A program made the position numbers and the translations under genes. From Acutalibacteraceae bacterium (GTDB lineage: Bacteria > Bacillota > Clostridia > Oscillospirales > Acutalibacteraceae), in NCBI GenBank assembly GCA_045630265.1, contig JAZQSV010000041.1:525-64524 (forward strand): a DNA stretch of 64,000 bases. Reading direction: 5' to 3'. The notes beneath the pieces were generated by a model. It worked only from the letters and a program-made list of their open reading frames with translations, had not been told where the DNA came from and did no database searches. How positions within the stretch are numbered: the first letter of the stretch is position 1; every line of letters begins with the position of its first letter. Of this stretch, positions 1 through 64,000 are shown piece after piece.

Positions 1-52
1 GTTGCAATATCGAGAGGTAAGCGGTAAATTAATAATGGTTGGTGCTTTGTTT

Positions 53-562
53 ATGAAAAAACGGCTGAAAGTAGTAGCGGTAATTTTAATTATTACCTCC
101 TTATTTATCTTTATAGTCGGCAAAAAGGATTATATATTTATAGGTGAGGAAAGGTTTTATTTCGGCATGTCCAAGGTGAGTGTGAGGTGTATATTAGGAA
201 AACCAATCGAAAAGGTGAGAAATGCACACGACACACCTTTTGATGAGTATGAATATGTACAGAAAAAGGGCGGCCAAGAAATTACCTATACCGTTACCTT
301 TGGAACATTTGGGTTAACCCGGATGTATGTAAGCGCGGCTGAGATGGATTATGAAGTGGCACTATCTATGGTTAATGAATCTATTAGCAAACAAAGGGAA
401 AATTATTCGTCGGACGGTGGTTATTTTTCAGAACAATTGAAGGGTACCGAGGGCAAAACCTTTATTGCATCAAATGGCGTGGATGACGGAGCAACGGGTA
501 TTTATTTCGATTATGAATATTTGTACGGCAACCTAAGTATAAGTGCAATTAAGCAAAGGTGA
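53..562 (+). CDS. hypothetical membrane-anchored protein
   Basis: ORF 2..562. The internal ATG at 53 precedes one hydrophobic helix (KRLKVVAVILIITSLFIFIV). No family recognised. The 5' end lies near the window edge. Confidence 0.4.
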   Translation: MKKRLKVVAVILIITSLFIFIVGKKDYIFIGEERFYFGMSKVSVRCILGKPIEKVRNAHDTPFDEYEYVQKKGGQEITYTVTFGTFGLTRMYVSAAEMDYEVALSMVNESISKQRENYSSDGGYFSEQLKGTEGKTFIASNGVDDGATGIYFDYEYLYGNLSISAIKQR

Positions 563-612
563 ACAATAGCAAAATCCCCTATTTCTTTTTGGAGAATAGG
601 GGATTTTTATCT

Positions 613-1083
613 TTAGTTCAGCACAGCAATGCCTATATTCAGGTAAAGGGCGAAGCAAAGCCAGAGCAAATAAGGTAGGAAGCAATAAAATGCCTTTTTA
701 TTTATTTTAGAGGAAAGGAAAAGGAGCACGGCGGTGAGGAAGATTATAAGGGCAAGCCAAATAGCCGCAAAGGTGAAGGCCTCTAATCTCCAAAAGATAA
801 GTGACCAAAGGGAATTTAAAATAAGCTGCGCCCAGTAAAATTTTAAAGCGGTTTCGGAAAGTCTGGTTTTCTCCCCGCTTAAAATATAAGCGCCGATACC
901 TATTAGCAGATACAAAATGCCCCAAACAATGGGAAAAAGTATTGACGGAGGTGAAAGGGGCGGTCGGGTCAGGTTTTGGTATTTATCCATACTGCCGCCA
1001 AGCAGTGCGCTTACTCCTCCCGCCAAAATAGAAGTGCCCACCCAAAAAAGCAAGGATTTAAGTCGTATAGGTTTTATATTCAT
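613..1083 (-). CDS. tspO: TspO/MBR family tryptophan-rich sensory protein
   Basis: Five-TM, Trp-rich sequence (PPLSPPSILFPIVWGILYLL, WAQLILNSLWSLIFW). The start was moved to the ATG at 1083, which has an AAAGAGG SD 7 nt upstream. Confidence 0.8.
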   Translation of the reverse strand: MNIKPIRLKSLLFWVGTSILAGGVSALLGGSMDKYQNLTRPPLSPPSILFPIVWGILYLLIGIGAYILSGEKTRLSETALKFYWAQLILNSLWSLIFWRLEAFTFAAIWLALIIFLTAVLLFLSSKINKKAFYCFLPYLLWLCFALYLNIGIAVLN

Positions 1084-1250
1084 AAAAATACCTCTTTTCA
1101 CAAGTTAGTGTATCCCTTTATAAACATTTTATTTTTGGAAACTTTAAGTTATACAAGGTGGGCTTGGACTATTTTTATTTTTAGAAAAATTTATTTTGTG
1201 AGAAAAAATGCCCTGCAAGGGAAGCTCCTTGCAGGGCAAAAAAGTTAATA

Positions 1251-1913
1251 TCAAATTTTAGGGCTCACTAAAAAATCTAAAAGTTCCGGTAAGGTGCCGA
1301 AAATACGTGCGGCGCCTGCGGATTTAAGCTCATTTTCATCGCCATAGCCGCAAAGCACGCCAAGAGGCAAAATGCCGTTTTTTACAGCACCCTCCATATC
1401 AAAGCACCTATCCCCAACCATTGCAATTTGCGATTTAGGAATATCGGGGAACTGCTTTAGCACCTCTGCAACAACCTCGGCCTTGTCGGTTAGGCGGCCG
1501 TCTAAGAAGCTGCCGACAGATAGGTCAAAATACTCCCAAAGACCAAACCTTTTTAAAATTTGGTCGGCATAAATTTTGGGTTTAGAGGTTGCAAGGGCAA
1601 GCTTTACACCCTTTTCCTTTAGTGTTTTAAGAAGGTCAGTAACACCGTTTATAGGCTCATTCTCAAAAAGGCCGGTAACGGAAAAATATTCGCGGTAGGT
1701 GTCAACCAAACGGCGGGCTTCTTCCTCGTCTACACCTAAAAGCTTAATATAAGAATCAATAAGAGGTGGGCCAATAAAAAAGAAAAGTTCTTCGCGCCTT
1801 GGCACAGTATAACCCCTTTTTTCAAGTGAATACATAACCGAATTGGTAATGCCCATCTTTGGGTCGGTAAGAGTTCCGTCCAAATCAAAAAGAACAAGTT
1901 TTACGTCATTCAT
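1251..1913 (-). CDS. HAD-superfamily hydrolase (phosphoglycolate phosphatase / 5'-nucleotidase-like)
   Basis: HAD motif I (LVLFDLDGTLTD) and motif IV (VGDRCFDMEGA). The ATG at 1913 is preceded by a GGAGGA SD. Confidence 0.8.
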   Translation of the reverse strand: MNDVKLVLFDLDGTLTDPKMGITNSVMYSLEKRGYTVPRREELFFFIGPPLIDSYIKLLGVDEEEARRLVDTYREYFSVTGLFENEPINGVTDLLKTLKEKGVKLALATSKPKIYADQILKRFGLWEYFDLSVGSFLDGRLTDKAEVVAEVLKQFPDIPKSQIAMVGDRCFDMEGAVKNGILPLGVLCGYGDENELKSAGAARIFGTLPELLDFLVSPKI

Positions 1914-2011
1914 ATCAGTATCCTCCAAAAGCAATATTAGTATAACACAAACCCCCATATTTTTCCACTTAATTTCAAAAGAAAAAAAGATAAAAAATTT
2001 GGCCTTGGTGG

Positions 2012-2040
2012 TTGAAAAGCTTTTATAAAAGTTATATAAT
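2012..2040 (+). promoter_or_regulatory. sigma-A type promoter, TTGAAA-17-TATAAT
   Basis: Hexamers at 2012-2017 and 2035-2040 with a 17-nt spacer, about 70 nt upstream of the DUF3048 gene. Confidence 0.55.
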
Positions 2041-2112
2041 ATTTTTATAGAATCATCGAGGGGACGCCTTAAGCTTTCGGCGCTCCTTTTTTATAAAAAT
2101 GGAGGATGTTTT

Positions 2113-3201
2113 ATGAAAAGACGTTTAATGGCTTTAGGTTTGGCAGGTTTAATGCTTATTTTATCGGTGGGCTGCAAGAAAAAGCCGGATGACATAAGCA
2201 GTGCTCCCGTTTCGTCGCAGGAAACCGTTGTGGATGTTTCTGAGCCAATTAACCCACTTACGGGTGTAGAGGGATTAAGCGAGGATGCGGTTGGCAAGCG
2301 TCCTGTTGCCATTATGATAAATAACGTTTATGCTGCAAGGGACAGCTACAACGCACAAAGCGTACAGGCAGGACTCACAGCTGCTGACATTGTTTATGAA
2401 ACCTACGCTGAGGGTGGCATTACAAGACTTCTAGCCGTATTTAAGGACATTCAGAATATGCCAAGGGTTGGCAGTATTCGCTCCGCCCGCTACTCCTACG
2501 TTGACCTTGCTATGGGACACGACGCAATCTATACCCATGCGGGCAAAAACTATACACAGTGCGCACCATATATGAATCAAATGGGCATTGATAATTTTGA
2601 TTTGCTAAACAAAGGCGCAAGCTTTCGCGTACAAAACGGAAAAGCATCGGAGCATACCCTTTATACCGACGGCAAAACCCTTTGGGACGGCTTTTTGAAA
2701 AACAAATGGCGCACAGAACTAAAGGTGGAAGAAACACCTTGGCAGAATTTCGTAGAAGAGGGCAAGGAGGTTACTCCTAAAGGCGGAGAATGTACCTACC
2801 TTAGCGTTAAAATGTCCAGCCAGTATATTTCTAATTTCAAATACGACGCTGAAAGCAAAAAATACGTACATTATAATTCAGATAGAGTACATAAGGATTA
2901 TAATGACCAAAGTACAGTTTCCTTTAAAAACGTTTTGGTGCTTAAAACTACCGTAACCGCTTTCGCAAATGACGAAAAGGGTGTTGTTAAAACCCACCTT
3001 GACGGCGGCGAGGGATACTATGTTTCCAACGGTGGTTACACACCTATTAAGTGGAGCAAGGGCGCCGCTAAAAACCCCATTAAAATTACACTTGCCGACG
3101 GCTCTAAGGTAGAGTATAATCCCGGTAATACCTACGTTTTGCTTGTTGATAAAAACAATGCGGTTGAAATTACTTCCGAGTCCGAAACCGCTGCAGAATA
3201 A
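2113..3201 (+). CDS. DUF3048 (YerB-like) lipoprotein
   Basis: Lipoprotein signal (LMLILSVGC). The segment KRPVAIMINNVYAARDSYNAQSVQAGLTAADIVYETYAEGGITRLLAVF is typical of DUF3048. Confidence 0.75.
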   Translation: MKRRLMALGLAGLMLILSVGCKKKPDDISSAPVSSQETVVDVSEPINPLTGVEGLSEDAVGKRPVAIMINNVYAARDSYNAQSVQAGLTAADIVYETYAEGGITRLLAVFKDIQNMPRVGSIRSARYSYVDLAMGHDAIYTHAGKNYTQCAPYMNQMGIDNFDLLNKGASFRVQNGKASEHTLYTDGKTLWDGFLKNKWRTELKVEETPWQNFVEEGKEVTPKGGECTYLSVKMSSQYISNFKYDAESKKYVHYNSDRVHKDYNDQSTVSFKNVLVLKTTVTAFANDEKGVVKTHLDGGEGYYVSNGGYTPIKWSKGAAKNPIKITLADGSKVEYNPGNTYVLLVDKNNAVEITSESETAAE

Positions 3202-3243
3202 TTTATATCTAAACAAACAATCGCATAAACTTTGGAGATAATA

Positions 3244-4449
3244 ATGAAATATTTAGTTTTACTTTTAGACGGAATGGCCGACTACCCCGTGCCCGAGCTT
3301 TCGGGCAAAACACCTATGGAGGTAGCAAAAAAACCGAATATTGATGCTTTGGCAAAATCAGCCGAGGTAGGTCTTTGCCGCACCGTTGCCGATGGGCTAA
3401 AGCCCGGCAGCGACGTTGCAAACCTTTCGGTACTCGGTTACGACCCCAAGGTTTGCTACACAGGTCGTTCTCCCTTAGAGGCAGCCAGTATTGGCATTGA
3501 CCTAAAACCCACCGACGTTGCAATGCGAACAAACCTTGTAACACTGTCTGATGAAGAAAGCTTTTACGATAAAACAATGGTCGACTACTGTGCTGACGAT
3601 ATTTCAACCGAAGAAGCAAAGCAGATTATAGATTTTATTGAACAAAAGCTTGGGAATGATATTTATAGGTTCTATTCGGGAGTAAGCTATCGACATTGTT
3701 TAGTAATTGACGGCGGCACTACAGAGCTTGGAACTATGACACCGCCCCACGACATAAGCGGCAGGGTTATTGGTGAACATTTGAGCAAAAGCGAAAATGC
3801 CGCACCCTTAATAGAGCTTATGAAAAAAAGCTATGAGCTTTTAAAGGACCACCCCGTAAATCTAAACAGAATTAAAAGGGGTAGGCGCCCCGCAAATGCC
3901 ATTTGGCTTTGGGGCGAGGGCAGAAAGCCGAGCTTGCAAGATTTTAAGGAGAAAAACGGCGTAAAGGGTGCTATTGTTTCGGCGGTTGATTTGCTCCGTG
4001 GCATTGGTAAGTGTGCCAATATGGAGGCCCCTGAAATTAAGGGAGCAACCGGTTACATTGACAGTGATTTTGAGGCAAAGAAAAACGCCGCAATTTCACT
4101 TTTTGAAAATGGCAACGACCTTGTTTATATACATATGGAAGCCCCCGACGAATGTGGACACAGAGGCGAGGTAGATAACAAGGTAAGAGCTATTGAGATA
4201 ATAGATAAAGAGGTTGTGGGCCCTATGTGCGAGTATTTAAGTGGCACACCCCACCGCATTTTGGTTATGCCCGACCATCCCACTCCGCTTACCCTCAAAA
4301 CCCACGTTAGCGACCCCGTTCCCTATCTTTTATATGATAGCGAAAGAGCGGAAAAAGGGGTTTTAAGCATAAATGAAAAAACCGCAAAAGAAAGCGGCAA
4401 TTTCATAGAGTTTGGTCCCGCTGTTATGGAAAAACTTCTTAAAAATTAA
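3244..4449 (+). CDS. apgM: cofactor-independent phosphoglycerate mutase, ApgM type
   Basis: MKYLVLLLDGMADYPVPELSGKTPMEVAKKPNIDALA, plus metal-site segments YIHMEAPDECGHRG and MPDHPTP. The ATG at 3244 has a GGAGA SD. Confidence 0.8.
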   Translation: MKYLVLLLDGMADYPVPELSGKTPMEVAKKPNIDALAKSAEVGLCRTVADGLKPGSDVANLSVLGYDPKVCYTGRSPLEAASIGIDLKPTDVAMRTNLVTLSDEESFYDKTMVDYCADDISTEEAKQIIDFIEQKLGNDIYRFYSGVSYRHCLVIDGGTTELGTMTPPHDISGRVIGEHLSKSENAAPLIELMKKSYELLKDHPVNLNRIKRGRRPANAIWLWGEGRKPSLQDFKEKNGVKGAIVSAVDLLRGIGKCANMEAPEIKGATGYIDSDFEAKKNAAISLFENGNDLVYIHMEAPDECGHRGEVDNKVRAIEIIDKEVVGPMCEYLSGTPHRILVMPDHPTPLTLKTHVSDPVPYLLYDSERAEKGVLSINEKTAKESGNFIEFGPAVMEKLLKN

Positions 4450-4476
4450 AAATTTGAAATTAAATTTGCCAAAAAA

Positions 4477-4508
4477 TCTATACCCTTTTCGGGGTATAGA
4501 TTTTTTTT
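4477..4508 (+). terminator. intrinsic terminator after apgM
   Basis: Stem tctataccc/gggtataga followed by a T8 run. Confidence 0.8.
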
Positions 4509-4569
4509 ATTAGGATAAAATAATTTCGAGTTAAAAACTCTTAAAATTTTGTTTTAAGGAGGAAAAACC

Positions 4570-4758
4570 TTGAATAAATCTTCGTCTAGCTTTTTAAAGG
4601 GTATGGGAGCAGGTGTGGTTGCAGGTGTGGCAGTAGTAACGGCCGGCTCCATGGTTATGAAAAATAAAACTGCCAAGAAAACCGTTACCAAAGGTACTTC
4701 CAAAGCGCTAAGAGCGGTTAGTGATTTTGTCGAAGGTGTTCAGACCCTAATGAAGTAA
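4570..4758 (+). CDS. small Gly/Ala/Val-rich membrane protein, unknown function
   Basis: TTG start 7 nt after an AGGAGG SD. One hydrophobic segment (GMGAGVVAGVAVVTAGSMV). A terminator follows. Confidence 0.45.
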   Translation: MNKSSSSFLKGMGAGVVAGVAVVTAGSMVMKNKTAKKTVTKGTSKALRAVSDFVEGVQTLMK

Positions 4759-4765
4759 AAAGAAA

Positions 4766-4790
4766 AAACCTCCTGATTTTCAGGAGGTTT
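4766..4790. terminator. bidirectional hairpin terminator
   Basis: aaacctcctg/caggaggttt, a perfect 10-bp stem between the convergent small ORF and degV. Confidence 0.75.
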
Positions 4791-4807
4791 TACATTTTTA
4801 AGTTTTA

Positions 4808-5671
4808 TTACTCTACGTCGGTCTTTTGGATGAACAAAACACCAATGGTATTTCTTCCGCAGTGGCCCGAAACGGTGGTGCCGGCCCTTGTAATGAAAAG
4901 CTCGTCGGGGTTTAAAATTTCTTTCACAATATTTGCGGCACTGTTTACTACGTTATCATCGCAACCCGCATGGGTAACAAAAACATGGTTTTTAACAATG
5001 TTGTCGGGATTTGCAAGGCGCTCCTTTACATATTCGGGAACAACCAAATCAAACCTGCCGCGATATTTTTTACCAACCGCCATAGCACCGTTTTTAACCT
5101 CAATACAGGGCTTAAGCTTTAGTAGGTTTGCGCCAAGCGCAGCAACTGCAGAGCAACGGCCACCCTTGTGCAAGTACTCCAGACTGTCAATAACAAAGGA
5201 AGCGTTTACCTTGTTTCTTAAAACTTCAATTTCTTCTGCAACTTCTTTTGCAGATTTGCCCTCTTCAAGCATTTCGGCTGCGGCAATAACCAAAAGGCCA
5301 ACGCCTGTGGAAAGGTTGCCCGAATCTATAACGTAAACGTTTTCCATATCTTCTGCGGCAAGCTTAGCGGCCTGATTGTTTGCTGAAAAGCCAGAACCAA
5401 TGGTGAAGAAAATAAGGTCATTACCGTCCTTGGTGTGCTCCTTAAAAAAGTCCTCATGTTCTGCAACGTTGGTAGCAGAGGTTTTAGCAAGATTACCGGT
5501 TTTTGCGTGATAAGCATATATATCATCAGGGGTGATGTCAACACCGTCTACAAAAGACTCATCGCCCAAAGTAATGCGGAAAGGATTTAAAATAACGTTA
5601 TAACGCTCGCAAAGTTCTTTGCCTAAATCGCAACTGCTGTCGCAGGAAAGAATAACCTTTTTATTAGCCAT
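4808..5671 (-). CDS. DegV family fatty-acid-binding protein
   Basis: ILSCDSSCDL N-terminus and overall DegV layout. AGGAGG SD. Confidence 0.85.
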   Translation of the reverse strand: MANKKVILSCDSSCDLGKELCERYNVILNPFRITLGDESFVDGVDITPDDIYAYHAKTGNLAKTSATNVAEHEDFFKEHTKDGNDLIFFTIGSGFSANNQAAKLAAEDMENVYVIDSGNLSTGVGLLVIAAAEMLEEGKSAKEVAEEIEVLRNKVNASFVIDSLEYLHKGGRCSAVAALGANLLKLKPCIEVKNGAMAVGKKYRGRFDLVVPEYVKERLANPDNIVKNHVFVTHAGCDDNVVNSAANIVKEILNPDELFITRAGTTVSGHCGRNTIGVLFIQKTDVE

Positions 5672-5870
5672 TTTTGTGCCTCCTATATTAAAAGTAGCAA
5701 GATTATTATATCATTTTTTTCGAAAAAATCAAGTTATTTTTCAAAAGGCGGTTTGTCCTGCAAAAAATTTTAAAAAACATCGAAAAATGTATATTTTTCT
5801 ATTTTACTTATAGCTTTCGGTGTGGTACAATAATATATGATAGATAGATTTTAAAAAAGGAGGTGTGGCA

Positions 5871-6893
5871 ATGGGCGAAAAAAATAGTAGCAAGGCAAAA
5901 ACCTGGATAATTTCCTTTATAGCACTTGTAGTTGTTATTGTTTTGGGGGCTTCGGTTATGGGAATTCAGTATTTTTCCATTAAAAACTCCAACAAAGAGC
6001 TAAACGGCAAAATATCGGAGCTTGAAAACAAAAACAAACAGCTTGAAAGCGAAAAGGTGTCCAACCAAAGCTTTTTGGATGGGGTGCAGAGTCAAATTAC
6101 GGAGTTTGAAAACAAGCTGAATGAGCAAAACGGTGTCATAAGCGATTTACAGCAAGAAAATGAAAACCTTAAAACAGAGGTTTCGCGCCTTACACAAATG
6201 AAGGCAAAGGCAGATAAAAATGAAACCAATCAAGCTCTTGCATATTATAAATCGCTCAACACGGGACCGAAGGTCTGTTATTTAACCTTTGATGACGGAC
6301 CTTCGGATAACACTCTAAAAATTCTAAACATTTTAAAGACGGGTAACACCAAAGCTACCTTTTTTGTTATGGGCACTAAAAAAATGGAGTACCTAAACAA
6401 TATTAAAAATGACGGTCATGCAATAGGTCTTCATACCGATACGCACGAGTGGACACTTTATAAAACCGAAGAAACCTATTTTGCCGACCTTTACGCCATA
6501 AGGGATAAGGTGCAAAGTATTACGGGACTAAGTCCGAATATAATTCGCTTTCCGGGAGGAAGCAGTAACGCCATAAGCCGACGGTATAACCACGGCATTA
6601 TGACCCGACTTACACAAAGCGTTGCTGAACAGGGTTTTTATTTTTTTGATTGGAACGTTGATTCGGGCGACGCTTCGGGTGGCAAAATTTCTGTCAACAC
6701 CATTCTGAATAATATTAAAAAGCAAAGCAAAAATAAGACGGAAATTTGCATTTTGATGCATGATACCGATAGTAAAAACACAACCGTTCAGGCACTGCCT
6801 TACATAATAAGCTACCTTCGAAGCGAGGGTTTTCGCTTTGAGGTGCTAAGCGGAGAAACCAATGGTTTTCACCACGAAAACCGTTATAACTGA
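5871..6893 (+). CDS. polysaccharide deacetylase (NodB/CE4) with N-terminal TM helix and coiled coil
   Basis: NodB motifs (CYLTFDDGP, GLHTDTHEW, IIRFPGG). The ATG at 5871 lies 7 nt after AGGAGG. Confidence 0.85.
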   Translation: MGEKNSSKAKTWIISFIALVVVIVLGASVMGIQYFSIKNSNKELNGKISELENKNKQLESEKVSNQSFLDGVQSQITEFENKLNEQNGVISDLQQENENLKTEVSRLTQMKAKADKNETNQALAYYKSLNTGPKVCYLTFDDGPSDNTLKILNILKTGNTKATFFVMGTKKMEYLNNIKNDGHAIGLHTDTHEWTLYKTEETYFADLYAIRDKVQSITGLSPNIIRFPGGSSNAISRRYNHGIMTRLTQSVAEQGFYFFDWNVDSGDASGGKISVNTILNNIKKQSKNKTEICILMHDTDSKNTTVQALPYIISYLRSEGFRFEVLSGETNGFHHENRYN

Positions 6894-6936
6894 AAACCTC
6901 TCTAATCCGTTCGGATAAGAGAGGTTTTATTTTTTA
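6894..6936 (+). terminator. intrinsic terminator after the deacetylase gene
   Basis: aaacctctctaatc/gataagagaggttt stem followed by a T-rich run. Confidence 0.75.
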
Positions 6937-6950
6937 ACAAATTGGGCTTA

Positions 6951-6989
6951 AATAAAAAGTTGTGGCTTATTTTTTAAGTAAGCCACAAC
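6951..6989 (-). terminator. intrinsic terminator of the orphan transcription unit
   Basis: Minus-strand RNA reads GUUGUGGCUUA-loop-UAAGCCACAAC followed by UUUUUAUU. Confidence 0.7.
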
Positions 6990-7339
6990 CAAACAAGTGA
7001 GTATATTAAAAATGTTACAAAAGTTTGTTTATATATTAAATTTAAGTATCAATTCGAACCGATTTATCCTAAATCGTAAAAGATTATCAGAACATTGGAC
7101 CCACCCTTAAAGTTTATTCTTTGTACTTGCGCGTGGGCGCTAAAATCTGAATCAGTAACACCTTCTTGTAGGTTTTTCTCATAACATTAACCTCATTTCT
7201 GGTTTTTGCCTCGCCGATAACCTGATTTTCAGGTAACCTTATTTCGGCGAAACGGCTGCCTGCCACGGTTCTGTTAACTTCACCGGAAACAGCCCCTTTC
7301 TTTATCGTCTGGTCTTTTCTTATCCTATCTCTTCTTTCT
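6953..7339 (-). ncRNA. candidate ncRNA of about 385 nt, or a leader with micro-ORFs; family unknown
   Basis: Bounded by an exact consensus promoter and a strong terminator. Contains stable hairpins (GGCUG..CAGCC; CGCCGA..ACCUGA-AAA-UCAGGU..UCGGCG). There is no long ORF downstream of the predicted TSS. Confidence 0.35.
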
Positions 7340-7345
7340 GGCTTT

Positions 7346-7374
7346 ATTATAGCACCTAAAACCTTAGTTGTCAA
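7346..7374 (-). promoter_or_regulatory. exact consensus sigma-A promoter, TTGACA-17-TATAAT
   Basis: Minus-strand TTGACA at 7374-7369 and TATAAT at 7351-7346 with a 17-nt spacer. It lies inside the 98-aa track ORF 7114..7410. Confidence 0.6.
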
Positions 7375-7525
7375 TAGTTTTTTGAAATATTTTTCAAAAG
7401 TTATGCACATTTTAAAATAAATTTAGTGAAAATCACCATAAATCGACAAGAAATTGTAACAATTTGCAAAAAAGGACAATTTATTGCAAATTGACATTCC
7501 CTAGTAGATTTGTCTGTTTTGTAGC

Positions 7526-8800
7526 TTACCAAACAAGTGCCTCGCACATAATGGCCTCTATTTTAGGGTAGATGCCTGCAAAGGCGGTTATGGGCAATGG
7601 GTTTTGTCCGCGTCCTGCCTCCACCGTGTACGCGGGGCGACGGTAGTTTTGCAAAAACCAGTCCTTATACCCTGCATAGTTAGAAAATTCGGGAGGAGAG
7701 GTAAGCAAATAACGAGAAACATCGGCCATAAGTTCGCCAAGCCGCCTAGACTCCTCTGTGGCATAGTTTTTAAACTGCCAATATATTTCTTCGCCTTGTG
7801 TGTGAAGTGAAATGGTTATATCAAAATCCTCTCTGAGGGTTAGGGAAAACATATTTTTTGTTTCAATGGCTGATAAGGGTGCAGTACCCACATAATCTCT
7901 GGGAGCGGGCTGATTAAATCCCGCCGCAAATTTAAGCTCTCTTGCCCTTTGCCAGTCGGCAGGGTAGTTAAGGTTTAGGTCAGTACCTTTAATATTTGCT
8001 TTCCAACCGTTTGGAAAAGGGATGTCGGGAAATCTTGCACCTATATCGTAGGCTTCTTTATAAAACGGGCTGTTTTTATCCAAGGCGTCGGTTACAAGGT
8101 CAACTCCATCGGGATTTACTAATGGTACGGCATAAAGTGTGCGCGAATTAAAAATTTCCTCCGCCGAATATCCGGCAATATAACCTGCGTTTATTACCTT
8201 TATAGAAAAGTTTTCAATAAAGGCAAGCAGAAGCGGTGTTGTAATCCATTCGTTGGCGTGGTGTGAAGCATTTGCAAAAACCGTTTTTTCACCTTTACCC
8301 ACCGTTAGCATTAAAATGCGTTTTCCCATTACGCTACGGCCAACGGTAGAAAGCATTAAAAACGGATAACGCGCCACAAGCCCCTCAATTACAAGCTCGG
8401 TGAGTAGTGAGGAATATGGAATGTCGGTTGGCACCACCTTAAAGCTGTATGGGATAATAATGTTTTCGCCTACGGTAAGATTTTCGGGGAAAATATCGGG
8501 ATTTGCCGTTTCTATTAAAGGCACTGTACTGTAAAATTGTCTGGCTAGGTTATAAAGTGTATCACCGCTTTTAATGGTGTAGGTTGTGTAGCCGGTTATG
8601 TATTTTTTAATTCTCAGCATGGTTTCCCTGCCCGCAATACCATCCGCGCTTATGCCTTCATCTGCCTGAAAGCGTCTTAGTGCGGCTTCGGTTTTGTCCC
8701 CAAAAATGCCATCCTTTTGGGAATTAAGATAACCCGAGCGCGCAAGAGCCAACTGCAAAAGCGAAACAAGACTTCCTCTGTCACCTTTTTTAAGTATCAT
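7526..8800 (-). CDS. M14 peptidase (gamma-D-glutamyl-diamino acid endopeptidase-like) with PG_binding_1 and LysM domains
   Basis: The N-terminus (GDRGSLVSLLQLALARSGY...DGIFGDKTEAALRRFQ) is PG-binding. YTIKSGDTLYNLARQF is LysM. The catalytic set is SHHANEW (HxxE), SLHTQGE and TVEAG. Confidence 0.85.
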   Translation of the reverse strand: MILKKGDRGSLVSLLQLALARSGYLNSQKDGIFGDKTEAALRRFQADEGISADGIAGRETMLRIKKYITGYTTYTIKSGDTLYNLARQFYSTVPLIETANPDIFPENLTVGENIIIPYSFKVVPTDIPYSSLLTELVIEGLVARYPFLMLSTVGRSVMGKRILMLTVGKGEKTVFANASHHANEWITTPLLLAFIENFSIKVINAGYIAGYSAEEIFNSRTLYAVPLVNPDGVDLVTDALDKNSPFYKEAYDIGARFPDIPFPNGWKANIKGTDLNLNYPADWQRARELKFAAGFNQPAPRDYVGTAPLSAIETKNMFSLTLREDFDITISLHTQGEEIYWQFKNYATEESRRLGELMADVSRYLLTSPPEFSNYAGYKDWFLQNYRRPAYTVEAGRGQNPLPITAFAGIYPKIEAIMCEALVW

Positions 8801-8865
8801 AAAATCACTCCTTTTTAAGATTATATGTTTTCTCCTTACATATTATTTGAAAAGGGGTGATTTAA

Positions 8866-9567
8866 ATGTTTGCAGCGTTATTTTTGGATAATAAAAAAAG
8901 GGGCCTTTATAAAATAAAATGCAAATACTTTTTGTGGCAAAAGGTGAGAATTACTTTTGTTTTAGCCCCCGTCCCAAAAAATGCAGGGCAACTTAAAAAG
9001 CTAAAGAATGCGCTTAGTGAATATAAAGGAAGGGTTATCCTTACCGCTAAAACAAAAATCCACTCCGAGCTTGAGGCTTATTTATATAATGGTGAAAATT
9101 TTATGAAACGGGTATTTGCAGAGGCGTTTTTTACGTATGTGAAAAAGCAAAGACCAAAGGCGATAGCTATATTTGATGATGGATTTTTAAACTTGAATTA
9201 TTATAAAACCTTGTCTACCTATACCGATGGAATGTACTTGGAATGTTCCCTGCCGCAGGAAGCCCTGGCAGAGGAGATACTAAAAGAAAGTGGGATTGTT
9301 ATTTGGCGAAAAAATTTAGCCAAAAATGGCACTGCATTCCTTAATTTGGATAAAGACAGAAAAGAAACATTTTTGGGATTAGACAATAAAATTTTCGACG
9401 TCAGGGATATGGAAAATTTAAGCGCAGAGCTTAAAACATTACTGCCAAAGGAACTGAAAGAGCTTTCCCCCTTTTCGGTTTTGTCCTTTTTGTTTTATCA
9501 GTGCGGTGAAAGGGTAGTACTGGAGTCGGCGGTTAAAATAGTTCTAAGCGCTCAAAAATACTTGTAA
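8866..9567 (+). CDS. hypothetical protein
   Basis: ATG 5 nt after an AAGGGGTGA SD. Ordinary amino-acid composition. No family recognised. Confidence 0.5.
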   Translation: MFAALFLDNKKRGLYKIKCKYFLWQKVRITFVLAPVPKNAGQLKKLKNALSEYKGRVILTAKTKIHSELEAYLYNGENFMKRVFAEAFFTYVKKQRPKAIAIFDDGFLNLNYYKTLSTYTDGMYLECSLPQEALAEEILKESGIVIWRKNLAKNGTAFLNLDKDRKETFLGLDNKIFDVRDMENLSAELKTLLPKELKELSPFSVLSFLFYQCGERVVLESAVKIVLSAQKYL

Positions 9568-9670
9568 TTGATAGAAAACTGATATATAATGTATTTGGAT
9601 ATTTTTTGCTATATTAAAAAAATATATATAAATAAGGCAAAACTTAAAATCTACAAAAGGCGGTGCAACT

Positions 9671-9856
9671 GTGAACGTTTTGGTTGGAGACATTTTAATA
9701 ATGAAAAAGCCACACCCCTGCGGAGATAAACGCTTCGAGGTTTTAAGGGTTGGAATGGATTTTAAAATTAAGTGTATGGGCTGTGGGCGCGAGGTTATGG
9801 CACCCAGAGCAAAAATAGAAAAGCGCATTAAAAGCGTAGAGAAAAAAGAGCCCTAG
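9671..9856 (+). CDS. DUF951 family small protein
   Basis: VGDILIMKKPHPCGDKRFEVLRVGMDFKIKCMGCGREVM matches the DUF951 signature with its CxxC pair. Confidence 0.75.
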   Translation: MNVLVGDILIMKKPHPCGDKRFEVLRVGMDFKIKCMGCGREVMAPRAKIEKRIKSVEKKEP

Positions 9857-9914
9857 CGGACTTTAAATTTCGTTATATTTTGTAAAAGTAGACTAAGAAT
9901 ATTTGGAGAAAAGT

Positions 9915-10988
9915 ATGTTAGATAAATTAAAAGCCGTTGAGCAAAGATATAGTGAAATTGGTGAAAAGCTTGTTATGCCTGAGGTTATTTCGGATAACGA
10001 GCAGTATAGAAAGCTTATGAAGGAGCACAGCGCACTTACCCCCCTTGTTGAAAAGTATAGGGAGTATAAAGAGGCGGTTTCCTCTTTTGATGAGGCAAAA
10101 ACACTTTTGGATGAGGGCGGACTTGATAAGGATTTCAAGGAACTTGTAGAGGAAGAGTATAAAACCGCAAAGGAAAATATAGAGGTATTTACCGAGGAGC
10201 TTAAAATTTTACTTCTCCCCCGCGACCCTAATGACGATAGAAACGTTATTATTGAAATCCGCGGTGGTGCAGGCGGTGAGGAGGCGGCGCTTTTTGCGGC
10301 CAATCTTATGAGAATGTATACAATGTATGCAGAATCTCGCCGCTGGAAGGTAGAGATTATGAATATAAACGAGACCGAAATCGGCGGAATTAAGGAAGTA
10401 AGCTTTATGATAGAGGGCGACGGCGCCTATTCAAGGTTTAAGTACGAAAGCGGCGTGCACAGGGTTCAGCGCGTCCCCGAAACCGAGACCTCGGGCAGAA
10501 TTCATACCTCTACCGTTACCGTTGCGGTGCTTCCAGAGGCTGAAGAGGTTGAGTTTGAAATTAACCCCGCCGATTTACAGATAGATACCTACCGAGCGGG
10601 CGGTGCAGGTGGTCAGCACGTTAACAAAACCGAATCTGCCATTCGTATTACCCATATTCCTACGGGTGTTGTGGTAGAGTGTCAGGATGAGCGAAGCCAG
10701 TACAAGAACAAGGATAAGGCAATGAAGGTGCTTCGAAGCCGACTTTATGAAGCCAAGATGCGTGAGCAGAACGAGGCAATTGCCTCTGACCGCCGTGCAC
10801 AGGTTGGAACGGGTGACAGAAGCGAGAGAATTCGTACCTATAACTATCCGCAGGGTAGGGTTACCGACCACCGTATAGGCCTTACACTTTATAGGTTAGA
10901 GCAAATCCTGAACGGTGATTTGGACGAGGTTATAGATTCGCTAATCACTTATTACAGAACTGAGATGTTAAAATCCAATCAGGAGTAA
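9915..10988 (+). CDS. prfA: peptide chain release factor 1
   Basis: GGQ motif ([25 protein letters not shown]) and an RF1-type PxT loop ([13 protein letters not shown]). The ATG at 9915 follows a GGAGA SD. Confidence 0.95.
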
Positions 10989-10997
10989 TAAAATTTT

Positions 10998-12029
10998 ATG
11001 AAAACCGAAATTTTAAGGGCAATGGATGACGGTAGCTTGGAAGCTATTGCCCGTGCGGGTGAAATATTAAAGTCGGGTGGTCTTGTTGCCATTCCTACCG
11101 AAACGGTGTACGGTCTTGCAGCAAATGCGCTGTCAAGCGAGGCGGTAAAAAGTATATACGTCGCCAAGGGCAGACCAAGCGATAACCCGCTTATAGTTCA
11201 TATTTCAAATATAGATGAGTTAGAAAAGCTAACCATAGAGGTAAGCGAGGACGCCAAAAGGTGTATGTCTGCCTTTTGGCCGGGACCTTTTACCGCGGTG
11301 CTTAAAAAGAGCAGTTTAGTGCCAAGCACGGTTTCGGGCGGGCTTGATACAGTAGCAGTAAGAATGCCAAGCCACAAGGTTGCAAGGGCAGTAATTAAAG
11401 CGGCGGGTGTGCCGCTTGCGGCCCCCTCTGCCAACCTTTCGGGGTCGCCAAGCCCTACAACAGCAAAACACTGTATAGACGACCTTTCGGGCAGGGTGGA
11501 TGCAATAGTAGTATCCTCGGATTGCGCCGTTGGTGTAGAATCTACCGTAGTAACCTTTGCTACCAACCCTCCCCGTCTTTTAAGGCCGGGCGGAATAACT
11601 GCAGAAGAAATAAGGAATATTGTACCCAATCTTGTAATTGATAAAGCAGTTGTAAGCGAGCCCGAAAAGGGGGAAAAAGTTGCCTCCCCGGGAATGAAAT
11701 ATAAGCACTATTCCCCAAAGGCGGATATTACCCTTGTAGAGGGTGAGAGCACCGCATTTGTGGATTTTTGCAATAATAATATAGATGGATTTGAACTTGC
11801 TTTATGCTTTTTAGAGGAGCAAAGGGATATAAATAAAATCGAAACGTTATCCTTTGGAGCGGAATCCGATTATAACACCCAGGCCGAGTGTCTTTTTGCA
11901 CTTTTACGGGAGCTTGATGAGCGCGGCGTAAAAAAGGTAGTAGCCCACGCCCCTAAAAAAGAGGGTGTAGGTCTTGCGGTTTATAACCGACTGATACGCG
12001 CTGCGGGCTTTAAGGTGGTGGTCTTATGA
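10998..12029 (+). CDS. tsaC: L-threonylcarbamoyladenylate synthase (Sua5/YwlC long form)
   Basis: VAIPTETVYGLAANA, KGRPSDNPLIVHI, and a C-terminal Sua5 domain. Confidence 0.9.
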   Translation: MKTEILRAMDDGSLEAIARAGEILKSGGLVAIPTETVYGLAANALSSEAVKSIYVAKGRPSDNPLIVHISNIDELEKLTIEVSEDAKRCMSAFWPGPFTAVLKKSSLVPSTVSGGLDTVAVRMPSHKVARAVIKAAGVPLAAPSANLSGSPSPTTAKHCIDDLSGRVDAIVVSSDCAVGVESTVVTFATNPPRLLRPGGITAEEIRNIVPNLVIDKAVVSEPEKGEKVASPGMKYKHYSPKADITLVEGESTAFVDFCNNNIDGFELALCFLEEQRDINKIETLSFGAESDYNTQAECLFALLRELDERGVKKVVAHAPKKEGVGLAVYNRLIRAAGFKVVVL

Positions 12030-12592
12030 GGATAATAGGACTAACGGGCCCGTCCGGCAGTGGCAAAACTGTTATCTCTGATTTTTTAAAGGAAAAAGGC
12101 TTTTTTGTTATTGACTGCGATAAGGTTGCAAGAGAAGTGGCGAAGAGTGAAGAGGTTTTAAATAAGCTTCAAAATGCTTTCGGTGATATTTTGGCAGATG
12201 GGGTGCTAGACAGAAAAAAGCTTGCTAAGCTTGCCTTTTCTACAAAGGAAAACACCAAAAAACTAAATGATATTATGCTGCCCAAAATAGTAAAAAACAT
12301 AGAGGAAATCATTGAAGCGCAAAGCGGAGATATACTTTTAGATGCCCCCACACTTTTTGAAAGCGGGCTGGACAAAAGATGTAAGGCAGTTATTGCCGTT
12401 TTAGCAGATGAGGAAATTCGCAAAGAGCGGCTTATAAAAAGGGATAATTTAACCACCGAACAGCTTTACAGCCGACTAAAAGCAGCAAAGCCGGATGAAT
12501 ATTATCAAGAAAGAACAAGTCATATTATTTATAACAATGGCGACGTTTCATCTGCTAAAAAAAATATAGTTAAAATACTTAAAGGAGTGTAA
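12026..12592 (+). CDS. coaE: dephospho-CoA kinase
   Basis: P-loop (IGLTGPSGSGKT) and a CoaE-length protein. The start overlaps the tsaC stop (ATGA). Confidence 0.9.
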   Translation: MRIIGLTGPSGSGKTVISDFLKEKGFFVIDCDKVAREVAKSEEVLNKLQNAFGDILADGVLDRKKLAKLAFSTKENTKKLNDIMLPKIVKNIEEIIEAQSGDILLDAPTLFESGLDKRCKAVIAVLADEEIRKERLIKRDNLTTEQLYSRLKAAKPDEYYQERTSHIIYNNGDVSSAKKNIVKILKGV

Positions 12593-12596
12593 TAAA

Positions 12597-14000
12597 ATGG
12601 CTGGTAATGAAACAGCAAAAACCTTAAAGGAAAAACTTTTTTATAAAAAGGAAAACGGTTTTTTAAAGGTAAGTGATACTGAAAAACAAAGCATTATGGA
12701 TTTTTCCGAGGGTTATAAATGGTATCTTGATAATTCCAAAATTGAGAGAGATGCCGTTAAAACTTCTGTAAACCTTGCAAAGGCAAACGGTTTCAAGGAG
12801 TATAAAAGAAATGAAAAATATAAGGCAGGCGACAGACTTTACGTTATAAACAAAAATAAATCCGCCATATTTTTCGTAATGGGTGAGGAACCCCTTAATA
12901 ACGGCATTACCATCAGCGCCGCACATATTGACTCCCCCCGTTTGGACCTTAAGCCCAACCCCCTTTATGAGGATACCGATTTAGCGCTTTTCAAAACCCA
13001 CTACTATGGCGGTGTTCGTAAATATCAGTGGACTGCAGTCCCCCTTGCTCTTCATGGTGTTTTTGCCAAAAAGGACGGAACGGTTATTGGGGTTAATATT
13101 GGCGAGGACGAAAATGACCCTGTTTTTGTAGTTAACGACCTTTTACCCCACCTTTCTGCCGAGCAGAATAAAAGAACCCTTTGGGAAGGTATTAAGGGCG
13201 AGGAACTTAACATTTTGGTTGGAAGTATGCCCTTTAAGGATGATAGTGAGAGTGAGCTTGTAAAACTCAACATTTTGAATATCCTTTATGAAAAGTACGG
13301 CGTTACCGAGGAAGATTTCCTTTCTGCAGAACTTGAGGCCGTACCCGCATACAAGGCAAAGGACGTTGGCTTTGACCGCTCGATGATTGGCTCTTATGCA
13401 CACGACGATAAGGTTTGCGCCTACCCCGCATTAATGGCTCTTTTCAGGCTTGAAACTCCAAAGAAAACCGCAATGTGTATTTTGGCCGACAAGGAAGAAA
13501 TCGGCTCGGACGGAAATACCGGCCTTAATTCTGATTTACTTGTTCATATTATAGATGACCTTTGCGCTGATAATGGACAAATCCCTTCCGTTACACTCAG
13601 AAACAGCTTTTGCCTTTCGGCCGACGTTAATGCAGCTGTCGACCCCACGTTTAAAGATGTATCCGAAAGCCGTAACTCAGCATATCTAAACTACGGTGCG
13701 GTAATTACCAAATATACAGGCGCCAGAGGTAAGGGCGAAACTAATGATGCTTCGGCAGAGTTTTTAGCTAAGGTACGCAAAATTTTAGACGATGCAGGTG
13801 TTATCTGGCAAACGGGCGAGCTCGGCAAGGTAGATGCAGGTGGCGGCGGAACTGTTGCTAAATATATTTCTGCCCATGGTGTAGAGGTTGTAGATCTTGG
13901 TGTTCCGGTACTTTCAATGCATGCCCCATTTGAAACGGTATCAAAGTTGGATGTTTATATGACATATAAGGCAATTTTAGCCTTCCATAAGAATGCGTAA
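12597..14000 (+). CDS. M18 family aminopeptidase
   Basis: ISAAHIDSPRLDLKPNP...FKTHYYGGVRKYQW and C-terminal DLGVPVLSMHAP. Confidence 0.85.
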   Translation: MAGNETAKTLKEKLFYKKENGFLKVSDTEKQSIMDFSEGYKWYLDNSKIERDAVKTSVNLAKANGFKEYKRNEKYKAGDRLYVINKNKSAIFFVMGEEPLNNGITISAAHIDSPRLDLKPNPLYEDTDLALFKTHYYGGVRKYQWTAVPLALHGVFAKKDGTVIGVNIGEDENDPVFVVNDLLPHLSAEQNKRTLWEGIKGEELNILVGSMPFKDDSESELVKLNILNILYEKYGVTEEDFLSAELEAVPAYKAKDVGFDRSMIGSYAHDDKVCAYPALMALFRLETPKKTAMCILADKEEIGSDGNTGLNSDLLVHIIDDLCADNGQIPSVTLRNSFCLSADVNAAVDPTFKDVSESRNSAYLNYGAVITKYTGARGKGETNDASAEFLAKVRKILDDAGVIWQTGELGKVDAGGGGTVAKYISAHGVEVVDLGVPVLSMHAPFETVSKLDVYMTYKAILAFHKNA

Positions 14001-14015
14001 AGGATAATCTTTCTT

Positions 14016-14912
14016 TTAAAAAAGTGAGGAAAGAGCAAGCGCCTCTCTTAGTGTTTTATATTCAGCTTCAAAATTTTTAATTTCATTTAAGTTTTCTTTT
14101 CCCGCCCGAATTAAAACAGCCGGGCGGGAAAATTCATTTGAAAACCAGTCGCAAATAATTGTGTCGCTCTCTAAAAATGGAGGAGAAACGCAGTATCCCG
14201 AAACGGCCGCAATAATTTCGGCCATTTTAACCCCAATACTTGCAGTTCCACCCAAGCCGCTGTAACTCACTCTTTGACCAAAACCGGAAAGGTGAACAAT
14301 GTGGTTTATATCATTTCTCTTTACAAAATTATAAAGGGAAAGGGTTTCAGCCTCACTTAAGGGGCAAGGACCACTGTAGCCGAAAGGTGCCGCAGACCTA
14401 ATGCCTTTCATTTTTTCACTTTGTCTTCTTTCTTCAAATTCAAATGGAAGATTGCGGCTAAGCTCTACGCCCCGCAAATTGCTTTGCCAGTTTTGTGTTT
14501 CGGCCTTAAATAGCTCGGAAGACGGGTCGTAGAACGGGGTGCCAAGAAGCTTGCCCTGCCTTTTAATTTCAAGCCCATCGGGGTTTAAAAGTGGAATAAT
14601 ACAAAGCGTTCTGCCAAAAAGAGCACTTCGCATATCAATGCCGCAAAGCGTTTTGCCCTTTTGCGTGCAATAGCATATATCTTCCAAAAATTTAAGTAAA
14701 ATAAGGGTAGAAAGGTAGTGAGTGGGATCATCCCCGCCAAGAAACAAAACCTTTTCCGCTGCACTTCCTATTTTAAGGACGGAAATTTCCCTGCCCGCTA
14801 CAGTTTTTCCAATGCTCTCACTTGTTAAAAAGGGATATTTTGCGCAAAGACGTCTTATAATTTTTTTAACTTCAAAATAACTGTAACCGGCGGGAATGAA
14901 TCTGCTTTCCAT
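14016..14912 (-). CDS. M14-fold protein with degenerate active site (probable pseudo-peptidase)
   Basis: Collinear with the catalytic domain of the 7526..8800 protein. However, HxxE becomes DDPTHY and the catalytic Glu (RPAYTVEAG) becomes Arg (RPAVLIRAG). Confidence 0.7.
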   Translation of the reverse strand: MESRFIPAGYSYFEVKKIIRRLCAKYPFLTSESIGKTVAGREISVLKIGSAAEKVLFLGGDDPTHYLSTLILLKFLEDICYCTQKGKTLCGIDMRSALFGRTLCIIPLLNPDGLEIKRQGKLLGTPFYDPSSELFKAETQNWQSNLRGVELSRNLPFEFEERRQSEKMKGIRSAAPFGYSGPCPLSEAETLSLYNFVKRNDINHIVHLSGFGQRVSYSGLGGTASIGVKMAEIIAAVSGYCVSPPFLESDTIICDWFSNEFSRPAVLIRAGKENLNEIKNFEAEYKTLREALALSSLF

Positions 14913-15022
14913 TTTATCACCCTTGTCTTTTTATTTATTACTTAATAGTATGCGGTAAAAACGGATTTTAAAATAGTTTTAAATTTTGGCTTATAGCTTT
15001 GGAGTATTTAAGGAGTGTTTTT

Positions 15023-15568
15023 ATGGATTTAACCGAGAAACAAGTAAAAAGTGAATATATTTATAAGGGTAAGATTATAAATTTAAGGGTGGACGATGCC
15101 CTGCTTCCCAATGGCAAGCCCGCAAAGCGTGAGGTTGTGGAGCATAGAGGTGGTGTAGCAGTGCTTCCCCTTACTGAAGATAAAGAAATTATAATGGTCG
15201 AACAGTTCCGCTACCCTTATGGGGAAGTTGTGCTTGAAATCCCTGCAGGGAAAATAGATGGCGGGGAGGAACCGATTGTATGTGGTAAAAGAGAATTAAA
15301 GGAAGAGGTCGGCGCTGCCGCTTTGGAGTTTGTAAATCTGGGTGAGCTTTACCCAAGCCCCGGCTACTGTGGAGAAGTAATATATATGTTTTTAGCAAAA
15401 GGGCTTACCTTTGGTAATACAAATCCTGATGAGGATGAGTTTTTAAGGGTAAAAAAAGTACCGCTTGAAAGGGCCGTGCAATTAGTGCTTTCGGGTGAAA
15501 TTAAGGATGCTAAAACCCAAAGCGCCGTTTTAAAGGTAAAACTAATGCTTGACAAAGGAACAATTTAG
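15023..15568 (+). CDS. NUDIX hydrolase, ADP-ribose pyrophosphatase-like
   Basis: Nudix box GKIDGGEEPIVCGKRELKEEVG. The ATG at 15023 lies 7 nt after AAGGAG. Confidence 0.8.
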   Translation: MDLTEKQVKSEYIYKGKIINLRVDDALLPNGKPAKREVVEHRGGVAVLPLTEDKEIIMVEQFRYPYGEVVLEIPAGKIDGGEEPIVCGKRELKEEVGAAALEFVNLGELYPSPGYCGEVIYMFLAKGLTFGNTNPDEDEFLRVKKVPLERAVQLVLSGEIKDAKTQSAVLKVKLMLDKGTI

Positions 15569-15577
15569 GATTATAAT
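15549..15577 (+). promoter_or_regulatory. exact consensus sigma-A promoter, TTGACA-17-TATAAT
   Basis: TTGACA at 15549-15554 and TATAAT at 15572-15577. It drives the TPP riboswitch-thiT unit. Confidence 0.7.
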
Positions 15578-15590
15578 ACGCTTGACAACA

Positions 15591-15678
15591 AAACAAGGGG
15601 TGCTAAGCTTAGCTTGGCTGAGAGGGCTTTTGCCTAACTCTGGAACCTGATTCGGGTAATGCCGACGTAGGGATGTTT
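15591..15678 (+). promoter_or_regulatory. TPP (THI-box) riboswitch aptamer
   Basis: GGGGUGC..GGCUGAGA..AACCUGAUUCGGGUAAUGCCGACGUAGGGA, closed by a P1 stem aaaca/tgttt. Confidence 0.9.
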
Positions 15679-15717
15679 ATTTGGTAGGTGCACATACCTT
15701 AAACGTTTAACTCTGTT

Positions 15718-15749
15718 CCTCCCCATTTTTTTGGGGAGGTGTTTTGTTT
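15718..15749 (+). terminator. riboswitch expression-platform terminator
   Basis: cctcccc/ggggagg stem followed by a T-rich tract, upstream of the thiT SD. Confidence 0.8.
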
Positions 15750-15778
15750 GTCAAAATATATTTGAAAGGAAAAGACAA

Positions 15779-16591
15779 ATGAAGAAAAATCTCACACACA
15801 AAATAACAGAAAGTGCAGTGCTTTTAGCCCTGGCTACAATACTAAGCGTTATTAAGCTTGTAGATATGCCTGTGGGGGGGAGCGTAACTTTATGCAGTAT
15901 GTTGCCCGTTTTGCTAATATCCTATAGATTTTCACCCGCCTTTGGGTTTTTAGGCGGCTTTGTTTATAGCGTTATTCAGCTCATTTTGGGCACCGAAAAT
16001 CTGTCCTACGCCACCTCGGCCTTAGCGACGGTAGCAATAATTTTATTCGACTATTTGCTTCCCTTTACCCTTATAGCGGTTGGTGGAATTTTCAAAAAAT
16101 TTATTAAGAATCAAGCGGCGGCCATTACCGTAGGTATGGCAACGGCATCTGTTATAAGGTATATCTGCCATACCATTTCGGGCTGTACCGTTTGGGCGGG
16201 ACTTTTGGTGCCCAGTAAAGAGGCACTTATATATTCTCTAAGCTATAATGCTACCTATATGCTACCCGAGCTTATTATAGGAGTTGTCGGTGCGTTCTAT
16301 CTCTCTCTTTCAGTAGATTTCTCGTCAGAGCGTTTAAGAAGACTTTCTACCTCAAAAAGCGGCGTAAAGGTTGGCGCACTTTCTGTTATAGGAAAGGTTT
16401 TAGCCGCAGTAACACTAATTTTGGACGTAGTACTTATTGCCCCCCACCTGCAAAACACTGAAAGCGGCGAGCTTTTTATGGCCGGCATTAAAAATATTAA
16501 CCTGACGGCGCTTCTTATTGTTACCGTTTTGGGTATATTTTTAACAGCGGCATGTAGTATAATTCCAAAAATTTTGACAAAAAAGGACTAA
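15779..16591 (+). CDS. thiT: ECF-transporter S component ThiT (thiamine) with a C-terminal extension
   Basis: KITESAVLLALATILSVIKLVDMPVGGSVTLCSMLPVLLISYRF, plus TPP riboswitch control. The ATG at 15779 follows a GAAAGGAAAAG SD. Confidence 0.8.
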   Translation: MKKNLTHKITESAVLLALATILSVIKLVDMPVGGSVTLCSMLPVLLISYRFSPAFGFLGGFVYSVIQLILGTENLSYATSALATVAIILFDYLLPFTLIAVGGIFKKFIKNQAAAITVGMATASVIRYICHTISGCTVWAGLLVPSKEALIYSLSYNATYMLPELIIGVVGAFYLSLSVDFSSERLRRLSTSKSGVKVGALSVIGKVLAAVTLILDVVLIAPHLQNTESGELFMAGIKNINLTALLIVTVLGIFLTAACSIIPKILTKKD

Positions 16592-16713
16592 AAAAGACTA
16601 AAATTTGCATCAAAAACCCTCCGAAACGCAAGTTATACTTGACTTTTTTGTGGAAAAATGTATAATTGAAATATAGATTTTCAAATTATATATTTTGAAA
16701 AGGAGGGTTTTCT

Positions 16714-17799
16714 TTGATAGGGTCTGTACTTTTTAAAGAGCGCGAACTTATTTTGCGCTTTAAAATGTCTGCTTCAGGTACTATCGAAAAGGCACCTTAC
16801 TCGCTTGGCGGCGCACTTTGTGATTTTACTGCTGTTAAGCCCACAATTTCTGAAAAGCTTTTTAAAATTTTAAATAAAAAGTTTGTGGCAGATACCTCTG
16901 CCCGTATTGATACACCTACTATTGGTGCATACGTTCCCTTCCTTCGCAAGGCGCTGGAAACAAACCCGTATCTATTTCTTTATTTGAAGTTCTATGCCGA
17001 GGCTCTTATCCTTTCCTGCGAAAGCAAGGCCGAGCTTATTCCTTTTTTAAAGGAGTTTTTGTCTAAAGAAGTGGCCGAACGGCATTTAGAGGGCATTATT
17101 GCTTTGGCCGACGCAGAGCAGACCGCTAACTGGCTTGGTGCAGTTATTTTAGAGGATTTTGAATATAGGCGTAACCGTCTGAAAGGTCAGCTTGACAGAA
17201 TTATATTTGGCACAACAGGCCTTGAGGATTTTACTCCAGAGCAAAGGTTTTTCATTTTAAAACAGGAAAGCGGTAGTGGTATTACAGGCAGCTTTACTGT
17301 TAACCTTTCTTCCGAGTATAACTTTGAAAGCTCCTCTAATCTTGGTACAATTAAGGCCGTTTTAAAGGGGAGCAATGAGGGTATAGCTGCGGAGTACGAA
17401 ATTAACACTCCCGACGACCTTGCCTCCATTGAACTTTTTATCACAATTTTGGCCGAGCTTCCTATGAAAAAGTGCCGCTGCTGTGGTGAATATTTTGTTC
17501 CGGTTGGCAGAAGCGACAGTGAGTATTGTAGCCGTAGCACCTTGGGTGACGAAAAGCGTTGCGACCAGATAGGCGCCATGAAAACCTTCAAGGGCAAATA
17601 CGCTGAAAATCCCATATATGCCGAGTATAATAAGGTGTATAAGCGTAACCATTCAAGACTTCGTAACGGCAAGATTTATGAGTCGGAGTTTAAAGAGTGG
17701 TCGGCCGCCGCAAGGCGTATGAGGGATGAGTTTATCAGTGAGAATCGCTCAGCTGAGGAGTTTGCCGAAAAGCTAAAAGAACTTGAAATTGCAGAATAA
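16714..17799 (+). CDS. hypothetical protein with C-terminal Cys cluster
   Basis: TTG start 7 nt after AGGAGGG. The C-terminal CRCCGEYFVPVGRSDSEYCSRSTLGDEKRCDQ suggests a zinc ribbon. Confidence 0.55.
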   Translation: MIGSVLFKERELILRFKMSASGTIEKAPYSLGGALCDFTAVKPTISEKLFKILNKKFVADTSARIDTPTIGAYVPFLRKALETNPYLFLYLKFYAEALILSCESKAELIPFLKEFLSKEVAERHLEGIIALADAEQTANWLGAVILEDFEYRRNRLKGQLDRIIFGTTGLEDFTPEQRFFILKQESGSGITGSFTVNLSSEYNFESSSNLGTIKAVLKGSNEGIAAEYEINTPDDLASIELFITILAELPMKKCRCCGEYFVPVGRSDSEYCSRSTLGDEKRCDQIGAMKTFKGKYAENPIYAEYNKVYKRNHSRLRNGKIYESEFKEWSAAARRMRDEFISENRSAEEFAEKLKELEIAE

Positions 17800-17959
17800 T
17801 TAAAAAAGATACAGAAAAATAAAAACACGCTTTACTTTTTACACTTTTTGTGTTATACTAACTCTGTTCCGTTTTCTGGGAGTAAGGGTTTAACCGCCAA
17901 GCGGTCATCACCTGCCTTACCCTCGGTTTACGGCAAAAATAAAAAATGAGGTGAAAGAA

Positions 17960-18223
17960 ATGACAAAAGAGCAAAAGAACGCAATTATTGCTGAGTACGC
18001 TACTCACGAGGGGGATACAGGTTCTCCTGAGGTACAAATCGCGCTTCTTACAACAAGGATTAATGAGCTTACCGCTCACCTTAAGGTTCACACTAAGGAC
18101 CACCACTCCCGCAGAGGTCTTTTAAAGATGGTAGGTCACAGACGTAACCTTTTGGCTTACCTTACTAAAAATGATATTGAAAGATATCGTTCTATCATTA
18201 AGCGTCTTAACATTCGTAAGTAG
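17960..18223 (+). CDS. rpsO: 30S ribosomal protein S15
   Basis: [55 protein letters not shown]. Confidence 0.95.
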
Positions 18224-18230
18224 TTTGGTA

Positions 18231-18276
18231 AAGCGGGCAGGCCGATACTTTTTATCGGTTTGTCCGCTTATCTTTG
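18231..18276 (+). terminator. rpsO terminator/attenuator hairpin ahead of pnp
   Basis: aagcgggcaggccgata / tatcggtttgtccgctt stem, with G-U pairs on the plus RNA, followed by tatcttt. Confidence 0.6.
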
Positions 18277-18458
18277 TAAGACGGAAAAACCGTTGTTTTT
18301 GCGGTTTTTCGGCCAAAAAAATGGCAGTTTTTCAGATAAAAATCGGCTTTTAAAAGGGTATTAGCAGTGAATTGACAGCTTAAACCAAAACCTTTAAACT
18401 GTGAATTTATTGCTAAACCTTCAAAGCCGTTTTAATAAAAAATTTGGAGGAAAATATT

Positions 18459-20567
18459 ATGTACGAAAATTTTAAAGTTTTCAGCACAGAGTTTGCAGGC
18501 CGCACCTTAACCGTTGAGGTTGGCAAAATGGCTCAGCTTGCAAACGGCGCATGTCTTGTTCGCTATGGCGAGACTGAAGTTTTTTGTGCCGCAACTGCTT
18601 CGGCAAAGCCCAGAGAGGGTATTGACTTTTTACCCCTTTCGGTTGACTTTGAGGAGAAGCTTTATTCCGTAGGCCGTATCCCCGGCTCCTTTACACGCCG
18701 TGAGGGCAAACCCACCGATAAGGCTATTCTTTGCTCCCGCGTTATCGACCGTCCCGTACGCCCCTTGTTCCCCAAGGATATGCGTAACGACGATTCCCTT
18801 GTTTGTACCGTAATGTCGGTTGACCCCGACTGCTCTCCCGAAATCGTTGGTATGATTGGTGCATCTATTGCCCTTTCTATTTCCGATATTCCGTGGGAAG
18901 GCCCTATCAGCGGTATTTCGGTTGGTTATGTTGACGGCGAGATTGTTCTTAACCCCAACGCAGAGCAGCAGGCAAAATCCGAAATGCAGGTTACTGTTTC
19001 TTCTACTGCTGATTTGGTTGCTATGATTGAGGCAGGCGCTAAAGAAATTCCTAACGACGTTATGTTCGAGGGTATTATGAAGGGCCACGCCGAAAACCAG
19101 AAGATGGTTGCCTTTATTAAGGATATCCAAAATCAAATCGGTAAAGAGAAATTTACATTCGAAACTTCCGATCCCGACCCCGCAATGTTCGAGGCAATTA
19201 AGGAGTTTGCTATTGACGACGTTAAGGCAGCTCTTGATACTGATGATAAAAATGTTCGCGATGAGAGACTTCTCCCCGTTTACGATGCAGTTCATGCAAA
19301 GTTTGATGAAATCTATCCCGAAATGGAAGCCAAGATTGATGAGTGTATGTACAAGCTTCAAAAGTTTGTAGTTCGTCGTTGGCTTTTGGATGAGGGCAAG
19401 CGTGTTGACGGACGTGGTATTAACGAAATCCGTCCTCTTTCTGCAGAGGTTGGTCTTCTTTCCCGCGTACACGGCTCCGGTCTTTTTGCACGTGGTCAGA
19501 CACAGGTTCTTACCATTGCAACACTAGGCCCCGTTCGCGATGCACAACTTTTAGACGGTATTGACAGCGAAACCGAGAAGCGCTATATGCACCACTACAA
19601 TATGCCTTCCTACTCGGTTGGCGAAACCCGTCCTTCTCGTGGCCCCGGCCGTCGCGAAATTGGTCACGGTGCTCTTGCAGAGCGCGCACTTTTACCTGTA
19701 ATCCCCAGCGCAGAGGAATTCCCCTACGCTATCCGCCTTGTTTCCGAGATTCTTTCTTCTAATGGTTCTACCTCTCAGGGTTCTATCTGTGGCTCTACAC
19801 TTGCCCTTATGGATGCAGGTGTTCCCATTAAGGCACCCGTTGCAGGTATTTCCTGCGGTCTTATTACCGAGGGGGACCGCTTTATGACAATGGTTGATAT
19901 TCAGGGTCTTGAAGACTTCTTTGGCGATATGGACTTTAAGGTAGCAGGTACTCATAAGGGTATCACCGCTATTCAGATGGACCTTAAAATTCACGGCTTA
20001 ACACCCGAAATCATTAAGGAAGCACTAGATAAAACCTATGATGCTCGTATCCATATTTTGGATGAGGTTATGCTTAAATGTATTGCTGAGCCCAGAGCAG
20101 AGGTATCCAAGTACGCTCCCAAAATGCTTTCCACAAAAATCCATCCCGATAAAATTCGCGAGGTTATTGGTTCCGGCGGTAAGGTTATTCAGAAGATTCA
20201 GGCAGACTGCAATTGTAAGATTGATATTGATGACGACGGTAACGTATTTATCTCTGCAATCGGCGCAGATGATGCAAAACGTGCACTTCAAATAGTTGAA
20301 ACAATTGCTCTCGACCCCGAGGTTGGCGCAATTTACAAGGGTAAGGTTACCCGCCTTATGAACTTTGGCGCATTTGTTGAAATTGCTCCCGGTAAAGAAG
20401 GTCTTGTTCACATCAGCAAGCTTGATACAAAGCGTGTTGAAAAGGTTGAGGACTGCGTAGCAGTTGGCGATGAGGTTATCGTTAAGGTTACCGAGATTGA
20501 CGACCAGGGCCGCCTAAACCTTAGCCGTAAGGACGCACTTATGGATATGGAAGCTAAGAAACAGTAA
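18459..20567 (+). CDS. pnp: polyribonucleotide nucleotidyltransferase (PNPase)
   Basis: Two RNase PH domains followed by KH and S1 (GKVTRLMNFGAFVEIAPGKEGLVHIS). The ATG at 18459 follows a GGAGG SD. Confidence 0.97.
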   Translation: MYENFKVFSTEFAGRTLTVEVGKMAQLANGACLVRYGETEVFCAATASAKPREGIDFLPLSVDFEEKLYSVGRIPGSFTRREGKPTDKAILCSRVIDRPVRPLFPKDMRNDDSLVCTVMSVDPDCSPEIVGMIGASIALSISDIPWEGPISGISVGYVDGEIVLNPNAEQQAKSEMQVTVSSTADLVAMIEAGAKEIPNDVMFEGIMKGHAENQKMVAFIKDIQNQIGKEKFTFETSDPDPAMFEAIKEFAIDDVKAALDTDDKNVRDERLLPVYDAVHAKFDEIYPEMEAKIDECMYKLQKFVVRRWLLDEGKRVDGRGINEIRPLSAEVGLLSRVHGSGLFARGQTQVLTIATLGPVRDAQLLDGIDSETEKRYMHHYNMPSYSVGETRPSRGPGRREIGHGALAERALLPVIPSAEEFPYAIRLVSEILSSNGSTSQGSICGSTLALMDAGVPIKAPVAGISCGLITEGDRFMTMVDIQGLEDFFGDMDFKVAGTHKGITAIQMDLKIHGLTPEIIKEALDKTYDARIHILDEVMLKCIAEPRAEVSKYAPKMLSTKIHPDKIREVIGSGGKVIQKIQADCNCKIDIDDDGNVFISAIGADDAKRALQIVETIALDPEVGAIYKGKVTRLMNFGAFVEIAPGKEGLVHISKLDTKRVEKVEDCVAVGDEVIVKVTEIDDQGRLNLSRKDALMDMEAKKQ

Positions 20568-20586
20568 TTAGCATTTAAAAGGTTTT

Positions 20587-20628
20587 AAACGGGTTTTAGA
20601 TAAACATCTAAAACCCGTTTTTATTTTA
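20587..20628 (+). terminator. pnp intrinsic terminator
   Basis: Perfect 15-bp stem aaacgggttttagat/atctaaaacccgttt followed by ttatttt. Confidence 0.85.
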
Positions 20629-20640
20629 CAAAATTTATTA

Positions 20641-20669
20641 TTGACTAGGCATATAAAAACAGGTACAAT
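20641..20669 (+). promoter_or_regulatory. sigma-A type promoter, TTGACT-17-TACAAT
   Basis: Hexamers at 20641-20646 and 20664-20669, upstream of the DUF1292 gene. Confidence 0.5.
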
Positions 20670-20702
20670 ATAATTAGAAACTATGAAACGGAGAGATTTA
20701 CC

Positions 20703-21008
20703 ATGAGTGAAAATAATACTTTTGGAAATGATATTGTTACCCTGACCGATGACGAGGGTAAAGAATATTCCTTTGAAATTTTAGACGCCATCGAAACCGA
20801 TACCGGCCGTTACCTTGCAATGCTTCCCTATTATGCCGACGCTAAGGATAGACTTGATGACAGCGGCGAGCTTGTACTTGTTAAAACCGTTTTGGATGAT
20901 GACGGTGAGGAGTATTTTGAGGATATTGCCGATGATGACGAGTACGAAACTATTGCCGATTTCTTCATTCAGCGCCTAAGCGAAGAGTACGATATAGATG
21001 AGCAGTAG
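20703..21008 (+). CDS. DUF1292 family acidic protein
   Basis: TLTDDEGKEYSFEILDAIETDTGRYLAMLP and an Asp/Glu-rich C-terminus. Confidence 0.8.
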   Translation: MSENNTFGNDIVTLTDDEGKEYSFEILDAIETDTGRYLAMLPYYADAKDRLDDSGELVLVKTVLDDDGEEYFEDIADDDEYETIADFFIQRLSEEYDIDEQ

Positions 21009-21314
21009 CCCATGCGATGGGCGGCGAGTTCGCGCATTCGGTTGGCAAAAGTTTTTAAAATGCGCCCGCGCTTAAAAGTTGCAAGACTGCTCATTTTTTT
21101 TAAAAATGTATATCTTTTAATTTCCTTCCCTGTTCGTGGACCGTGGTATTCTATAACCCTACAACCTTTATTTAGGGGACCTATCTCCCGCGGCGGGCTT
21201 GCAGACCTCCCGATTTTTATCGGACGAAGGGAGCGCGAAACCGTGGGGCGGCCACCCACCTGTTTTATTTGCAGGTTATCAAGCTGCCACTTGCGGCAGG
21301 GCAGGAAAATTTGT
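21008..21314. ncRNA. GC-rich structured non-coding region; candidate ncRNA of unknown family and strand
   Basis: About 300 nt with six or more local hairpins and no protein-like ORF. GC is visibly above that of the flanks. Confidence 0.3.
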
Positions 21315-21357
21315 AAAATTTAAAACGTGCCTACGACAATTTGTCATAGGCACGTTT
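21315..21357 (-). terminator. intrinsic terminator of the XRE gene
   Basis: A 15-bp stem (aaacgtgcctacgac/gtcataggcacgttt). The single mismatch becomes G-U only on the minus RNA. A U-run follows on the minus strand. Confidence 0.75.
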
Positions 21358-21403
21358 GCATTTTATTAGGGAGATGGACGGTATTTATGCCAACTAAATT
21401 GGT

Positions 21404-21604
21404 TTATTTTTTGTATTCCAGCAAATCGGAAATATCGCAACCAAGTGCAGCACAAATTCTATCAAGCACAAAACTGTCATAACGAATGACCTTGTTTTTG
21501 TAGTAGTTGTCTATAATTTGATATTGTATTCCCGTGCGCTTTGAAAGTTCATATCTGCTAACATTTAATTTTGTCAATGTCTTATCAAGAGTTATTTTTA
21601 TCAT
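21404..21604 (-). CDS. XRE/Cro-C1 family helix-turn-helix regulator
   Basis: LNVSRYELSKRTGIQYQIIDNYYKNK..LDRICAALGCDISDLLEY. The start may be at 21619 or 21604. Confidence 0.8.
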   Translation of the reverse strand: MIKITLDKTLTKLNVSRYELSKRTGIQYQIIDNYYKNKVIRYDSFVLDRICAALGCDISDLLEYKK

Positions 21605-21651
21605 AATCTTATTATACACCTCTAATTACATTTTATTGAGGATATATTTAC

Positions 21652-21680
21652 TTGACAATTCTCTTGAATAGATATATACT
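21652..21680 (+). promoter_or_regulatory. sigma-A type promoter, TTGACA-17-TATACT
   Basis: Hexamers at 21652-21657 and 21675-21680, in the divergent XRE/SLOG intergenic region. Confidence 0.6.
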
Positions 21681-21711
21681 TATATAACGACATATTTTTG
21701 CAGGTGGATAT

Positions 21712-22089
21712 ATGATAAAAAGAATAGTAATAGCAGGAAGTAGAGAATATAATAATTATACTCAAGCCAAAGAGGAATTAGAAGCTTGTTTGCTCGAGAT
21801 ACAAAATGAATATGACATTATCGTTCTTTCAGGTGGATGTAGAGGAGCCGATTTAATTGGGGAAAGATATGCCCGAGAAAAGGGTTACAAGGTGGAAAAA
21901 TACCCTGCAGATTGGCAAAAATATGGGCGAAGTGCAGGGCCTAAAAGAAATGAAGAAATGGCAAAAATCAGCGACTTGGTAATTTGTTTTTGGGATGGCA
22001 AAAGCAGAGGAACAAAATCTATGATAGGATATGCAAAAAAATATAACACACCAATAAAGGTTATACAAATTGAGCAACCAACAATGTAA
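21712..22089 (+). CDS. SLOG-superfamily protein (DUF2493 / cpYpsA-like)
   Basis: IVIAGSREY..VLSGGCRGADLIGERYA..GPKRNEEM..VICFWDGKSRGT is a DprA/LOG-like Rossmann signature. Confidence 0.7.
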   Translation: MIKRIVIAGSREYNNYTQAKEELEACLLEIQNEYDIIVLSGGCRGADLIGERYAREKGYKVEKYPADWQKYGRSAGPKRNEEMAKISDLVICFWDGKSRGTKSMIGYAKKYNTPIKVIQIEQPTM

Positions 22090-22120
22090 ATTTCATCATT
22101 CAATACACACGAAGATAATC

Positions 22121-22158
22121 AAACACCCAACCTATTTCGAGGTTGGGTGTTTATTTAT
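22121..22158. terminator. bidirectional terminator between the SLOG gene and comM
   Basis: aaacacccaacc/ggttgggtgttt stem with T-runs on both sides. Confidence 0.75.
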
Positions 22159-22185
22159 TATCTATTGTACGAAAAAGTTTCGCCA

Positions 22186-23709
22186 TTATTCCCAGTATTT
22201 CCTATCAAGACTTCTAAACTGTATGGCCTGTGCAATGTGGATGAAATCAATATTTTCTGCACCGTCTAAATCCGCAAGGGTGCGGGCCACTTTTAAAAGT
22301 CTGTCGTACGCTCTGCCCGAAAGCCCCATCGTTTCAAAGGCGGTTTTAAGTGTGGATTCGGCATCGGCGGTTAGGGTGCAGTATTTTTTAAGAAGTGCAG
22401 GGGTAAGCCGAGCATTACAGGTAATGCTCTCATTTTTATAGCGCTCGTTTTGTATTTGCCTTGCCTTGTCAACCCTTTTCTTAATCTCGGCTGAGGTTTC
22501 TTCGTTTATCCCGCCTTGCAATTCGTCATACTTTACAGGCGGCACCTCTACGTGAATATCAAGTCTATCCAGCATTGGGCCAGAAATCTTGCCAAGATAT
22601 TTTGACACGGCATTCGGCGTGCAGGTGCAACGCTTGGTTGGATGGCCGTAAAATCCGCAAGGGCAGGGGTTCATAGCTCCTATAAGGGTAAAGGAGCAGG
22701 GATAGGTTAATGTCCCCGCTACTCTGGAAACGGTAACAACACCATCCTCTAAAGGTGCACGAAGAGCCTCCATAACATCCCTTTTAAATTCGGGAAGCTC
22801 ATCTAAAAACAAAACGCCATTGTGGGCTAGGGAAATTTCACCCGGCTTTGGCAGTGTTCCTCCGCCTGACATAGCGGGTGTAGAAACGGTATGGTGTGGT
22901 GAACGGAAAGGCCTTACTTTAACAAGCGGGGAGTTTTTTGGTAATTCCCCCGCAATAGAATGAATTTTAGTTGTATCAACCGATTCTTCTTCGGTCATTT
23001 CAGGAAGTATGGTGGGAAAGCGTTTTGCAAGCATACTTTTTCCCGAGCCGGGAGGGCCGATAAGCAGTACGTTATGTCCGCCCGCCGCAGCAACCTCAAG
23101 GGCCTTTTTTGCAAGGATTTGGCCTTTAACCTCCGAAAAATCAAGAAGGTGAACGGTATGGCTGTTTTCAGTAAGAATGGGCGCAGCTTTTTTTATTGTA
23201 ATAGCGCCGTTTAAAAAGTCCGCAAGCTGCCTAATACTTTTAATGGGATAAATATCAATACCATGTACCACCGCACCTTCGGCCGCATTGTCTTCTGGAA
23301 CAAAAAGGCGTTTAATACCGCATTCTCTAGCTTTAAGTGTCATGCTAAGTAGCCCGTTTATTGGTCTGAGTTTGCCGTCTAGCGATAACTCTCCTATAAA
23401 TGCACTGTCACTAAAATCTCCGCTCAGCTGACCGGTTGCGACCAAAATAGATACAAGTAAAGGTACGTCGTAAAGGGTGCCTTCTTTTTTTCGGTCGGCG
23501 GGAGCAAGGTTGATTGTTGTTCGGCCTATTGGGAAATGAAAGCCCGCGTTTTTCATGGCTGCGCGCACTCTATCCTTCGATTCTTTAACCGCCGCGTCGG
23601 GAAGTCCTACAATGTCAAAACTGTAGGTACCGTTAGATACGTCGGCTTCGACCTCTATCATATATGCATCCATACCAAATATGCCAATACTGTTTTGCTT
23701 AGTGAACAT
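22186..23709 (-). CDS. comM: YifB/ComM family Mg-chelatase-like AAA+ ATPase
   Basis: N-terminal Lon-like domain, Walker A (LLIGPPGSGKSMLA), LFLDELPEF, and a C-terminal ChlI-like domain. Confidence 0.9.
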   Translation of the reverse strand: MFTKQNSIGIFGMDAYMIEVEADVSNGTYSFDIVGLPDAAVKESKDRVRAAMKNAGFHFPIGRTTINLAPADRKKEGTLYDVPLLVSILVATGQLSGDFSDSAFIGELSLDGKLRPINGLLSMTLKARECGIKRLFVPEDNAAEGAVVHGIDIYPIKSIRQLADFLNGAITIKKAAPILTENSHTVHLLDFSEVKGQILAKKALEVAAAGGHNVLLIGPPGSGKSMLAKRFPTILPEMTEEESVDTTKIHSIAGELPKNSPLVKVRPFRSPHHTVSTPAMSGGGTLPKPGEISLAHNGVLFLDELPEFKRDVMEALRAPLEDGVVTVSRVAGTLTYPCSFTLIGAMNPCPCGFYGHPTKRCTCTPNAVSKYLGKISGPMLDRLDIHVEVPPVKYDELQGGINEETSAEIKKRVDKARQIQNERYKNESITCNARLTPALLKKYCTLTADAESTLKTAFETMGLSGRAYDRLLKVARTLADLDGAENIDFIHIAQAIQFRSLDRKYWE

Positions 23710-23756
23710 TTAAATCAAATACCTCTCGCTAAACTTAATTAATTTAAATCAAGTTA

Positions 23757-24938
23757 CTATATTGAACGGTAGCGAATAACCTTAATTTGTTTTCCGCCTT
23801 TTATGTAAACTCGGGGAATTCGGTGGGCAACTGCGCAAACAAGTTCATAATTTATGGTACCAAGCTCGGTGCTCAATTTTTCTACGGGAAGTCCTTCACC
23901 AAAAACGGTAACGGTGTCGCCGCTTTGCACGCCATCCAGGTCAGTAACGTCAAGCATGGTCTGGTCCATACAAACTCTTCCCACTATGGGAGCCAAGGTA
24001 TTCCCAATAAGCATTTGTCCCTTGCCAGACAAACCTCTCATATATCCGTCGGCGTAGCCAATGGATATAGTAGCGATCTTCATATCCTTTTTGGCAGTAA
24101 AGGTTTTTCCGTAGCTAATGCTGTCGCCCCTTTTAATGTTTTTAACCTGAGTAACCTTTGCCTTAACTGTCATAATAGGCTTTAAGGGGATAGGAAGATT
24201 TAAATCCTTAGAGGGGGTAAGCCCATAAAGAATAATGCCGGCTCGGTAAAGGTCAGACGGCTCCGAAACGCTATCTAAAAGTGTGGCGGCCGAATTAGAG
24301 CAGTGAAGTTCCAGTTCACCCTTGCCGCAGTCGGCAGCTATCTGCCTTAAAATCTCACTAGCCGACGTAAAGAGTGCGTATTGTTGCTTTTTAAATACGG
24401 CGCCCTCGTCATTATCTCTGTCAGCAGTAGCAAAATGAGTAAACCCTCCTGTAATATTAAGCCCCCTTAAGGCAAAAACCTTTTTTATGTTTTCTCTCAA
24501 AGTTTTTGTGTCACTGCCTTGTCTGCAGTCAAAACCAAGGCGGCCCATACCGGTGTCAAGTTTTATATGGCATTTAAGGGTAACGCCTGCATCGGTTGCC
24601 GCTTTGCTTAGCCGCTTTGCACATTCAAGGTCGTAGATGCAAGCGGTAATGTCGTTCTTTGCAAGGTCCAAGACCGAATTCACGTCGGTATTTCCAAAAA
24701 GCAAAATTTCACCCTTGGTTTTAGCAAAACGAAGGTCTAATGCTTCATAAACGTTAGAAACGGCAAAACGTTTAATTCCCATACTATAAAGCTCTTTTGC
24801 CACCATTTTGGCGCCGTGGCCGTATGCATTGGCCTTAACAACGGCAATAATTTTTTCGGCGGGTATAAGTTTTAAAATTTGCTCAGTATTAAACTTTAGT
24901 GCATCAAGATTTATCTCTGCCCAAACGTGATAATACAT
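23757..24938 (-). CDS. alr: alanine racemase
   Basis: PLP-lysine motif AVVKANAYGHG and C-terminal VCMDQTMLDV. The ATG at 24938 follows a GGGAGA SD. Confidence 0.92.
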   Translation of the reverse strand: MYYHVWAEINLDALKFNTEQILKLIPAEKIIAVVKANAYGHGAKMVAKELYSMGIKRFAVSNVYEALDLRFAKTKGEILLFGNTDVNSVLDLAKNDITACIYDLECAKRLSKAATDAGVTLKCHIKLDTGMGRLGFDCRQGSDTKTLRENIKKVFALRGLNITGGFTHFATADRDNDEGAVFKKQQYALFTSASEILRQIAADCGKGELELHCSNSAATLLDSVSEPSDLYRAGIILYGLTPSKDLNLPIPLKPIMTVKAKVTQVKNIKRGDSISYGKTFTAKKDMKIATISIGYADGYMRGLSGKGQMLIGNTLAPIVGRVCMDQTMLDVTDLDGVQSGDTVTVFGEGLPVEKLSTELGTINYELVCAVAHRIPRVYIKGGKQIKVIRYRSI

Positions 24939-25152
24939 ACTTTGTCTCCCAAAACAAATATTCAAATATTATAAATATTATACACTCAAAAACTCGCTTA
25001 GTCAAGTCGCAAAGGCATAGCAAGGGATGGTGTCGAATACAAGTCTTTCTTGCGATTATTAAAAAAATATTTTCTGATTTAAGGCCGAAAAAGGGGTAAT
25101 AATTTTTATGTAAAGCCAAGGCCTTGTAAAACTTTATTCAGGGGGTATTTTT

Positions 25153-25920
25153 TTGCAGTACGGAAAGGTAGTAATTTGCGGCGTTGATACGTCCAAGCTT
25201 CCCGTTTTAAAGGAATCAGAAAAGGAGGAGTTGCTAAAAAAGGCAAGAGCTGGGGATAAAGCAGCCAGAGAGCAACTAATAAATGGCAATTTACGGTTAG
25301 TGCTTAGCGTTATAAAGAGATTTGTAGGTCGAGGGGAAAATCCCGACGACCTTTTTCAAATAGGTTGTATAGGACTCATTAAATCAATAGACAATTTTGA
25401 TATAACCCAGCAGGTAAAGTTTTCCACCTATGCGGTGCCAATGATAATTGGAGAAATAAGGAGATTTTTAAGGGATAATTCTCCTGTAAGGGTCAGCCGC
25501 TCCATAAAGGACACTGCCTATAAGGCAATGCAGGCAAAGGAAAAACTAACCGCCAAGCTTGGCCGAGAGCCTACCGTTACCGAAATTGCAAGGGAGCTTG
25601 ACATTAAAAGAGAAGAGGTTGTAATTGCACTGGAGAGTATAGTAGAACCAATGTCCCTTTACGAGCCGGTTTTCTCAGACGGCGGAGATACCCTTTACGT
25701 TTTGGATCAGCTTGGGGATAAGGGAGACGAGTCGGGCTGGCTAGATGAAATATCCTTTAAGGAGACCATTAAAAACCTAAGTGACAGAGAGAAAAAAATA
25801 ATGCGGCTTAGGTTTATATATGGCAAAACTCAAACCGAGGTTTCAAAGGAAATAGGCATTTCACAAGCTCAGGTAAGCCGACTTGAAAAGGGTGTTATTG
25901 ATAGGATAAAAAAGGGCTGA
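25153..25920 (+). CDS. sigG: sporulation sigma factor SigG
   Basis: KVVICGVDTSKLPVLK, NGNLRLVLSVIKRF and VKFSTYAVPMIIGEIRRFLRDNSPVRVSRS match SigG rather than SigF. TTG start after an AGGGGG SD. Confidence 0.85.
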   Translation: MQYGKVVICGVDTSKLPVLKESEKEELLKKARAGDKAAREQLINGNLRLVLSVIKRFVGRGENPDDLFQIGCIGLIKSIDNFDITQQVKFSTYAVPMIIGEIRRFLRDNSPVRVSRSIKDTAYKAMQAKEKLTAKLGREPTVTEIARELDIKREEVVIALESIVEPMSLYEPVFSDGGDTLYVLDQLGDKGDESGWLDEISFKETIKNLSDREKKIMRLRFIYGKTQTEVSKEIGISQAQVSRLEKGVIDRIKKG

Positions 25921-25946
25921 CTAAAAGATATAAGCATTAAAATAAA

Positions 25947-25995
25947 AAGGATAGTAAAGAACAAAAGAATGTTCCTTGCTATCCTTTAATTTTTA
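25947..25995. terminator. hairpin terminator between sigG and the nuclease gene
   Basis: aaaggatagtaaagaac / gttccttgctatccttt, a 17-bp stem with one mismatch. Confidence 0.55.
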
Positions 25996-26021
25996 TGCTT
26001 TGCGAAGCTTTTAAAGAATTA

Positions 26022-27569
26022 TTATTCTACCGTTTCTTCGGCTTCAAGCTCATTTAATTTCTTTTTCTCGCGGATAAGGAAAATAACAACAACTGCGGCT
26101 CCGCCAAGAATTACTACTGAACCGATAACAATAATTATAATTAAAGCTTTGTTTTTGCCCTTGCCCTCATTGTCATTGTCGGAGTTTTGGTTATCATTTT
26201 TGTCCTTGCTGTCCTCGCCGCTTATAATAGCCGAGGTTTCGGTAAAGCCACAATCTATGCAGGTGTGGGAGCGAATGCCCTCTTCCTTTTTAGTGGCTTC
26301 TTTTACAATTTTCCAATCACTGAAGTTGTGCACACCGCTAGGGTTGGTAGCGGCGCCTTTTTCTACTGTAGCACCACATTCCTTACAAACCTTATCACCC
26401 GAATAGCCGTTTGTTACGCAGGTCTCACGAACATAGTTTTTAACTTCAGTTTCGGTATGGGAGCAACCTGTAGTTGTGGGTTTATTTGTTGTAGGCTTAC
26501 TGGTTGTAGTATTACCGCCCTGATTGTTTGCAGGGGGTGTAGTGGTATTAGTATTATTGTTGTTGTTAGTATTATTGTTAGTGTTATTGTTGTTAGTATT
26601 TCCACCGTTACCGCTTGGAGTTTGGGTGGTACCACTCTTAGCAATACCTGAAGGGGTAGTTACTGTATTTGGAATTTCTTCACCAAATAATAGCCAAGCA
26701 TATTCGGGGTAGTCAACAAATACGTTTCTAACACCGGTGATAGACTGAACTGCATCGTTTCGGCCAAGCTCCCAGGTATCAACCGGGTCCTCTTCCATCC
26801 ACTGTAGTAAAACTTCTTTGCTTTCTATAACGCCTGACGGACCCCACATATAACTTGTGTTACCCCAACGAACATATGTATAAAGCATCATTCTTGCACA
26901 GTCACCCCGTAAATCATACTGGCCGTTTGCAAAATGGTTAGGGTTAAAATAGTTGCTGTTGGTAGTAGTGCCGTATGCCTTGTTGCCGCGGCTTGTGTTT
27001 TCGTTTGATGAGGTAGGACGTACGGTCATAATATCTGTAGCTTCGTTGCGGTCGGTGTTATCAACACTCTTATAAGCGGTTTTGCTCTTAGGCCAGCAGT
27101 GTTCGCGATTCCAGGTAGAACCCCCGTCCCAAGAAGGACCAATACCTGTGCCCGAATAAAGTGAGGCTATTTTAGTGCTTGTCTTAGCACTGTTCTGGCA
27201 ATCAGTAAAGGGGGATAAATAGCGTATTTCACCGTAGCTTGTAAGTTTTTTGTGGTTATCCTTCATTAATTCCTGAAGTTGCTTATAAAGAGCGCTATTA
27301 GGAGTTTGATTTAAAGCGCTGTTTCCTGCAAGAGCGGAAAGTTCGGCGTAGGAAGTGTTGTTATCATTATAAAAGGCGATAGCGTTTTGCGAAAGATAGG
27401 TTGCGTCCTGCTCGCGGGTGCCCCAGTTTTTGATGACTTTTGAGTATGAGCCATAGCTACCGTAGACATATTCAACGGTTTGGGCGCTTGCCACAAGACT
27501 TGTAAAAACAAGAGAAAGCACCAAAGCAAGGCAAACGGACCATTTGCCAAATGTTTTAACGGTTTTCAT
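26022..27569 (-). CDS. secreted endonuclease I / Bsn-like nuclease with Asn/Thr-rich linker, Cys-rich module and C-terminal TM anchor
   Basis: Signal peptide, then NREHCWPKS and TDIMTVRPTSSNENTSRGN (endonuclease I motifs). An NNNNTNNNTNNNNNTN linker follows, then CxxC pairs and the terminal helix LIIIIVIGSVVILGGAAVVVIFLI. Confidence 0.7.
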   Translation of the reverse strand: MKTVKTFGKWSVCLALVLSLVFTSLVASAQTVEYVYGSYGSYSKVIKNWGTREQDATYLSQNAIAFYNDNNTSYAELSALAGNSALNQTPNSALYKQLQELMKDNHKKLTSYGEIRYLSPFTDCQNSAKTSTKIASLYSGTGIGPSWDGGSTWNREHCWPKSKTAYKSVDNTDRNEATDIMTVRPTSSNENTSRGNKAYGTTTNSNYFNPNHFANGQYDLRGDCARMMLYTYVRWGNTSYMWGPSGVIESKEVLLQWMEEDPVDTWELGRNDAVQSITGVRNVFVDYPEYAWLLFGEEIPNTVTTPSGIAKSGTTQTPSGNGGNTNNNNTNNNTNNNNNTNTTTPPANNQGGNTTTSKPTTNKPTTTGCSHTETEVKNYVRETCVTNGYSGDKVCKECGATVEKGAATNPSGVHNFSDWKIVKEATKKEEGIRSHTCIDCGFTETSAIISGEDSKDKNDNQNSDNDNEGKGKNKALIIIIVIGSVVILGGAAVVVIFLIREKKKLNELEAEETVE

Positions 27570-27720
27570 AAATAAACTCCTTTTAAAAAAGTGATAAAGT
27601 TCAAACGTAATTCACGCTAAATTTTATTATACCATAGATTTTTCGAAAAAGAAAGATATAAGTAATATTTTGTAGTGAAAATATTAAAAATGTCGAAGGA
27701 GGGCATAAAGTATGCCTTTA

Positions 27721-27749
27721 TTGACATTTATCTTAAAATATGATAAAAT
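27721..27749 (+). promoter_or_regulatory. sigma-A promoter, TTGACA-17-TAAAAT with TGn extension
   Basis: TTGACA at 27721-27726, TG at 27741-27742, TAAAAT at 27744-27749. Confidence 0.7.
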
Positions 27750-27780
27750 AAATAGGTAAAGGATATTGAATTTCAAGCGA

Positions 27781-27845
27781 ATTGGTATAAGCTTGCAATA
27801 TGGGCAAGCGTTTCTACAAACCGCCGAAAATGGTTGACTACCTGT
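27781..27845 (+). promoter_or_regulatory. purine riboswitch aptamer, guanine class (C at the specificity position)
   Basis: GGUAUAA-GCUUGC-AAUAUGG-GCAAGC-GUUUCUAC-AAACCG-CCGAAAA-UGGUUG-ACU-ACC. L2, L3, J2-3 and J3-1 all match the G-box, and J3-1 reads GACUAC. Confidence 0.85.
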
Positions 27846-27866
27846 ATTTAAGGTGGTCTTTTTTTT
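27836..27866 (+). terminator. terminator of the riboswitch expression platform
   Basis: GACUACC (27836-27842) pairs with GGUGGUC (27852-27858), followed by U8. The 5' arm overlaps J3-1 and the 3' strand of P1. Confidence 0.55.
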
Positions 27867-27918
27867 ATAATAAAACACCTTAATTTAGCCAGATAAATAT
27901 TTTAAGGAGAAGAGATAA

Positions 27919-29622
27919 GTGAAACTTTTAGTAGACGGAAAGGTTTATTTTGCAAAACCGGAGCAGTCCCTTTACGACATAGCAAAGGAACTTGGCTTTA
28001 TAACGGGTAAACTTTCAACCGACCCTATTGCCGCAAAAATTGCGGGTAGAATATTTACCCTTAATTACATACCCGTAAGGGAAAAGGACCTTACTCCCGA
28101 TCGCCGTTCTATTCGTACTGCAATGGCGGCATCCGAAGGTGTTATAAACCTTATAAGGTACCAAAGCGACGTAGGAAGGGACGTTTACACCCGCACCGCG
28201 CAATTTATTTTGTTTTTGGCCATTAGCCGGCTTTATCCCAAAGCCCAAAGCAGTATGAACTGTACTATAGGCAGCGGGCTTTACATTAAGGTTGTGGGGG
28301 ATAAGAACTTTTCGGCCGCCGCCCTAAAACAAGAAGTAATGAATATAGTAAAGGAAGATTTTACGCTCAAGCGCAAAAAAATACAAACCAAAGAGCTAAT
28401 TGAATATTATGACAGTATTGGTATGCGTGATAAAGCGCGACTTCTTTTCTACCGTCAAAAGGACAGAATAGACGTTTATGAAAATAATGGATTTTTAGAT
28501 TATTTTTACGGCGAGATGGCACCCTCTACGGGGTACCTTCGTTCCTTTGACATACTTCCTGCTCCCGAAGGCTTTATATTTGTATATCCCGATAGTCAGA
28601 ATCCTGACAAAGTTTCGACCTATACTGAAAGCCCCAATCTTTTCAGCATTTCTAGGGAGAGCAAAAAGTGGGGCGAGCTTATGGGCTGCGCAACGGTAGC
28701 CGATTTGAATAAGCTTGTAGAGAATGGCAAGGTGCGAGAGCTTGTTAGAGTTAATGAAGCTTTGCACGAAAAGAAATTTTCTCAGATTGCGGATATGATT
28801 TGTGAGAGAGGTGCCAAGGCAGTAATGCTTGCGGGGCCAAGTTCTTCGGGCAAAACCACTTCTGCCAACCGTCTTGCTACTCAGCTTAGGGTTCATGGCA
28901 AAAAACCGGTGCTTATGAGCTTAGATGACTATTATATTGATAGGGATAAAATTCTTCCCGGCCCCGATGGCAAGGTAGATTTAGAGAATATAAACACTAT
29001 TGATACAGAGCTTTTTAAAGAACAGTTATCAAAGCTCATTGCAGGTGAGGAGGTTGAAATTCCGGAGTTTAATTTCAAGCTTGGTAAAAGGCAGTGGACA
29101 GGGAATAAGCTTCGGCTTAGTGAGAATTCGGTTATAATAGTAGAGGGAATTCACGGACTTAATCCTATGCTTTTACCAAAAGAGCTAGATAAACAGCTTA
29201 TTTTCCGACTTTTTGTAACACCTCTTTTGCCCCTTTCCTTAGACCACCATAACCGTATTCCTACAAGCTATTTACGTCTGCTTCGCCGAATAGTAAGGGA
29301 CTACGCTACAAGAGGCGCTACAGTTCAAAGAACGCTTTCTATGTGGGATTCGGTAAGACGGGGTGAAAAGAAGTGGATTTTCCCCTATCAAGAAAATGCC
29401 GATGTTATTTTCAACAGTTCCACACTTTATGAGCTAGCGGTGCTTAAAAAGCACATATATCCGCTGCTAAAAGAGATAGATGCTTCGGATGAGTATTACT
29501 CAGACGTCAGGACAATAGTAAAATTTTTAAACTACGTTTGTGAGGCGGATATAGAAAACGAAATTCCCCCCACAAGTATCGTAAGGGAATTTATAGGCGG
29601 TAACAGCTTTTACCAAAACTAA
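27919..29622 (+). CDS. uridine-kinase/PRK-family P-loop kinase fused to an N-terminal TGS/ThrRS-N-like region
   Basis: Walker A (LAGPSSSGKTTSANRL), SLDDYYIDRD and IIVEGIHGLNP. GTG start after an AAGGAGA SD. Confidence 0.75.
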   Translation: MKLLVDGKVYFAKPEQSLYDIAKELGFITGKLSTDPIAAKIAGRIFTLNYIPVREKDLTPDRRSIRTAMAASEGVINLIRYQSDVGRDVYTRTAQFILFLAISRLYPKAQSSMNCTIGSGLYIKVVGDKNFSAAALKQEVMNIVKEDFTLKRKKIQTKELIEYYDSIGMRDKARLLFYRQKDRIDVYENNGFLDYFYGEMAPSTGYLRSFDILPAPEGFIFVYPDSQNPDKVSTYTESPNLFSISRESKKWGELMGCATVADLNKLVENGKVRELVRVNEALHEKKFSQIADMICERGAKAVMLAGPSSSGKTTSANRLATQLRVHGKKPVLMSLDDYYIDRDKILPGPDGKVDLENINTIDTELFKEQLSKLIAGEEVEIPEFNFKLGKRQWTGNKLRLSENSVIIVEGIHGLNPMLLPKELDKQLIFRLFVTPLLPLSLDHHNRIPTSYLRLLRRIVRDYATRGATVQRTLSMWDSVRRGEKKWIFPYQENADVIFNSSTLYELAVLKKHIYPLLKEIDASDEYYSDVRTIVKFLNYVCEADIENEIPPTSIVREFIGGNSFYQN

Positions 29623-29631
29623 ATATATAAC

Positions 29632-29670
29632 AAAAAAGAAGCTCTCGGCCAATGCCGAGAGCTTTTGTTC
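29632..29670. terminator. bidirectional terminator; 3' end of the long pel/c-di-GMP operon
   Basis: aagctctcggc/gccgagagctt stem with A/T runs on both sides. Confidence 0.8.
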
Positions 29671-29678
29671 TATTTAAT

Positions 29679-31238
29679 TTATACAAAGGCAACTTTACTC
29701 TCTTCCTTGTGCATATACATAGCCTGGTCGGCCTTTGCAAAAACGTCCTCGTAAACTCTGTCAATTACGGGGTCAAAGAGTGCAACACCTCTTGCAACTG
29801 AAACAGCAACTTTTTTATCACACACGGTAACAAAATCTTTAGAACAGGCCTCATCCATACACCCTAAAAGGGTGTGGTAGTTAGAGTAGTCATCACCCTT
29901 TAAAATAATGGCAAATTCATCGCCACCAATACGGAAAATGGTGCTATCCTTAAATATATCGGTAAGGATTTTTGCGGTATGTATAATTAAATCATTACCA
30001 ACATCGTGGCCGTATTTGTCGTTGGTTTGCTTTAGGTTATTTATGTCGGCTACCACTACGCCAAATTTAGGGTTACCACAACAAATATCTTTGTTTAGCT
30101 CTGCAATGGCTTCGGTGTATGCTGTACTATTTTTAATGCCGGTCAGAGAATCTCTGTAAGCCAGTGCGTTAATGTAGGTGGTATATTCTTTGATTTTTGC
30201 ATAGGCGCTAGTTAAAACGCGGGAAAGGGTACCTACCTCGTCCTTAGATTCTATGGGAATTTCCTTAAGGTCGGTTTCATTTACACCAAGCGCCATTGTT
30301 TCGGCGGCGGAGGTGAGTTGCTTTAAGGGGCGTATAATTCTGTTTGTAACAACTATAGTATAAATAATCGAACAAATAAGAACAATGATAAATGCAAAAA
30401 CTATTTTGCTGAGCATAGGATGAATATCGTGTTGAATATCCTTATAATCAGCGCGAAGTTCTAAAAGCATACCGTTATTAAGCTGGGAGTTTGCCTTTGT
30501 GTGGGGATTTGCAGATTCTTCATGTTCAACCTTATTGTATTGAGTTTGACCGTCTTTGGAAATGAGCACGGCGTAGCCACTTTCGTAAACGTTAATATTC
30601 TGAATACGTTTTATCAGGTAGCTGAAGTCCATATCGAAGCCTACAACACCCACAAGCTCGTTTTGTATGTAAATCGGGGAAACGTAGGAAATAAGCTGAT
30701 TTGAATGGCCCGGGAAGTAGTAGGGCTCAAGCCACACGCCCTCCCTTGCATTTACTGCGGTATAATACCAACCAACGTTTTGGATATCATCCTTACCGAA
30801 CTGATTAAGATCTGTAAGGGGCATGTCCTTCAAAGATCCGTTTATAATCATCTTATAAAAACCGCTTGTACCGTCGGAGACGCTCGGGTCAAGGCGAATA
30901 TAAAATCCCTCTATACCGTTTGTGTTGAGAGCGATCTCAATTAGCATGCTTTCCATTTTTGCAAGGTATGTATTGCGGGCAGTTTTATTTTCAAGATCAT
31001 CTGCGTCTTTGATTTCGGTAATAGCATAATGCACCGCAATGCTTGCAGATTTTGTAATATCCCCCAATACGTCGTTAATTTGCGCAGCTTCCTTTTGGCA
31101 AACGTTGTTTAAAATTCTATCAGCATCACGGTGCATAACCTCGTGGGTCATTTCAACCGCAATAACAGATACTATTGCAGTAATAATCAGAAGTCCCGAA
31201 ATAACAACGGTTAGTATTTTAGTTTTAATTGACTTCAT
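29679..31238 (-). CDS. membrane sensor diguanylate cyclase (TM-Cache-TM-HAMP-GGDEF)
   Basis: Two TM helices flank a Cache-like periplasmic domain. HAMP segment (NRIIRPLKQLTSAAETMA). Intact RIGGDEFAIIL. No RxxD I-site 5 residues upstream (KDSTIF). Confidence 0.9.
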   Translation of the reverse strand: MKSIKTKILTVVISGLLIITAIVSVIAVEMTHEVMHRDADRILNNVCQKEAAQINDVLGDITKSASIAVHYAITEIKDADDLENKTARNTYLAKMESMLIEIALNTNGIEGFYIRLDPSVSDGTSGFYKMIINGSLKDMPLTDLNQFGKDDIQNVGWYYTAVNAREGVWLEPYYFPGHSNQLISYVSPIYIQNELVGVVGFDMDFSYLIKRIQNINVYESGYAVLISKDGQTQYNKVEHEESANPHTKANSQLNNGMLLELRADYKDIQHDIHPMLSKIVFAFIIVLICSIIYTIVVTNRIIRPLKQLTSAAETMALGVNETDLKEIPIESKDEVGTLSRVLTSAYAKIKEYTTYINALAYRDSLTGIKNSTAYTEAIAELNKDICCGNPKFGVVVADINNLKQTNDKYGHDVGNDLIIHTAKILTDIFKDSTIFRIGGDEFAIILKGDDYSNYHTLLGCMDEACSKDFVTVCDKKVAVSVARGVALFDPVIDRVYEDVFAKADQAMYMHKEESKVAFV

Positions 31239-31255
31239 TTTTCTGCCTCCCTTTT

Positions 31256-33355
31256 CTACTTGGCACCGTTTATGTTGTAAACATCGGTAATGTTTCTGTA
31301 ATAGCCCTCTAAAACGGTATGTCCGCTCGAGTTTTTTACTCGCTTACCACTAAAGCGCACAAGCAAATCGCCCAAAGAGGGGTGGCACCAGGTGAACTCA
31401 ATTTGTACGGCTTTTTCCCCAAGCTTCATTTTACTTAGGCACGTTTCAACCTCAGGTAAGCAGTCGGGATGAATGTTTTTATAAAAATATTCAAAAGATT
31501 CTTTAGGTGTGCTTTGGTTAGCCACACCGGTTAGTTGCGCCATAGTTTTGTCCATATGCAGTTCGTGGCCACCACTGCCGCCAAGACGCATTATCCAAAG
31601 CCCGACACCGTTCTCATGAAGAATATCTTTTGGGTCAAAATGGACAAAGCCGATTTTTTCTTTAAGCTCAAAAATTTTATTTATAAAGGCCTGTCGCTCG
31701 GCATATTCGTTAGAAGATTTATCTATATACGCCCTTTCAATGCCCTCTACAGTGTTTGGCTTATCAAACAAATATCCCTGAATAATATCGGGGAGCAGCA
31801 ACTCTAAGGTTACCAGCTCGCGGGTGCTCTCTACTCCTTCGCAGCAGGTTCTAATGGCGTTGCCTCTAGCAAATTCTATAACGTTACTTATAAGGTTGTG
31901 GTTATAGGTTTCCTTTTCAATACCGCTTACAAAAACTCTGTCAATTTTAATTTCGTCAACGTTCATTTGTTTCAAATAACTAAGATTTGAATATCCTGTG
32001 CCAAAATCATCAATGGCAAAGTTGATGTTATAAAATTTTAGTTTTTTAATGGTATTTACCAGTCGTGGGCTGTTATGAAGCTCAACCGATTCGGTTATCT
32101 CAACCGTAAGTGCATCTCCGGGAAGATCGGCCTGAGTAACTTTTTCTATTACCCTTTCGGCAAGGTCGTTATCTTCAAATTGCAGTGCTGAGAAGTTAAC
32201 ACTTATATGTAGGTTTGGCAAGAATTGGCGCCACTTTTTACACTGTGTAAGAGCTTGCTCCAAGACCCAAAGACCTACCTTTTTAATAAGACGCGACTCT
32301 TCCAAAACGGGTATAAATTCATCGGGAAAAACTCTGCCACGTGTTTGGGAATTGTAACGTAGCAGTGCCTCCACACCGTAAATTTCATAGCTACCGGCGC
32401 GTATTTGTGGCTGGTAATAAATTTCAAAGCCTTCGAAATTATTATCTATGCTTTGCTTTAATTCCTCAAGCAGCTCTAGTGAAGAAATCTTTTTACTTAA
32501 ATCCTCTGAAGAGAAAAACTCAATGCGGTTGTTGGAAATATTTTTTGCTTTTTTAAGGGTCATATTAACCGAGTCCAAAAGCTGAGTTTCATCTAAAAAC
32601 AAGGTATTATCGATAGGCACTGCACTGGCAGTAAAGGTGCACTTTCCCGCCATGGTTTGTTTAATTGTAAGATAACGCTCCATTGCCTCTTCTTGAGACT
32701 CTACGTCTAAAACAAGGGCAAAATAATTGTGGTCTACGTGGTATGCGGCCAATACCTTTTCTAAATTCTCGCAAAACTCGGCGATTTCTTTTAAAAGGGT
32801 ATCACCCCAATCCCTACCGTGGGTAAGGTTAAGGGTAGCAAGACTGTCAATATCAAGGAACATTAAGTATCCCTTGCTTTTGCTTAAATATCCCTTAAGG
32901 TCTGTGCGAAGCTTATTTTTATTCCAAAGAGCGGTAAGGGGATTGTAAAGATGGCGCAAATTTTCTTCCGAAACACGGCCCATCATAAGGTAGGGCTTGT
33001 CCTCGCCATCACGAATAACGGTACCATGGCAGTTTATCCAAACCTTTTGGCCCTTGCGATTAATCCAACGGTAGTCCATATTGTGGGTGTCTTTTTCACC
33101 ATTTACAATCTGGTTTAAGCTATCTAGTACCGCGCCGCGGTCGGCGGGGTGAATAATTTTAAGCATATCGGGAGTGCTGTTTGTTTCACTGCCGTTTTTG
33201 CGAATGTCGTAGTTTTTATCAATGTCTCCAAAAAACCATCTTGTATCTGCCTTAATGTCCCAAACAAAAAGATAGTCGTCTGTAGAGCGGTTAATGGTTT
33301 CAATTAGTTTCAGGGTAGTTTCAAAGCCGTCATTGGTCTTTAGAAAGTTATCCAT
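31256..33355 (-). CDS. c-di-GMP phosphodiesterase (PAS - degenerate GGDEF - EAL - C-terminal PAS-like)
   Basis: EAL set is intact (YGVEALLRY, DDFGTGYSNLSYL, CCEGVES, QGYLFDKP). The GGDEF position reads VDHNYF. The ATG overlaps the DUF4956 stop (ATGGATAA). Confidence 0.9.
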   Translation of the reverse strand: MDNFLKTNDGFETTLKLIETINRSTDDYLFVWDIKADTRWFFGDIDKNYDIRKNGSETNSTPDMLKIIHPADRGAVLDSLNQIVNGEKDTHNMDYRWINRKGQKVWINCHGTVIRDGEDKPYLMMGRVSEENLRHLYNPLTALWNKNKLRTDLKGYLSKSKGYLMFLDIDSLATLNLTHGRDWGDTLLKEIAEFCENLEKVLAAYHVDHNYFALVLDVESQEEAMERYLTIKQTMAGKCTFTASAVPIDNTLFLDETQLLDSVNMTLKKAKNISNNRIEFFSSEDLSKKISSLELLEELKQSIDNNFEGFEIYYQPQIRAGSYEIYGVEALLRYNSQTRGRVFPDEFIPVLEESRLIKKVGLWVLEQALTQCKKWRQFLPNLHISVNFSALQFEDNDLAERVIEKVTQADLPGDALTVEITESVELHNSPRLVNTIKKLKFYNINFAIDDFGTGYSNLSYLKQMNVDEIKIDRVFVSGIEKETYNHNLISNVIEFARGNAIRTCCEGVESTRELVTLELLLPDIIQGYLFDKPNTVEGIERAYIDKSSNEYAERQAFINKIFELKEKIGFVHFDPKDILHENGVGLWIMRLGGSGGHELHMDKTMAQLTGVANQSTPKESFEYFYKNIHPDCLPEVETCLSKMKLGEKAVQIEFTWCHPSLGDLLVRFSGKRVKNSSGHTVLEGYYRNITDVYNINGAK

Positions 33356-34019
33356 GATACTCACCGTTATACTGGATAAGTGTAGCGTCCTCTACACCCT
33401 CCACTTCCTTTATTTTATCTAGGAAGAACATATCGTTGTTCTTGCAGTACACTTCAACCGCCATTTCGGTCTTGCCTTTACGTACTGTCTTGGATTTTAC
33501 AAAGTATTTCATTTTACCTAAGGCGCGGATTACGTTATCGCCAACCTCGTCGCCCTCATAGTGAATAACGGCGATATAAATGCGTCCCTTTTGCTGCTTG
33601 TTGTAGAAGATAATAATCATACCTATCATTACTATAGCAGTAACAGCAACAAGCAAATACATACCTGCGCCTGACGTGATACCGGTGGTTATTGCCCAGA
33701 AAAGGTAAAGTAAATCAAGCGGGTCCTTAATTGCGGTTCTGAAACGTACAATAGAAAGAGCACCAACCATACCAAGAGAAATAACAATGTTGGTACTAAT
33801 GGCCAGGGTTACCATTGCAGTAAGAACTGTCATACCCACAAGGGTAATTGCAAAACTGCGGGAATAAATAACTCCAACGAAAAATTTGCTGTAGACAAAG
33901 TAAATAACTGCGCCCATAAGCACTGCCGTTATAAGACCAAGGGCAATGCTAGTAAGACTGGCACCATCAAAGGCACCTGATTCAAGTATTGACTTTTTTA
34001 TAAAATCTTGAACGCTCAT
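33348..34019 (-). CDS. DUF4956 family membrane protein
   Basis: Multi-pass N-terminal half followed by a soluble C-terminal domain. It is the usual partner of VTC-domain genes. The ATG at 34019 follows a GGAGGGA SD. Confidence 0.7.
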   Translation of the reverse strand: MSVQDFIKKSILESGAFDGASLTSIALGLITAVLMGAVIYFVYSKFFVGVIYSRSFAITLVGMTVLTAMVTLAISTNIVISLGMVGALSIVRFRTAIKDPLDLLYLFWAITTGITSGAGMYLLVAVTAIVMIGMIIIFYNKQQKGRIYIAVIHYEGDEVGDNVIRALGKMKYFVKSKTVRKGKTEMAVEVYCKNNDMFFLDKIKEVEGVEDATLIQYNGEYHG

Positions 34020-34033
34020 AAAATTTCCCTCCA

Positions 34034-34756
34034 CTAATTTTCAAACCAATATTTAAAACTGTTCATATACTCAGTTTTTTCGTAACAAAGCACGTATTTT
34101 GAAACTGCCGTAAATTCCGAACCTCTGCCGGGGAGTATTTCTCTGACAAACTGCGGCAAAAATTCGGTAAACTTTACCTCCATAACACATTTGCCCGGCT
34201 CCAAGACCGGAAGAGTGGGAAGCGTGGGGTCAAAAATATCAAAGCTACCCACCGCCGCGCGAACGTCCATATCAAAGGTAATTCGTACCGTACCTTCGTC
34301 CAGTATCCAGGGCTCTCTGTCGTAGTCAACAATGGTGCGGGGACGCATCATATTGCAGACGCATTCGGTATAAAATTCTCTGCAAAGAGGTTGGTCGCTG
34401 TGCAGCAAAAATTCGTAGTCGCCGTCTAAAATCTTATAAACCTCATCCTTTGTAAGCGAGGCCGCTTCTTTAAAAATATAGGCGCCGAATTTTTTCTTTC
34501 TTTCAAGCTTTATACTGCTGTCGCCGCAGTCGTATATGCGAATACGGTATTTTTTTCTTCTTAAAACACCGGCATCTTTTTCCTCGTATGCCGATTTATA
34601 GCAGTCCTCAAAGTAAAGACTTCTTAGCATATATCCGCCGTTTTTGGCGTGCTTATCAAGTTTAAGAAGTGGGTCAAGCCGCTTGCAAATAAGCTGCTTT
34701 TGGGCAGTATCTATAAGATATTTCCATTCGTTTCTATAACGCTCAGGTTTCGACAT
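34034..34756 (-). CDS. VTC-domain (polyphosphate polymerase / CYTH-like tunnel) protein
   Basis: YRNEWKYLI...MLRSLYFED...YRIRIYD...MEVKF is an alternating charged beta-strand pattern typical of the VTC/TTM fold. The ATG at 34756 overlaps the cotH 3' end. Confidence 0.7.
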   Translation of the reverse strand: MSKPERYRNEWKYLIDTAQKQLICKRLDPLLKLDKHAKNGGYMLRSLYFEDCYKSAYEEKDAGVLRRKKYRIRIYDCGDSSIKLERKKKFGAYIFKEAASLTKDEVYKILDGDYEFLLHSDQPLCREFYTECVCNMMRPRTIVDYDREPWILDEGTVRITFDMDVRAAVGSFDIFDPTLPTLPVLEPGKCVMEVKFTEFLPQFVREILPGRGSEFTAVSKYVLCYEKTEYMNSFKYWFEN

Positions 34757-36509
34757 AAATGTCCTCCACAATATTACCTTCTTTGTCTACGAAGAAACTC
34801 TTTGTACCGTAAATCTTACCTCGCTCCAAAATGTAGTAGTCAAAGGCATACTGCGTTTCACCGCTCTCGTTTTTAGCAGTTACGCGCATAAAGTACTGTC
34901 CTTTTGGAAGCTTATCAAATTTTGCTATTGGAATAGAAATATCTGTCTGTTTTACTAAAACGTTTTTGAAGTTATAATCCTTTGCAAGCTCAAATGTATA
35001 TGTAATATCTTCGCCATTGAAGTCAAAGGAGGCATCCCATTCTACTGTATATCCATCATTTTTTTTCACCGGAACACCAATATAAAATGGCATCGGCTTT
35101 TTCAAAGAGGCCTTATAAAGAGCATAGTTATCGGCTATTTCCTTGGTTATACTCTTAGCCACTTTGTCATACTCAGATTTTGTAAGGCGGGTATAGGTTA
35201 AATCTTTGCCCTGATATACGTAAGGTTTTAAAAGCTTTGAGTAGGCATCAACGTAGGAGTTAACAAGCTCGTCGCTCATAAGGTTCTTTAAATCTTCTAC
35301 TGCCTTGTCAAGTTCTTTAAGATAGGTTTCAGATTTAAGAAGGCGCTGGAATAGTACGTTACCCCAATAGTTACTAACGCCGCGTTCCCAATTAAGATAG
35401 TCGTTTCTTCCTAAAATTTTGTACTCCTCAGCGAGGAAGGAACCGTCGATATCCCAAGGGAGAATATACCATCTGTCCATGTTTTGTGGGCTGTAGATAT
35501 AGAAGTTGCGGTTTTGGGTATCAATATTACCTATAAGCAGGTTGAATGCCATCCAGTAGGCAATATTTTCTATATCTAAATGCTCTTCTACAATCTCCTC
35601 TATAGGAATGGAGAAATCGTTTATTTTTTCGAGCAGGTTAATAAGCTTTGTGTGGTCGTCGTCGCCCTTTATTTCCAAAATTTCCTCGAACTTTTTAAGG
35701 TCGTATTTGGGATCCTCTTTTAAAACAATAATATCTTCGTAGCGGTAAAATTCGCACACGTTGATTTTGTAAAGATGTCCTCTGTTGTCAAGACCGTGGG
35801 CCTTAAGAGCGGTTTTGTTAAGCTGTTCTACCTGCGTGTAAATTCCGTAGTCCTGAAATTTGCCGCTGCCGCCCGCCGTTGTATCCTTAACGTATAGGTG
35901 AACAAAGGTGGTGCGAAGACTAAGTAGCTGTTCGATATTTGTAAGCAAATCAAAGCCAAGTTTGTTTCTAAAGCGAAGACCGTCGCCCTGATGCTTATTA
36001 AGGGCAAGGGTGGTTTGTCCGCGCCAGTCGCCTTTATTCTCTTTAATGCTTATCTTGTAGTTTTTCTGGGGATTTCTACTGGAGGACTGACCCCTTATTT
36101 GCACCGTGCAGTTTGGGGCCATCTGTCCGTAGCCAAGCTCACCGGGCATAAGACCCTTTTCATCGCCTACCTGTAAAAGACCTGCAACCTTATATCGGTC
36201 TACACCCATTCGGTCGTAGTCATATGCAGAATAGGTATTTATCTCCTCCCAGGTGTGGTTGGTGCCCTCACCCTCGTTACCCGTAGAAACGGTAAGATAC
36301 ATAGTAACAATTTCAGTGTTACTGTATTGTGAGTATAGTAGATTCTTGTCCCTTATATGTATACTTTCTTCGGTTTCGAAGTCCTCTGCATCCAGCTTGG
36401 TGCCCAGGTTGGTATCAATTGCTGTGTTAATATTACTATCACTGCAACCGCAAACCGAAAGAAGCATTAAAAGGGCAAGTGCCAAAGACAAAAAAGCTTT
36501 AAGTTTCAT
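34743..36509 (-). CDS. cotH: CotH-family atypical kinase-fold protein, lipoprotein-type signal peptide, C-terminal Ig/FN3-like domain
   Basis: MKLKAFLSLALALLMLLSVCGC signal. CotH core (LALNKHQGDGLRFRNKLGFDL, NFYIYSPQNMDRWYILPWDIDGSF). Confidence 0.8.
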   Translation of the reverse strand: MKLKAFLSLALALLMLLSVCGCSDSNINTAIDTNLGTKLDAEDFETEESIHIRDKNLLYSQYSNTEIVTMYLTVSTGNEGEGTNHTWEEINTYSAYDYDRMGVDRYKVAGLLQVGDEKGLMPGELGYGQMAPNCTVQIRGQSSSRNPQKNYKISIKENKGDWRGQTTLALNKHQGDGLRFRNKLGFDLLTNIEQLLSLRTTFVHLYVKDTTAGGSGKFQDYGIYTQVEQLNKTALKAHGLDNRGHLYKINVCEFYRYEDIIVLKEDPKYDLKKFEEILEIKGDDDHTKLINLLEKINDFSIPIEEIVEEHLDIENIAYWMAFNLLIGNIDTQNRNFYIYSPQNMDRWYILPWDIDGSFLAEEYKILGRNDYLNWERGVSNYWGNVLFQRLLKSETYLKELDKAVEDLKNLMSDELVNSYVDAYSKLLKPYVYQGKDLTYTRLTKSEYDKVAKSITKEIADNYALYKASLKKPMPFYIGVPVKKNDGYTVEWDASFDFNGEDITYTFELAKDYNFKNVLVKQTDISIPIAKFDKLPKGQYFMRVTAKNESGETQYAFDYYILERGKIYGTKSFFVDKEGNIVEDIYVET

Positions 36510-36512
36510 TCT

Positions 36513-37964
36513 TTATCTCCTCTCAAACCGTTCTTCTAAAAATACCCCAAGTCGTGTGAAAAAGCCACTGCGGTCCTCTGCCACAAGGGGCTGTACAGAC
36601 AATATGTAAAATGGAAGCCGCTTGGTAAAATAGTCAAGCCGCAGTGCGGCAATTATTACAAAAACAAGTGCTGCAATTAAAAATCCAAAGCCGTAATAGA
36701 CGTATGAAAAGAAAAGGGAGAATATTGTAAGCACCGTTCCTAAAGTGGCAAAAACAAAGGTTGCAAGCAAGGCTCCCTTATAATCTGTAAAGTAAAGAAG
36801 AATAAGCATAAGCATATTGCCTATAGCGTAAAGCCCGTAGGCAACGCAAAGTGTTCTGAAATATCCGCGCATAATCTCGTTAAAGCCAAGGGGAAGTAAA
36901 TCCAACAAAAATCCGCCAAGTGCAATACAGGCCGCGGTAAAAAGCAGTTGTTTAAGCGAGGTGTAGAAAATTTCGGTTTTAAGGGTTCCCAGCATTTCTT
37001 TTTCGGACTGCTTAATATCACCAATAGTGCCTTTATCGTTATAAAGACTGTAGTGGTTGCGGTATTTGGGATAGAAATTAACCTCTACTGAAACAACAAA
37101 ATTAACAGTGGTCATAAGCGCCGTCATAAAGGCAATAAGTGCGGGAACGTCGTGCCATGGTGCGCCGTAGAACAGACCCTTAACGTGCACCCTTATATCG
37201 GAACACCATATTATAACAAGGTGAGAGAACATTCCAATATTCATAAAAAGTCCCGAAAGGGCAAGGGGTAAAAACTCATCCAGCCATCTAAGGAAGGTAA
37301 AGGCGCCAAGTTTTGTGTGGGGGAAGTAGCGATGAAGCAAAATTACGTTCCAGATAAGCATTATTCCATAACCGACACTAACTGAAAACAAAAGTGATTC
37401 AATGGTAGGGAACCTTAGCCACAAAAGCAATGTGCCAAGTAGTATAGAAACAGCAACCGAGGTTAAAAAGGAAAGGAAAATTCCCTTATAGTCCTTAATT
37501 GCAGTTAAAAAGCTCATGGCGTTCCAAACAATTATAAGCTCGCCAAAAAGTACAAAGCACAAAACTCCCTGAATCAGTGTTGCGCCAGAAAAAACCAAGA
37601 ATAAGCCGTAGAGGGGGCTTCCAACTGCCAACATTATAACGGTAGAGCCCCAAAATGCGGGTAAAACAGCACCGTTTTGCTCTTCAAAAAGCATATCGGC
37701 AATATAGCGGGTTACCACCATAGAGAAAAACGAAGAAACGGTAACCGAAGCCAAAAGTGTGTAGGTTATCATACAAATAAGCAACTCGCGATTATGTGTA
37801 TCTATTGCAAAAAAACTGCAAATAGCCATAATACCAAGTAGCAGTAAAACACCAAGCAACATAGGGCCTGCACATATAATTGTTGCATAACCGTAGGCCT
37901 TGGTTGTGTTAAGCACGCCCTTTTTTTGGAAAAGCTTTTTTAGTTCAAAGCCGATTCCTGCCAA
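36513..37964 (-). CDS. pelG: Pel exopolysaccharide export/polymerisation membrane protein PelG
   Basis: The N-terminus MAGIGFELKKLFQKKGVL is the PelG hallmark. About 12 TM helices. The TTG start lies inside the pelF 3' end. Confidence 0.85.
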   Translation of the reverse strand: MAGIGFELKKLFQKKGVLNTTKAYGYATIICAGPMLLGVLLLLGIMAICSFFAIDTHNRELLICMITYTLLASVTVSSFFSMVVTRYIADMLFEEQNGAVLPAFWGSTVIMLAVGSPLYGLFLVFSGATLIQGVLCFVLFGELIIVWNAMSFLTAIKDYKGIFLSFLTSVAVSILLGTLLLWLRFPTIESLLFSVSVGYGIMLIWNVILLHRYFPHTKLGAFTFLRWLDEFLPLALSGLFMNIGMFSHLVIIWCSDIRVHVKGLFYGAPWHDVPALIAFMTALMTTVNFVVSVEVNFYPKYRNHYSLYNDKGTIGDIKQSEKEMLGTLKTEIFYTSLKQLLFTAACIALGGFLLDLLPLGFNEIMRGYFRTLCVAYGLYAIGNMLMLILLYFTDYKGALLATFVFATLGTVLTIFSLFFSYVYYGFGFLIAALVFVIIAALRLDYFTKRLPFYILSVQPLVAEDRSGFFTRLGVFLEERFERR

Positions 37965-39370
37965 CTGTCTTCCACCTCTTTATACAAATCTCTGTATTTT
38001 GTAAGCATAATGTTGTATCTAAAATGTTCATAGGTGCGCCTTTGTCCTACTTCTCCCATTTTAAGGCGAAGCTCCCTAGATTCACAAAGGGTTTCCATAG
38101 CGTCTGCAAGTAGGTCGCGTTGCATAGGGGGAACAAAGTAGCCCGCCTTACCCAAGGTATCACCCGGTTTACCGTTTAAAAGCTCACTGCAGCAACCCAC
38201 GTCGGTTGTAACACAGGGGCGCCTTGCTGCAAAGGACTCCAAAACCGATAAGGGCTGTCCTTCAGAAATACTGGTAAGTAGCGTAAAATCAAGCTTTTCA
38301 AAATATTCTATTATATTAACTCGGCCGGTAAAGATAATTTTATCGTTAAGCCCAAGCTGATTTACAAGCGCGTAGCATTCCTCGGCATATTCCTCGTCAT
38401 CAACGCCGCCCATTATATGAAGTCGAACGTTATCCATACGGCAGGAAAGCTCAAAGAAGGCATAAATCATAGTTTTTATGTCCTTAATTGGAGCGAGTCG
38501 CACAACGGCGCCAATGTCTACAATGCCGTCTTCTTCCTTTAGCGGTATATTGCAAAGTTTTTCGTAGCTTATGCCGTTTTCAATAACCCTGCATTTATCT
38601 TTGTCGCAACCCATGTCAATCTGTGTTTGCATTGCTCTTGTAAAAAGGGAGGTTACCCTAAAGGCCCTTGCATAAATCAAATCGGAAAGCATATAGAAAA
38701 AGTCTATCCAATGGGGCTTAAAGGCGCGCGCCACCCATTTTGCACGAATAATTTCTTCCTCGCGTTCACGTGTATAAATACCATGTTCGGTAAGAAGTAA
38801 TGGCTTTTTATATATGTAGGCTGCCATAGAAGCAAGCAGTCCGCCGTAGCCGGTGCAAATGGCGTGGTAGCAGTCGGCCGTTGGAATTTCGGTACCCATA
38901 AGGTACAAAACGGGAAGTAGTCGAGAACGAACCGAGTGAAATGCATCGGAAAATGCAATAAAGGGGAAATCTGCTTTACAGGTTTCGGTTAGTGTCTCTA
39001 AAAAGCTTTGGCTTTTAAGGTAGGACATGGGGTTAATTTTTTTAACTTGATATAACTCAAAAAGAAGGTTCCAGTTAGGGCTGTTGGAGGATACAAGACA
39101 TCTGTGCGCCTCGGTTTCTGCCTCGGAAAAGTTGTGTTCAAAAACGCCGCTATCTTTAACTCTTAGGGCATCGTCCAAAAACACCTGTTTAACCTCTACA
39201 ACGTTTTCTGGAAGCTTGTAAACAAACTTATCTTTATCTTCGGCCTTAGCACCAATAACCCAAAGCACAAATTCGTGCTCGGGCATTTCGGTTATGTATT
39301 GGTGCATCCAGGTTGAAACGCCGCCGTTAATGTAAGGGTAGCAACCTTCCAAAATCAAACAAATTCTCAC
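37940..39370 (-). CDS. pelF: Pel glycosyltransferase PelF (DUF3492 + GT4)
   Basis: MRICLILEGCYPYINGGVSTWMHQYI N-terminus, and a GT4 C-terminus (LTSISEGQPLSVLESFAARRPCVTTDVG). Confidence 0.85.
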   Translation of the reverse strand: MRICLILEGCYPYINGGVSTWMHQYITEMPEHEFVLWVIGAKAEDKDKFVYKLPENVVEVKQVFLDDALRVKDSGVFEHNFSEAETEAHRCLVSSNSPNWNLLFELYQVKKINPMSYLKSQSFLETLTETCKADFPFIAFSDAFHSVRSRLLPVLYLMGTEIPTADCYHAICTGYGGLLASMAAYIYKKPLLLTEHGIYTREREEEIIRAKWVARAFKPHWIDFFYMLSDLIYARAFRVTSLFTRAMQTQIDMGCDKDKCRVIENGISYEKLCNIPLKEEDGIVDIGAVVRLAPIKDIKTMIYAFFELSCRMDNVRLHIMGGVDDEEYAEECYALVNQLGLNDKIIFTGRVNIIEYFEKLDFTLLTSISEGQPLSVLESFAARRPCVTTDVGCCSELLNGKPGDTLGKAGYFVPPMQRDLLADAMETLCESRELRLKMGEVGQRRTYEHFRYNIMLTKYRDLYKEVEDSWQESALN

Positions 39371-39379
39371 GTCAAACTC

Positions 39380-41227
39380 CTATTTAAAGGAAACCGTAAC
39401 AGTATCCTTATTAGCTTCAAGCAAATATAAATTTCCCGTAATGTGGGTAAGCTTTCCGCCCAGAACCTTATCGGGCTTATTTTCATTAAAGCGCACCATA
39501 AACTGCGCGTTGTCGTAAAAGTTTTCTATGGTAAGAACCATTTTATCGTCGTAAACCGTGGTTTTGGGCGCAACCGCGGCAAAGCGCTGAACGGCGTTGG
39601 ACATTTCAGAGCCGGTAAAGTTGCGTAGTTCGGGGGCCGAGGTGTAAAGCCAGCTAAGATAAGAGTCAAACCTTTTTGTAAGTTCTCTCCAACCAAGCTC
39701 TGCGCCACGATCGGGGTCAAGCGCATCGTCAGGGTGGGTAAAGTGGTTGTTTATATAGTGGAAATTAAGTTCAGAAAATGCGCCCATTGTCATAAAGTCG
39801 TCAATGTCGCAGCCTGAAATAATACGGGGCTGGTCAACGATGCCGTTTTCGTCAACCTCGTACTCTTGCAGTAGGGCAAAATCCAAAACGTCATCGGGAA
39901 GATAAATACCCGAAAGGGTTTTAATCTGGTCAAATTCAGTTATAAGCATCTCCCTGCCCTCATCTGAAATAAGGTTTGAAGGGGGAACGTAAACCGACAT
40001 TTCTACACCGGGAAAAAGCTCGTCGCAAAAATCGGTGAGATGGGTAAAGGCCTTTACCATAGCGGTGTAGCTCTCCCAAGTTTTATAATCAAAAATACCT
40101 TTATAATCTTTATTATTCAGACAAAGGGGTTGGTGGTTATAACCGTGGTAACCAATTTCTCCGCCCTTTCTAAGAAGCATATTGCCAAAGGTCATAAAGG
40201 TAGCGGTATCGGGCTGGGCGTCGGTTGTTCCGTCTATATTGTCATCGTAGCTTTCTATTGCAAGACCGGTATACTTAATGCCGTAGCGATCTGAAAAATT
40301 CATCATACTCGGCCACCAAATATTGATGTAAAAATCTCTGATGGTGGTGCCGTAGTCGCGGGTTATGTACTCACTGTTTCCGCTTGGAATCTGCGACGGA
40401 AAGTCGTCAAGATAAAAGGTAGAACCGTTTATAACAGGATAAACGTAAACCTTTTTCATAAGACTGATTGATGCGGCGAAGAAGCCCCTGTAGGCCTTAT
40501 CACACATGCCAAAGTTATCTACAACGAACATACCGTCACCATACACAGCTTTCCAAATTACGGGTATGCCGGTTTGGTTTTTTATGCGGGCGTATACTGT
40601 AGTCTTTCCTGGCATCAACTGAACCGTTCTTGCCGATTCATAAAAGTCAGTAACAACGTAGGATTTTCCTGCACCCACCATAAAGTCCTTTTCTACGTAT
40701 ATCTCATCTACGGCGGAGTAGCCAAAGCTTGCCGCAATACCAAGGCGGTTTTCAATGGCCGAGGAATAGGCGTTTTTATCAAGGGTAAGGGGAAAAAGCA
40801 CGCTTCCGCCCTCATAAACCCAATTACAAATATCAATAATTTTTTCTCCCACAAAGGAAAGGTCGGAGAAAAGAATAATAACGTTTTTAAAGCCCGAAAG
40901 CTCGGGTATCTGTTCATCTTTAAGGTTTACGTACTTAGTGCCAACCTTCATATCGGTTAAAATAACCTCAAACTGTTCCAGGGCGAAAACAGATGGCTCG
41001 TTTTCGCTGCTATAAAGCAGTAACGTATCGGATTCAAGGGAACTACAGGCTTTTGCTTTAGTTACTATGTTCTCTTTTGGGAGAGGTTCTAAGCTTTGTG
41101 CGGAATAATTAAACCTTACACCGCTAAGCTCAATAAAAAGGATAGCCGCAATCAGGGAGAATACCATAGCAATGGCCAAAACTCCCTTAAATCGGAAATT
41201 ATTAAATTTTTCCCTCAGCTTTCCCAA
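39380..41227 (-). CDS. pelA: DUF2194-type membrane-anchored polysaccharide deacetylase (PelA deacetylase-domain equivalent)
   Basis: N-terminal TM helix. CE4-like metal motifs (FYLDDFP and GYHGYNH). It occupies the position between pelE and pelF. Confidence 0.7.
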   Translation of the reverse strand: MGKLREKFNNFRFKGVLAIAMVFSLIAAILFIELSGVRFNYSAQSLEPLPKENIVTKAKACSSLESDTLLLYSSENEPSVFALEQFEVILTDMKVGTKYVNLKDEQIPELSGFKNVIILFSDLSFVGEKIIDICNWVYEGGSVLFPLTLDKNAYSSAIENRLGIAASFGYSAVDEIYVEKDFMVGAGKSYVVTDFYESARTVQLMPGKTTVYARIKNQTGIPVIWKAVYGDGMFVVDNFGMCDKAYRGFFAASISLMKKVYVYPVINGSTFYLDDFPSQIPSGNSEYITRDYGTTIRDFYINIWWPSMMNFSDRYGIKYTGLAIESYDDNIDGTTDAQPDTATFMTFGNMLLRKGGEIGYHGYNHQPLCLNNKDYKGIFDYKTWESYTAMVKAFTHLTDFCDELFPGVEMSVYVPPSNLISDEGREMLITEFDQIKTLSGIYLPDDVLDFALLQEYEVDENGIVDQPRIISGCDIDDFMTMGAFSELNFHYINNHFTHPDDALDPDRGAELGWRELTKRFDSYLSWLYTSAPELRNFTGSEMSNAVQRFAAVAPKTTVYDDKMVLTIENFYDNAQFMVRFNENKPDKVLGGKLTHITGNLYLLEANKDTVTVSFK

Positions 41228-42096
41228 AATGCAAAAACCTCCTTTGCTCTTGAAGAAAGGAAAATGTGACTGTCTTCTATTTCCTTCATCAGTTTCTTTA
41301 TATCATCACCTCTGCCAAGTGAGGCAAGGTATTTCAGTTTAAGTAAAAAATAATCTTCGGTTTTTGGGTAGGCCTTTTCCATTTGCCTTAGCGTTTCGCC
41401 CGCAAGGGTAAAGTTTTTGCGAATAAGCTCATTCTCTACCGTACGAACATAGTCGTGTATATTTGCCGTTTCGGAAAGCTTTTTAAGCATTAGTGAAGAA
41501 AAAAGCTCGCGATTTAGCACCTCTACCTGACCTTGCATAAGATTTTGTGAAAGGCAGTTCCATAAAAAGTCGGTATATTTTTCCAAAACAAGTGGGTTGT
41601 CGGGTTCAGCGGCATACTGCCTTTCAAGGTCTTGCAGCATATAGTCATTTTCCTTGGAAATTTCCACCATTGCCGTTACGGCGTAGTGAACAACCTCGGT
41701 ATCCTCGTTGTTGCCCGCCTTTTGTAAAAATTCAATATATTCCTTGGGGTTATCGTTAAGCACATCCATAATAATTGTGCGTCTTTCTTTGGCTGAGTTT
41801 ACAACAAGTGCCTCTTCAATAGGTACAGTGGAAGCGGCAACCTTTTTCTCATCTATGGTAATACCCTTATAAAGCTCCGATTCAAGTTTTAGTTTTTCTA
41901 CTCCAACTTCAATTCCGTCGTCGGCTTCAAACCAAATTTGAAAGTGTAGTATAAGTAGTAATATGGCACCCCAAAAAGGAATGAATAGTGCCACAAAGAA
42001 CATATACTTATGGACCTTTAAAATATTAAATTTAATGCCTAAAAATATTAGCAGACACAAAATTAAATGTACCGCAAGTACTATTAAGTATATCAT
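41215..42096 (-). CDS. pelE: PelE-like protein (two N-terminal TM helices plus helical repeat domain)
   Basis: The topology and operon position match PelE. The sequence itself is weakly diagnostic. Confidence 0.55.
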   Translation of the reverse strand: MIYLIVLAVHLILCLLIFLGIKFNILKVHKYMFFVALFIPFWGAILLLILHFQIWFEADDGIEVGVEKLKLESELYKGITIDEKKVAASTVPIEEALVVNSAKERRTIIMDVLNDNPKEYIEFLQKAGNNEDTEVVHYAVTAMVEISKENDYMLQDLERQYAAEPDNPLVLEKYTDFLWNCLSQNLMQGQVEVLNRELFSSLMLKKLSETANIHDYVRTVENELIRKNFTLAGETLRQMEKAYPKTEDYFLLKLKYLASLGRGDDIKKLMKEIEDSHIFLSSRAKEVFAFWES

Positions 42097-42121
42097 CTTA
42101 CACTCAGTCCTTATTGTATTA

Positions 42122-42413
42122 GGGTATCTTGCTCTACCTTAGGGTAGAACGACATACCCGAACCCGCCTCAAGGTGGCATATTTTGGCGTTTTTCATCCA
42201 TTTAATTCTTGTAATGCGAAAGCATTACCACGCCTTAAATGAACAAAAATCACACAAAATCTCCTCACTTTGAGGTCGAAGATTTTTAAAATAGAGGATT
42301 TTTGTTCTATAAAGGCAAAAACGCAGTAAATCCTTTCGGATTTACGAGTATTTTAACAAAGATAGAGCGAAAATCCACATTTTAAAAACGTGTTCGGATA
42401 TATCGCTCTACCC
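42122..42413 (-). repeat. pair of related imperfect palindromes bounding the pelD-pelE spacer; their arms also form a 22-bp long-range helix
   Basis: Left palindrome at 42122-42159 and right palindrome at 42363-42410. Positions 42142-42163 are complementary to 42392-42413, with 3 mismatches that are all G-U on the sense (minus) RNA. Confidence 0.6.
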
Positions 42414-45194
42414 TAAGTTCACATCCAAATCCAGCCCCTCAAAGCGTGGTAAAATATATTGAAGGTCAGCTTCAGAAGCTTGTGAGAGAAGTAAAATAAG
42501 TTCACCCTCATTTTCGGTGGCACCTATAATATCATTAGCACGAATCTTTGGGGCAAGAATGGTATCGAGTTCCTCTAAAGAGTGGCCCTTGCCGTTAATT
42601 TTAAGCAGCAAGAAGGTTGAAACCTTTTTCTCCGAAAGGGCCTTGAAGTTTTTAAGACATTCATCGAACGGTTCTTTGCGCATAATGTGGGTGTTTTCAA
42701 TGTACTGCTTTTCGTAAACTGCCTGACTATAGTCAAATGCGCGGAGAAGCGACATCTGAACAAGGTCTCGCAAAATTTTAAGAAGGTTTACGTAGTAAAG
42801 AGAGCGCTGGTCAATTCCCGCATGCCACAAAAAGATAAGCATTACAAGCCTTTCTCCGCGATAAACGCCCGCAGCATACATAGGAAGATCATGCCTTAAA
42901 TCTATGTTGCGCCAAATTTCACCCTTTTTAAGTGTGTCTATAACCTCTTTGTAGGTTTCGGTGGATATAGAACGGGAAACACCTTCGATGATGTCGCGGG
43001 AGGCGACCTCAAGTCGTCCAAAAGCACTTTTATCGTTTACCGAATAAACGGTAATGCTTTTGTTTTCAAGCACCTCCTCAAAGGTTTCCATAATTCTTAA
43101 ATACAAAAGCTGCGGCTCTACTGTATCAAGTCGGCGGGTAATATCAAAAATCTTACCAAAGCTATCCTTAGAGCCAATAATCTGTTTTTTTAGGTCCCTT
43201 TTCTCGCGGTAGGTGTCTTCATAAATCTCGCGTGTGAATACAAGCTTATCCTCAAGAAGGCGGTTTTGTTCGGATACAAACTGAATTGTATCATCCTTTC
43301 TTAGCTTTACATAACCACAAAGTGCGCCAACCAAAGCAAAGAATACAAATGCAAGCCAGTTGGTGGGCTCGTAAAAAATGGTCATTAAATTGGTACCCGA
43401 TATAACCTTGGCCACCAGCCAAGAAAGACTGCTAAGCCCTGCTGCCATAAGGCCAAAGTTAAGTCCGTGTATAGTGGCCATTATAACTATGTAGGCCATT
43501 CTAAAATCAACAACCGAGAATATTACGGTTGAGCCGGTTAAATGCAACAAAAGCTCGGTTACAAGGAAAAGAACAATAAGTTCGGTGAATTTAATGAAAA
43601 GACTGTGCTTTTCAATCCAGCTTTTTATCTTGTCCAACAGAGTTTCATTATGCTCGTTTTTAAGGGATACAAATCTTTCATACTCTTCGGGCAGGTCATC
43701 TAAAAGAGAAATTTTGGCAAACCAACCGTACTCGTTGCGAAGCGCACGGTTAGTAAGGGTAATTTCACTCGGTTCATTATCCCCAACAAAGTCTATTTTA
43801 GCGTCCTTTCTAAGGGAAACAAGTGCATTTGCAAAATCCGAAAAACGAATATTAAACTCGTCGCCAACCGTTAAAATGCCGCCGCCGCTTTTCCAGTTGT
43901 CGGTAAGGCGTATTAAAAGTTCGGAAAGGTCAGAAGGAGAAATAAAATGTATTTTTTCTTCCTTGGGACGCTTTATGGTTATGGTTTTACCGTCGTACAC
44001 CTTTTGGAAGATTTTATATAAAAAGTCGTTTTTATACCTTGCTGAATAAAGGTAAGGAATCTGCACAATCTTAACGTCAAGGGTTTTATTTTTTGAGTAG
44101 AAGTGGCAAAGTTTTTCCTTTGCGGCCGACAAAATAGCTCGGTCTGATTGCTCAGTAAAGGATGAATCAAGGGAGGAAAGGTAAACAACCTTAGCGTGTT
44201 TTTGAAGCTCAGCCGAATATTTTAAAACCTCTCTTAACTCTTCAGCATCATTTTTTTCGGTCGTATGGAAGGTGAGCTCGCTGGAGAAAAATACAATAAG
44301 ATCAAAATCGTAAGTTTCAAGCACTGCGCGGATAGAGGGCTTTTTAATACGGAAAAGCTTAATCCTGTCCTTAGAGCCAAGCTCGGTATTGCCTATTACC
44401 ATAACCTTGCTGTCGGGGAAGGTGGAGTCAATAAAATCCTTGGTTATGTACTGCGTGTTACCAATAAAAAGCACACGTTCGGGTACAAATCCGGCACTAT
44501 TAGCAGTAACCGCTCTTTGTTTTGTGAGAATTTCTCTAAGGGCTACAAGGTCGCTGTGGTTTACAACGTGAAGTAAAGCGTCAACAAGAATTTCGTTGAA
44601 GACACCGCACATGCCACTTGAAATCATCTGAACGGCAACGTCTTGTGAAAAGGCTTCCTTATAGCTGCGGTTACTGGTTAAAGCGTCGTAAGAGTCGGCA
44701 AGGGATACCACTTGCGCCGAAAGAGGAATATCGTCCCCTTTCAGTCCGTCGGGGTAGCCGGTGCCGTCGTACCTTTCGTGGTGGGCACGTGTAATCTCGG
44801 CTGCATATTGTTTAATTTTGGGATTCAGTCCTGAGAAATCAAGCTCGTTCACAAGCTTCTCACCGAAAACTGAATGCTTTTTAACAATGTCGTACTCTAC
44901 TGGAGAAAGTCGTCCGGGAAAATCTAAAATGCTTTTGGGAATTTTGGATTTTCCTATATCGTGCAGGGAAGAGGCAATAGATATAGCGTCAATGTCTTCG
45001 TCACTAAGGTCATATTTATCATGATTCTGGAGCTCTTTTAAGATTAACTGGGTAAGCATACGAACATGGTAAATATGAAAGCCGTTTTCCCCATTAAGAT
45101 TTTTAGGGATGGTGCTATCGGTGAAAACCTCTATTTTTACGGTCGCAGCATCGCCATTTTGCTCTAAAACCAAAAGGGAGTTTTGCTCTGCCAT
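42408..45194 (-). CDS. pelD: PelD-like c-di-GMP receptor fused to an N-terminal HD-GYP domain (HD-GYP - degenerate SDR - 4 TM - GAF - degenerate GGDEF)
   Basis: HD-GYP motifs SLHDIGKSKIP and HHERYDGTGYPDGL. The SDR-like region lacks GxxGxxG (FIGNTQYIT). A TM block is followed by a C-terminal GAF/GGDEF-like region with no GGDEF motif. Confidence 0.75.
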   Translation of the reverse strand: MAEQNSLLVLEQNGDAATVKIEVFTDSTIPKNLNGENGFHIYHVRMLTQLILKELQNHDKYDLSDEDIDAISIASSLHDIGKSKIPKSILDFPGRLSPVEYDIVKKHSVFGEKLVNELDFSGLNPKIKQYAAEITRAHHERYDGTGYPDGLKGDDIPLSAQVVSLADSYDALTSNRSYKEAFSQDVAVQMISSGMCGVFNEILVDALLHVVNHSDLVALREILTKQRAVTANSAGFVPERVLFIGNTQYITKDFIDSTFPDSKVMVIGNTELGSKDRIKLFRIKKPSIRAVLETYDFDLIVFFSSELTFHTTEKNDAEELREVLKYSAELQKHAKVVYLSSLDSSFTEQSDRAILSAAKEKLCHFYSKNKTLDVKIVQIPYLYSARYKNDFLYKIFQKVYDGKTITIKRPKEEKIHFISPSDLSELLIRLTDNWKSGGGILTVGDEFNIRFSDFANALVSLRKDAKIDFVGDNEPSEITLTNRALRNEYGWFAKISLLDDLPEEYERFVSLKNEHNETLLDKIKSWIEKHSLFIKFTELIVLFLVTELLLHLTGSTVIFSVVDFRMAYIVIMATIHGLNFGLMAAGLSSLSWLVAKVISGTNLMTIFYEPTNWLAFVFFALVGALCGYVKLRKDDTIQFVSEQNRLLEDKLVFTREIYEDTYREKRDLKKQIIGSKDSFGKIFDITRRLDTVEPQLLYLRIMETFEEVLENKSITVYSVNDKSAFGRLEVASRDIIEGVSRSISTETYKEVIDTLKKGEIWRNIDLRHDLPMYAAGVYRGERLVMLIFLWHAGIDQRSLYYVNLLKILRDLVQMSLLRAFDYSQAVYEKQYIENTHIMRKEPFDECLKNFKALSEKKVSTFLLLKINGKGHSLEELDTILAPKIRANDIIGATENEGELILLLSQASEADLQYILPRFEGLDLDVNLG

Positions 45195-45241
45195 ACTATT
45201 TCTCTCCTTTCGAAAATTTAAAGATAATATCTCAAATATAT

Positions 45242-45270
45242 ATTATAATATATATAAATTTCTTTGTCAA
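45242..45270 (-). promoter_or_regulatory. exact consensus sigma-A promoter, TTGACA-17-TATAAT, upstream of pelD
   Basis: Minus-strand TTGACA at 45270-45265 and TATAAT at 45247-45242, about 40 nt upstream of the pelD ATG. Confidence 0.7.
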
Positions 45271-45428
45271 TGAAGCATGTTAAAAAAGGTGATAATTACT
45301 TTGAAAAATTCTCAATTTCTATTGAATTTTTTCTGGGATATGGTAATATAGAATTATGAATTTTAAAAGTTAAAATTTATAATTTATAATTACTTTCGGC
45401 GATTAGTAGCTAAAAGGCAGGAAAACAC

Positions 45429-46805
45429 ATGCTAAAAAAATTTATAGGGACTAAGCAGTTTTATTTTAAACTTTTAACCCTTACCCTACCAATAATGGTG
45501 CAAAGTGGTATAACCAACTTTGTTAATATGCTGGATAATATTATGATTGGTGCGGTCGGCACCCCGCAAATGACAGGTGTTGCAATATGCAACCAACTTA
45601 TTTTTGTATTCAATCTTTGTGTTTTTGGTACCGTTTCAGGTGCAGGTATTTTCGGTGCACAGTATTTTGGCAAACAGGATTATAAGGGTGTGCATTACAC
45701 CTTTCGCTTTAAGCTTATATTTTGTATGATAGTTTCCCTTTTGGGGATTACTCTTTTCGCCTTCAAGGGTGAAAATTTATTACTTTTGTATATGAAGGGT
45801 GATGCGGGACTGACCGATGCTTTCCTTACCCTTTCTTTTGCTAAGGACTATCTAAAAATTATGCTTATAGGACTTATACCATACGCTATTGTACAGTGTT
45901 ACTCCAGTACCTTAAGGGAAAGCGGAAACCCTAATCTGCCAATGATTGCCGGCATAGTGGCAGTTTTTGTCAACCTATCGCTTAACTATATCCTAATTTT
46001 CGGAAAATTCGGTGCACCTACTTTAGGTGTTCGCGGTGCCGCAATTGCCACCGTTATTTCCCGTTTTGCCGAGCTTTTTGTGGTAGTATTCATAGCCCAT
46101 GTAAGGGTCGAGAAATACCGTTTCTTAAAGGGAGCTTACAAAAGTTTGTATATTCCAAGCCGCCTTTTCGGACAGTTTTTTATTAAGGGTCTGCCTTTAG
46201 TTCTTAATGAAACACTTTGGGCACTTAGCATGGCAACTATAAATCAGTGCTATTCTTCAAGAGGGCTGGACGCTGTTGCGGCAAACAATATATCCCAGAC
46301 TTTTTGGAACGTTTTTGCTATTGTTTATCTGTCGGTCGGCTCATCCGTAGCAATAATTGTAGGTCAGCTTCTGGGGGCCAACAAGCTAAAAGAAGCAAGA
46401 GAAGAAAGTACACGACTTATCTTCACTTCCTTTTGTTTGGCAACCCTTGTTTCAGTAGGGTATTTTTTCTTTGCAAAGGTTATTCCAAACGTCTACAATA
46501 CCGAAACGGAAATTAAAACCCTAGCCACCACATTAATGCAAATAACGGCCATTGCAATGCCCTTTGATGCACTGGCGCTTGCTTCTTATTATACAATACG
46601 TTCGGGCGGTAAAATGCTTATAACCTTTATGTTTGATAGCGGATTTTCTTGGTGCGTCAATGTGGTTGTGGCATTTGTCCTAAGCAGATACACAGCCCTT
46701 TCTTTTATAACTATATTTTTGGTGGTAAATTTGACCTCGATTTTAAAGGGTGCCATAGGAATTTTGTTTGTCAAAAATGGATTTTGGGTTAGAAACCTAA
46801 CCTAA
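45429..46805 (+). CDS. MATE family efflux transporter
   Basis: Twelve TM helices. N-terminus LTLPIMVQSGITNFVNMLDNIMIGAVG. Confidence 0.9.
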   Translation: MLKKFIGTKQFYFKLLTLTLPIMVQSGITNFVNMLDNIMIGAVGTPQMTGVAICNQLIFVFNLCVFGTVSGAGIFGAQYFGKQDYKGVHYTFRFKLIFCMIVSLLGITLFAFKGENLLLLYMKGDAGLTDAFLTLSFAKDYLKIMLIGLIPYAIVQCYSSTLRESGNPNLPMIAGIVAVFVNLSLNYILIFGKFGAPTLGVRGAAIATVISRFAELFVVVFIAHVRVEKYRFLKGAYKSLYIPSRLFGQFFIKGLPLVLNETLWALSMATINQCYSSRGLDAVAANNISQTFWNVFAIVYLSVGSSVAIIVGQLLGANKLKEAREESTRLIFTSFCLATLVSVGYFFFAKVIPNVYNTETEIKTLATTLMQITAIAMPFDALALASYYTIRSGGKMLITFMFDSGFSWCVNVVVAFVLSRYTALSFITIFLVVNLTSILKGAIGILFVKNGFWVRNLT

Positions 46806-46825
46806 TTTAATAACAGAAAATAACT

Positions 46826-46859
46826 AAGAAAACTCCGCGTATCTACGCGGAGTTTTCTT
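46826..46859. terminator. bidirectional terminator
   Basis: aagaaaactccgcgt/acgcggagttttctt, a perfect 15-bp stem. Confidence 0.8.
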
Positions 46860-46865
46860 AGTTGT

Positions 46866-47903
46866 CTAATTAAAATAGTCATCAAGGCTGGCAAAGGAAT
46901 AGCCCTCTGCCACTGCGGTGTCTATAATTCTTCCGAGAGCGTTTGCATTGTCTTTAGAAACAGCGTGGAGGAGTATTACGGCGCCGGGGTGGAAGCGGGA
47001 GGTAACGGTGGTGTGGGCGTAGTCCGGTCCCTTTTGAGTGGAGGTATCCCAGTCAGCATAGGCAACTGACCAAAAGACGGAGCGAAAACCAATAGAGGTA
47101 ACAAGCTCTAAAGCACATTCGGAATACGCTCCCTCTGGGAATCTGAAATAGGGGCTCGAATAACCAAAATTAGCTCTCAAATAATTATCTAAGGTGCCAA
47201 TTTCTTCCGCCATTTGGGGACGGGTAAGTTTTGGAAAGGAGGGATGGGTGGTACTGTGGTTGCCGACAATGTGCCCCTCATTTATCATACGTTCTACCAG
47301 GTAGGGGTTTTTCTTTGCGTAGTCAAGGGTTACGAAAAAAGCTGCCTTTACCTGCTTTTCTTTTAGGGAGTCTAAAATGCTGGCGGTAAGGTTTTGGTAC
47401 TCGTAGCCATTATCAAAGGTAAGGTACATTACTTTTTCCCTAGTTTTTGTGTCAAGGGCAAGAGCCTTTACATTTGGGAAACTGTCAAATGTGGCTTGGT
47501 TTGCAATCGACTGACTATGAGGAACTCCATTTTTTGCAACACCGTAGGAAAATCCGCGTCTTTCGGTATTAAGCCCCAATGAATTGTCGGGGTCGTTTAC
47601 GGTAAACGTAAATACCTGCAGTGGCTCTCTGGTAGGGAGTGTTACGTTAGGTAGCGGCGCCACACTGCTTACCTGCTCGGTGCTAACCGTAGGGCTACTG
47701 CCGACCTCTGCGCTTTGTAGCAAAGAAGAAGCGGCCTCTGTCTCCGACGGCGTTTTTGAAGACACGTTGTCCTTCCCAGAGCTCATCGCTTCTCCTGCTA
47801 AGGAAGAGGCGTTTTCTTTGATGTCATTTTCCTTTTTGCCCTTACAACCAAACAGCGAAAGGGTAAATATAATACAAAAAAACAAAGCAAAAATCCGCTT
47901 CAT
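46866..47903 (-). CDS. NodB-type polysaccharide deacetylase lipoprotein (PdaA-like)
   Basis: LSLFGC lipobox. YLTFDNGYEY, GHIVGNHSTTHPS, YFRFPEGAY. Confidence 0.8.
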   Translation of the reverse strand: MKRIFALFFCIIFTLSLFGCKGKKENDIKENASSLAGEAMSSGKDNVSSKTPSETEAASSLLQSAEVGSSPTVSTEQVSSVAPLPNVTLPTREPLQVFTFTVNDPDNSLGLNTERRGFSYGVAKNGVPHSQSIANQATFDSFPNVKALALDTKTREKVMYLTFDNGYEYQNLTASILDSLKEKQVKAAFFVTLDYAKKNPYLVERMINEGHIVGNHSTTHPSFPKLTRPQMAEEIGTLDNYLRANFGYSSPYFRFPEGAYSECALELVTSIGFRSVFWSVAYADWDTSTQKGPDYAHTTVTSRFHPGAVILLHAVSKDNANALGRIIDTAVAEGYSFASLDDYFN

Positions 47904-47989
47904 ATTATCTCCTCCAAAAATATAAATTCTTTAATTATATTTTAAGACAAAAAAATTTGCTTTTCAAGTGTTTTCGACATTTTATATAA

Positions 47990-48026
47990 CAAAAAATCAC
48001 CCAATCTCCTTTTGGAAATTGGGTGA
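47990..48026 (-). terminator. terminator of the sugar operon
   Basis: Minus RNA reads UCACCCAAU-loop-AUUGGGUGA followed by U6. Confidence 0.75.
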
Positions 48027-48043
48027 AAAAATTAAGCTTTATT

Positions 48044-48976
48044 TTATTTCTTTACCATTTTTTTAACTTCTTCCAAAACGCGGCGGATGATTTCCTCCTC
48101 GCTTATATTGGAAGTAGCGCGGCCGTTTCCAACCGAGCCGAAAAGCTCCATTTTCTTAATGGTTTCCTGCTTAATGGCTTCAACTGCGGCGGGGATAAGG
48201 TCAATAATACCCTTATTCATATCGGTAAATTTGCTAAATTCTGCCTTTACTGCAGCAACGTTTATATCGGTGAAAATATTAACCTTGCTAATACCCTCTT
48301 TAATGGCCTGTCTGAAATCGTCATCAGTAAGGCCAGAGCCACCGTGTAGTACAAGGGGAACGTCTACGGTTTTGGCAATGGTGCGAATTCTGTCAAAATC
48401 AAGCTTAGGGGGAAGCTTATACGCACCGTGGGCGTTACCAACTGCAATAGCAAGAGCATCTACACCCGTTTTATCTACGTAATCCTTTGCCATTTTAGGG
48501 TCGGTGAAGAACTTAGAGGGGTCTGCCAAATGGCTGCTGCCCTCCGCCGAGCCCTCGTTATCACCTACGTGGCCAAGCTCACCCTCAATGGTAGCTCCAA
48601 AGGAGTGGGCAATATCTGCCATCTCCTTTACCTTTCTAACGTTTTCGTCGTAAGAATCGGTAGAGCAGTCGTACATAATAGACGTAAAGCCAAGCTCAAG
48701 TGCTTTAAGACAGGTTTCTTTTTTAAGGCCGTGGTCTAAATGGATTACAACCGGTACGTTTGCCTTTTTGGCCATAGGAAGAAGGTAATAGGAAACCTCC
48801 TCCAAAGGGCCGTAAGGGAAAAGCACCTCTGCGGTACCCATAATAACGGGAGAGCCGGTTTGCTCTGCGGCGGCAATAATACCGCGTGCAAGTTCTAAGT
48901 TTACTGCATTGAAAAGACCAACTGCATACTTGCCTTTTTTGGCATTATACAGTACATCGTTCATATTAACTAACAT
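48044..48976 (-). CDS. class II ketose-bisphosphate aldolase (FbaA/GatY/IolJ family)
   Basis: AVGLFNAVNLE, PVVIHLDHG, GELGHVG, LVLHGGSG. Confidence 0.85.
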   Translation of the reverse strand: MLVNMNDVLYNAKKGKYAVGLFNAVNLELARGIIAAAEQTGSPVIMGTAEVLFPYGPLEEVSYYLLPMAKKANVPVVIHLDHGLKKETCLKALELGFTSIMYDCSTDSYDENVRKVKEMADIAHSFGATIEGELGHVGDNEGSAEGSSHLADPSKFFTDPKMAKDYVDKTGVDALAIAVGNAHGAYKLPPKLDFDRIRTIAKTVDVPLVLHGGSGLTDDDFRQAIKEGISKVNIFTDINVAAVKAEFSKFTDMNKGIIDLIPAAVEAIKQETIKKMELFGSVGNGRATSNISEEEIIRRVLEEVKKMVKK

Positions 48977-48983
48977 CTTTTAG

Positions 48984-49967
48984 TTACACCTCCTGTTTTT
49001 TTCTTTCAAATTGACTGCAAAAATCTCTTATTTCATTTTCGGTAACAAGCCCGCTCGTTGCATCTGCACTACCAAGCGCCATAACTGCCGAGGCCGAAGC
49101 AAACTCCAGAATTTCTTTATCGGTCCACCCTTTATATATACCTATAAGTGAGCCGGCACAAAATGCGTCGCCCGCACCGGTAGTGCCCTTTATATACCCG
49201 ATTGGGAGCTTATATGAATAAACCTTGCTAAAGCCGTTTTTAGAAAGGCATACGGCATAGTCGGGCTTATGTATTATAACCTTTTCTTTTACGCCGAGTT
49301 CCATAAGCCGGTGGGCAATTTTTTCAATGTTTTGGTCGGTGGGTTCAATGCCTGTCAGCTTTCCTGCTTCTGTTTCGTTAATTATAAGGTAATCGGTATA
49401 TGGAATACAGGGAAGCACAAGTTTGTATCTGTCGGAATTTTCGCTTACCAAATCAATAGCGGTTTTAATGCCCTTTTCCCCTGCTTTTTTAAGGATTTTA
49501 AGACCATCGCCGTTATCTACCTTTTCAAGCAACAAAAAGTAGCCAAGCAGTAGAATTTTGGCGTCAAGGGTATTAAAATCAATGTCCTCCACACCGAAAT
49601 CCGCACTGGTACCGGGGTAGCAGAAAAAGGTACGCTGACCGCCTACAACGCTCATAACCTCGGTAAAGCTGGTAGCATCTGCATCTGAAACAACAACGCC
49701 TTTTGCATCAACACCGCTTTCTTTTAAGGTTTTTAGTACAAATGCGCCGTCATCGTCCTGTCCAACCTTACCAATGGCCTTAACGGTCATATCGGGGCAG
49801 ATGTTTTTTAAATCCAAGGTAACGTTCGGAACACAGCCGCCAACTGCCTTTTGCAGGCGGGAAATTTGGGTTAGCTCGCCGCTTTGCGGGTAGGCCTTAA
49901 TTTCATTGATTTTATCAACAATAACGCTGCCCGCAACGGCAATTCCGTTTCTTTTTGTGCTGGTCAT
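48984..49967 (-). CDS. PfkB/ribokinase-family carbohydrate kinase
   Basis: The GTTGAGDAFCAG anion-hole motif and a PfkB-like N-terminal GG region. Confidence 0.85.
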   Translation of the reverse strand: MTSTKRNGIAVAGSVIVDKINEIKAYPQSGELTQISRLQKAVGGCVPNVTLDLKNICPDMTVKAIGKVGQDDDGAFVLKTLKESGVDAKGVVVSDADATSFTEVMSVVGGQRTFFCYPGTSADFGVEDIDFNTLDAKILLLGYFLLLEKVDNGDGLKILKKAGEKGIKTAIDLVSENSDRYKLVLPCIPYTDYLIINETEAGKLTGIEPTDQNIEKIAHRLMELGVKEKVIIHKPDYAVCLSKNGFSKVYSYKLPIGYIKGTTGAGDAFCAGSLIGIYKGWTDKEILEFASASAVMALGSADATSGLVTENEIRDFCSQFERKKQEV

Positions 49968-49969
49968 TA

Positions 49970-50917
49970 TTAGTTACACTCCGCAACTAAGGGACCTGCA
50001 AGCTCATTTAGGAAGAAGAGCCTTCCGGGAAGGGTGGGAATGTAGGAAGAAGTAATCCAGGGAGTAGCACCGTAGCGAAGTGTCATCCAAAGGGACATAC
50101 CCTGCCACTGCATTCCACGTCCGAGTGTACCGTCGGCGCCGCCAATAGCATAGTCGGCTTTAAGGAAAAGACCGGGGCCAATGGTGTTAGCGCGGCAAGG
50201 AACCAAGGTGGTTCTGGACTTAAAGCTTGTAAGAGCATTCTGTTCAACCGTTAAAGGATGGATTTTAGCAGCAATTCTGTAAGGTGCCTCCTCCCACTCT
50301 TTTGCGGTTTCATAGTCGGCCGCAAAGGTGGGTTCCCAGAAAGCAATGTGGCACATTCTGCCAATACCGTAAACAAGTACAAGTTTTGCACCCTCTGCTT
50401 TAAGAGCATCAATTTTTGCGGGATATGTAGGCAGATTTTCTTTGGTTGCAAAGTTTCTCTGTTCTTTGGGAACTGTAAGCACTCCAAGAGGATTAAAAAG
50501 GGCCTGCTCCATAGCGTACTGGAATGCGCCGCTATTGTCGGGAGCTAAGGTGTTACCCTCTGAATCTGCCCATTCATCCATATTAAAGGTATGAACGTGC
50601 TCACAGGAAACCTGCCACTCTTTAAGGAAGTATACAACCCATTTATACATTCCCATAGGACCTACGGGAAGAATAAAAGCAATTTTTTCGTTTCTTTCCT
50701 TTGCAAGTTTAATTTGCATTGCAATTTCGTGTCCCATATATGTTTCGAACTCGCCTAAGGATTCACATTTAATGGGAGTAAATCCCTCATTCCAATGCGC
50801 CTGACGCTCGGTAATTTTTTCGGGAGCGTCGATACAAGCGTCAATTTTATCAAAATCCCAACCTGCGGGATAAAATCCCTCCAAAGCGGATCCCTTTACT
50901 GTAGAATTAAAATTCAT
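49970..50917 (-). CDS. NagB-like glucosamine-6-phosphate deaminase/isomerase-fold protein with N-terminal extension
   Basis: [15 protein letters not shown]...[11 protein letters not shown] aligns with the NagB segment LGLPTGGTP...VTFNMDEY. Confidence 0.7.
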
Positions 50918-50960
50918 AATATTTTTTCCCTTCCCTAATATAGTTTTATTACCCTTTATT

Positions 50961-51668
50961 TTAGGGTAAGTAACGTTTGGTTGTACCTTTTAGGTAAACT
51001 TGACATTGCTTAAAGCCCTCTGCATAGTCGGCGCCACACTGGAAGCCCCTGTATCTGCAGCAGGTTTTAACCATATCGGGGAAATCAATACCGTCGTGGT
51101 CGCGCATCCAAACAATTTGTGATTCGTGGCAATTAAGCATTTCAAGTTTTTTGTCAATATGCTCTGAAACGTCAACGAACTCTGTGGGGTTAAAGTTAAC
51201 ACCGCAAAGAGTATCCATATAGTAAACGGGGGTAAGTCTTGCATTCTTGCCGGAGCCCATATTGTAGTGGGGAACGGTTGCGGCAAAGCAAGCGTCAAAA
51301 ACAAGTTTGCTTGTTGCAACGTGGTCGGGCATATAGTCGTTGGGGTCGTGAGTAATAATAAAATCGGGGTCAACCTGCCTTATAATTTCAACTACCTTAT
51401 CTCTTGACTCTCTGTTATTGTCGTAGATTTCAAGGTCGTCAAAGCCGCCCCAAATGGTTTCAAAGCCACCAAGTTCGCCGCTGCGTTTTGCCTCATTAAT
51501 TCTCATATTAGAGAGCTCGTCGGGCATAATAACTTCGTGGCCTTGGTTGCCGCTGGAAAGGTGGCAAACAACAACCCTGTCGCCACGCTCTTTACATTTT
51601 AAAAGTGTTCCTGCACAGGCGATTTCCATATCATCGGGATGGCAGGATATTACTAAAACTGTATACAT
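50961..51668 (-). CDS. PIG-L/LmbE family N-acetylglucosaminyl deacetylase
   Basis: [17 protein letters not shown] plus HPDDMPDH-type metal ligands. The ATG at 51668 lies 6 nt after AGGAGG. Confidence 0.8.
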
Positions 51669-51699
51669 AAAGTACCTCCTGAGGAAATGAACCGTTTGG

Positions 51700-52701
51700 T
51701 TAATTCCATCTTCCTTTATCGTAGATTTCGCAAATAAGCTTTTGAATCTTAAGTGCTTCCTCACCGGTTATGTCGGGTTGTCTATCTTCTTCTACGGCAT
51801 TGTAAAAATCTTTAATTTGGCGAATGTGCTGGAAGCCCCAGTAATCCTTACCGCCCTCATAGTAAATACCGTCGTTTTCGGTGGAGGTGGAAAGCTTTGT
51901 GCCATCGTTAAAGGTAATCTCAACGTCGTCATAGCTCATAACAACCTTGCCGTTTTCGCAAAGAAGTCTGATTTCAATCGGGTCATCACAGCCGTAGTTA
52001 TTCATAGCCCAGAAAGAAAGTGTTGCGCCGTTTTTGTAACGAACAAAGCCCTCGCCGGTATCGTCAACCTCCATAATGGAGTGGCCGCGGTTGCTAAGGT
52101 GTGCCTGAACATCGGCTATTTCGTCATTTATAAACCAGTTAGCAAGGTCCAAGGAGTGGATTGCTTGGTCGATAATAACGCCACCGCCCTCTTTATCCCA
52201 GGTGCCTTTCCAGTCGGAAAGGGAGTAATAGGAGTCGGGCTTGCACCAGGTAAGTGTAACCCTGGCAGAGATAACCTTACCAAGCTTGCCGTTTTCAAGA
52301 TTTTCCTTAACAAGCTTGGAGGAGTTGTTGTATCGGCACTGGAATATAATGCCGTATTTCAGGCCCTTTTCCTTTGCAATCTCTACGTTTTTAAGGCCGT
52401 CCTCATACTTAATGCTCATCGGCTTTTCACAAAGAACGTTTACGCCATGTTCAAGCGCATAGCGGGAAACAACGGGGTGCAAATAGTGGGGTATACAAAC
52501 GTGTACAACGTCGGGCTTTTCTTTTTCTATAAGTTCTTTATAGTCGTAGTAAGCGGGAACGTTATATTTTTTGGCCGCCGCATCTGCGCGGTCTTTCTTA
52601 ATATCGCAAACACCAACAAGTGTGGCGTTTTCCAAGTGGTCACAGGAGGTGGCGTGCATTGTAAAAATTGAGCCACATCCAATAATTCCTACTCTAAGCA
52701 T
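51700..52701 (-). CDS. Gfo/Idh/MocA family oxidoreductase
   Basis: MLRVGIIGCGSI Rossmann N-terminus and the EKP motif (LCEKPMS). Confidence 0.85.
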   Translation of the reverse strand: MLRVGIIGCGSIFTMHATSCDHLENATLVGVCDIKKDRADAAAKKYNVPAYYDYKELIEKEKPDVVHVCIPHYLHPVVSRYALEHGVNVLCEKPMSIKYEDGLKNVEIAKEKGLKYGIIFQCRYNNSSKLVKENLENGKLGKVISARVTLTWCKPDSYYSLSDWKGTWDKEGGGVIIDQAIHSLDLANWFINDEIADVQAHLSNRGHSIMEVDDTGEGFVRYKNGATLSFWAMNNYGCDDPIEIRLLCENGKVVMSYDDVEITFNDGTKLSTSTENDGIYYEGGKDYWGFQHIRQIKDFYNAVEEDRQPDITGEEALKIQKLICEIYDKGRWN

Positions 52702-53677
52702 TGAAAGATAACTCCTTCATTAAGAATTTTAAAGAAGCTACAGCAGAAGAAAGCTCGGCTCTTTCAATTTTTTCACCGTTCTTAGCACGCTCGGTAAAAT
52801 ATACAAGCTCGTTGTAATAGCCGCCAAGGTCAGAAATGTTTCCGCCTGCTTTTTCGCCACCTGCAAGTTGCTTTTTCTCTATAACAATTTCCTTTGCCTC
52901 GTCTTTGGTGTAAACCATAAATTTACCGCCTGCATTTTCAACAACGGCGTTTTCAAATACAACTCTGAATCCTGCATCAAAAGCGTGAGTAGCAGGTAAA
53001 TCCCAGGTACCTTCTACAGTTACACAGCAGTCATCATACTGCATAAGTGTGCTAACGTAGGAGTATTTTTCACCAAGTGAATTCTTAACCGAGTAAAGAG
53101 CTTTGGGCTCACCCAAAAGGGAAAGAACGTAGTCAACGTCGTGAATATGTAAATCCTGTCCAGCGCCGCCTGAAAGGGTAAAGTCCAAAAGCCAGTTGTT
53201 CCAACCCCAGTCGGGACGGGGGCTAAGGCGCTTAAAGAAAGCGTTTACGATTTTGCCGTATTTATTTTCATCTACAATTTCTTTAAGTGCAACGTATTCG
53301 TCCCAGAAGCGGATAACCTGGCCGATTTGTACGCTACAACCTGTGGCCTTGGATTTTTCTATTAAAGCCTCGCCCTCTTCGGTAGTGAGGGTAACCGGTT
53401 TTTCAACAAAAAGGTGTTTAACCTTATCCATAGCTGCTAAAGCATATTTAGCGTGAAGATATGTGGGAAGACAAACGTCGATAACGTCTACGTCTGCGTT
53501 TTCGATAAGCTCCATACCGTCGCCGTAGATTTTAGCATCGGTTCCCTCAGCAATTGCCTCGGCCTTTTCTTTTCTTATATCGGCCACAGCCGCAAGGGTT
53601 ACACCCTCAATGTTTTTGTAGCAGTTTGCATGCATTTGTCCCATGAAACCGCAACCAATAAGACCTACTTTAAGCAT
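52694..53677 (-). CDS. Gfo/Idh/MocA family oxidoreductase (second paralog)
   Basis: MLKVGLIGCGFMG and VEKPVT. Its stop overlaps the start of the next gene by 8 nt. Confidence 0.85.
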   Translation of the reverse strand: MLKVGLIGCGFMGQMHANCYKNIEGVTLAAVADIRKEKAEAIAEGTDAKIYGDGMELIENADVDVIDVCLPTYLHAKYALAAMDKVKHLFVEKPVTLTTEEGEALIEKSKATGCSVQIGQVIRFWDEYVALKEIVDENKYGKIVNAFFKRLSPRPDWGWNNWLLDFTLSGGAGQDLHIHDVDYVLSLLGEPKALYSVKNSLGEKYSYVSTLMQYDDCCVTVEGTWDLPATHAFDAGFRVVFENAVVENAGGKFMVYTKDEAKEIVIEKKQLAGGEKAGGNISDLGGYYNELVYFTERAKNGEKIERAELSSAVASLKFLMKELSFNA

Positions 53678-53682
53678 AGTTT

Positions 53683-54519
53683 TTACCTCCCTAAAATTTT
53701 ATCCATAGCGTTGGATGTGTTGTATATAATTGTTTCGGTGTAATGTGTGTAGTTAGGAATCATCTCTGCGCTCACCCAACCGTCATAACCAACCGATTTA
53801 AGTGCATTCATAACCTCGGGGTAATTAATATCACCTGCAAGAAGGTCAACAAAGCCATGAAGTCCGCCGGCAGCAACGCGGTAATCTTTAAAGTGCACCT
53901 TTTTAATGCGGTCGCCAAGAACCTTAATCCAGTGCTCGGGGTAACCGTTAAAGAGTACGTTACCAACGTCAAAATAGCTACCAACGTATTTACTGTCTAC
54001 CTTGTCAATGAAATCACGCATTTCCATGGGGGATACAAGGAATTTGTTCCATACGTTTTCAAGGCCTATTTCTACCTTGTATTTTTCAGCATATTCTTTA
54101 AGCTCGGTTATAGCTTCCAAGCTTCTTTGGTATGTGGTTTCGTAATCAATAACCTTACCGGGAGCCGCAAAGTCTGCGTTTACAGTACCGGGAATAACAA
54201 GGATGGTTTCTGCTCCCAGTATGCTTGCGGTTTCAAGATGTTTTTTAACAATGTCCTTTGCCCTTTCGCGAACGGCCGGATCATCGTCGTTAAGCCAGTT
54301 GTCCCAGTAAAGACCGCTTGCAACGCTATAAAGCTCAATGCCACAGTCTTTTGCCATATTTTTTACTTTAAGTAAATCTTTCTCTGTTGACTCTAAAGAA
54401 ACCTCGCCGGTTGCATCTAAAGCAACCTCAACACCCTCAAAACCTGCCTTTTTTGCAAGTTTAAAGTTGTTTTCCAGTGTATCTACCGGAAAAGACCAGA
54501 TGCTAATACCTTTTTTCAT
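53683..54519 (-). CDS. xylose-isomerase-like TIM-barrel sugar-phosphate isomerase/epimerase (IolE/IolI fold)
   Basis: FEGVEVAL, IGLENVWN and YFDVGN are the metal-binding pattern of the AP_endonuc_2 family. The ATG at 54519 follows an AGGAGG SD. Confidence 0.8.
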   Translation of the reverse strand: MKKGISIWSFPVDTLENNFKLAKKAGFEGVEVALDATGEVSLESTEKDLLKVKNMAKDCGIELYSVASGLYWDNWLNDDDPAVRERAKDIVKKHLETASILGAETILVIPGTVNADFAAPGKVIDYETTYQRSLEAITELKEYAEKYKVEIGLENVWNKFLVSPMEMRDFIDKVDSKYVGSYFDVGNVLFNGYPEHWIKVLGDRIKKVHFKDYRVAAGGLHGFVDLLAGDINYPEVMNALKSVGYDGWVSAEMIPNYTHYTETIIYNTSNAMDKILGR

Positions 54520-54651
54520 CACATTACCTCCTTGTATTTTTAAAACCATTGTGATATTATAATTATAAATCATAATATAAATTTTCAGTATATATTTTTT
54601 TATCCGAAATGTGCACTTTTGTACACCATTATTTTAAACTAGGGGATAATT

Positions 54652-55533
54652 ATGAAAGCCACATACATAAAAACAAAATTTCAAAGTGTTGTAAACATAT
54701 CAAAAATTGTAACGGCCCATTACTATGAGTTCGACCGCAATTTTATTTTCGAGGGTGAAAGCCATGACTTTTGGGAAATGGTTTACGTAGATAAGGGCAG
54801 TGTGCAAATTAGAAGGGACGAAGAAAATATTGCCCTAAGCCAAGGGGAACTTGTTTTTCACAGACCCAATGAATTTCACTCTATAAAAGCGCTTGATTCT
54901 TCACCAAATTTCTTCGTTATTTCCTTTGTTTGCGACTCTCCTATGATGCAGTATTTCGAGAAGTTTAATACGGTGCTTAAAAAGGAATTAAGACCGTTTT
55001 TGTCCTCGGTTATCAAGGAGGCAGAGCAGGTGTATTTACTGCCCAAAAACGATCCTAATTTAAAGAAATTGAAGAGAAGTGACAACGCCCCGTTTGGCGG
55101 CGAGCAGCTTATAAAAACGTATTTGGAACAGCTTCTTATTTTGCTCGTTCGAGACATAACGAAAAAGGGGGATACCCAAATTTTCCCCTCAAAGGAAAGT
55201 ATGGAAAACCACCTTGTAACCGGAATTAAGGAGTATATAGAAAACAACATAGAAAACACCGTAAGGGTTGCCGATATTTGCAAAAAATTCGGCTACAGTA
55301 AAAGCTATCTCAGTAAGCTTTTCCATGAGCAGTGCGGGGAAACCCTAGGGGTTTATACAACCCGTATGAAAATACGCAGAGCAAAGCAACTTATAAGGGA
55401 AGGAAGTCTTAATTTTTCACAAATTTCTGTACGCTTAGACTTTGATAATCCGCAGTATTTTTCCCGAGTTTGTAAGAGAGTAACAAAAATGTCACCCAGC
55501 GAATTTAAGGATTCGCTTACTTTTAAAAATTAG
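54652..55533 (+). CDS. AraC family transcriptional regulator (cupin sensor + HTH_18), divergent from the sugar operon
   Basis: N-terminal cupin (GELVFHRPNEFHS). C-terminal AraC HTH (FGYSKSYLSKLFHEQCG...FDNPQYFSRVCKR). Confidence 0.9.
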   Translation: MKATYIKTKFQSVVNISKIVTAHYYEFDRNFIFEGESHDFWEMVYVDKGSVQIRRDEENIALSQGELVFHRPNEFHSIKALDSSPNFFVISFVCDSPMMQYFEKFNTVLKKELRPFLSSVIKEAEQVYLLPKNDPNLKKLKRSDNAPFGGEQLIKTYLEQLLILLVRDITKKGDTQIFPSKESMENHLVTGIKEYIENNIENTVRVADICKKFGYSKSYLSKLFHEQCGETLGVYTTRMKIRRAKQLIREGSLNFSQISVRLDFDNPQYFSRVCKRVTKMSPSEFKDSLTFKN

Positions 55534-55548
55534 AATCAGAGCAACAAA

Positions 55549-55578
55549 AATAAGAGGTGCAGTGCACCTCTTATTTTT
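55549..55578. terminator. bidirectional terminator
   Basis: aataagaggtgc-agt-gcacctcttatt palindrome with T-runs on both strands. Confidence 0.75.
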
Positions 55579-55602
55579 GTGAATATACTTAAAGTCTTTA
55601 CC

Positions 55603-55683
55603 CTAGAGCGTTGCCTCAATCATGGTGTTGGCAAAATCGTCGCTTAGCTTGTCAATATAACACATAACCTTTTGCTTTTTCAT
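55603..55683 (-). CDS. candidate 26-aa small ORF (MKKQKVMCYIDKLSDDFANTMIEATL)
   Basis: AAGAGGA SD 8 nt upstream of the ATG. It lies 21 nt downstream of the methyltransferase stop and just before the terminator. Below the ORF-track size cut-off. Confidence 0.3.
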   Translation of the reverse strand: MKKQKVMCYIDKLSDDFANTMIEATL

Positions 55684-55704
55684 AATAGTTATCCTCTTTT
55701 CGTT

Positions 55705-56376
55705 TTACCAAATGAAGGGTACAAGTCTCCATTTAACCTTCAGTTTATATTCCTTGTAGCCGTCAAGCTCTTTTTCTAAAAAAGCTTCTTCACTTATTAT
55801 TCGCTTTGCAATAATAAATGGATAGGAAAGAAAAATAAGAAAACCGTAAAGTGAACCAAGTATTAGCGGCATCGAAAGAAATAAAATCAGTGTTGCGCTA
55901 TACATAGGGTGTCTTACAACAGAGTAAAGCCCGGTATCAATTACCTTTTGCCCTTTTTGCACTTCAATAGTGCGACTAAGGTAGGTATTTTCTCTTAAAA
56001 CTTCAGCGTAAATAATATATGCAAAAATAAAGCAAACGGTTGCAATTATAACCACAAGGTTTGGCAGGGTATAAAATGAAAACCTAAAGCCAAGCCCCGA
56101 AATAACAAAGCCCAAAATGAACATCAGTCCGCTAAGTTTTAAAACTGTATTCTGTTCTTTTTGTTTTTCCTTTGCATCGAGGCGTTTTTTCAACAGTTCG
56201 GGATTTTTAATGAGCATTATAATCCCTGCTATGAACATTGGGATAAATAAAAGGGCTAAAAGCAGCCAGCCGTTTAGAAAATAAAAGCTGCCCGCCGGCC
56301 AGAAAACAAGAAGGCCTACAAGTAAAGCTCCAAGCAGAAATTTTAATATTGCCTCTAGAAATAGCTTTGCTTTCAA
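55705..56376 (-). CDS. ICMT/PEMT-like membrane methyltransferase family protein
   Basis: GLYSVVRHPMYSATLILFLSMPLILGS motif. The start was moved to the TTG at 56376, which lies 5 nt after AGGAGGG. Confidence 0.7.
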   Translation of the reverse strand: MKAKLFLEAILKFLLGALLVGLLVFWPAGSFYFLNGWLLLALLFIPMFIAGIIMLIKNPELLKKRLDAKEKQKEQNTVLKLSGLMFILGFVISGLGFRFSFYTLPNLVVIIATVCFIFAYIIYAEVLRENTYLSRTIEVQKGQKVIDTGLYSVVRHPMYSATLILFLSMPLILGSLYGFLIFLSYPFIIAKRIISEEAFLEKELDGYKEYKLKVKWRLVPFIW

Positions 56377-56456
56377 AATATCCCTCCTAAATATAAACGT
56401 CTGTGTCATATTATACCACACTAAGAAGAAAATGCAAATATTCACTATTATATCCA

Positions 56457-56492
56457 AAAGGACGTGTAGAATCTGCTCTACACGTCCTTTTG
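56457..56492 (-). terminator. terminator after the HAD gene
   Basis: aaaggacgtgtaga/tctacacgtccttt, a 14-bp stem. Confidence 0.6.
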
Positions 56493-56525
56493 AATCTCCA
56501 TTTATAATATATATGTGTGGGCGGA

Positions 56526-57335
56526 TTAATCGTGTTGGCCTATTTTTTTAATAATAGTCTTAACAATTTCATCCAGCTTGCCACCTTCACAGTAGTTTGC
56601 TTCGGCAATAAAGTCTACGCGGTTTGCAGCTAAAAGTTGTTCTGCCGTTTCCTTTTTGTGTTTACGGAATACTGCAATAGAATGTCCCATATTAGTCTTT
56701 ACAAGCTTCATACAAGGCACATCGGTGAGTCCGTCGCCGATATAAATCATATTCCTAAAGGGAATTCGGCGCTCCTTTTCGGGCACGTAGGCGTTTAGAG
56801 CTTCGTCGTTCCAGACGTCCAGTACACCCTTATTTATTCTAAAAAGAAACTGTGTTTTATTGGTGTAGTTTACCGTAAGTTTCGGCCAGGTGGCAACGCC
56901 GTTTTGGTTGTACAAAAATTCGCATGCATATACTTTTTTGAAATGATTTTTTATGGCAGAGCCCTCAATAATTTCTTTGATTCCTGAAGAAATAATGTAA
57001 TGCTCAATTATAATGCCGTTTTCCTTGCCGTAGTTATCTATGCGGCGAAACCATTCCTCTACACCGGGATAATATTCAATGTCGCGGCCTAATGAGACAA
57101 GCGCATCTCTTGTAATATGAACGCCCTTTTCATGCGTCTTTTTTAGCATTAAATACAAATAAGCTAGAATTGAGTCCATATTTTGCTCTTCACAAAGTGA
57201 CTTGGCTTCATCCCAAAACTGCTTCGAAGTAATACCCAAGCTGGGTATAAAGCCATACTCTTGCATATCTTTGGTGGATAGGGTTTTATCAAAATCGTAC
57301 ATTATAGCAACAATGTGTTTTTGTGGTTTTGCCAC
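56526..57335 (-). CDS. HAD-like hydrolase
   Basis: Motif I (AIMYDFDKTLS) and motif IV (IYIGDGLTDVPCM). Confidence 0.7.
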   Translation of the reverse strand: MAKPQKHIVAIMYDFDKTLSTKDMQEYGFIPSLGITSKQFWDEAKSLCEEQNMDSILAYLYLMLKKTHEKGVHITRDALVSLGRDIEYYPGVEEWFRRIDNYGKENGIIIEHYIISSGIKEIIEGSAIKNHFKKVYACEFLYNQNGVATWPKLTVNYTNKTQFLFRINKGVLDVWNDEALNAYVPEKERRIPFRNMIYIGDGLTDVPCMKLVKTNMGHSIAVFRKHKKETAEQLLAANRVDFIAEANYCEGGKLDEIVKTIIKKIGQHD

Positions 57336-57469
57336 TTTTTCACCCCCAAAAAATTAAATGTTTTATTATTAATATTATACCATTTTTGCACAATTTTTCA
57401 ATACTGACAAAAACCGTCCTATCCATTCAACACGCTTTTAGCAACGTGGATGTTTAGGACGATTTTGTT

Positions 57470-59002
57470 TTATGGGGCTACAGGGGCAATGCCGACAAAT
57501 TGATTGCCACCTTTTAAAATTGTAAAGATGGTTGAGGCCTCACCTTCTATATTGGAGGATGGCATACTTCCGGGCATTTGCGGTCTTTCACCATTCGGCA
57601 TTTCGCCTTGCGGAAATTCGGGGCGCTCTCCTTTTGGCGGTTCGCCGCCTGGCATTTGGGGGGCTTGTGCGTTTTGGTTAGGCTCGGGCGGGCTAGCTAG
57701 TTCTCCGTTTGTCATTTGAGGCCTTTGCCCGTTCGGAATCATACCCTGCATATTTTGCGATTTAACACCTGTAAGCTGGGTGGTTCCTTTGAAAAACACA
57801 TAATCGTCTGGGGCAAGCTCATTGTTTGCAACAATAAGGTAGGTAAAGGCGTTTTTGGGAGAATATTCACCCACAACGTCGCCCTTAGAGTTTTTAAGAG
57901 TATAGGTTGTATCACCATTTTGGCGTGAGGCAAAGTTAAACACAACATAGGTTTGCGCGCCGCCTGCGATTCGGTCAAGCATATTTCCAGTGGCCGTTAC
58001 ATGGCCGCCGTTTATATAAATGCCTTTGTCTGAGTCGATTCCCGCATCACCGCTTGTAGAACAGGCAAAGGAGTTTACAAAACCGTCGTTGATTATAAGC
58101 CAACCGTTTGAATCAATTCCGTCTCCCTCGCCGGTTTTACCGTTACAAAGAATGTTTAACTTTCCGCCGTTTATTGTGGTAACCGAAACGCCGTCTTCGT
58201 TAGTGTTGATGCCATCATTACCTGAATTTATATGAATAATTCCGCCGTTTATGGTAAGGTGTAGCTCGCTGCCCAACCCCTCGTTTTCAGCGTTAATGTT
58301 TAATACGCCGTTTCCTGTTTTTTCGCCGGTTATATTCATTGACATTTTAGAGTAGAAAGCCCCGTCATATTTATGAAGCTTATTTGCATCCTCAACTTCG
58401 GATTTTTCCTCGTTTAAAATAACGCTGTCAGGCTTATAAATCTTGGCTACGTAGGAGCCGTTTATATTATTTATAGTGTTATCGGCAATAATTACATTAG
58501 CGCCTGCCGATTTTGTATCTACATCCATTTTGGCGGATTCTTCGTCCTTTTCAGCGCATTCATATACGTTATAGAAAATAATAGCAGGTGCAACCTTACA
58601 AGTAATATCAACATTATTAAGAATCAGTGTTACTACTGCATTGGGGTCTGTTTCTGCATCTTCACCCAGGTCGATTGCTATTTGCCCCAGTGAGAGTGTT
58701 CCACTCAAGACATATCTGCCTGGTTTTGTAATGTGAACAACAGTATGTGCATCTGCTTCACTTTGTTCGTGTTCGTCTTGCTTTTCTCCCTCACCATAGG
58801 TGAAATCTTGTCCTGCAAGATAAAACACAATGTCATTGGCAGAATAAACCGCCTGTGTAGCATCACTTGTAATCTCTTGTCCGTCAACTGTAATTTTGTT
58901 ATCGGATAAGTTGATTTGAGTTCCTTCATTTTTTTGTTCGTTAGAACGACAACCTGAAAGCAAAAGGGTTAGCACCACAAAACACGCTAATATTTTTTTC
59001 AT
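57470..59002 (-). CDS. Cthe_2159-like carbohydrate-binding beta-helix lipoprotein with Pro-rich C-terminal repeats
   Basis: LLLSGC lipobox. Repeated GxDGI/N turns (GNDGINTNEDG, GEGDGIDSNG, GDAGIDSDKG). The tail reads GERPEFPQGEMPNGERPQMPG. Confidence 0.7.
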   Translation of the reverse strand: MKKILACFVVLTLLLSGCRSNEQKNEGTQINLSDNKITVDGQEITSDATQAVYSANDIVFYLAGQDFTYGEGEKQDEHEQSEADAHTVVHITKPGRYVLSGTLSLGQIAIDLGEDAETDPNAVVTLILNNVDITCKVAPAIIFYNVYECAEKDEESAKMDVDTKSAGANVIIADNTINNINGSYVAKIYKPDSVILNEEKSEVEDANKLHKYDGAFYSKMSMNITGEKTGNGVLNINAENEGLGSELHLTINGGIIHINSGNDGINTNEDGVSVTTINGGKLNILCNGKTGEGDGIDSNGWLIINDGFVNSFACSTSGDAGIDSDKGIYINGGHVTATGNMLDRIAGGAQTYVVFNFASRQNGDTTYTLKNSKGDVVGEYSPKNAFTYLIVANNELAPDDYVFFKGTTQLTGVKSQNMQGMIPNGQRPQMTNGELASPPEPNQNAQAPQMPGGEPPKGERPEFPQGEMPNGERPQMPGSMPSSNIEGEASTIFTILKGGNQFVGIAPVAP

Positions 59003-59074
59003 ATTGCACCTCGATGAACTATAATATGATGTTTTTATTGTAACATATTTACATATAAAAAAGTGAACTGATTG

Positions 59075-59110
59075 TAAAAAATCGCCCTGCCCAGTGTTCG
59101 GCAGGGCGAT
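59075..59110 (-). terminator. terminator after the LRR gene
   Basis: atcgccctgcc/ggcagggcgat stem followed by U5 on the minus RNA. Confidence 0.8.
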
Positions 59111-59183
59111 AAGTTTGCTTTATAAATCTAATTAATTAGATTCTTTGATAGTAGACTGCGCAGCAGTACGCAAAAGAGGGAAA

Positions 59184-60119
59184 TTAATCAATAATTTTGT
59201 ATTGAGGATAAGTTTCCTTTATGTGTTTGGCGATTTTAGGATTTGTGTCATAAAAACGCACAAAGGTATTTTTATTAAAAGCCATTGCTCCTATATCTTC
59301 TAAACTTCGAGGCAGTTCAATTTCTTGCAGATTTTGACAATCTTCAAATGCACTTGTGCAAATCATTTTCAGGCCGTTGTTTAAAACAACCTTTTTTAAG
59401 TTAATACAATTAGCAAACGAAAATGTCCAGATACCCTCAAGCGAATGAGGACATATTATAGCTTCAATATTTTCGTTATTACAAAAAACTTGATGAGAAA
59501 TATGAACTGTTCCTTCTGGAATTTGTAAAACTTTATCCGTGCCATTATATTTTAAAAGTTGCCCGTTTACCACAATAAAATCTTCTGTGAATTGCTCAAA
59601 CCATTTTGTGCCATCAAATGAGTTTGGCGAAACCCAAGTTTTTGGGTTTAAAAATGTAACAGTGTCTAAATTTTTACACTTTTGAAACGCACCATTGCCT
59701 ATAAAGGTTAAAGATTTTGGGAGTGTAATGCTTTTAATTGTGGTATTTTCATACAGAACTCGTTCTTTGATACATTCTACGCCTTCTTCAAAAACAACAT
59801 TTTCCAGCGCTGTACAATGTGAAAAACATAAACTATCTATAACTTTGAATTTTCCGTTAATTTGTGCGATATGTTCTTTGGTTAAATATTTTTTAATTGC
59901 GGGAACATTATAAAGGTCTGTTGTTATAATTGCTTCATTGCCAGAATAATTAAACGCTTCCAAAACGGCATCTTCAATAATCATTCTGTTTTTAAAATCG
60001 GCAATATAATTGGTAGCTTCCGTCAACTCGGACAGTAGTTTTTTATAGATTAATGGGGCAGATATTTTAATATAATCAAGTTTTGATTTAGTATTGTTCA
60101 GTTCGAATATTTTTTTCAC
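59184..60119 (-). CDS. BspA-type leucine-rich-repeat (LRR_5) protein, no signal peptide
   Basis: Repeats of the form F..C..L..V.LP..L..IG..AF. The GTG at 60119 has the same GAGGTGA spacing as the paralogous leaders. The track start is 60128. Confidence 0.75.
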   Translation of the reverse strand: MKKIFELNNTKSKLDYIKISAPLIYKKLLSELTEATNYIADFKNRMIIEDAVLEAFNYSGNEAIITTDLYNVPAIKKYLTKEHIAQINGKFKVIDSLCFSHCTALENVVFEEGVECIKERVLYENTTIKSITLPKSLTFIGNGAFQKCKNLDTVTFLNPKTWVSPNSFDGTKWFEQFTEDFIVVNGQLLKYNGTDKVLQIPEGTVHISHQVFCNNENIEAIICPHSLEGIWTFSFANCINLKKVVLNNGLKMICTSAFEDCQNLQEIELPRSLEDIGAMAFNKNTFVRFYDTNPKIAKHIKETYPQYKIID

Positions 60120-60180
60120 GTTCCTCACCTCGTGTTCTGATTATATCATATATTATGTCCGATAAAAAGGACTTTGCAAA
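60120..60180 (-). promoter_or_regulatory. repeated promoter/leader module, copy 1
   Basis: Minus strand: TTTGCAAAGTCCTTTTTATCGGACATAATATATGATATAATCAGAACACGAGGTGA. Confidence 0.55.
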
Positions 60181-60207
60181 AAAATCTGCCCGAAGAAATT
60201 CGGGTAG
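60178..60207 (-). terminator. terminator preceding module copy 1
   Basis: ctgcccgaa-gaaa-ttcgggtag hairpin followed by U7 on the minus RNA. Confidence 0.55.
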
Positions 60208-60346
60208 ATGGGTTTGTTTTAGGTTATGAATAATTTCATATCATTAATAGCAGCTGTAGTGCAACGCACAAAAGAGGGATTTTAGTTATTGTGATTATTT
60301 TTAACATCAGCATCCCCGCTTAAAAGCATAATAAATATTTTTTTGT

Positions 60347-61096
60347 TTATAAAATATGATACTTCCTTTTGATGGTTTTATCAACAATTATTTCTTTTGC
60401 TTTTTCAAGATTGTCAATATATTTTAAATTGCACTTTTTCACACACGGTATTTTGCACTTTTCGAATATAAATTCTATAAATTGAATGCAAGGTGTAAAT
60501 TTGGGTAACACATATTCATCGGAATAGAATGTTATTTTATTTTTAAAGTCCAACATTTCTACCTTAGTCTCAGCGTAAAGATATTCTAAATAATCCAATC
60601 CACCGCAGGCAGATTCAAAATCAATTTGTTGAATAGCATTAAGATTTTTTTCTAGTTCCGACTTGTCAAGTGGTATTCTATCCGACATAGCTGTCTCAAA
60701 AACATATTTCCGATACTCAGTTGTGTTCACACCGATAAGCATTTCATCACACCATGCTAAATTTGTTATTGCTTGTTTTCCATATTCAGCAGCTTCACTT
60801 TGAAGTCTATACATGTTGAAATACCTTATATAATACTTTCCGTTGTTTTCAATAACATAAAAGTCATATTCTATGTTTCCATAACCACCTCTTGCCGTCT
60901 GTCCATACGTTTTATAATGAAAATAAACAACAATGTTATCATCTGTATTTCCAAAAACAAAATTTGTATATTTCCAATTATAGTATCTGTCACAATGTTT
61001 AGAAAGTTCATACACTTGATTGTATAACACACCAATCGACTTACCCTCATTTTGTTTCTTTTCCTCTTCATATAATTTATGACAAGGAATTTGCAT
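60347..61096 (-). CDS. hypothetical protein
   Basis: The ATG at 61096 lies 5 nt after GAGGTGA. Low-GC gene. No family recognised. Confidence 0.55.
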   Translation of the reverse strand: MQIPCHKLYEEEKKQNEGKSIGVLYNQVYELSKHCDRYYNWKYTNFVFGNTDDNIVVYFHYKTYGQTARGGYGNIEYDFYVIENNGKYYIRYFNMYRLQSEAAEYGKQAITNLAWCDEMLIGVNTTEYRKYVFETAMSDRIPLDKSELEKNLNAIQQIDFESACGGLDYLEYLYAETKVEMLDFKNKITFYSDEYVLPKFTPCIQFIEFIFEKCKIPCVKKCNLKYIDNLEKAKEIIVDKTIKRKYHIL

Positions 61097-61170
61097 TTCA
61101 ATCACCTCTTATTGTTATTATAATAGATTAACACACCGAAACAAAGGACTTCACTTTATAAAAACTTCAA
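61097..61170 (-). promoter_or_regulatory. repeated promoter/leader module, diverged copy 3
   Basis: Minus strand: AAGTGAAGTCCTTTGTTTCGGTGTGTTAATCTATTATAATAACAATAAGAGGTGATTGAA. Confidence 0.45.
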
Positions 61171-61368
61171 TTACTTACTGTTTTTGATAATGTACCAAAC
61201 TTCAATACACAAAAAGGGAGGAATTAAATGTATGCAATTATTTCTCCCTTATCATCAACTATTTTTGCACAATAGTTATTATCTCTTTCTGGTAAAAAAT
61301 AAAATCTATATTTTTTCATATTTGATTTATCAAATTTTTTTAGTATTTTCGGTTTCCAATTTTGTGTT

Positions 61369-61683
61369 TTACCACCAACATTCACAAAACTCAAAATCGG
61401 ACATTATATCTAACACTTTTGGTGTATATACTCTTGTAATTCTCAAATTCTCAATTAATTCGATTGGAACATAATCTACATAATATCTTCCACCACGACT
61501 AAGCCCCAAGACAGAAATGTTCGTTTTATTTTCGTCTGGTAATCTTTCATCCCACAGGCGTCCGCTAAGATACACCTTTGTATTTCCCTTAAATGATGCA
61601 GTTCCATATCTCAAAACACCGTTTTCGTCAATTCGGGTTTTCTTTATGTTTCCCGCAACGGCATATCTCCACAAGTTTTTCAT
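61369..61683 (-). CDS. hypothetical protein (104 aa)
   Basis: ATG 5 nt after GAGGTGA. No family recognised. Confidence 0.5.
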   Translation of the reverse strand: MKNLWRYAVAGNIKKTRIDENGVLRYGTASFKGNTKVYLSGRLWDERLPDENKTNISVLGLSRGGRYYVDYVPIELIENLRITRVYTPKVLDIMSDFEFCECWW

Positions 61684-61743
61684 TCAACTCACCTCTAATT
61701 ATAATATATCACACCTTATGTCCAATTAAAAGGACTTTGCAAA
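61684..61743 (-). promoter_or_regulatory. repeated promoter/leader module, copy 2
   Basis: Minus strand: TTTGCAAAGTCCTTTTAATTGGACATAAGGTGTGATATATTATAATTAGAGGTGAGTTGA. It matches copy 1 at 26 of the first 28 nt. Confidence 0.55.
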
Positions 61744-61776
61744 GAAAAATCCCCGTGGATTGTTCCACGGGGATTC
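61742..61776 (-). terminator. terminator preceding module copy 2
   Basis: aatccccgtgg/ccacggggatt stem followed by U5 on the minus RNA. Confidence 0.75.
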
Positions 61777-62080
61777 GATTGGGTTTATAAAGTCAGCAAA
61801 CTAAATTACTTGCTTTCCTTAATTGCAGCCTGTACTGCTTCGGCCGAGCCGCACTAAGCCCTTAAAGCCGCATAAACAAAGGCTTTGCGAGTATCAGACC
61901 ATTAAAATTCGGCACCTTTTGAGAGGGCTGTCTTACGCCTTTCCACCCTAACAGCAACATTAAAAATCAGGCAAAAACTAAAAATTCATACATTTTTCGC
62001 CCCGTTTTTCACCCAAATAACACCTGATTGCTCATCCTAACAGCAACTATACAGCTACTATCGACCAGCATTAAAAATAG

Positions 62081-62746
62081 TTATTTCTTTTTGCCTCTGC
62101 GCTGGTAGTCAGCGTTGATATCCTCACTCCAATCCGCACTAAGAGGTGCGCTTGCTCTGACATTGCAAACTGCTTTTGCAACCGACTCATAAAGAATATG
62201 AGTGCCCTCACCGTCAGCATTGTAGTTCACTGCTCGGTCAGCACCTATACCATAACGGGATGCTGTTTCAACCGCATCAATATTAGCACCGATGAAAAGG
62301 AACTCCCAACCGTATTTTTCTTTCTGTCGCTCAATCATCTTTTTAACCTGTTCGCTTGTGTACTTATTACTTGCGTTTTCTTGACCGTCGGTTGTAATAA
62401 CAAACATTGTATGCTCCGGTACATCCTCAGGACGAGCATACTTGTGTATGTTACCAATATGATGAATTGCCCCACCGATAGCATCGATAAGTGCAGTACA
62501 ACCACGAACTGTGTAATCGTTGTCGGTCATCTTTGGAATGTCATGGAGTTTTACGCGATCGTGCAGAACTTCACTCTCATCATCAAAAAGCACAGTAGAT
62601 ACATAGCAACCGCCGTCATGTTTCTTCTGCTTTTCAATCATCGAGTTAAAACCACCGATTGTGTCATTCTCAAGCCCTGCCATAGAACCGCTACGATCCA
62701 AAATAAATACGAGTTCAGTAATATTGTTTTTGTTTGTATTTTTCAT
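62081..62746 (-). CDS. stand-alone von Willebrand factor A (vWA) domain protein
   Basis: MIDAS motif (LVFILDRSGSM..T). The second ATG (62746) has an AGAGAGG SD. The track start is 62767. Confidence 0.8.
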   Translation of the reverse strand: MKNTNKNNITELVFILDRSGSMAGLENDTIGGFNSMIEKQKKHDGGCYVSTVLFDDESEVLHDRVKLHDIPKMTDNDYTVRGCTALIDAIGGAIHHIGNIHKYARPEDVPEHTMFVITTDGQENASNKYTSEQVKKMIERQKEKYGWEFLFIGANIDAVETASRYGIGADRAVNYNADGEGTHILYESVAKAVCNVRASAPLSADWSEDINADYQRRGKKK

Positions 62747-62838
62747 AATAGAAAACCTCTCTTTCATTTGATGTCATCATTGTACACCAATAAAAGAGAG
62801 GTTAGGTCGCTTCGCAAGCGACAAATTAAAAACCGAAT

Positions 62839-64000
62839 TTAAAAATATTTTGAATAATAGGAACCCAAATTCTGAACCAAAATCAATGCATTAATTATGT
62901 TCTCACGGAATGCATCTACGTTAGTATCAGTTTGTTGAAATTTAAAATCTTTATAAAACTGTTTTCCTAAGTCGAAAGCATTTTCAAGTGGTTCATGTTT
63001 TTCTTCATCAAAGTTGCTTTGTATCCTGCCTCCCCAAGCATCGCTCGGGCTATAAGAACATAAGAGTTTAGCTGCACAACCATCATCGATGGGGTTTGCG
63101 CTAAAACATGTATACTCTATGGCTTTTGCAAATAAATATCCAAATAGATTTGCTAAAAGTTCATCATTGTCAGACTCTACATCAGTAGGCAAAGCTTCAA
63201 GCATTTGTTTTGCATTGTTTTCAAACTCGCTTAAATTTGCTGAATCACATAACACAGCTTCAAAATGTTCTTCATCTTTTAGAATGCCGTGAAAAAGTGC
63301 TCTTGCTTTAATTGCTTCAGAAACAGATTTCGGAAATTCAAAATCCTCCAACGGATTATTTATCTCTGGCTTTTGATCAAATGTAAAATGATACCTCGAA
63401 TTCTGAGAGGTTGTAAGTTTTACAATATTCCCGTTTTTATCCAACTCAATAAAAACAATCGACGTGTAATTTGTTTCTTCATTTTCGGCAATAACTAAGC
63501 ATCGCTTTCCAACACCATACTCAAGTGCTTCCTCGCCATCATCAATTTGAGTAATAGTTGCAAACTGAACGATATGCTTATTCTCGTTGTCTTGTTGAAC
63601 AAATTTTACCCTATCAACAACCTCTTGAGAGCCAAGATATTTTTCCCCGTTATACTCAGCTGAGTACACTACATCTTCACTTAATATGCTTTTTATTCTA
63701 TCAGGATCGTTTCCGGAAAAAACATAACGCATTGCAGCAAGAGTATGTTCTTCATCACGGATAATACCTTCGTCATATTCGTATATTGCCACATCCCCCG
63801 AAAGAGTGCCATAGAAAGAAACAGTTGCTCCAACCTTGATATTTTCTCTATATTCCTCCGCAACTTGCTCTGCGGTATGTATAATATCAAGAGGCCCGAA
63901 TTCTGTATCAACAACACATCTAATAAAGGTATTATCGGATTCTCCGTTCGTCTCGAACTTTCCCCAATATGCTCCTTTAACAGTTCCACGAATAGCAGTC
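62839..64000 (-). CDS. hypothetical protein, 5'-truncated by the window edge
   Basis: The reading frame of ORF 62839..63792 stays open upstream to position 63999 (..TAIRGTVKGAYWGKFETNGESDN..YGTLSGD-VAIYEY). The GTG start in the track is therefore probably an artefact. Confidence 0.55.
   Translation of the reverse strand, partial: TAIRGTVKGAYWGKFETNGESDNTFIRCVVDTEFGPLDIIHTAEQVAEEYRENIKVGATVSFYGTLSGDVAIYEYDEGIIRDEEHTLAAMRYVFSGNDPDRIKSILSEDVVYSAEYNGEKYLGSQEVVDRVKFVQQDNENKHIVQFATITQIDDGEEALEYGVGKRCLVIAENEETNYTSIVFIELDKNGNIVKLTTSQNSRYHFTFDQKPEINNPLEDFEFPKSVSEAIKARALFHGILKDEEHFEAVLCDSANLSEFENNAKQMLEALPTDVESDNDELLANLFGYLFAKAIEYTCFSANPIDDGCAAKLLCSYSPSDAWGGRIQSNFDEEKHEPLENAFDLGKQFYKDFKFQQTDTNVDAFRENIINALILVQNLGSYYSKYF

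Follow-up and report, generated by a model that had tools for sequence, protein, structure and literature searches.

In translational attenuation of the erm and cat type, a short leader frame shares sequence with alternative helices, and these extend as far as the start region of the frame that follows. The dual-function small RNAs, such as S. aureus RNAIII/hld and B. subtilis SR1/SR1P, are structured RNAs of a few hundred nucleotides that have their own promoter and terminator and encode a peptide of 20-40 amino acids. Two-codon minigenes are also known, phage lambda bar among them. Others are the AUG-AAA-UAG minigene of the EHEC LEE1 leader (PMC3262186) and the ATG-ACT-TAA minigene of axe-txe (PMC8708949), both of which influence the cistron beside them in cis. 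Translation of such minigenes affects either the adjacent cistron in cis or the stability of the mRNA, the spacing to the neighbouring frame matters, and the minigenes lie upstream of the gene that is affected. The yrzI (spyTA) transcript of B. subtilis is a polycistronic small-peptide mRNA of about 0.5 kb with several small ORFs and a structured 3' end, and it owes its protection to ribosomes that occupy an exceptionally strong Shine-Dalgarno site and block RNase J1 (PMC12067863). One of the yrzI peptides is toxic and one is an antidote, and decay of the mRNA depends on Rae1 cleavage inside a frame.

The locus described here lies on the minus strand of a 64,000-nucleotide stretch of DNA from an Acutalibacteraceae bacterium, which we call the window. 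It resembles yrzI in being a short RNA unit with several small ORFs, but the two share no sequence similarity, the yrzI peptides are longer, and only the window unit combines its frames with a minigene of two codons and a leader fold that covaries. That minigene has the arrangement of the known ones at the sequence level (ribosome-binding site, AUG, one sense codon, stop), but it lies directly downstream of a 22-codon frame, and it is conserved at the nucleotide level across bacterial families, far beyond the needs of a ribosome-binding site and start codon. As in erm/cat-type attenuators, a leader frame and helices are present, covary and reach the start region of the next frame. In contrast to those attenuators, the frame that would be regulated has just 22 codons, the locus lacks a drug-resistance gene, conservation of the leader peptide stops at the genus, and structural modelling gives no consistent unmasking. 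There is likewise no homology to the dual-function RNAs, which the unit resembles in layout, and the window unit carries several frames, the minigene included. Our preferred reading, to which we give a probability of roughly 50%, is that the unit is a free-standing, strongly promoted RNA gene of about 390 nt that would act through its own translation and is a divergent member of an uncatalogued RNA family.

The original prediction placed an orphan transcription unit here between an exact consensus promoter and a strong terminator, and both signals hold up. The sigma-A promoter (7346..7374, minus strand) consists of TTGACA at 7374-7369, a 17-nt spacer and TGcTATAAT at 7354-7346, in which the -10 box TATAAT occupies 7351-7346 and a TG extension lies at 7354-7353; the A/T-rich stretch TCAAAAAACTA precedes it. 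Exact TTGACA-N17-TATAAT occurs three times in the whole window, far above the 0.06 found in shuffles, and the -35 box and extended -10 box are invariant in 12/12 aligned relatives. Transcription would begin near 7339, as judged from the promoter, with an unstructured purine-rich leader of 43 nt (7297..7339). The purine-rich transcript start that had been noted is confirmed, with 86% A+G over these 43 nt; relatives have 77-87% purine in 11/12 cases, while the sequence itself varies. The predicted intrinsic terminator (6950..6990) is likewise real as a sequence element: a 12-bp stem pairing 6990-6979 with 6969-6958 through 11 Watson-Crick pairs and one G-U, a 9-nt loop and a CUUUUUAUUU tail, with a fold of -16.3 kcal/mol. 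A terminator scan with a loop limit of 8 nt does not list it, and a terminator stands at the equivalent place in every relative. The predicted transcript is thus about 388 nt long from promoter-inferred start to terminator, and as a whole it is more stable than its own shuffles (z = -3.9). Its 3' part contains a small hairpin read from the sequence, CGAUUUA-GGA-UAAAUCG (7060..7076; 7 bp with a GGA triloop), which is the same at locus L002 and has a similar motif at L011; GGA motifs number only two in the unit. The A/U-rich 3' spacer (6991..7059) is poorly conserved in the alignment and is 100-230 nt long and variable in sequence in relatives. Five relatives have an extra ribosome-binding site and a MKNKII-stop mini-ORF just before the terminator, and this element is absent from the window unit.

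We searched for known RNA families that might account for the unit. Rfam 15, which includes tmRNA, 6S, SRP, RNase P, T-box and riboswitch models, gave no match at the gathering score, and at E values up to 10 it returned noise, the best matches being far below threshold and covering the terminator only. The same search on 16 related loci, distant members of the box RNA family described below included, found no family, and ARAGORN found neither a tRNA nor a tmRNA in the unit. These results agree with the original prediction, in which no known RNA class could be recognized. A T-box was considered since the AGGGUGG of the box resembles its motif; it was rejected because no model matched, no gene follows, and UGAG, not UGGN, is the sequence in most boxes. 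A full-text literature search for the box and peptide strings found nothing; the box RNA family is absent from Rfam 15 and its signature sequences are not found by such a search.

The gene track offered a 98-aa ORF across this region (7114..7410, minus strand), which the original prediction did not credit. This ORF is spurious. It starts upstream of the promoter and is an accidental upstream extension of the 22-codon frame, ORF-B. A check for a conserved frame found none: the frame is open only in this genome and closed in 11/11 relatives, all of which have at least two stops in every frame over the span. The accompanying claim that the transcript holds no credible gene and only micro-ORFs is an understatement, in that the start, frame and stop of the micro-ORFs are kept in every relative.

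The unit is single-copy and is kept in at least 15/19 genomes of the genus, which are Acutalibacteraceae (Oscillospirales) MAGs; absence from close relatives, which would have spoken against the original prediction, is not what we see. Its 5' module occurs in 14/19 of these genomes, one copy each, with a diverged copy in a fifteenth; a metagenome scan for the module gave three matches, of which one was real. The flanking genes vary among relatives, with an M14 peptidase here and a SCIFF or tRNA gene elsewhere, and the next gene downstream (5865-6893) is convergent and has its own terminator. The unit is thus self-contained, as had been proposed, and we regard it as independent because its exact promoter is beyond chance, its 5' module is kept and its flanking genes differ. 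On this comparative evidence, the supposed orphan is a genuine gene: about 390 nt long, free-standing and conserved, it belongs to uncultured Clostridia of gut and rumen, and the features kept in it are, by sequence comparison, a folded leader and three tiny reading frames of 14, 22 and 2 codons.

The first of these frames, ORF-A, has a start region with a very strong ribosome-binding site, AAAGGGG at 7299-7293, and GTG at 7283-7281 (start region and frame together, 7239..7299, minus strand). It runs over 7283-7239, as in the original prediction, and encodes VKLTEPWQAAVSPK followed by a stop. ORF-A is present in 12/12 relatives with 13-15 codons and the consensus M-x-x-(x)-E-P-W/F-x-x-A-V-x-x-x-stop; its three indels are all multiples of 3 and its stop falls in one alignment column. 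Pairing of its start region with the 16S 3' tail is predicted at -12.9 kcal/mol, and this start region and the box both show extended complementarity to that tail, at -12 to -15 kcal/mol. The third-position excess of ORF-A is only moderate and there is none in its 14-codon group, and its peptide shows no conservation outside the genus. Given the lack of third-position excess in the 14-codon group, the frame may matter more than the sequence it encodes, or RNA structure may explain part of the conservation.

ORF-A lies within a folded leader. The two strong hairpins of the original prediction are both supported by compensatory changes in relatives. Hairpin P1 (7254..7294) pairs 7294-7288 with 7260-7254 and the start codon (7283-7281) with 7267-7265, and it encloses the ribosome-binding site, start codon and first 9 codons of ORF-A. 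In P1, 93% of cells are paired and 4/7 outer pairs show compensatory changes. The ORF-A ribosome-binding site and start codon are mostly paired in 12/12 sequences, with an unpaired probability of 0.09-0.29. Hairpin P2 (7208..7253) has an outer helix of 7253-7244 with 7217-7208 and an inner hairpin of 7234-7229 with 7225-7220; its 5' arm is formed by the last ORF-A codons, with the stop codon of that frame in the internal loop of the hairpin. The outer helix has 8-12 bp in every relative, with compensatory changes in 6/9 pairs. P1 and P2 together are 92.7% paired, compared with 36-52% in slid controls, and 10 pairs are compensatory; the observed values were reached by 0/500 shuffles. A long-range helix, either a pseudoknot or an alternative pairing, joins GGUU at 7238-7235, directly 3' of the ORF-A stop, to AACC at 7204-7201, which lies shortly before the ORF-B ribosome-binding site (7201..7238 overall). 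It occurs in 12/12 relatives with swapped pairs (GGGUU:AACCC, GGGCAG:CUGCCC, AGCCC:GGGCU) and has only 4 bp in the window unit; at locus L052, from a different genus, the pairing partner of that loop segment is the ORF-B ribosome-binding site itself. We modelled a ribosome footprint on ORF-A by forcing it single-stranded and observed no consistent unmasking of the ORF-B start region, the unpaired probability of which increased in about 4 sequences but decreased or did not change in the rest.

ORF-B occupies 7182-7114, again as originally described, behind a GAGG ribosome-binding site at 7194-7191 (7114..7194 together, minus strand), and it encodes MRKTYKKVLLIQILAPTRKYKE, a peptide of 22 aa with a net charge of +6. 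All relatives have an open ORF-B of 20-25 codons, the end of which lies 0-8 nt short of the box in each case. Its differences by codon position are 36/20/74, and it shows 34 synonymous codon changes versus 9 and 5 in the shifted frames; the substitutions in ORF-B are, by this pattern, of the coding type. The start codon among 13 relatives is ATG in 8 and ATC or ATT in 5. Searches of Pfam and NCBIfam at E values up to 10 gave sub-threshold, signal-peptide-like matches for one orthologue only, and SpoVM and other known small proteins were rejected as identities for lack of a match in either database. The hydrophobic core of the peptide spans 8-12 residues and is interrupted by Lys or His. An amphipathic helix was rejected as a general trait, since the hydrophobic moment is significant in only about 5/14 orthologues, that of the window not among them. 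RNAalifold found no common fold for the region of ORF-B and the box; a helix from ORF-B codons 5-8 to the region after the box is significant in 7 relatives and not in the window.

The most conserved element of the unit, which the original prediction overlooked together with its tie to a wider RNA family, is the 22-nt minigene box AAGGGTGGGTCCAATGTTCTGA at 7108-7087 (minus strand). It comprises a ribosome-binding site at 7107-7101, ATG at 7095-7093, TTC at 7092-7090 and TGA at 7089-7087, and it directly follows ORF-B, 6 nt from the end of that frame. The 22-nt consensus, AAGGGUGRGWCCAAUGUWCURA, contains a ribosome-binding site, Met, Phe or Tyr, and a stop. We found the degenerate 22-mer in 37 species genomes among 185,579, versus about 2 expected by chance; their record titles mark almost all of them as gut or rumen MAGs of Oscillospirales type, and they represent several Oscillospirales families. 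An exact 16-mer of the box occurs in 14/401 genomes of the order, with 0 in a reversed-pattern control. The box occurs once only in this genome, and its single match in IMG/VR led us to reject a phage origin. The ribosome-binding site of the window box can pair with the ORF-B codons GCCCAC at 7138-7133, with a predicted energy of -13.0 kcal/mol.

In other species the box usually opens an RNA of 300-450 nt. We define the minigene-box RNA family from the loci fetched in this analysis, of which L016-L049 and L066-L075 have the canonical form. In an unbiased sample of canonical promoter-proximal units, 1-3 sense codons and then an in-frame stop come after the box in every case, the frames being MY, MYK, MKK, MNK and MYR. 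The window unit shares with the canonical RNAs the box itself (ribosome-binding site, GUCCA spacer, AUG, 1-3 codons and stop; an exact match at 7108-7087, AUG UUC UGA), the promoter type with an A-rich upstream stretch, the bacterial order, and a stand-alone, promoter-to-terminator unit of 300-450 nt (about 388 nt here). It differs in the position of the box, which in canonical RNAs is at the extreme 5' end, about 10 nt or less from where the transcript starts, whereas in the window it is internal, about 232 nt from the predicted start. In its place at the 5' position stands a paralogous, box-like start region, AAAGGGGCUGUUUCCGGUG, that opens the 14-codon frame in the folded module, and the 22-codon peptide gene is an addition. 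Canonical RNAs also have a 9-codon frame (MLDIKSEQK and similar) that ends inside the terminator stem. This frame (MLD[IT]K..., with its stop in the terminator 5' arm) is absent from the window unit, and a whole-genome regular-expression search for it returned serS start codons only. Canonical units with the 9-codon frame exist in two genomes of the same genus (G007 and G010). Since both of these genomes carry the window-type and the canonical form, the two forms are paralogues. By these sequence comparisons, the window unit is a divergent member of an uncatalogued Oscillospirales RNA family, in which very strong ribosome-binding sites stand before tiny frames.

Given this anatomy, we infer that the unit is transcribed and that each of its frames is translated, and we propose that the frames work as a relay. 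The purine-rich, unstructured 5' end would let 30S subunits wait, and ribosomes would then enter the 14 codons of ORF-A, the start region of which is held in P1. Translation of ORF-A would melt P1, the 5' arm of P2 and the helix linking the post-stop nucleotides to the region before ORF-B. The ORF-B start region would thereby be opened and the 22-residue cationic peptide, the likely product, would be made. Because the ribosome-binding site of the window box can pair with ORF-B codons, the box would open only while ORF-B is being read, and it may then hold a ribosome cycling on two codons that shields the 3' part of the RNA. The direction of this coupling, from leader to peptide to box, and any role of the peptide belong to the proposal. 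Several observations weigh against the relay, namely the footprint modelling, the mere 4 bp of the stop-to-ORF-B helix in the window, the genus-limited ORF-A peptide, the AUC or AUU starts of ORF-B, the non-uniform amphipathicity and missing family match of its peptides, and the RNAalifold result for ORF-B and the box.

We weighed several other explanations against this one. The unit could be a purely non-coding regulatory RNA, either a base-pairing sRNA or a protein sponge, in which the conserved hairpins and the purine-rich stretches that resemble ribosome-binding sites are functional and the frames are by-products. The covariation of P1, P2 and the long-range helix, the excess of fold stability over shuffles, the weak or absent third-position bias of ORF-A, the AUC or AUU at the ORF-B start in 5/13 relatives, and the greater conservation of nucleotides than of peptide in start region A and the box are all consistent with such an RNA. 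We nonetheless consider it unlikely, given that the ribosome-binding site, start, frame and stop of every frame are kept in all relatives with indels in multiples of 3, that ORF-B shows a clear excess of synonymous changes, and that, at the head of a canonical unit, the box always has an in-frame stop 1-3 codons further on. Moreover, conserved unpaired nucleotides are few beyond the start regions, unlike those of an aptamer or a repeated-motif sponge, and the unit has only the two GGA motifs. Somewhat less probable still is an RNA that captures ribosomes or tRNAs in the manner of lambda bar or CreT, with no peptide as its product but ribosome occupancy, or sequestration of tRNA-Phe/Tyr that also burdens peptidyl-tRNA hydrolase. 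This role would suit the box, which pairs two codons with a strong ribosome-binding site and is driven by a consensus promoter; the toxicity of minigenes is greater when they are shorter, when their ribosome-binding site is strong and when UAA ends them (PMC8708949), and CreT RNAs act when translated and sequester rare tRNAs (PMC8501985). Here, however, the unit is single-copy in the genome and has one box and no array, the second codon, for Phe or Tyr, is common rather than rare, the MKK or MNK of some relatives implies that no single tRNA is targeted, and the ribosome-binding site of the window box is predicted to be paired.

We are more doubtful about a small toxic peptide module, of the type I toxin-antitoxin or SpyT/SpyA-like kind, in which ORF-B would be a toxin checked by the leader, ORF-A or an antisense RNA. 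The yrzI operon sets a precedent for toxin and antidote small peptides on one mRNA (PMC12067863). The short, highly structured and strongly promoted mRNA, the cationic peptide of 20-25 aa with a hydrophobic core, and the weak AUC/AUU starts and masked start regions, which fit tight control of a harmful product, point the same way. Yet the hydrophobic stretch of 8-12 residues is too short for a membrane span (criterion about 18 or more), the Pfam and NCBIfam searches gave nothing, and, to judge from the consensus promoter, expression would be constitutive and high. The unit is also single-copy, vertically conserved and off mobile DNA, with the one box match in IMG/VR, and it has no antisense promoter inside it: a consensus scan, which is weak for showing absence, found no plus-strand site with at least 9 matches in 6951-7339. 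Very improbable, finally, is a cis-acting leader or attenuator of a neighbouring protein-coding gene. The leader ORF and alternative pairings do resemble an attenuator design, and at a locus in another genus (L056) a similar module of start region and hairpin lies about 70 nt upstream of an hsp20 gene. In the window, a strong terminator ends the unit, only the 22-codon ORF-B lies downstream within it, the next gene is convergent and has its own terminator, and the flanking genes vary among relatives.

A more speculative extension of the relay, which we hold to be improbable, is that the unit is a sensor of translational state made only of ribosome-RNA contacts. The standby leader, hairpin-gated leader frame, pseudoknot-like link, 22-codon effector and Met-Phe/Tyr-stop minigene would then form a relay that reads out free ribosomes, initiation factors, aromatic aminoacyl-tRNA or peptidyl-tRNA hydrolase capacity, with the cationic peptide, the life-time of the RNA or both as its output. 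The perfection of the box across families, the GUCCA spacer included, would be the mark of a specific contact made with the ribosome or with some unknown factor. If this sensor reading is true, the unit would define, for gut Clostridia, a new class of small genes that sense translation.

Few bacteria of the gut and rumen are as abundant, or as little cultured, as the Oscillospirales, in which small genes go without annotation; at this locus, the gene caller gave a spurious 98-aa ORF instead of three conserved micro-ORFs. The box and a covariance model of the 5' module provide simple annotation markers for such genes, and the ORF-B tryptic fragment VLLIQILAPTR is directly searchable in metaproteomes. 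The unit ties a lineage-specific small-peptide gene to a wider RNA family with a 22-nt, nucleotide-conserved, ribosome-loading minigene. If the relay is true, it would be a natural combination, in one RNA, of two-codon minigenes, ribosome "parking" at a strong Shine-Dalgarno sequence and leader-frame gating, three mechanisms for which the known examples are otherwise mostly isolated cases in E. coli and B. subtilis.

The transcription unit lies on the minus strand, and its promoter is the exact consensus match that the original prediction described, with TTGACA at 7374-7369, a 17-nt spacer, and the extended-consensus element TGcTATAAT at 7354-7346. Exact matches to TTGACA-N17-TATAAT number three in the window, compared with 0.06 in dinucleotide-preserving shuffles. 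The predicted terminator was likewise recovered as a 9-nt loop closed by a 12-bp stem (6990-6979 paired with 6969-6958) and followed by the tail CUUUUUAUUU, with a folding energy of -16.3 kcal/mol; it is missing from our terminator scan only through the loop-size limit of that scan. Given a start near 7339, the predicted RNA is approximately 388 nt long and folds more stably than its own shuffles (z = -3.9). Its first 43 nt are 86% purine, in keeping with the purine-rich start that had been noticed. Downstream, the neighboring gene (5865-6893, plus strand) converges on the unit and is served by a terminator of its own, consistent with a self-contained unit.

The earlier failure to place the RNA in a known family by eye was borne out by an Rfam search, which returned nothing at the unit even at E values up to 10, and ARAGORN found no match in the unit. 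Elsewhere in the window, Rfam reports three unrelated RNAs (TPP, purine, and 6S). The 6S (SsrS) RNA at 21119-21311 (plus strand) scores 48.0 bits against a gathering score of 46.4 and falls within a GC-rich, hairpin-dense 300-nt non-coding block.

Searching 40 related genomes at the DNA level showed that the unit is conserved in close relatives of the same genus. The nearest copy is 79% identical over the whole length, and in more distant copies conservation is largely confined to the promoter and the first 110-150 nt. With a covariance model of the promoter-proximal folded start region (the 5' module), built from its alignment, a single copy is detected in each of 14 of the 19 genomes of the genus, and across the wider family the model matches no more than 7 of 301 genomes; a fifteenth genome of the genus, G017, carries a diverged copy that the model misses. 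According to their records, the relatives with the unit are MAGs of Acutalibacteraceae and of other Oscillospirales from the guts of goat, deer, cattle, yak, chicken, and human hosts. The unit is single-copy in its own genome, and its flanking genes vary (an M14 peptidase in the window, a SCIFF peptide gene or a tRNA gene in relatives), indicating that it is autonomous. In five relatives (L005, L006, L008, L009, and L013), the unit and the genes for the six-cysteine peptide SCIFF and its radical-SAM maturase are transcribed divergently. In the window's own genome, SCIFF lies on another contig (C60, about 16500-16950), where, by eye, an apparent and different small promoter-to-terminator unit of approximately 80 nt (TTGAAT-17-TGCTATAAT ... 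GCCGCCCAAAGGGGCGGTATTTTATTTT) lies upstream on the same strand.

The 98-aa ORF offered by the gene track (7114-7410, minus strand) begins 5' of the promoter and is in frame with the 22-codon ORF-B. Over the same span, at least two stops occur in all three frames in 11 of 11 relatives. On this comparison of sequences the 98-aa ORF is spurious, as had been suspected. The unit had also been said to contain only micro-ORFs; frames of 14 and 22 codons are indeed present, yet they are conserved features of the unit.

ORF-B (7182-7114, minus strand) encodes MRKTYKKVLLIQILAPTRKYKE. Every relative keeps this frame open over 20-25 codons, and its stop always lies 0-8 nt ahead of a 22-nt minigene box. 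Within a five-species clade, 36/20/74 differences fall at the first, second, and third codon positions, and 34 codon differences are synonymous, compared with 9 and 5 in the shifted frames; as read from these alignments, the substitution pattern is a coding signature. The predicted peptides have a charge of +2 to +6, with Lys/Arg residues clustered at the N terminus and 8-12 residues making up a hydrophobic core, and they match no family in Pfam or NCBIfam. Uniform amphipathicity was considered and is not upheld across orthologues. Five of 13 relatives (L004-L007 and L012) have AUC or AUU as the aligned start codon (7182-7180), each time preceded by a perfect UAAGGAGUG (AGGAG) site, whereas relatives with AUG have slightly weaker sites. 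The pattern resembles that of infC, which is subject to start-codon-based control.

The GTG-initiated ORF-A (7283-7239, minus strand) is preceded by AAAGGGG and encodes VKLTEPWQAAVSPK. It is present in 12 of 12 aligned relatives at 13-15 codons, with the consensus M-x-x-(x)-E-P-W/F-x-x-A-V-x-x-x-stop. All three of its indels are multiples of 3, and its stop codon is confined to one alignment column. A moderate excess of third-position differences is seen in the 13-codon group (53/57/82) and none in the 14-codon group. Other genera retain the start region and hairpin with a different peptide, such as MNSEPQHQIGRFVK or MYDEEPFQGISRAL. Judged from these sequences, translation of ORF-A as a frame probably weighs more than the peptide itself.

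Both hairpins of the original prediction overlap ORF-A and are supported by RNAalifold on the minus strand: P1 pairs 7294-7288 with 7260-7254 and the start codon with 7267-7265, and P2 pairs 7253-7244 with 7217-7208. On a MAFFT alignment built without reference to structure, 92.7% of P1/P2 cells are paired, compared with 36-52% when the partners are slid. Compensatory changes occur in 10 of the 19 pairs, and the observed values were reached by 0 of 500 shuffles; because the comparative set is 13-15 related sequences, covariation counts do not equal independent events. In 12 of 12 sequences, P1 sequesters both the ribosome-binding site and the start codon of ORF-A (unpaired probability 0.09-0.29). 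A long-range helix, also in 12 of 12 relatives, joins 7238-7235, directly 3' of the ORF-A stop, to 7204-7201, just 5' of the ORF-B ribosome-binding site (minus strand), with swaps that include GGGUU:AACCC, GGGCAG:CUGCCC, and AGCCC:GGGCU. At a locus in another genus (L052), the corresponding loop segment finds its complement in the ribosome-binding site of ORF-B itself. The geometry suggests that a ribosome ending ORF-A may remodel the ORF-B start region. When this remodeling was put to a simple thermodynamic test, the outcome was inconsistent across species, and the direction and size of the effect are therefore inferred.

The minigene box directly 3' of ORF-B (AAGGGTGGGTCCAATGTTCTGA, 7108-7087, minus strand) comprises a ribosome-binding site, a 5-nt spacer, and AUG UUC UGA. 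The ORF-A start region (AAAGGGGCUGNNUCCAAUG) is a paralogue of the box, and each is complementary to the 16S 3' tail over an extended stretch (-12 to -15 kcal/mol). In the window, the box ribosome-binding site is predicted to be able to pair with ORF-B codons GCCCAC (7138-7133, -13.0 kcal/mol); relatives with the G variant of the box have the same GCCCAC complement, partly read directly from the loci. Neither the box nor the peptide strings appear in papers covered by a full-text search of the open-access literature.

The degenerate 22-mer box occurs in 37 of 185,579 species genomes, compared with about 2 expected by chance, nearly all of them Oscillospirales-type gut or rumen MAGs according to their records. 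Without its codons the box is a 16-mer, which is present in 14 of the 401 genomes that were sampled across the order, and a reversed-pattern control in 0. In most of these genomes, the box stands at the very 5' end of a strongly promoted unit of 300-450 nt. In the canonical promoter-proximal units of this unbiased genome sample, the box leads into 1-3 sense codons before an in-frame stop (MY, MYK, MKK, MNK, MYR); the few exceptions among box loci are one 7-codon frame and tandem boxes opening longer frames. The canonical 3' end carries AGAAAGAGAGGUUAA, a 9-codon frame (MLDIKSEQK and variants), and a terminator with the stop codon in its 5' arm. Canonical units have no conserved gene downstream and no Rfam match. 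Since two genomes of the window's genus (G007 and G010) hold both forms, the window-type unit, with its internal box, represents a separate branch rather than just the local orthologue.

Several loci depart from these layouts. At L076-L078 (order-level), two boxes approximately 55 nt apart, AGAGGUGAGUCCAAUG ... AAGGGUGAGUCCAAUG, each open a longer frame upstream of a conserved gene whose product starts MKNKLQIVPF. L092 (IMGVR_UViG_3300029719_000214, about 8800-8960), the sole box match on a viral or proviral contig in IMG/VR, is a minimal canonical unit of only about 110 nt, ordered as promoter, box with MYS-stop, ribosome-binding site, MLDTKNER-stop, and terminator. The canonical 9-codon frame starts MLD[IT]K or, in other members, M-x-D-P-[NI] (L066-L075, L092, L098, L104, and L105), which are the two common N-terminal forms of seryl-tRNA synthetase. 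The only MLDIK in the window's own genome stands at the beginning of serS (MLDIKFIKANP..., 423 aa; contig C50, about 6883). The likeness could reflect coincidence (a 5-residue match of this kind is roughly estimated to have a chance of about 1-3%), common ancestry with a serS 5' region, or mimicry. In G017, the diverged window-type unit (L103, contig C43) has a 23-codon ORF-A (MDKAEPIQFKFITGRLFTGFKVA), an additional internal minigene (AUG CAC UAA), an ORF-B that starts from AUU, and a last box with AUG UAC UAA; the modules are reshuffled inside one genus.

How the unit acts may be read in several ways. Set beside the codon pattern of ORF-B, a purely non-coding RNA seems unlikely. An RNA that captures ribosomes or tRNA, for which the 16S complementarity would be relevant, is rather less probable, and a small toxin module, to which the cationic ORF-B peptides would be relevant, slightly less probable again. 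A cis-acting leader is very improbable for this autonomous unit. At L056 (genome G237, contig C25, 1501-1640), an ORF-A-like start-region and hairpin module (AAGAAAGAGGUUGAGUCCAAUG and a 13-codon frame) precedes an Hsp20 (alpha-crystallin) gene by about 70 nt, so the module can also be the leader of a protein-coding gene. With a hairpin that buries the ribosome-binding site and start codon before a heat-shock gene, this arrangement recalls RNA thermometers.

The best-supported reading, to which we assign a probability of about 0.5, is that the unit is a translated RNA with multiple micro-ORFs. A standby leader would feed the hairpin-gated ORF-A, translation of ORF-A would remodel P1, P2, and the long-range helix, ORF-B would next yield a small cationic peptide, and the minigene box would hold a ribosome. 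By analogy, each element of this relay has a published precedent: the yrzI polycistronic small-peptide mRNA is protected by ribosomes on an exceptionally strong Shine-Dalgarno sequence (PMC12067863), two-codon minigenes have a cis effect on the neighboring cistron (PMC3262186, PMC8708949), and CreT is an RNA that acts through its own translation (PMC8501985).

Follow-up and report, generated by a model that had tools for sequence, protein, structure and literature searches.

Ten minus-strand open reading frames, spanning positions 29679-45194 of the 64,000-nucleotide stretch of Acutalibacteraceae DNA analysed here (the window), probably make up a Gram-positive-type operon for the biofilm exopolysaccharide Pel, belonging to the 'extended' class that is already on record, in a variant belonging to a clade of gut Oscillospirales (Acutalibacteraceae and relatives). 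The features of the class that are present are a PelD with an apparently dead epimerase domain and the genes cotH, VTC and DUF4956 behind pelG; new here are an HD-GYP domain on PelD, two c-di-GMP genes replacing DUF4832, and a mobile structured element in the pelD-pelE spacer. All ten reading frames, in the order proposed by an earlier sequence-only reading, were recovered on the minus strand at the same coordinates, and nine of its ten family calls were supported by profile searches (Pfam/NCBIfam); the exception was pelE, for which the call comes from position and architecture. All ten genes are present in 27 of the 65 species-level genomes (Oscillospirales gut MAGs) that made up the comparison set. 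Read in the direction of transcription, the features are:

45242-45270, minus strand: sigma-70-type promoter, TTGACA-17-TATAAT, score 12/12, 47 nt ahead of the pelD start codon (ATG)
44556-45194, minus strand: PelD residues 1-213, HD-GYP domain (Pfam HD_5/HD, E=6.5e-26)
43632-44555, minus strand: PelD residues 214-521, putative degenerate extended-SDR (GalE-like epimerase) domain (AF2 model and Foldseek)
42408-43631, minus strand: PelD residues 522-928, TM segment, GAF and predicted degenerate GGDEF receptor (AF2 model)
42138-42417, minus strand: inserted TIR-bounded element of ~280 nt, accounting for most of the pelD-pelE spacer (42097-42407, 311 nt)
41215-42096, minus strand: pelE-like gene, 293 aa, placed by its position between pelD and DUF2194 and by sequence
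39380-41227, minus strand: DUF2194 protein in the PelA-DA position (Pfam DUF2194, E=2.3e-147)
37940-39370, minus strand: pelF, GT4 glycosyltransferase (NCBIfam PelF equivalog; DUF3492 and Glycos_transf_1 (GT1))
36513-37964, minus strand: pelG, membrane protein (Pfam PelG, E=1.4e-130, full length covered)
34743-36509, minus strand: cotH-family kinase-like protein (Pfam CotH, E=1.9e-71)
34034-34756, minus strand: VTC-domain (triphosphate-tunnel) protein (Pfam VTC, E=7.7e-29)
33348-34019, minus strand: DUF4956 membrane protein (Pfam DUF4956, 38.3 bits against a cut-off of 30.6)
31256-33355, minus strand: PAS - degenerate GGDEF - EAL phosphodiesterase (Pfam EAL, E=1e-57; PAS_3; GGDEF weak)
29679-31238, minus strand: dCache - HAMP - GGDEF diguanylate cyclase (Pfam GGDEF, E=1.1e-24; MCP-like_PDC_1, dCache_1, HAMP)
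29637-29666, both strands: bidirectional intrinsic terminator that separates the cyclase gene from a convergent gene

PelF, the synthase whose membrane partner is PelG, scored 318 bits against the NCBIfam PelF equivalog, three-fold above the cut-off of 100. The DUF2194 gene has a TTG start and also a weak Pfam match to DUF2334; Gram-positive PelA has been described as CE4+DUF2194. No family match was found in Pfam or NCBIfam for the 293-aa pelE-like protein, whose N-terminal ~55 residues are hydrophobic, with two membrane helices judged by eye, and whose remainder is likewise without a match. The slot between pelD and DUF2194 is kept in 48-51 relatives, and this conserved position, together with the architecture and the sequence, suggests that the gene is PelE. 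It is very unlikely that the product of the locus is not Pel but another polysaccharide made by a PelF/PelG-like synthase. Such a product might be expected from the low identity to characterised systems, from the absence of a PelA-type or DUF4832 hydrolase at this locus, and from the additional accessory genes, which may change the polymer; however, both the PelF score and the D-E-A-F-G gene order, which is that of the B. cereus and Streptococcus loci making a GalNAc-rich Pel-like polymer, argue against it.

The ten genes appear to form a single transcript: they share a single promoter and a single terminator, overlap at several junctions and keep their synteny in relatives. The exact consensus promoter that had been claimed at 45242-45270 does score 12/12, and a site with this score lies within 250 nt upstream of pelD in 19/43 relatives, in 14 of them at 41-49 nt. 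The bidirectional terminator, previously placed at 29632-29670, was located as a hairpin at 29637-29666 with a stem of 13 bp on the plus strand and 11 bp on the minus strand, seven GC pairs and a T-run on each strand. Overlaps of 13 nt and 25 nt were found for pelE/DUF2194 and pelF/pelG. The overlap of cotH and VTC is 14 nt with the start codons of the sequence-only reading and 29 nt for the longest open reading frame, while that of DUF4956 and the EAL gene is 8 nt (ATGGATAA) and 17 nt, respectively; the junction widths given in that reading are correct if its start codons are used. All remaining junctions from the pelE start to the cyclase stop are gaps of at most 17 nt, and comparably tight junctions occur in 29-58 relatives per junction. 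The genes flanking the ten-gene block vary among relatives, which argues that the ten genes are a discrete unit.

The sequence-only reading knew of no arrangement with further genes welded behind pelG, but this novelty is contradicted by Whitfield et al. 2020 (PMC7112168, S4 Fig), who described, for clostridia and streptococci, pelDEA(DA)FG with cotH, a polyphosphate polymerase gene, DUF4956 and DUF4832 contiguous behind it. The linkage of pel to cotH/VTC/DUF4956 has thus been known since 2020, and it was genetically tested in 2025. In S. intermedius, which has the extended pel locus (SIR_1591-1594), deletion of the CotH and DUF4956 homologues led to less Pel production and less aggregation (mBio 2025, PMC12345266). 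The same authors did not find the cotH/VTC/DUF4956 trio outside pel loci, described the DUF4956 homologue as having four TM segments and an ACT domain, and reported Pel-hydrolase activity for the DUF4832 protein. In the survey of pelG neighbourhoods that had been proposed as a check, cotH was immediately behind pelG in 58/58 relatives in which both genes were seen, and the run pelG-cotH-VTC-DUF4956 was unbroken, its genes overlapping or separated by very short gaps, in all relatives where it was visible (51-58 loci). Chance or positional juxtaposition, in which pel merely lies beside cotH-VTC-DUF4956 and c-di-GMP genes with no shared function, might be argued from the lack of a known biochemical link of Pel to CotH, VTC or DUF4956 and from the loss of the c-di-GMP tail in 14/47 assessable relatives, so that the tail is dispensable for the remaining genes. 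This explanation is extremely improbable and already largely refuted by the constant contiguity of the block, by its recurrence across phyla in the literature (PMC7112168), and by the S. intermedius deletions and the confinement of the trio to pel loci (PMC12345266).

CotH has an N-terminal signal/lipoprotein-like sequence and an additional C-terminal domain, and its sequence matches B. cereus CotH (5jd9, E=2.5e-7). The VTC protein, soluble and 240 aa long when counted from the ATG, has an R-x-E-x-K motif and alternating basic and acidic strand residues that are invariant in 10 homologues; no solved relative was detectable by PDB sequence search. Unlike the eukaryotic enzyme it has neither SPX nor membrane domains, so that its synthesis of polyphosphate is putative.

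PelD is a 928-aa fusion protein. Its N-terminus is predicted to be a c-di-GMP phosphodiesterase domain with intact motifs (HD78 and HHERYDGTGYP at 138-148), and its PDB matches are 4mcw (E=2.3e-29) and 4r8z (E=1.1e-25). In 120/120 homologues HDxGK and HHExxDGxGYP are intact, as is ADxxDALT in 119. The AF2 model of residues 214-521 (pLDDT 72, pTM 0.74) has UDP-sugar 4-epimerases as its best Foldseek matches (6zl6, E=2.7e-10, TM 0.60); GxxGxxG is absent, the catalytic Tyr is lost, and the Rossmann motif is missing in 120/120 homologues. The middle domain is therefore modelled as a catalytically dead epimerase fold, and it corresponds to that of the 'extended PelD' in Whitfield et al. 2020 (PMC7112168). 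No sequence-level match was found in Pfam or the PDB for the C-terminal receptor region. The AF2 model of residues 627-928 (pLDDT 68.5) has P. aeruginosa PelD 158-CT (4etz_B, E=7.6e-7) as its best Foldseek match in the PDB and also matches 4etx and 4dmz; global TM-scores are low (0.36), because the orientation of the domains differs. This model, of moderate confidence, suggests that the C-terminal part is the PelD c-di-GMP receptor. The I-site of its degenerate GGDEF domain is R885-x-x-D888, and the RxxD is invariant in 12 diverse and 120 close homologues. HD-GYP is present on PelD in 48/50 assessable loci, and the fusion is limited to essentially one 50%-identity cluster, as against ~140 clusters of 700-aa extended PelD. 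We found no description in the literature of an HD-GYP domain fused to the c-di-GMP receptor of an exopolysaccharide synthase.

The DUF4832 slot is taken here by two genes. The first, whose product retains EAL332, DDFG452 and EGVE509 and has no GGDEF motif, lies directly behind DUF4956 in 33/47 assessable relatives. The second encodes the cyclase, in which the catalytic motif GGDEF438 is present and an RxxD I-site is absent. It is unlikely that the HD-GYP domain of PelD (and perhaps also the EAL protein) serves in sensing or interaction without catalysis, leaving PelD as a receptor alone with no local degradation. Degenerate GGDEF, EAL and HD-GYP domains do frequently act as receptors, and PelD already contains a dead enzyme in its epimerase-like domain; but the near-invariant HD-GYP motifs, the nearest solved relatives (both active enzymes) and the kept EAL, DDFG and EGVE motifs favour catalytic domains.

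The 311-nt structured spacer noted in the sequence-only reading was found to have that length and to fold far better than its shuffles (dG -121.7, z=-11.4). Relatives have a pelD-pelE gap of 13 nt in the median and 64 nt at most, and the element was absent at this position in all relatives examined. Judged from these comparisons, the spacer is a secondary, lineage-specific mobile-element insertion and not ancestral. The pelD stop codon (42408-42410) falls within the element, and the insertion altered just the final one or two pelD codons. We considered the spacer as the operon's regulatory leader and rejected this, since it is an inserted repeat element, absent from relatives, with copies elsewhere: further ones lie at other places in the genomes L046 and L063, and at least 120 were found in gut metagenomes. 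The TIRs are 29 nt long and 86% complementary (perfect in the consensus), and no match to an Rfam family and no partner transposase were found. Copies are non-coding and TA-flanked, occupy different intergenic positions from one related genome to the next and frequently adjoin gene ends; the distance between TIR cores varies unusually little (242-248 nt). Compensatory changes were seen in 59/88 pairs (covariation score 0.452, shuffled 0.138), and G-U cells outnumber A-C cells by 204 to 33, a strand asymmetry.

Bacterial MITEs and palindromic intergenic repeats offer a comparison, among them ERIC and Correia elements and the TA-targeting MITEs of the IS630/mariner type. The spacer element is like bacterial MITEs in being short, non-coding, multi-copy and TA-flanked with TIRs, but unlike them in its near-constant length, strong internal-helix covariation, G-U asymmetry and the absence of a detected transposase. 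It is MITE-like, and its covariation and G-U asymmetry look more like those of a selected RNA structure. A conserved terminator-like hairpin within it (42326-42345) is followed by TGCGTTTTTG, and no promoter-like site was found from the element to pelE, so the nine genes downstream may be transcribed at a reduced level. We considered whether the operon is split or decaying in this genome, the element ending or processing the transcript after pelD and leaving pelE to the cyclase gene poorly expressed. Its very stable fold exactly between pelD and pelE, the hairpin and the missing promoter speak for this; however, with 3/8 pairs GC the hairpin would be a weak terminator, the nine downstream open reading frames are uninterrupted and, compared with homologues, complete in length, and a second strain (contig L066) keeps the same insertion, with SNPs, beside an identical PelD and intact adjoining genes. 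A split operon is unlikely.

For the operon as a single unit, we propose that the membrane cyclase would sense an extracellular ligand and make c-di-GMP, whose binding at the PelD I-site would cause PelF/PelG to polymerise and export a GalNAc-rich polymer, which PelA-DA would partially deacetylate outside the cell. Local degradation of c-di-GMP by the PAS-EAL enzyme and by the HD-GYP domain tethered to the receptor would reset the switch, so that Pel output would be set by a private, operon-encoded circuit and not by the cellular c-di-GMP pool; we infer this local circuit from gene linkage. Because of the S. intermedius genetics, we propose that exported CotH, the cytoplasmic tunnel enzyme VTC and the membrane protein DUF4956 may aid Pel production or modification via phosphate chemistry, with VTC possibly synthesising polyphosphate and CotH possibly phosphorylating the matrix as an extracytoplasmic kinase.

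The extended clostridial and streptococcal locus has the D-E-A-F-G order, the dead-epimerase PelD and the cotH/VTC/DUF4956 block in common with the window, whereas the window is without the DUF4832 glycoside hydrolase and has two c-di-GMP genes and an additional HD-GYP domain on PelD. A Lachnospiraceae relative (L065) is laid out as published: its PelD, of 724 aa, has no HD-GYP domain, and DUF4832 stands behind DUF4956. In the bifidobacterial pel locus a dual DGC/PDE gene stands in place of DUF4832 (Whitfield et al. 2020, PMC7112168, S5 Fig), so that, as in the window, a c-di-GMP turnover gene ends the accessory block at its 3' side; compared by description, the first tail gene of the window is likewise a GGDEF-EAL tandem protein. 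That locus belongs to another phylum, however, and has one dual gene instead of a degenerate-GGDEF PDE and a separate sensor cyclase, and its description says nothing of an HD-GYP domain fused to PelD. In B. cereus ATCC 10987 pelDEA(DA)FG, PelD binds c-di-GMP, which gates Pel at the degenerate-GGDEF RxxD that is also present in the window, and Pel is tuned reciprocally by one cyclase, CdgF (DGC), and one phosphodiesterase, CdgE (PDE). Unlike the c-di-GMP genes of the window, cdgF and cdgE are unlinked, not being listed among the operon or flanking accessory genes; epimerase and HD-GYP domains are both missing from the B. cereus PelD, and cotH-VTC-DUF4956 from its locus. P. aeruginosa PelD (4etz, 4etx, 4dmz) is a membrane-anchored GAF and degenerate GGDEF protein with RxxD, as is the predicted C-terminus of the window protein, although sequence similarity is undetectable and the latter has two additional N-terminal domains. 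Finally, the stand-alone HD-GYP phosphodiesterases PmGH (4mcw) and PA4781 (4r8z) have the full HD...HHExxDGxGYP set in common with the window, but they carry GAF or REC input domains, whereas the HD-GYP domain of the window is fused to the putative c-di-GMP receptor of an exopolysaccharide synthase.

The ten minus-strand open reading frames running from 45194 to 29679 were recovered at exactly the coordinates proposed by the earlier sequence-only reading, and searches against Pfam and NCBIfam profiles bore out its family assignments for nine of the ten proteins, the pelE-like ORF being the one without a family match. PelF matches the NCBIfam equivalog NF038011 with 318 bits against a cut-off of 100, as well as DUF3492 and GT1, and PelG matches PF16933 across its full length (E=1.4e-130), which identifies both as proteins of the Gram-positive Pel type. 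The DUF2194 protein (PF09960, E=2.3e-147, residues 25-602; the match to DUF2334 is weak) fits the mono-functional PelA architecture, having a DUF2194 region and no hydrolase domain, and is a predicted deacetylase. The 293-aa product of the pelE-like ORF matched no Pfam or NCBIfam profile; its N-terminal ~55 residues are hydrophobic and were read as two membrane helices, its place between pelD and pelA is kept in 48-51 relatives, and it was called pelE only from this N-terminus and position.

Downstream of pelG, the CotH protein belongs to the CotH family (PF08757, E=1.9e-71), aligns with B. cereus CotH (5jd9, E=2.5e-7) through the PWD.D stretch, has a signal- or lipoprotein-like N-terminus and is a predicted kinase. 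The VTC protein carries a triphosphate-tunnel domain (PF09359, 101 bits against a cut-off of 23, E=8e-29) in which RxExK and charged strand residues are conserved among homologues, though neither its single sequence nor a profile matched the solved Vtc4 and Vtc2 structures. At 240 aa it is the catalytic domain alone, a bare tunnel domain, whereas the eukaryotic Vtc4-type complex also has an SPX domain and a Vtc1-type membrane pore; since these are missing, we call it a VTC-domain protein and not a polyphosphate machine or VTC complex. The DUF4956 protein scored 38 bits in Pfam (cut-off 30.6) and had no meaningful match in the PDB; its S. intermedius homologue has been described as MgtC-like, with 4 TM plus ACT (PMC12345266). 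The last two genes encode c-di-GMP enzymes. One product combines PAS, degenerate GGDEF and EAL domains (Pfam, E=1e-57) and keeps the EAL, DDFG and EGVE catalytic motifs of a predicted phosphodiesterase; the other is a dCache-HAMP-GGDEF protein (Pfam, E=1e-24) with an extracytoplasmic dCache sensor and a GGDEF catalytic motif that is not accompanied by an RxxD autoinhibitory I-site.

The promoter (TTGACA-17-TATAAT, 45270-45242) scores 12/12 and the terminator hairpin (29637-29666) is good on both strands, both as first proposed. Promoter-like and terminator-like matches over the whole region are about as numerous as in shuffled sequence (38 versus 36 and 18 versus 17), so these two signals are distinguished by quality and position and not by count. 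The overlaps of 13, 25, 14 and 8 nt, and the gaps of at most 17 nt, are correct for the start codons chosen in that reading; with the longest ORFs, two of the four overlaps become 29 and 17 nt.

The first gene of the operon encodes a 928-aa PelD fusion in which four parts can be distinguished. Residues 1-213 are an HD-GYP domain (HD_5/HD in Pfam) whose closest solved relatives, PmGH (4mcw, E=2e-29) and PA4781 (4r8z, E=1e-25), are both active enzymes. The signature motifs of a putatively active domain are present, namely HD78, HHERYDGTGYP at 138-148 and then an ADxxDALT/RSYK stretch, and they are nearly invariant: among 120 homologues, HDxGK and HHExxDGxGYP occur in all, ADxxDALT in 119 and RSYK in 117. 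Residues 214-521 matched nothing in Pfam; their AlphaFold model (pLDDT 72, pTM 0.74) resembles UDP-sugar 4-epimerases and other extended SDRs (6zl6, E=2.7e-10, TM 0.60). None of 120 homologues has the GxxGxxG nucleotide-binding motif in this region, and another residue takes the place of the catalytic Tyr. Judged by its model, this part is the catalytically inactive epimerase domain of extended PelD, as reported for clostridial, streptococcal and actinobacterial PelD by Whitfield et al. 2020 (PMC7112168).

Hydrophobic helices at residues ~530-630 are followed by the C-terminal part, residues 627-928. For this part no PelD match was obtained with phmmer against the PDB, with a profile of 12 diverse homologues against the PDB, or with Pfam on all 12 of these homologues at E<=5, and because sequence searches alone could not establish PelD, a structure model was used (pLDDT 68.5). 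Its best Foldseek match in the PDB is P. aeruginosa PelD 158-CT (4etz_B, E=7.6e-7), with both domains aligned, and it also matches 4etx and 4dmz; the two domains differ in orientation, which keeps global TM-scores low (0.36). A predicted c-di-GMP-binding I-site, R885-x-x-D888, precedes the degenerate GGDEF position by seven residues and is invariant in the 12 diverse and the 120 close homologues. On this structural and positional support the protein has the parts of a PelD, that is, a membrane anchor, a putative GAF domain, a degenerate GGDEF domain and the RxxD site.

The conservation of this arrangement was assessed in 65 loci obtained with a single PelG query from one genome per GTDB species (identity >=49%, nearly all >=64%). 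Nearly all are from metagenome-assembled genomes (MAGs) of ruminant or human gut Oscillospirales (Acutalibacteraceae, 'Flemingiibacterium', Fumia and others); the set further includes the cultured Angelakisella massiliensis (64% identity) and Anaerobium acetethylicum (49%). When all ten window proteins were compared with these loci by tblastn, the full ten genes were found in the same order in 27 of 65, many of the others ending at contig boundaries. HD-GYP is present on PelD in 48 of 50 assessable loci, and an EAL gene lies directly 3' of DUF4956 in 33 of 47. Of 43 relatives, 19 have a 12/12 promoter site no more than 250 nt upstream of pelD, 14 of them at 41-49 nt, and the gene junctions in the relatives equal those of the window in tightness.

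Junctions between consecutive pel operon genes in relatives (median distance; negative values are overlaps)
pelE / DUF2194: median -13 nt, 51 relatives
pelF / pelG: median -25 nt, 58 relatives
pelG / cotH: median -4 nt, 58 relatives
cotH / VTC: median -29 nt, 55 relatives
VTC / DUF4956: median -1 nt, 51 relatives
DUF4956 / EAL: median -17 nt, 32 relatives
EAL / GGDEF: median +16 nt, 29 relatives

The genes flanking the operon in the window (MatE, a CE4 deacetylase, a uridine-kinase-like gene and endonuclease I) were considered as further members and rejected, being found beside pel in 0 of 65 relatives; as they are not conserved there, the ten genes behave as a discrete unit. In one relative (L040) no tail follows the locus and recA comes next. 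An extra GGDEF-family gene, 33-39% identical to the operon cyclase, lies just upstream of pelD in some relatives (L011:1257-2801 and L020:1-762). In another (L029:13181-13911) the VTC gene match falls in two adjacent pieces covering 47% and 52% of the query, which may reflect a frameshift, an in-frame stop or an assembly error in the MAG.

In Lachnospiraceae, HD-GYP is absent from both loci with a visible PelD. One of the two (L065) is arranged as published: its PelD is 724 aa long and DUF4956 is followed by a DUF4832 gene. The same locus holds a tandem pair of DUF2194 (PelA-DA-like) genes (L065:4886-8579). Among 1.84 billion representatives clustered at 50% identity, the matches listed contained a single full-length HD-GYP::PelD representative (P0121, 930 aa) plus fragments, and ~140 of the best 150 matches were extended PelDs of ~700 aa that aligned from query residue ~240. 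At 90% clustering, HD-GYP::PelD proteins of ~927 aa formed more than 120 clusters. These cluster counts indicate that the HD-GYP fusion is an innovation of a single clade and is common inside it.

The sequence-only reading had also described a structured 311-nt spacer between pelD and pelE. Its length and folding stand, but it is better interpreted as an inserted MITE-like element that is not found in the pelD-pelE gap of relatives: the spacer folds with z=-11.4 because it is almost wholly one inserted element (42138-42417), bounded by 29-nt terminal inverted repeats (TIRs). In an alignment with six relatives the element stands out as a clean insertion, placed after the end of pelD and before the ribosome-binding site of pelE; the gap exceeds 64 nt in no relative. 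In the window pelD ends at a stop codon inside the left repeat; with the element taken out, the gene would stop within one or two codons and ~40 nt of spacer would remain. A second strain, represented by a metagenome scaffold with a 100% identical PelD, has the same insertion with several SNPs (L066:5778-6057), and copies in other pel loci lie after DUF4956 (L046:5136-5401) and upstream of pelD (L063:1-125). A c-di-GMP or other riboswitch in the spacer was considered and rejected, there being no Rfam match at the gathering threshold, no meaningful one at E<=10 and no such spacer in relatives; eight other copies of the element had no Rfam match at E<=1.

A metagenome scan with the exact TIR 24-mer of the window gave 0 matches, and one with the TIR core plus an internal motif found copies on at least 120 gut and rumen contigs. 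Of the 82 copies long enough to judge, 48 carry the right repeat at a fixed 242-248 nt. In a consensus built from 45 full copies the inverted repeats are perfect over 26 nt (CTTAGGCAAACGAGAATAATCCGAAC / GTTCGGATTATTCTCGTTTGCCTAAG), the flanks of these copies are not conserved, and many contigs carry a second copy within a few kb. TA is found at both ends in 38-39 of 40 copies, though, TA being self-complementary, it may belong to the TIR rather than to a target-site duplication. No transposase with matching ends was found, long-range TIR pairs enclosing housekeeping genes only. A 6.4-kb autonomous transposon was suggested by TIR-like pairs on four contigs (L102, L116, L126 and L167) and was rejected: the interior holds comEC, holA, RNase M5-like, asparaginase, radical-SAM and HIT genes, and since these are housekeeping genes, the pairs are two separate element copies in a conserved chromosomal region. 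A group II intron ~460 nt from one copy (L110:1353-1796) and an RNase P RNA ~220 nt from another (L073:1079-1481) are probably coincidental neighbours.

A Y-shaped fold of 88 pairs is common to 40 copies, and compensatory changes are seen at 59 of the pairs. Cells were paired in 95.1% of cases, compared with 77.7% in shuffled alignments and 35-51% when partners were slid, and the covariation score was 0.452, against 0.138 and about 0.07, respectively; none of 500 shuffles attained the observed score. G-U cells outnumber A-C cells (204 versus 33), which suggests selection for the structure on the pel-sense strand of the window, although this ratio is biased, the fold having been predicted from that very strand. 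The element has TIRs, a small and constant size, no ORF and many copies at unrelated sites, all marks of a MITE, and no matching clostridial MITE was found in the open-access literature. We regard it as a TA-flanked, MITE-like repeat whose structure is unusually well conserved. It may instead belong to an undescribed class of mobile, strand-specifically structured RNA elements of gut Clostridia, and not be an ordinary MITE, though this is a secondary and less likely reading. As a MITE-like repeat that is size-constant, strongly covarying, abundant in gut metagenomes and not in Rfam, the element is a lead separate from the operon. Within the operon, its conserved hairpin with a T-run (42345-42326) could attenuate read-through into pelE and is the one real caveat to the claim of a single transcript in the window genome.

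Elsewhere in the window, a purine riboswitch (27763-27860, 55 bits) immediately precedes a 567-aa ORF (27919-29622) that has a C-terminal uridine-kinase/PRK domain and converges on the pel terminator. A TPP riboswitch (15586-15690, 70 bits) and a 6S RNA (21119-21311, 48 bits, slightly over its gathering score) were also found, and at the right end of the window (60001-64000) GC falls to 0.32-0.39 with a GC skew of -0.18, unlike the rest.

By analogy with B. cereus and P. aeruginosa, binding of c-di-GMP to PelD would activate PelF and PelG, and the PelA-type DUF2194 enzyme would deacetylate the polymer. From linkage, the operon cyclase and the two hydrolases might form a private circuit, in which the receptor-tethered hydrolase would act as a local sink that resets PelD. 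That this circuit is complete in cis, with a cyclase sensing an extracellular ligand, a PAS-EAL phosphodiesterase and an active HD-GYP tethered to PelD, is a tentative proposal that we think somewhat more apt to prove wrong than right. If it were true, the PelD receptor would break down the very ligand that it binds, and Pel output would come as a pulse that is computed locally, resets itself and does not depend on the c-di-GMP pool of the cell. For the accessory genes, polyphosphate as an anionic partner for cationic Pel, or phosphorylation of the Pel polymer or of a matrix protein, can be offered as speculation. The fusion would be a natural and widely conserved combination of a c-di-GMP receptor with a degrading domain, found in 48 species-level genomes and more than 120 protein clusters, and its presence in a predicted operon with its own cyclase and phosphodiesterase makes it a test bed for 'local signalling' in Gram-positive anaerobes.

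Much of the locus is familiar from other bacteria. Whitfield et al. 2020 (PLoS Pathog, PMC7112168) described contiguous genes similar to CotH, polyphosphate polymerase, DUF4956 and DUF4832, a set that correlates with the epimerase-extended PelD, and reported a dual diguanylate cyclase/phosphodiesterase in place of DUF4832 in bifidobacteria. Deleting the homologues of CotH (SIR_1594) and DUF4956 (SIR_1592) in Streptococcus intermedius reduces both Pel levels and aggregation, the DUF4832 protein of this species hydrolyses Pel, and the authors found the three-gene arrangement nowhere outside pel loci (mBio 2025, PMC12345266). The sequence-only reading, which knew of no arrangement with five further genes behind pelG, was thus wrong on this point: the layout is described in the first of these papers and its genetics in the second. 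The core of the finding is therefore already known, and the association of Pel with cotH-VTC-DUF4956 is not worth pursuing as a discovery. In the open-access literature searched, which included Pel papers and c-di-GMP reviews, neither an HD-GYP::PelD fusion nor a receptor-tethered phosphodiesterase on an exopolysaccharide synthase was found described.

As in the extended pel locus of Whitfield et al., cotH, a VTC-type gene and DUF4956 follow pelG contiguously in the window. In the clostridial and streptococcal form DUF4832 is the fourth accessory gene, whereas the window lacks DUF4832 and has the EAL and GGDEF genes in that place, a tail that resembles the bifidobacterial form with its cyclase/phosphodiesterase after DUF4956. 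Among cultured organisms no carrier of all ten genes was identified; Angelakisella massiliensis Marseille-P3217 has the HD-GYP::PelD fusion and lacks the EAL/GGDEF tail. In its locus (L048:15520-20298) the genes 3' of DUF4956 encode a GGDEF protein, a hybrid histidine kinase with a PDC sensor and a REC-HD-GYP protein, which suggests that c-di-GMP genes were recruited to the pel locus independently there and in the window clade. That the window clade, Angelakisella and the bifidobacteria independently placed such genes behind DUF4956 argues that the accessory block and Pel respond to c-di-GMP as a unit. Once the literature is taken into account, two things are left: an unclassified structured repeat in the spacer, and a known type of locus in a form particular to one clade, distinguished by the HD-GYP::PelD fusion and by an EAL/GGDEF pair that replaces DUF4832.

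Follow-up and report, generated by a model that had tools for sequence, protein, structure and literature searches.

A cotH, VTC and DUF4956 gene trio in a predicted Pel operon of an Acutalibacteraceae bacterium

Results

The window (the whole stretch of DNA analyzed, 64,000 nucleotides of an Acutalibacteraceae contig) carries on its minus strand the cotH, VTC and DUF4956 open reading frames, lying where a preliminary description had placed them. These belong to a predicted ten-gene operon composed of pelD-E-A(DA)-F-G, the trio and two c-di-GMP genes, with which the trio would be co-transcribed; all features given below lie on the minus strand. The first gene (42408..45194) encodes a PelD-like protein of 928 aa, so assigned from its occupation of the PelD position and from phmmer matches to PelD ORFs of related loci; an HD-GYP-type HD domain (HD_5, E 6.5e-26) lies at its N-terminus. 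A PelE-like gene of 293 aa (41215..42096) stands between pelD and pelA(DA) and is kept in related loci; a Pfam search returned no family for its product. Directly upstream of cotH and on the same strand are the PelA deacetylase-like DUF2194 gene (39380..41227; PF09960, E 2.3e-147), the glycosyltransferase gene pelF (37940..39370; 318 bits to the NCBIfam PelF equivalog, cut-off 100) and pelG (36513..37964; PF16933, E 1.4e-130). The genes are closely packed for translation: the cotH and VTC reading frames share 14 nt, a gap of 14 nt separates VTC from DUF4956, and the DUF4956 stop overlaps by 8 nt the start of a PAS-GGDEF-EAL gene (31256..33355). The operon's last gene, a Cache-HAMP-GGDEF gene recognized by domain search (29679..31238), is followed by an intrinsic-terminator-like hairpin and T-run read from the sequence (29639..29664). 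Upstream of pelD lies a sigma-70-type promoter-like site (45242..45270; TTGACA-17-TATAAT, 12/12) that is a consensus match only, and the total count of such sites across the region is not above shuffle expectation.

The cotH gene (34743..36509; 588 aa; PF08757, E 1.9e-71) encodes a predicted lipoprotein atypical kinase. Its kinase domain (aa 136-463; 35121..36104), delimited by Pfam and by alignment to B. cereus CotH (5jd9), contains D330, N335 and D353, of which D330 and D353 align as the equivalents of B. subtilis D228 and D251, residues conserved in eight diverse CotH proteins. The signal peptide quoted in the preliminary description, MKLKAFLSLALALLMLLSVCGC, is present at the N-terminus and, read by eye, fits a lipobox (aa 1-22; 36444..36509; LLSVCGC) with Cys22; a lipobox is kept in every complete Pel-linked CotH orthologue, in agreement with the earlier proposal that CotH sits outside the membrane. 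The Ig/FN3-like C-terminal module of the same description fared less well: profile searches gave only weak matches (Ig_J, E 0.017; BT_4661, E 0.085), and the module (aa ~470-588; 34746..35102) is probably Ig/FN3-like, consistent with the FN3 domain reported in the S. intermedius CotH orthologue. CotH is thus predicted to be a surface-anchored, extracytoplasmic lipoprotein whose catalytic aspartates are intact.

The VTC gene (34034..34756; PF09359, E 7.7e-29) has its true start at the ATG at 34756, giving 240 aa, while the 245-aa ORF begins at an upstream TTG. No hydrophobic stretch is present in the product (19-residue Kyte-Doolittle maximum 1.0), which is therefore cytoplasmic, as proposed earlier for the 240-aa protein. 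A profile match to Vtc4 (E 3e-11) accompanies the retention of 15 of the 17 Vtc4 tunnel and catalytic residues examined, namely R196, K200, R264, R266, E279, K281, K294, Y359, R361, R373, D377, E426, K428, S457 and K458 in Vtc4 numbering, all identical here and invariant or nearly so across 83 diverse bacterial VTC proteins. The AF2 model (pLDDT 96, pTM 0.91) has Vtc4 structures as its best Foldseek matches in the PDB (E 1e-14, TMq 0.66-0.69), with YgiF and CYTH enzymes behind. Sequence and model together indicate a cytoplasmic Vtc4-type triphosphate-tunnel enzyme with its catalytic set intact; sequence alone does not decide between polymerase, triphosphatase and polyphosphatase activity. Bacterial VTC proteins further possess an extra invariant glutamate, E10, aligned with Vtc4 T198, which we take to resemble the CYTH ExExK motif.

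DUF4956 (33348..34019; PF16316, E 1.5e-9, score 38.3 bits with the cut-off at 30.6) starts at the ATG at 34019 and comprises 223 aa. Some of its orthologues are named YhiD by JGI. As anticipated, the protein is predicted to be multi-pass with a soluble C-terminal domain: the AF2 model has five helices within a membrane region (aa 22-142; 33594..33956) of low confidence (pLDDT ~50), followed by a beta-alpha-beta-beta-alpha-beta domain (aa 146-217; 33369..33584; pLDDT ~75) for which Foldseek returned ACT domains and the MgtC C-domain 2lqj. An invariant basic loop, VRFRTAIKD, with R92, R94, K98 and D102, is predicted by the positive-inside rule to face the cytoplasm. Residues 74-139 match E. coli YhiD weakly, at the level of a motif (hhalign probability 35%), and Pfam MgtC was not found even at E 10. 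With its five helices and ACT-like domain the protein looks MgtC-like in the model, and the MgtC/YhiD family is known for regulatory contacts, not transport. The candidacy of DUF4956 as a homologue of the yeast VTC pore was rejected on this architecture; the yeast-like reading of the VTC-DUF4956 pair does not hold in the sense of an analogue by descent.

Co-occurrence of the three families was assessed in loci sampled by similarity to VTC, which are phylogenetically redundant. In all 92 assessable loci the gene right after VTC is DUF4956, and CotH was found in 94/95, an arrangement far beyond chance. The VTC-DUF4956 adjacency recurs in every VTC-containing context examined, namely Pel, a PgaC/IcaA-like (PNAG-type) glycosyltransferase locus, a further EPS cluster, loci with two-component systems and surroundings of housekeeping genes. 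A Planococcus plasmid carries the trio with a PgaC/IcaA-like GT2 synthase that scores below the family cut-off, and a Pseudobutyrivibrio plasmid carries it in a third EPS cluster. In some loci the trio or the VTC-DUF4956 pair has no EPS genes nearby, and in some the pair stands without CotH. Identity to the window proteins falls in step for VTC and DUF4956, from 74/70% to 29/28%; in three non-Pel loci CotH drops to 22-25% identity along only part of its length, and the Enterococcus CotH aligns at 33% over only 90 residues. This pattern points to DUF4956 as the constant, co-diverging membrane partner of VTC. The N-terminus of the third partner carries a signal for export or a membrane anchor (lipobox or hydrophobic anchor) in nearly all loci, also where Cthe_2159 takes the place of CotH; the N-terminus of the Pseudobutyrivibrio CotH is ambiguous in this respect. 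A Ppx-GppA exopolyphosphatase gene adjoins the trio in one locus. In Hymenobacter and Sinorhizobium, distant members of the DUF4956 family are encoded where there is no VTC gene, and no VTC-DUF4956 fusion was present among the 150 best VTC representatives.

Discussion

Taken as a whole, the trio is a set of accessory genes already known from Gram-positive Pel operons. The preliminary description had held that it was never characterized as a system, which is wrong: cotH, a polyphosphate polymerase gene and DUF4956 were described as Pel accessory genes (Whitfield et al., 2020; PMC7112168), and in Streptococcus intermedius each of the three (cotH SIR_1594, polymerase SIR_1593, DUF4956 SIR_1592; PMC7112168; PMC12345266) has been deleted (mBio 2025; PMC12345266). 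Deletion of CotH lowers Pel and deletion of DUF4956 raises it, both mutants have aggregation defects, the VTC deletion has no reported phenotype, and the authors suggest that polyphosphate stays in the cytoplasm (PMC12345266). The occurrence of the trio outside Pel loci contradicts that paper. New here are this wider distribution, the 92/92 adjacency with in-step divergence, the Vtc4 residue conservation and model match of the VTC protein, and in CotH the retention of both catalytic aspartates together with a lipoprotein signal shared by all complete Pel-linked loci.

The best overall explanation, for which the chances are about even, is that the published Pel module combines a polyphosphate-making VTC protein docked on DUF4956 with an exported CotH. 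We judge it slightly the better bet that VTC would make polyphosphate from ATP at the inner membrane face while docked on DUF4956, which may anchor and regulate it or pass its product outward; polyphosphate export by this route is doubtful. The substrate of CotH may be a protein or a polysaccharide at the cell surface or in the matrix, and action on it would tune Pel-dependent aggregation. Polyphosphate as the phosphoryl donor of CotH is the weakest step and improbable; we know of no enzyme of protein-kinase fold that uses polyphosphate. The full chain in which exported polyphosphate feeds CotH, however plausible in outline, is equally improbable. A VTC deletion without reported phenotype and opposite Pel changes in the CotH and DUF4956 mutants do not fit a simple linear order from VTC through DUF4956 to CotH. 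The domains and operon packing, the Vtc4 residues and model match, the constant VTC-DUF4956 adjacency, the in-step divergence, the exported third partner, the CotH aspartates, the Ppx-GppA neighbor and the S. intermedius CotH and DUF4956 phenotypes count for the best explanation. The results of the VTC deletion and the opposite Pel changes, the MgtC/YhiD likeness, the low-confidence membrane model unlike the VTC pore, DUF4956 without VTC, the lack of fusions and the extra glutamate E10 count against it.

The opposite Pel changes also suit a second reading, unlikely but the strongest of the alternatives, in which DUF4956 would be an MgtC-like membrane regulator or anchor and not a conduit, VTC would make or consume cytoplasmic polyphosphate, and that pool or an ACT-domain signal would tune Pel synthase output or phosphate/energy balance, with CotH independent outside the cell and drawing on a different donor, for instance extracellular ATP. 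Consistent with this are the MgtC-like architecture and weak YhiD match, the ACT-like, ligand-binding type of domain, DUF4956 without VTC in some Gram-negative bacteria and the pair without CotH. However, it leaves unexplained an exported partner beside the cytoplasmic pair in 94/95 loci of unrelated contexts, and the MgtC link is itself weak. Less likely still, exported polyphosphate may be the product, cross-linking cationic, partly de-N-acetylated hexosamine polymers, with CotH attaching, trimming or organizing phosphate or polyphosphate on polysaccharide or matrix proteins and thus doing more than borrowing a donor. Pel and PNAG are cationic, and extracellular DNA cross-links Pel in Pseudomonas. 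The trio's presence in Pel loci, the PgaC/IcaA-like locus (below family cut-off) and the third EPS cluster, the polysaccharide deacetylase of NELoc-2 (below) and the aggregation defects agree with such a role, whereas loci without nearby EPS genes and the absence of an aggregation phenotype in the VTC deletion do not. It is improbable that VTC is instead a tunnel hydrolase or signaling enzyme (triphosphatase, polyphosphatase or nucleotide-modifying) in a trio unrelated to polyphosphate synthesis. For this reading, one fold and basic tunnel serve very different reactions among tunnel enzymes (PMC4641920), E10 is invariant and the literature search found no biochemical study of any bacterial VTC-domain member. 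Against it, Vtc4, Vtc2 and Vtc3 are closest in sequence and structure, ahead of the CYTH hydrolases, and R264, R266 and E426, whose mutation inactivates Vtc4, are all kept.

The published-module explanation can be set against known systems. In Gram-positive pelDEA(DA)FG operons these three families also follow pelG directly, on its strand and in this order, and the S. intermedius trio likewise combines an exported CotH with a C-terminal beta-sandwich module, a cytoplasmic VTC and a multi-pass DUF4956 with an ACT-like domain. However, the fourth gene here is PAS-GGDEF-EAL, followed by Cache-GGDEF, where the S. intermedius type has a DUF4832 glycoside hydrolase; this arrangement resembles the bifidobacterial variant (PMC7112168). 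PelD here has at its N-terminus the HD-GYP-type domain in place of a recognizable epimerase domain. The yeast complex (Vtc4/Vtc3/Vtc1; PDB 3G3Q, 7YTJ, 8I6V), a polyphosphate polymerase coupled to a membrane channel, shares the tunnel fold, the 15/17 residues and the obligatory pairing with a membrane protein, whereas the bacterial enzyme lacks an SPX domain and a fused three-helix DUF202 membrane domain, and its five-helix, ACT-like partner has no similarity to the yeast pore. DUF4956 is like the MgtC/SapB/YhiD family in size and in its roughly five helices before a cytoplasmic ACT-like domain, and unlike it in the missing Pfam match, the low hhalign probability and the invariant SLGMVGALSIVRFRTAIKD...FWAI motif, which is specific to DUF4956. 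Bacillus CotH (PDB 5JD9, 5JDA), a spore-coat Ser/Thr kinase, shares the Pfam family and the catalytic and metal-binding aspartates; however, it is a mother-cell enzyme acting on CotB and CotG, while CotH here belongs to an exopolysaccharide operon, is predicted to be a lipoprotein outside the membrane and has an extra C-terminal module. Finally, in the C. perfringens pathogenicity locus NELoc-2 (Lepp et al., 2010; PMC2879425) a VTC gene is accompanied by genes for a membrane protein of 222-226 aa annotated as tubulin/FtsZ-like, CotH, a protein of 685 aa, a HEAT-repeat protein, a GT2 synthase and a polysaccharide deacetylase. Pel genes are absent from it and, unlike in the window trio, the order is VTC, membrane protein, CotH; its layout is that of the Planococcus plasmid locus, and from size, position and this layout we infer that its membrane protein is probably DUF4956.

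Operon Organization and Relation to Known Loci

The three genes named in the preliminary description are all present on the minus strand, where cotH (34743-36509; 588 aa; PF08757, E 1.9e-71) is followed by the VTC-domain gene (34034-34756; 240 aa from the ATG; PF09359, E 7.7e-29) and the DUF4956 gene (33348-34019; 223 aa from the ATG; PF16316, E 1.5e-9). They are contiguous and co-directional, immediately 3' of pelG, and their packing fits co-translation: a ribosome-binding site precedes each gene, cotH and the VTC gene overlap by 14 nt, 14 nt separate the VTC and DUF4956 genes, and the DUF4956 gene overlaps the next gene by 8 nt. The gene starts are called identically in public metagenome contigs that encode identical proteins. 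On the same strand, the genes 5' of the trio encode PelG, PelF (an NCBIfam equivalog), a DUF2194 protein (PelA deacetylase-like), a PelE-like protein and a 928-aa PelD-like protein (42408-45194, minus strand) with an N-terminal HD-GYP-type HD domain (HD_5, E 6.5e-26), and on the 3' side a PAS-GGDEF-EAL gene is followed by a Cache-HAMP-GGDEF gene. Because a promoter-like sequence with perfect -35/-10 consensus lies before pelD (45270-45242, minus strand) and the sole strong minus-strand terminator lies after the last gene (29664-29639), the trio is assigned to the middle of an operon that spans ten genes and about 15.6 kb; an Rfam search found no riboswitch before it. With its HD-GYP-type PelD and two downstream GGDEF/EAL genes, the operon is heavily c-di-GMP-wired. 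The nearest relatives are Clostridia gut MAGs.

It had been supposed that the system was uncharacterised, which is incorrect. In streptococci and clostridia, cotH, a polyphosphate polymerase gene, DUF4956 and DUF4832 were described as contiguous with pelDEA(DA)FG, with a DGC/PDE gene in place of DUF4832 in bifidobacteria (Whitfield et al., 2020, PMC7112168), and each gene of the trio has since been deleted in Streptococcus intermedius (bioRxiv 2024; mBio 2025, PMC12345266). The window operon contains no DUF4832 gene; its PAS-GGDEF-EAL gene overlaps the DUF4956 stop and constitutes the fourth accessory gene, which makes the operon a DGC/PDE variant. The gene set is thus already known, and the window adds one more member, a DGC/PDE variant with an HD-GYP-type PelD.

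Several neighboring features were recorded outside the operon. Just past the pelD promoter region lie a MatE transporter gene (45429-46805, plus strand) and a polysaccharide deacetylase gene (PF01522; 46866-47903, minus strand). About 2 kb from the other end of the operon lies the gene for an Endonuclease I-family protein (26022-27569, minus strand) that resembles a surface nuclease: it has a signal peptide and a C-terminal membrane anchor, as well as a long low-complexity linker rich in Asn and Thr. A purine riboswitch aptamer (RF00167; 27763-27860, plus strand; 55 bits, gathering score 37) lies 5' of a gene (27919-29622) whose 567-aa product has a uridine-kinase/PRK-family domain.

A Conserved VTC-DUF4956 Unit with a Variable Exported Partner

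The order pelD-E-A-F-G-cotH-VTC-DUF4956 was found in all 80 of the closest genome loci listed, which come from Clostridia, Blautia, Roseburia, Faecalibacterium, Bulleidia and many Collinsella; Collinsella makes up most of this set, and further diversity was drawn from contig look-ups and plasmids. Among the fetched loci, DUF4956 directly follows VTC in 92 of the 92 that could be assessed and CotH is present in 94 of 95, counts that are not frequencies, as the sampling was similarity-driven and phylogenetically redundant, but that bear out the expected co-occurrence as a non-random observation.

The authors of the S. intermedius study found no trio outside pel loci (PMC12345266). However, the trio occurs outside pel in several unrelated contexts (loci L091, NZ_CP043029; L092, NZ_CP059541; L095; L096; and the locus of VTC representative P0387). 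On a Pseudobutyrivibrio plasmid the module lies inside a different polysaccharide cluster, and on a Planococcus plasmid VTC comes first, followed by DUF4956, CotH, a HEAT-repeat protein and a PgaC/IcaA-like synthase, the layout of Clostridium perfringens NELoc-2. The order VTC, DUF4956, CotH is also found in Nonomuraea. In Enterococcus faecalis DUF4956 and CotH are separated by an OmpR-type two-component system, in Paenibacillus (locus L094, 9455-11353) a Cthe_2159 carbohydrate-binding-family lipoprotein takes CotH's place and an OmpR-type two-component system adjoins, and in Acetoanaerobium (locus L104, 6750-8306) the VTC-DUF4956 pair is flanked by an OmpR-type two-component system and a PLD-like, cardiolipin-synthase-type gene. 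When these two-component systems were compared with the PhoPR type, PhoB, PhoR and PnpS were among the top matches, all far below the family cut-offs. Other contigs have housekeeping surroundings; in two of them, the flank available around the VTC-DUF4956 pair contains no CotH gene.

Across the loci compared, the identities of VTC and DUF4956 to the window proteins are 74/70, 69/64, 36/40, 38/45, 36/33, 35/36, 33/35 and 29/28%. For CotH, three non-Pel loci give partial-length alignments with 22-25% identity to the window protein, and the Enterococcus CotH matches at 33% over only 90 residues. VTC and DUF4956 diverge in step and form the conserved, invariant unit, and the exported partner is interchangeable.

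At the P0387 locus (JGI 3300072015), a Ppx-GppA exopolyphosphatase-family gene lies divergently beside CotH (1042 aa), VTC (620 aa) and DUF4956; as a single instance in a housekeeping neighborhood, this could be coincidence. Distant DUF4956 genes in Hymenobacter (locus L103, 7929-8597) and on Sinorhizobium pSymA (locus L105, 5962-6651) have no VTC neighbor. The Sinorhizobium gene has a caspase-domain gene on one side and, on the other, a gene for a phosphodiester glycosidase (NAGPA family), and a phosphodiester glycosidase gene is also found near the trio on the Pseudobutyrivibrio plasmid.

The VTC Protein

The window VTC protein scores 101 bits against PF09359 (cut-off 23). A PDB search with the single sequence did not retrieve Vtc4, for which a profile was needed; one built from 83 diverse bacterial homologues matches the yeast protein at E 3e-11. 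When the window protein was mapped onto Vtc4 by hmmalign, fifteen Vtc4 positions (R196, K200, R264, R266, E279, K281, K294, Y359, R361, R373, D377, E426, K428, S457 and K458) were identical, corresponding in the same order to R8, K12, R71, R73, E85, K87, K96, Y145, R147, R158, D162, E193, K195, S219 and K220. These include R264, R266 and E426 of Vtc4, positions at which mutation was used to inactivate the yeast complex. The mapped residues are invariant or nearly invariant among the 83 homologues, with at least 90% conservation for the twelve other than R8, E85 and D162. The loss of tunnel residues that would have counted against the earlier proposal was therefore not found, which favours that proposal. 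Two positions differ, with S375 conservatively replaced by T160 and T198 by E10, a Glu that is invariant in the bacterial family and that we take to resemble the CYTH ExExK motif.

A beta-barrel tunnel fold is predicted by the AlphaFold model (AF2; pLDDT 96.2, pTM 0.91), for which the best PDB matches in Foldseek are the Vtc4 structures 3g3r and 3g3q (E ~1e-14, TMq 0.66-0.69), ranking above YgiF and the CYTH enzymes.

Roughly one-fifth of the best 150 VTC representatives (P0254, P0275, P0387 and 28 others) carry an N-terminal extension of some 140-390 residues, proline-rich in appearance and with no recurrent Pfam domain. No VTC-DUF4956 or CotH-VTC fusion was found among these 31 long representatives. 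In three loci with an extended VTC (among them L101, 2059-3348, and L102, 163-1491), a protein of about 240 aa is encoded one or two genes after DUF4956, with a faint metallo-beta-lactamase-like Pfam match in two of the three.

The DUF4956 Membrane Protein

Between loci with only ~30% overall protein identity, the DUF4956 family core SLGMVGALSIVRFRTAIKDxxD...FWAI..GI..GAG is invariant. The structural model has five helices (membrane part, pLDDT ~50) followed by a beta-alpha-beta-beta-alpha-beta domain (pLDDT ~75); the poor membrane model is attributed to a shallow alignment, as homolog searches were saturated with close relatives. Foldseek matches were limited to the C-terminal domain; they were ACT domains from enzymes of the RelA type, together with NikR and the C-domain of MgtC (2lqj, TMt 0.60). 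By hhalign, the MgtC-family protein YhiD of Escherichia coli gives a weak in-register match over residues 74-139 (probability 35%, E 4e-4), and a Pfam search of DUF4956 with E values up to 10 gave no MgtC match. The positive-inside rule would place the basic loop with R92, R94 and K98, as well as the ACT-like domain, on the cytoplasmic side, where the VTC enzyme is located.

VTC plus DUF4956 had been put forward as a possible minimal analogue of the yeast VTC tunnel and channel. A resemblance of DUF4956 to the yeast pore was not borne out: no sequence or fold match to the membrane domains of yeast VTC was found, and any pore analogy would have to be convergent. Read as a sign of a basic pore, the invariant R92/R94/K98 loop is suggestive only.

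The CotH Partner

The window CotH aligns to Bacillus cereus CotH (5jd9) at E 2.5e-7. The kinase residues expected of the family are in place: D330 and D353 are the counterparts of B. subtilis D228 and D251, mutation of which inactivates the CotH kinase (PMC7821199), and the 23-residue spacing is kept. Eight CotH partners of very diverse sequence likewise keep both the catalytic and the metal-binding Asp.

The N-terminus reads as a lipobox with Cys22, in agreement with the extracytoplasmic location proposed earlier, and a signal peptide ending L-[SAT]-[GA]-C is found in every complete Pel-linked CotH orthologue. In the non-Pel CotH partners the N-terminus carries a lipobox or serves as a membrane anchor; that of the Pseudobutyrivibrio protein is the exception and is ambiguous. 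Given this conserved lipobox or anchor, the predicted extracytoplasmic location of CotH is a conserved property.

The signal peptides of Collinsella CotH (MTDRMMSRRRLFEAAAGALLLSGC; locus L015, about 8152-9951) and Faecalibacterium CotH (PRRRVLGLG...LCAGC; locus L013, about 7915-9921) contain a twin-arginine-like motif, so that export of CotH may take place in the folded state in these genera; the window signal looks Sec-type. In several otherwise intact loci (L002, 5299-7063; L029, L058, L061, L068, L069 and L099) CotH is split into two ORFs by a frameshift, pseudogenization or an assembly error, with VTC and DUF4956 intact.

Discussion

Taken as a whole, the data firmly support a functional module that pairs a Vtc4-like enzyme with a membrane protein dedicated to it and links both to a kinase predicted to be exposed on the surface. 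Synthesis of polyphosphate by the VTC enzyme is slightly favoured. The problem is narrowed: VTC and DUF4956 make up the constant unit, their exported partner varies, and the module is not bound to Pel.

In its full form, the model proposes that VTC-DUF4956 acts as a minimal bacterial polyphosphate synthase-translocase, with a membrane part unrelated to the eukaryotic VTC pore, that would thread polyphosphate to the cell surface, where CotH lipoproteins would use it as a phosphoryl donor or transferable group. In this compartment devoid of ATP, the targets of CotH would be proteins of the matrix or cationic exopolysaccharides such as Pel. Export through DUF4956 is possible, though less likely than not; the idea draws solely on the yeast VTC analogy and the exported partner, and both the resemblance of DUF4956 to MgtC and the absence of a reported phenotype on VTC deletion weaken it. 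That CotH uses polyphosphate as phosphoryl donor is purely inferred and very doubtful, as is the combined model. In the literature searched, neither the specific export-and-donor model nor an enzyme assay of a bacterial VTC member was found. The mechanistic idea is attractive and testable, and it is unproven.

Three other explanations stay in contention. DUF4956 may be a regulatory, MgtC-like protein and any polyphosphate cytoplasmic. In S. intermedius, the secreted CotH with its FN3 domain is SIR_1594, the Vtc4-like protein is SIR_1593, and SIR_1592 combines an MgtC-like membrane domain with an ACT domain; deletion of CotH gave less Pel and less aggregation, deletion of DUF4956 more Pel and less aggregation, and deletion of VTC no reported change, and the authors suggest that any polyphosphate would remain cytoplasmic (PMC12345266). 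This reading fits the fold matches of the ACT-like domain; the match of the membrane part to the MgtC family is weak. Alternatively, polyphosphate may serve as an anionic matrix partner of cationic hexosamine polymers, for which the PgaC/IcaA-like synthase beside the Planococcus trio would be a suitable context. Finally, the VTC protein may be a non-polymerase tunnel enzyme. Sequence alone does not tell polymerase from hydrolase, and the conserved inactivating positions and the ranking of Vtc4 above CYTH enzymes point toward the polymerase.

The trio is found widely among gut Firmicutes and Actinobacteria and, judged by layout, also lies in a C. perfringens pathogenicity locus, and two of its genes measurably alter Pel-dependent aggregation in a pathogen. 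If VTC-DUF4956 makes polyphosphate, it would represent a bacterial synthase for this polymer that is not related to the PPK1 or PPK2 kinases. Were the product exported as well, the phosphate supply of an extracellular kinase would be accounted for, and polyphosphate would join the list of biofilm matrix components.

In contrast to Bacillus CotH, the window cotH lies in an EPS operon and encodes a lipoprotein signal, and it is not in a cotB-cotG-cotH cluster; a spore-coat location with CotB/CotG-type substrates is not supported by that signal and context. Published trio-containing loci have an extra N-terminal epimerase/SDR-like domain on PelD that correlates with the accessory genes, and an Epimerase domain is present in PelD of the related locus L087, whereas a Pfam search of the window PelD found no such domain at its N-terminus, which is of the HD-GYP-type HD family. 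Unlike Vtc4, the 240-aa VTC protein has neither a fused DUF202-type three-helix membrane domain nor an SPX sensor domain; it contains no hydrophobic segment, and VTC is its only domain. DUF4956, in turn, is organized like MgtC/SapB/YhiD, with a multi-pass membrane domain, modelled at low confidence, followed by an ACT-like domain that is cytoplasmic by prediction.
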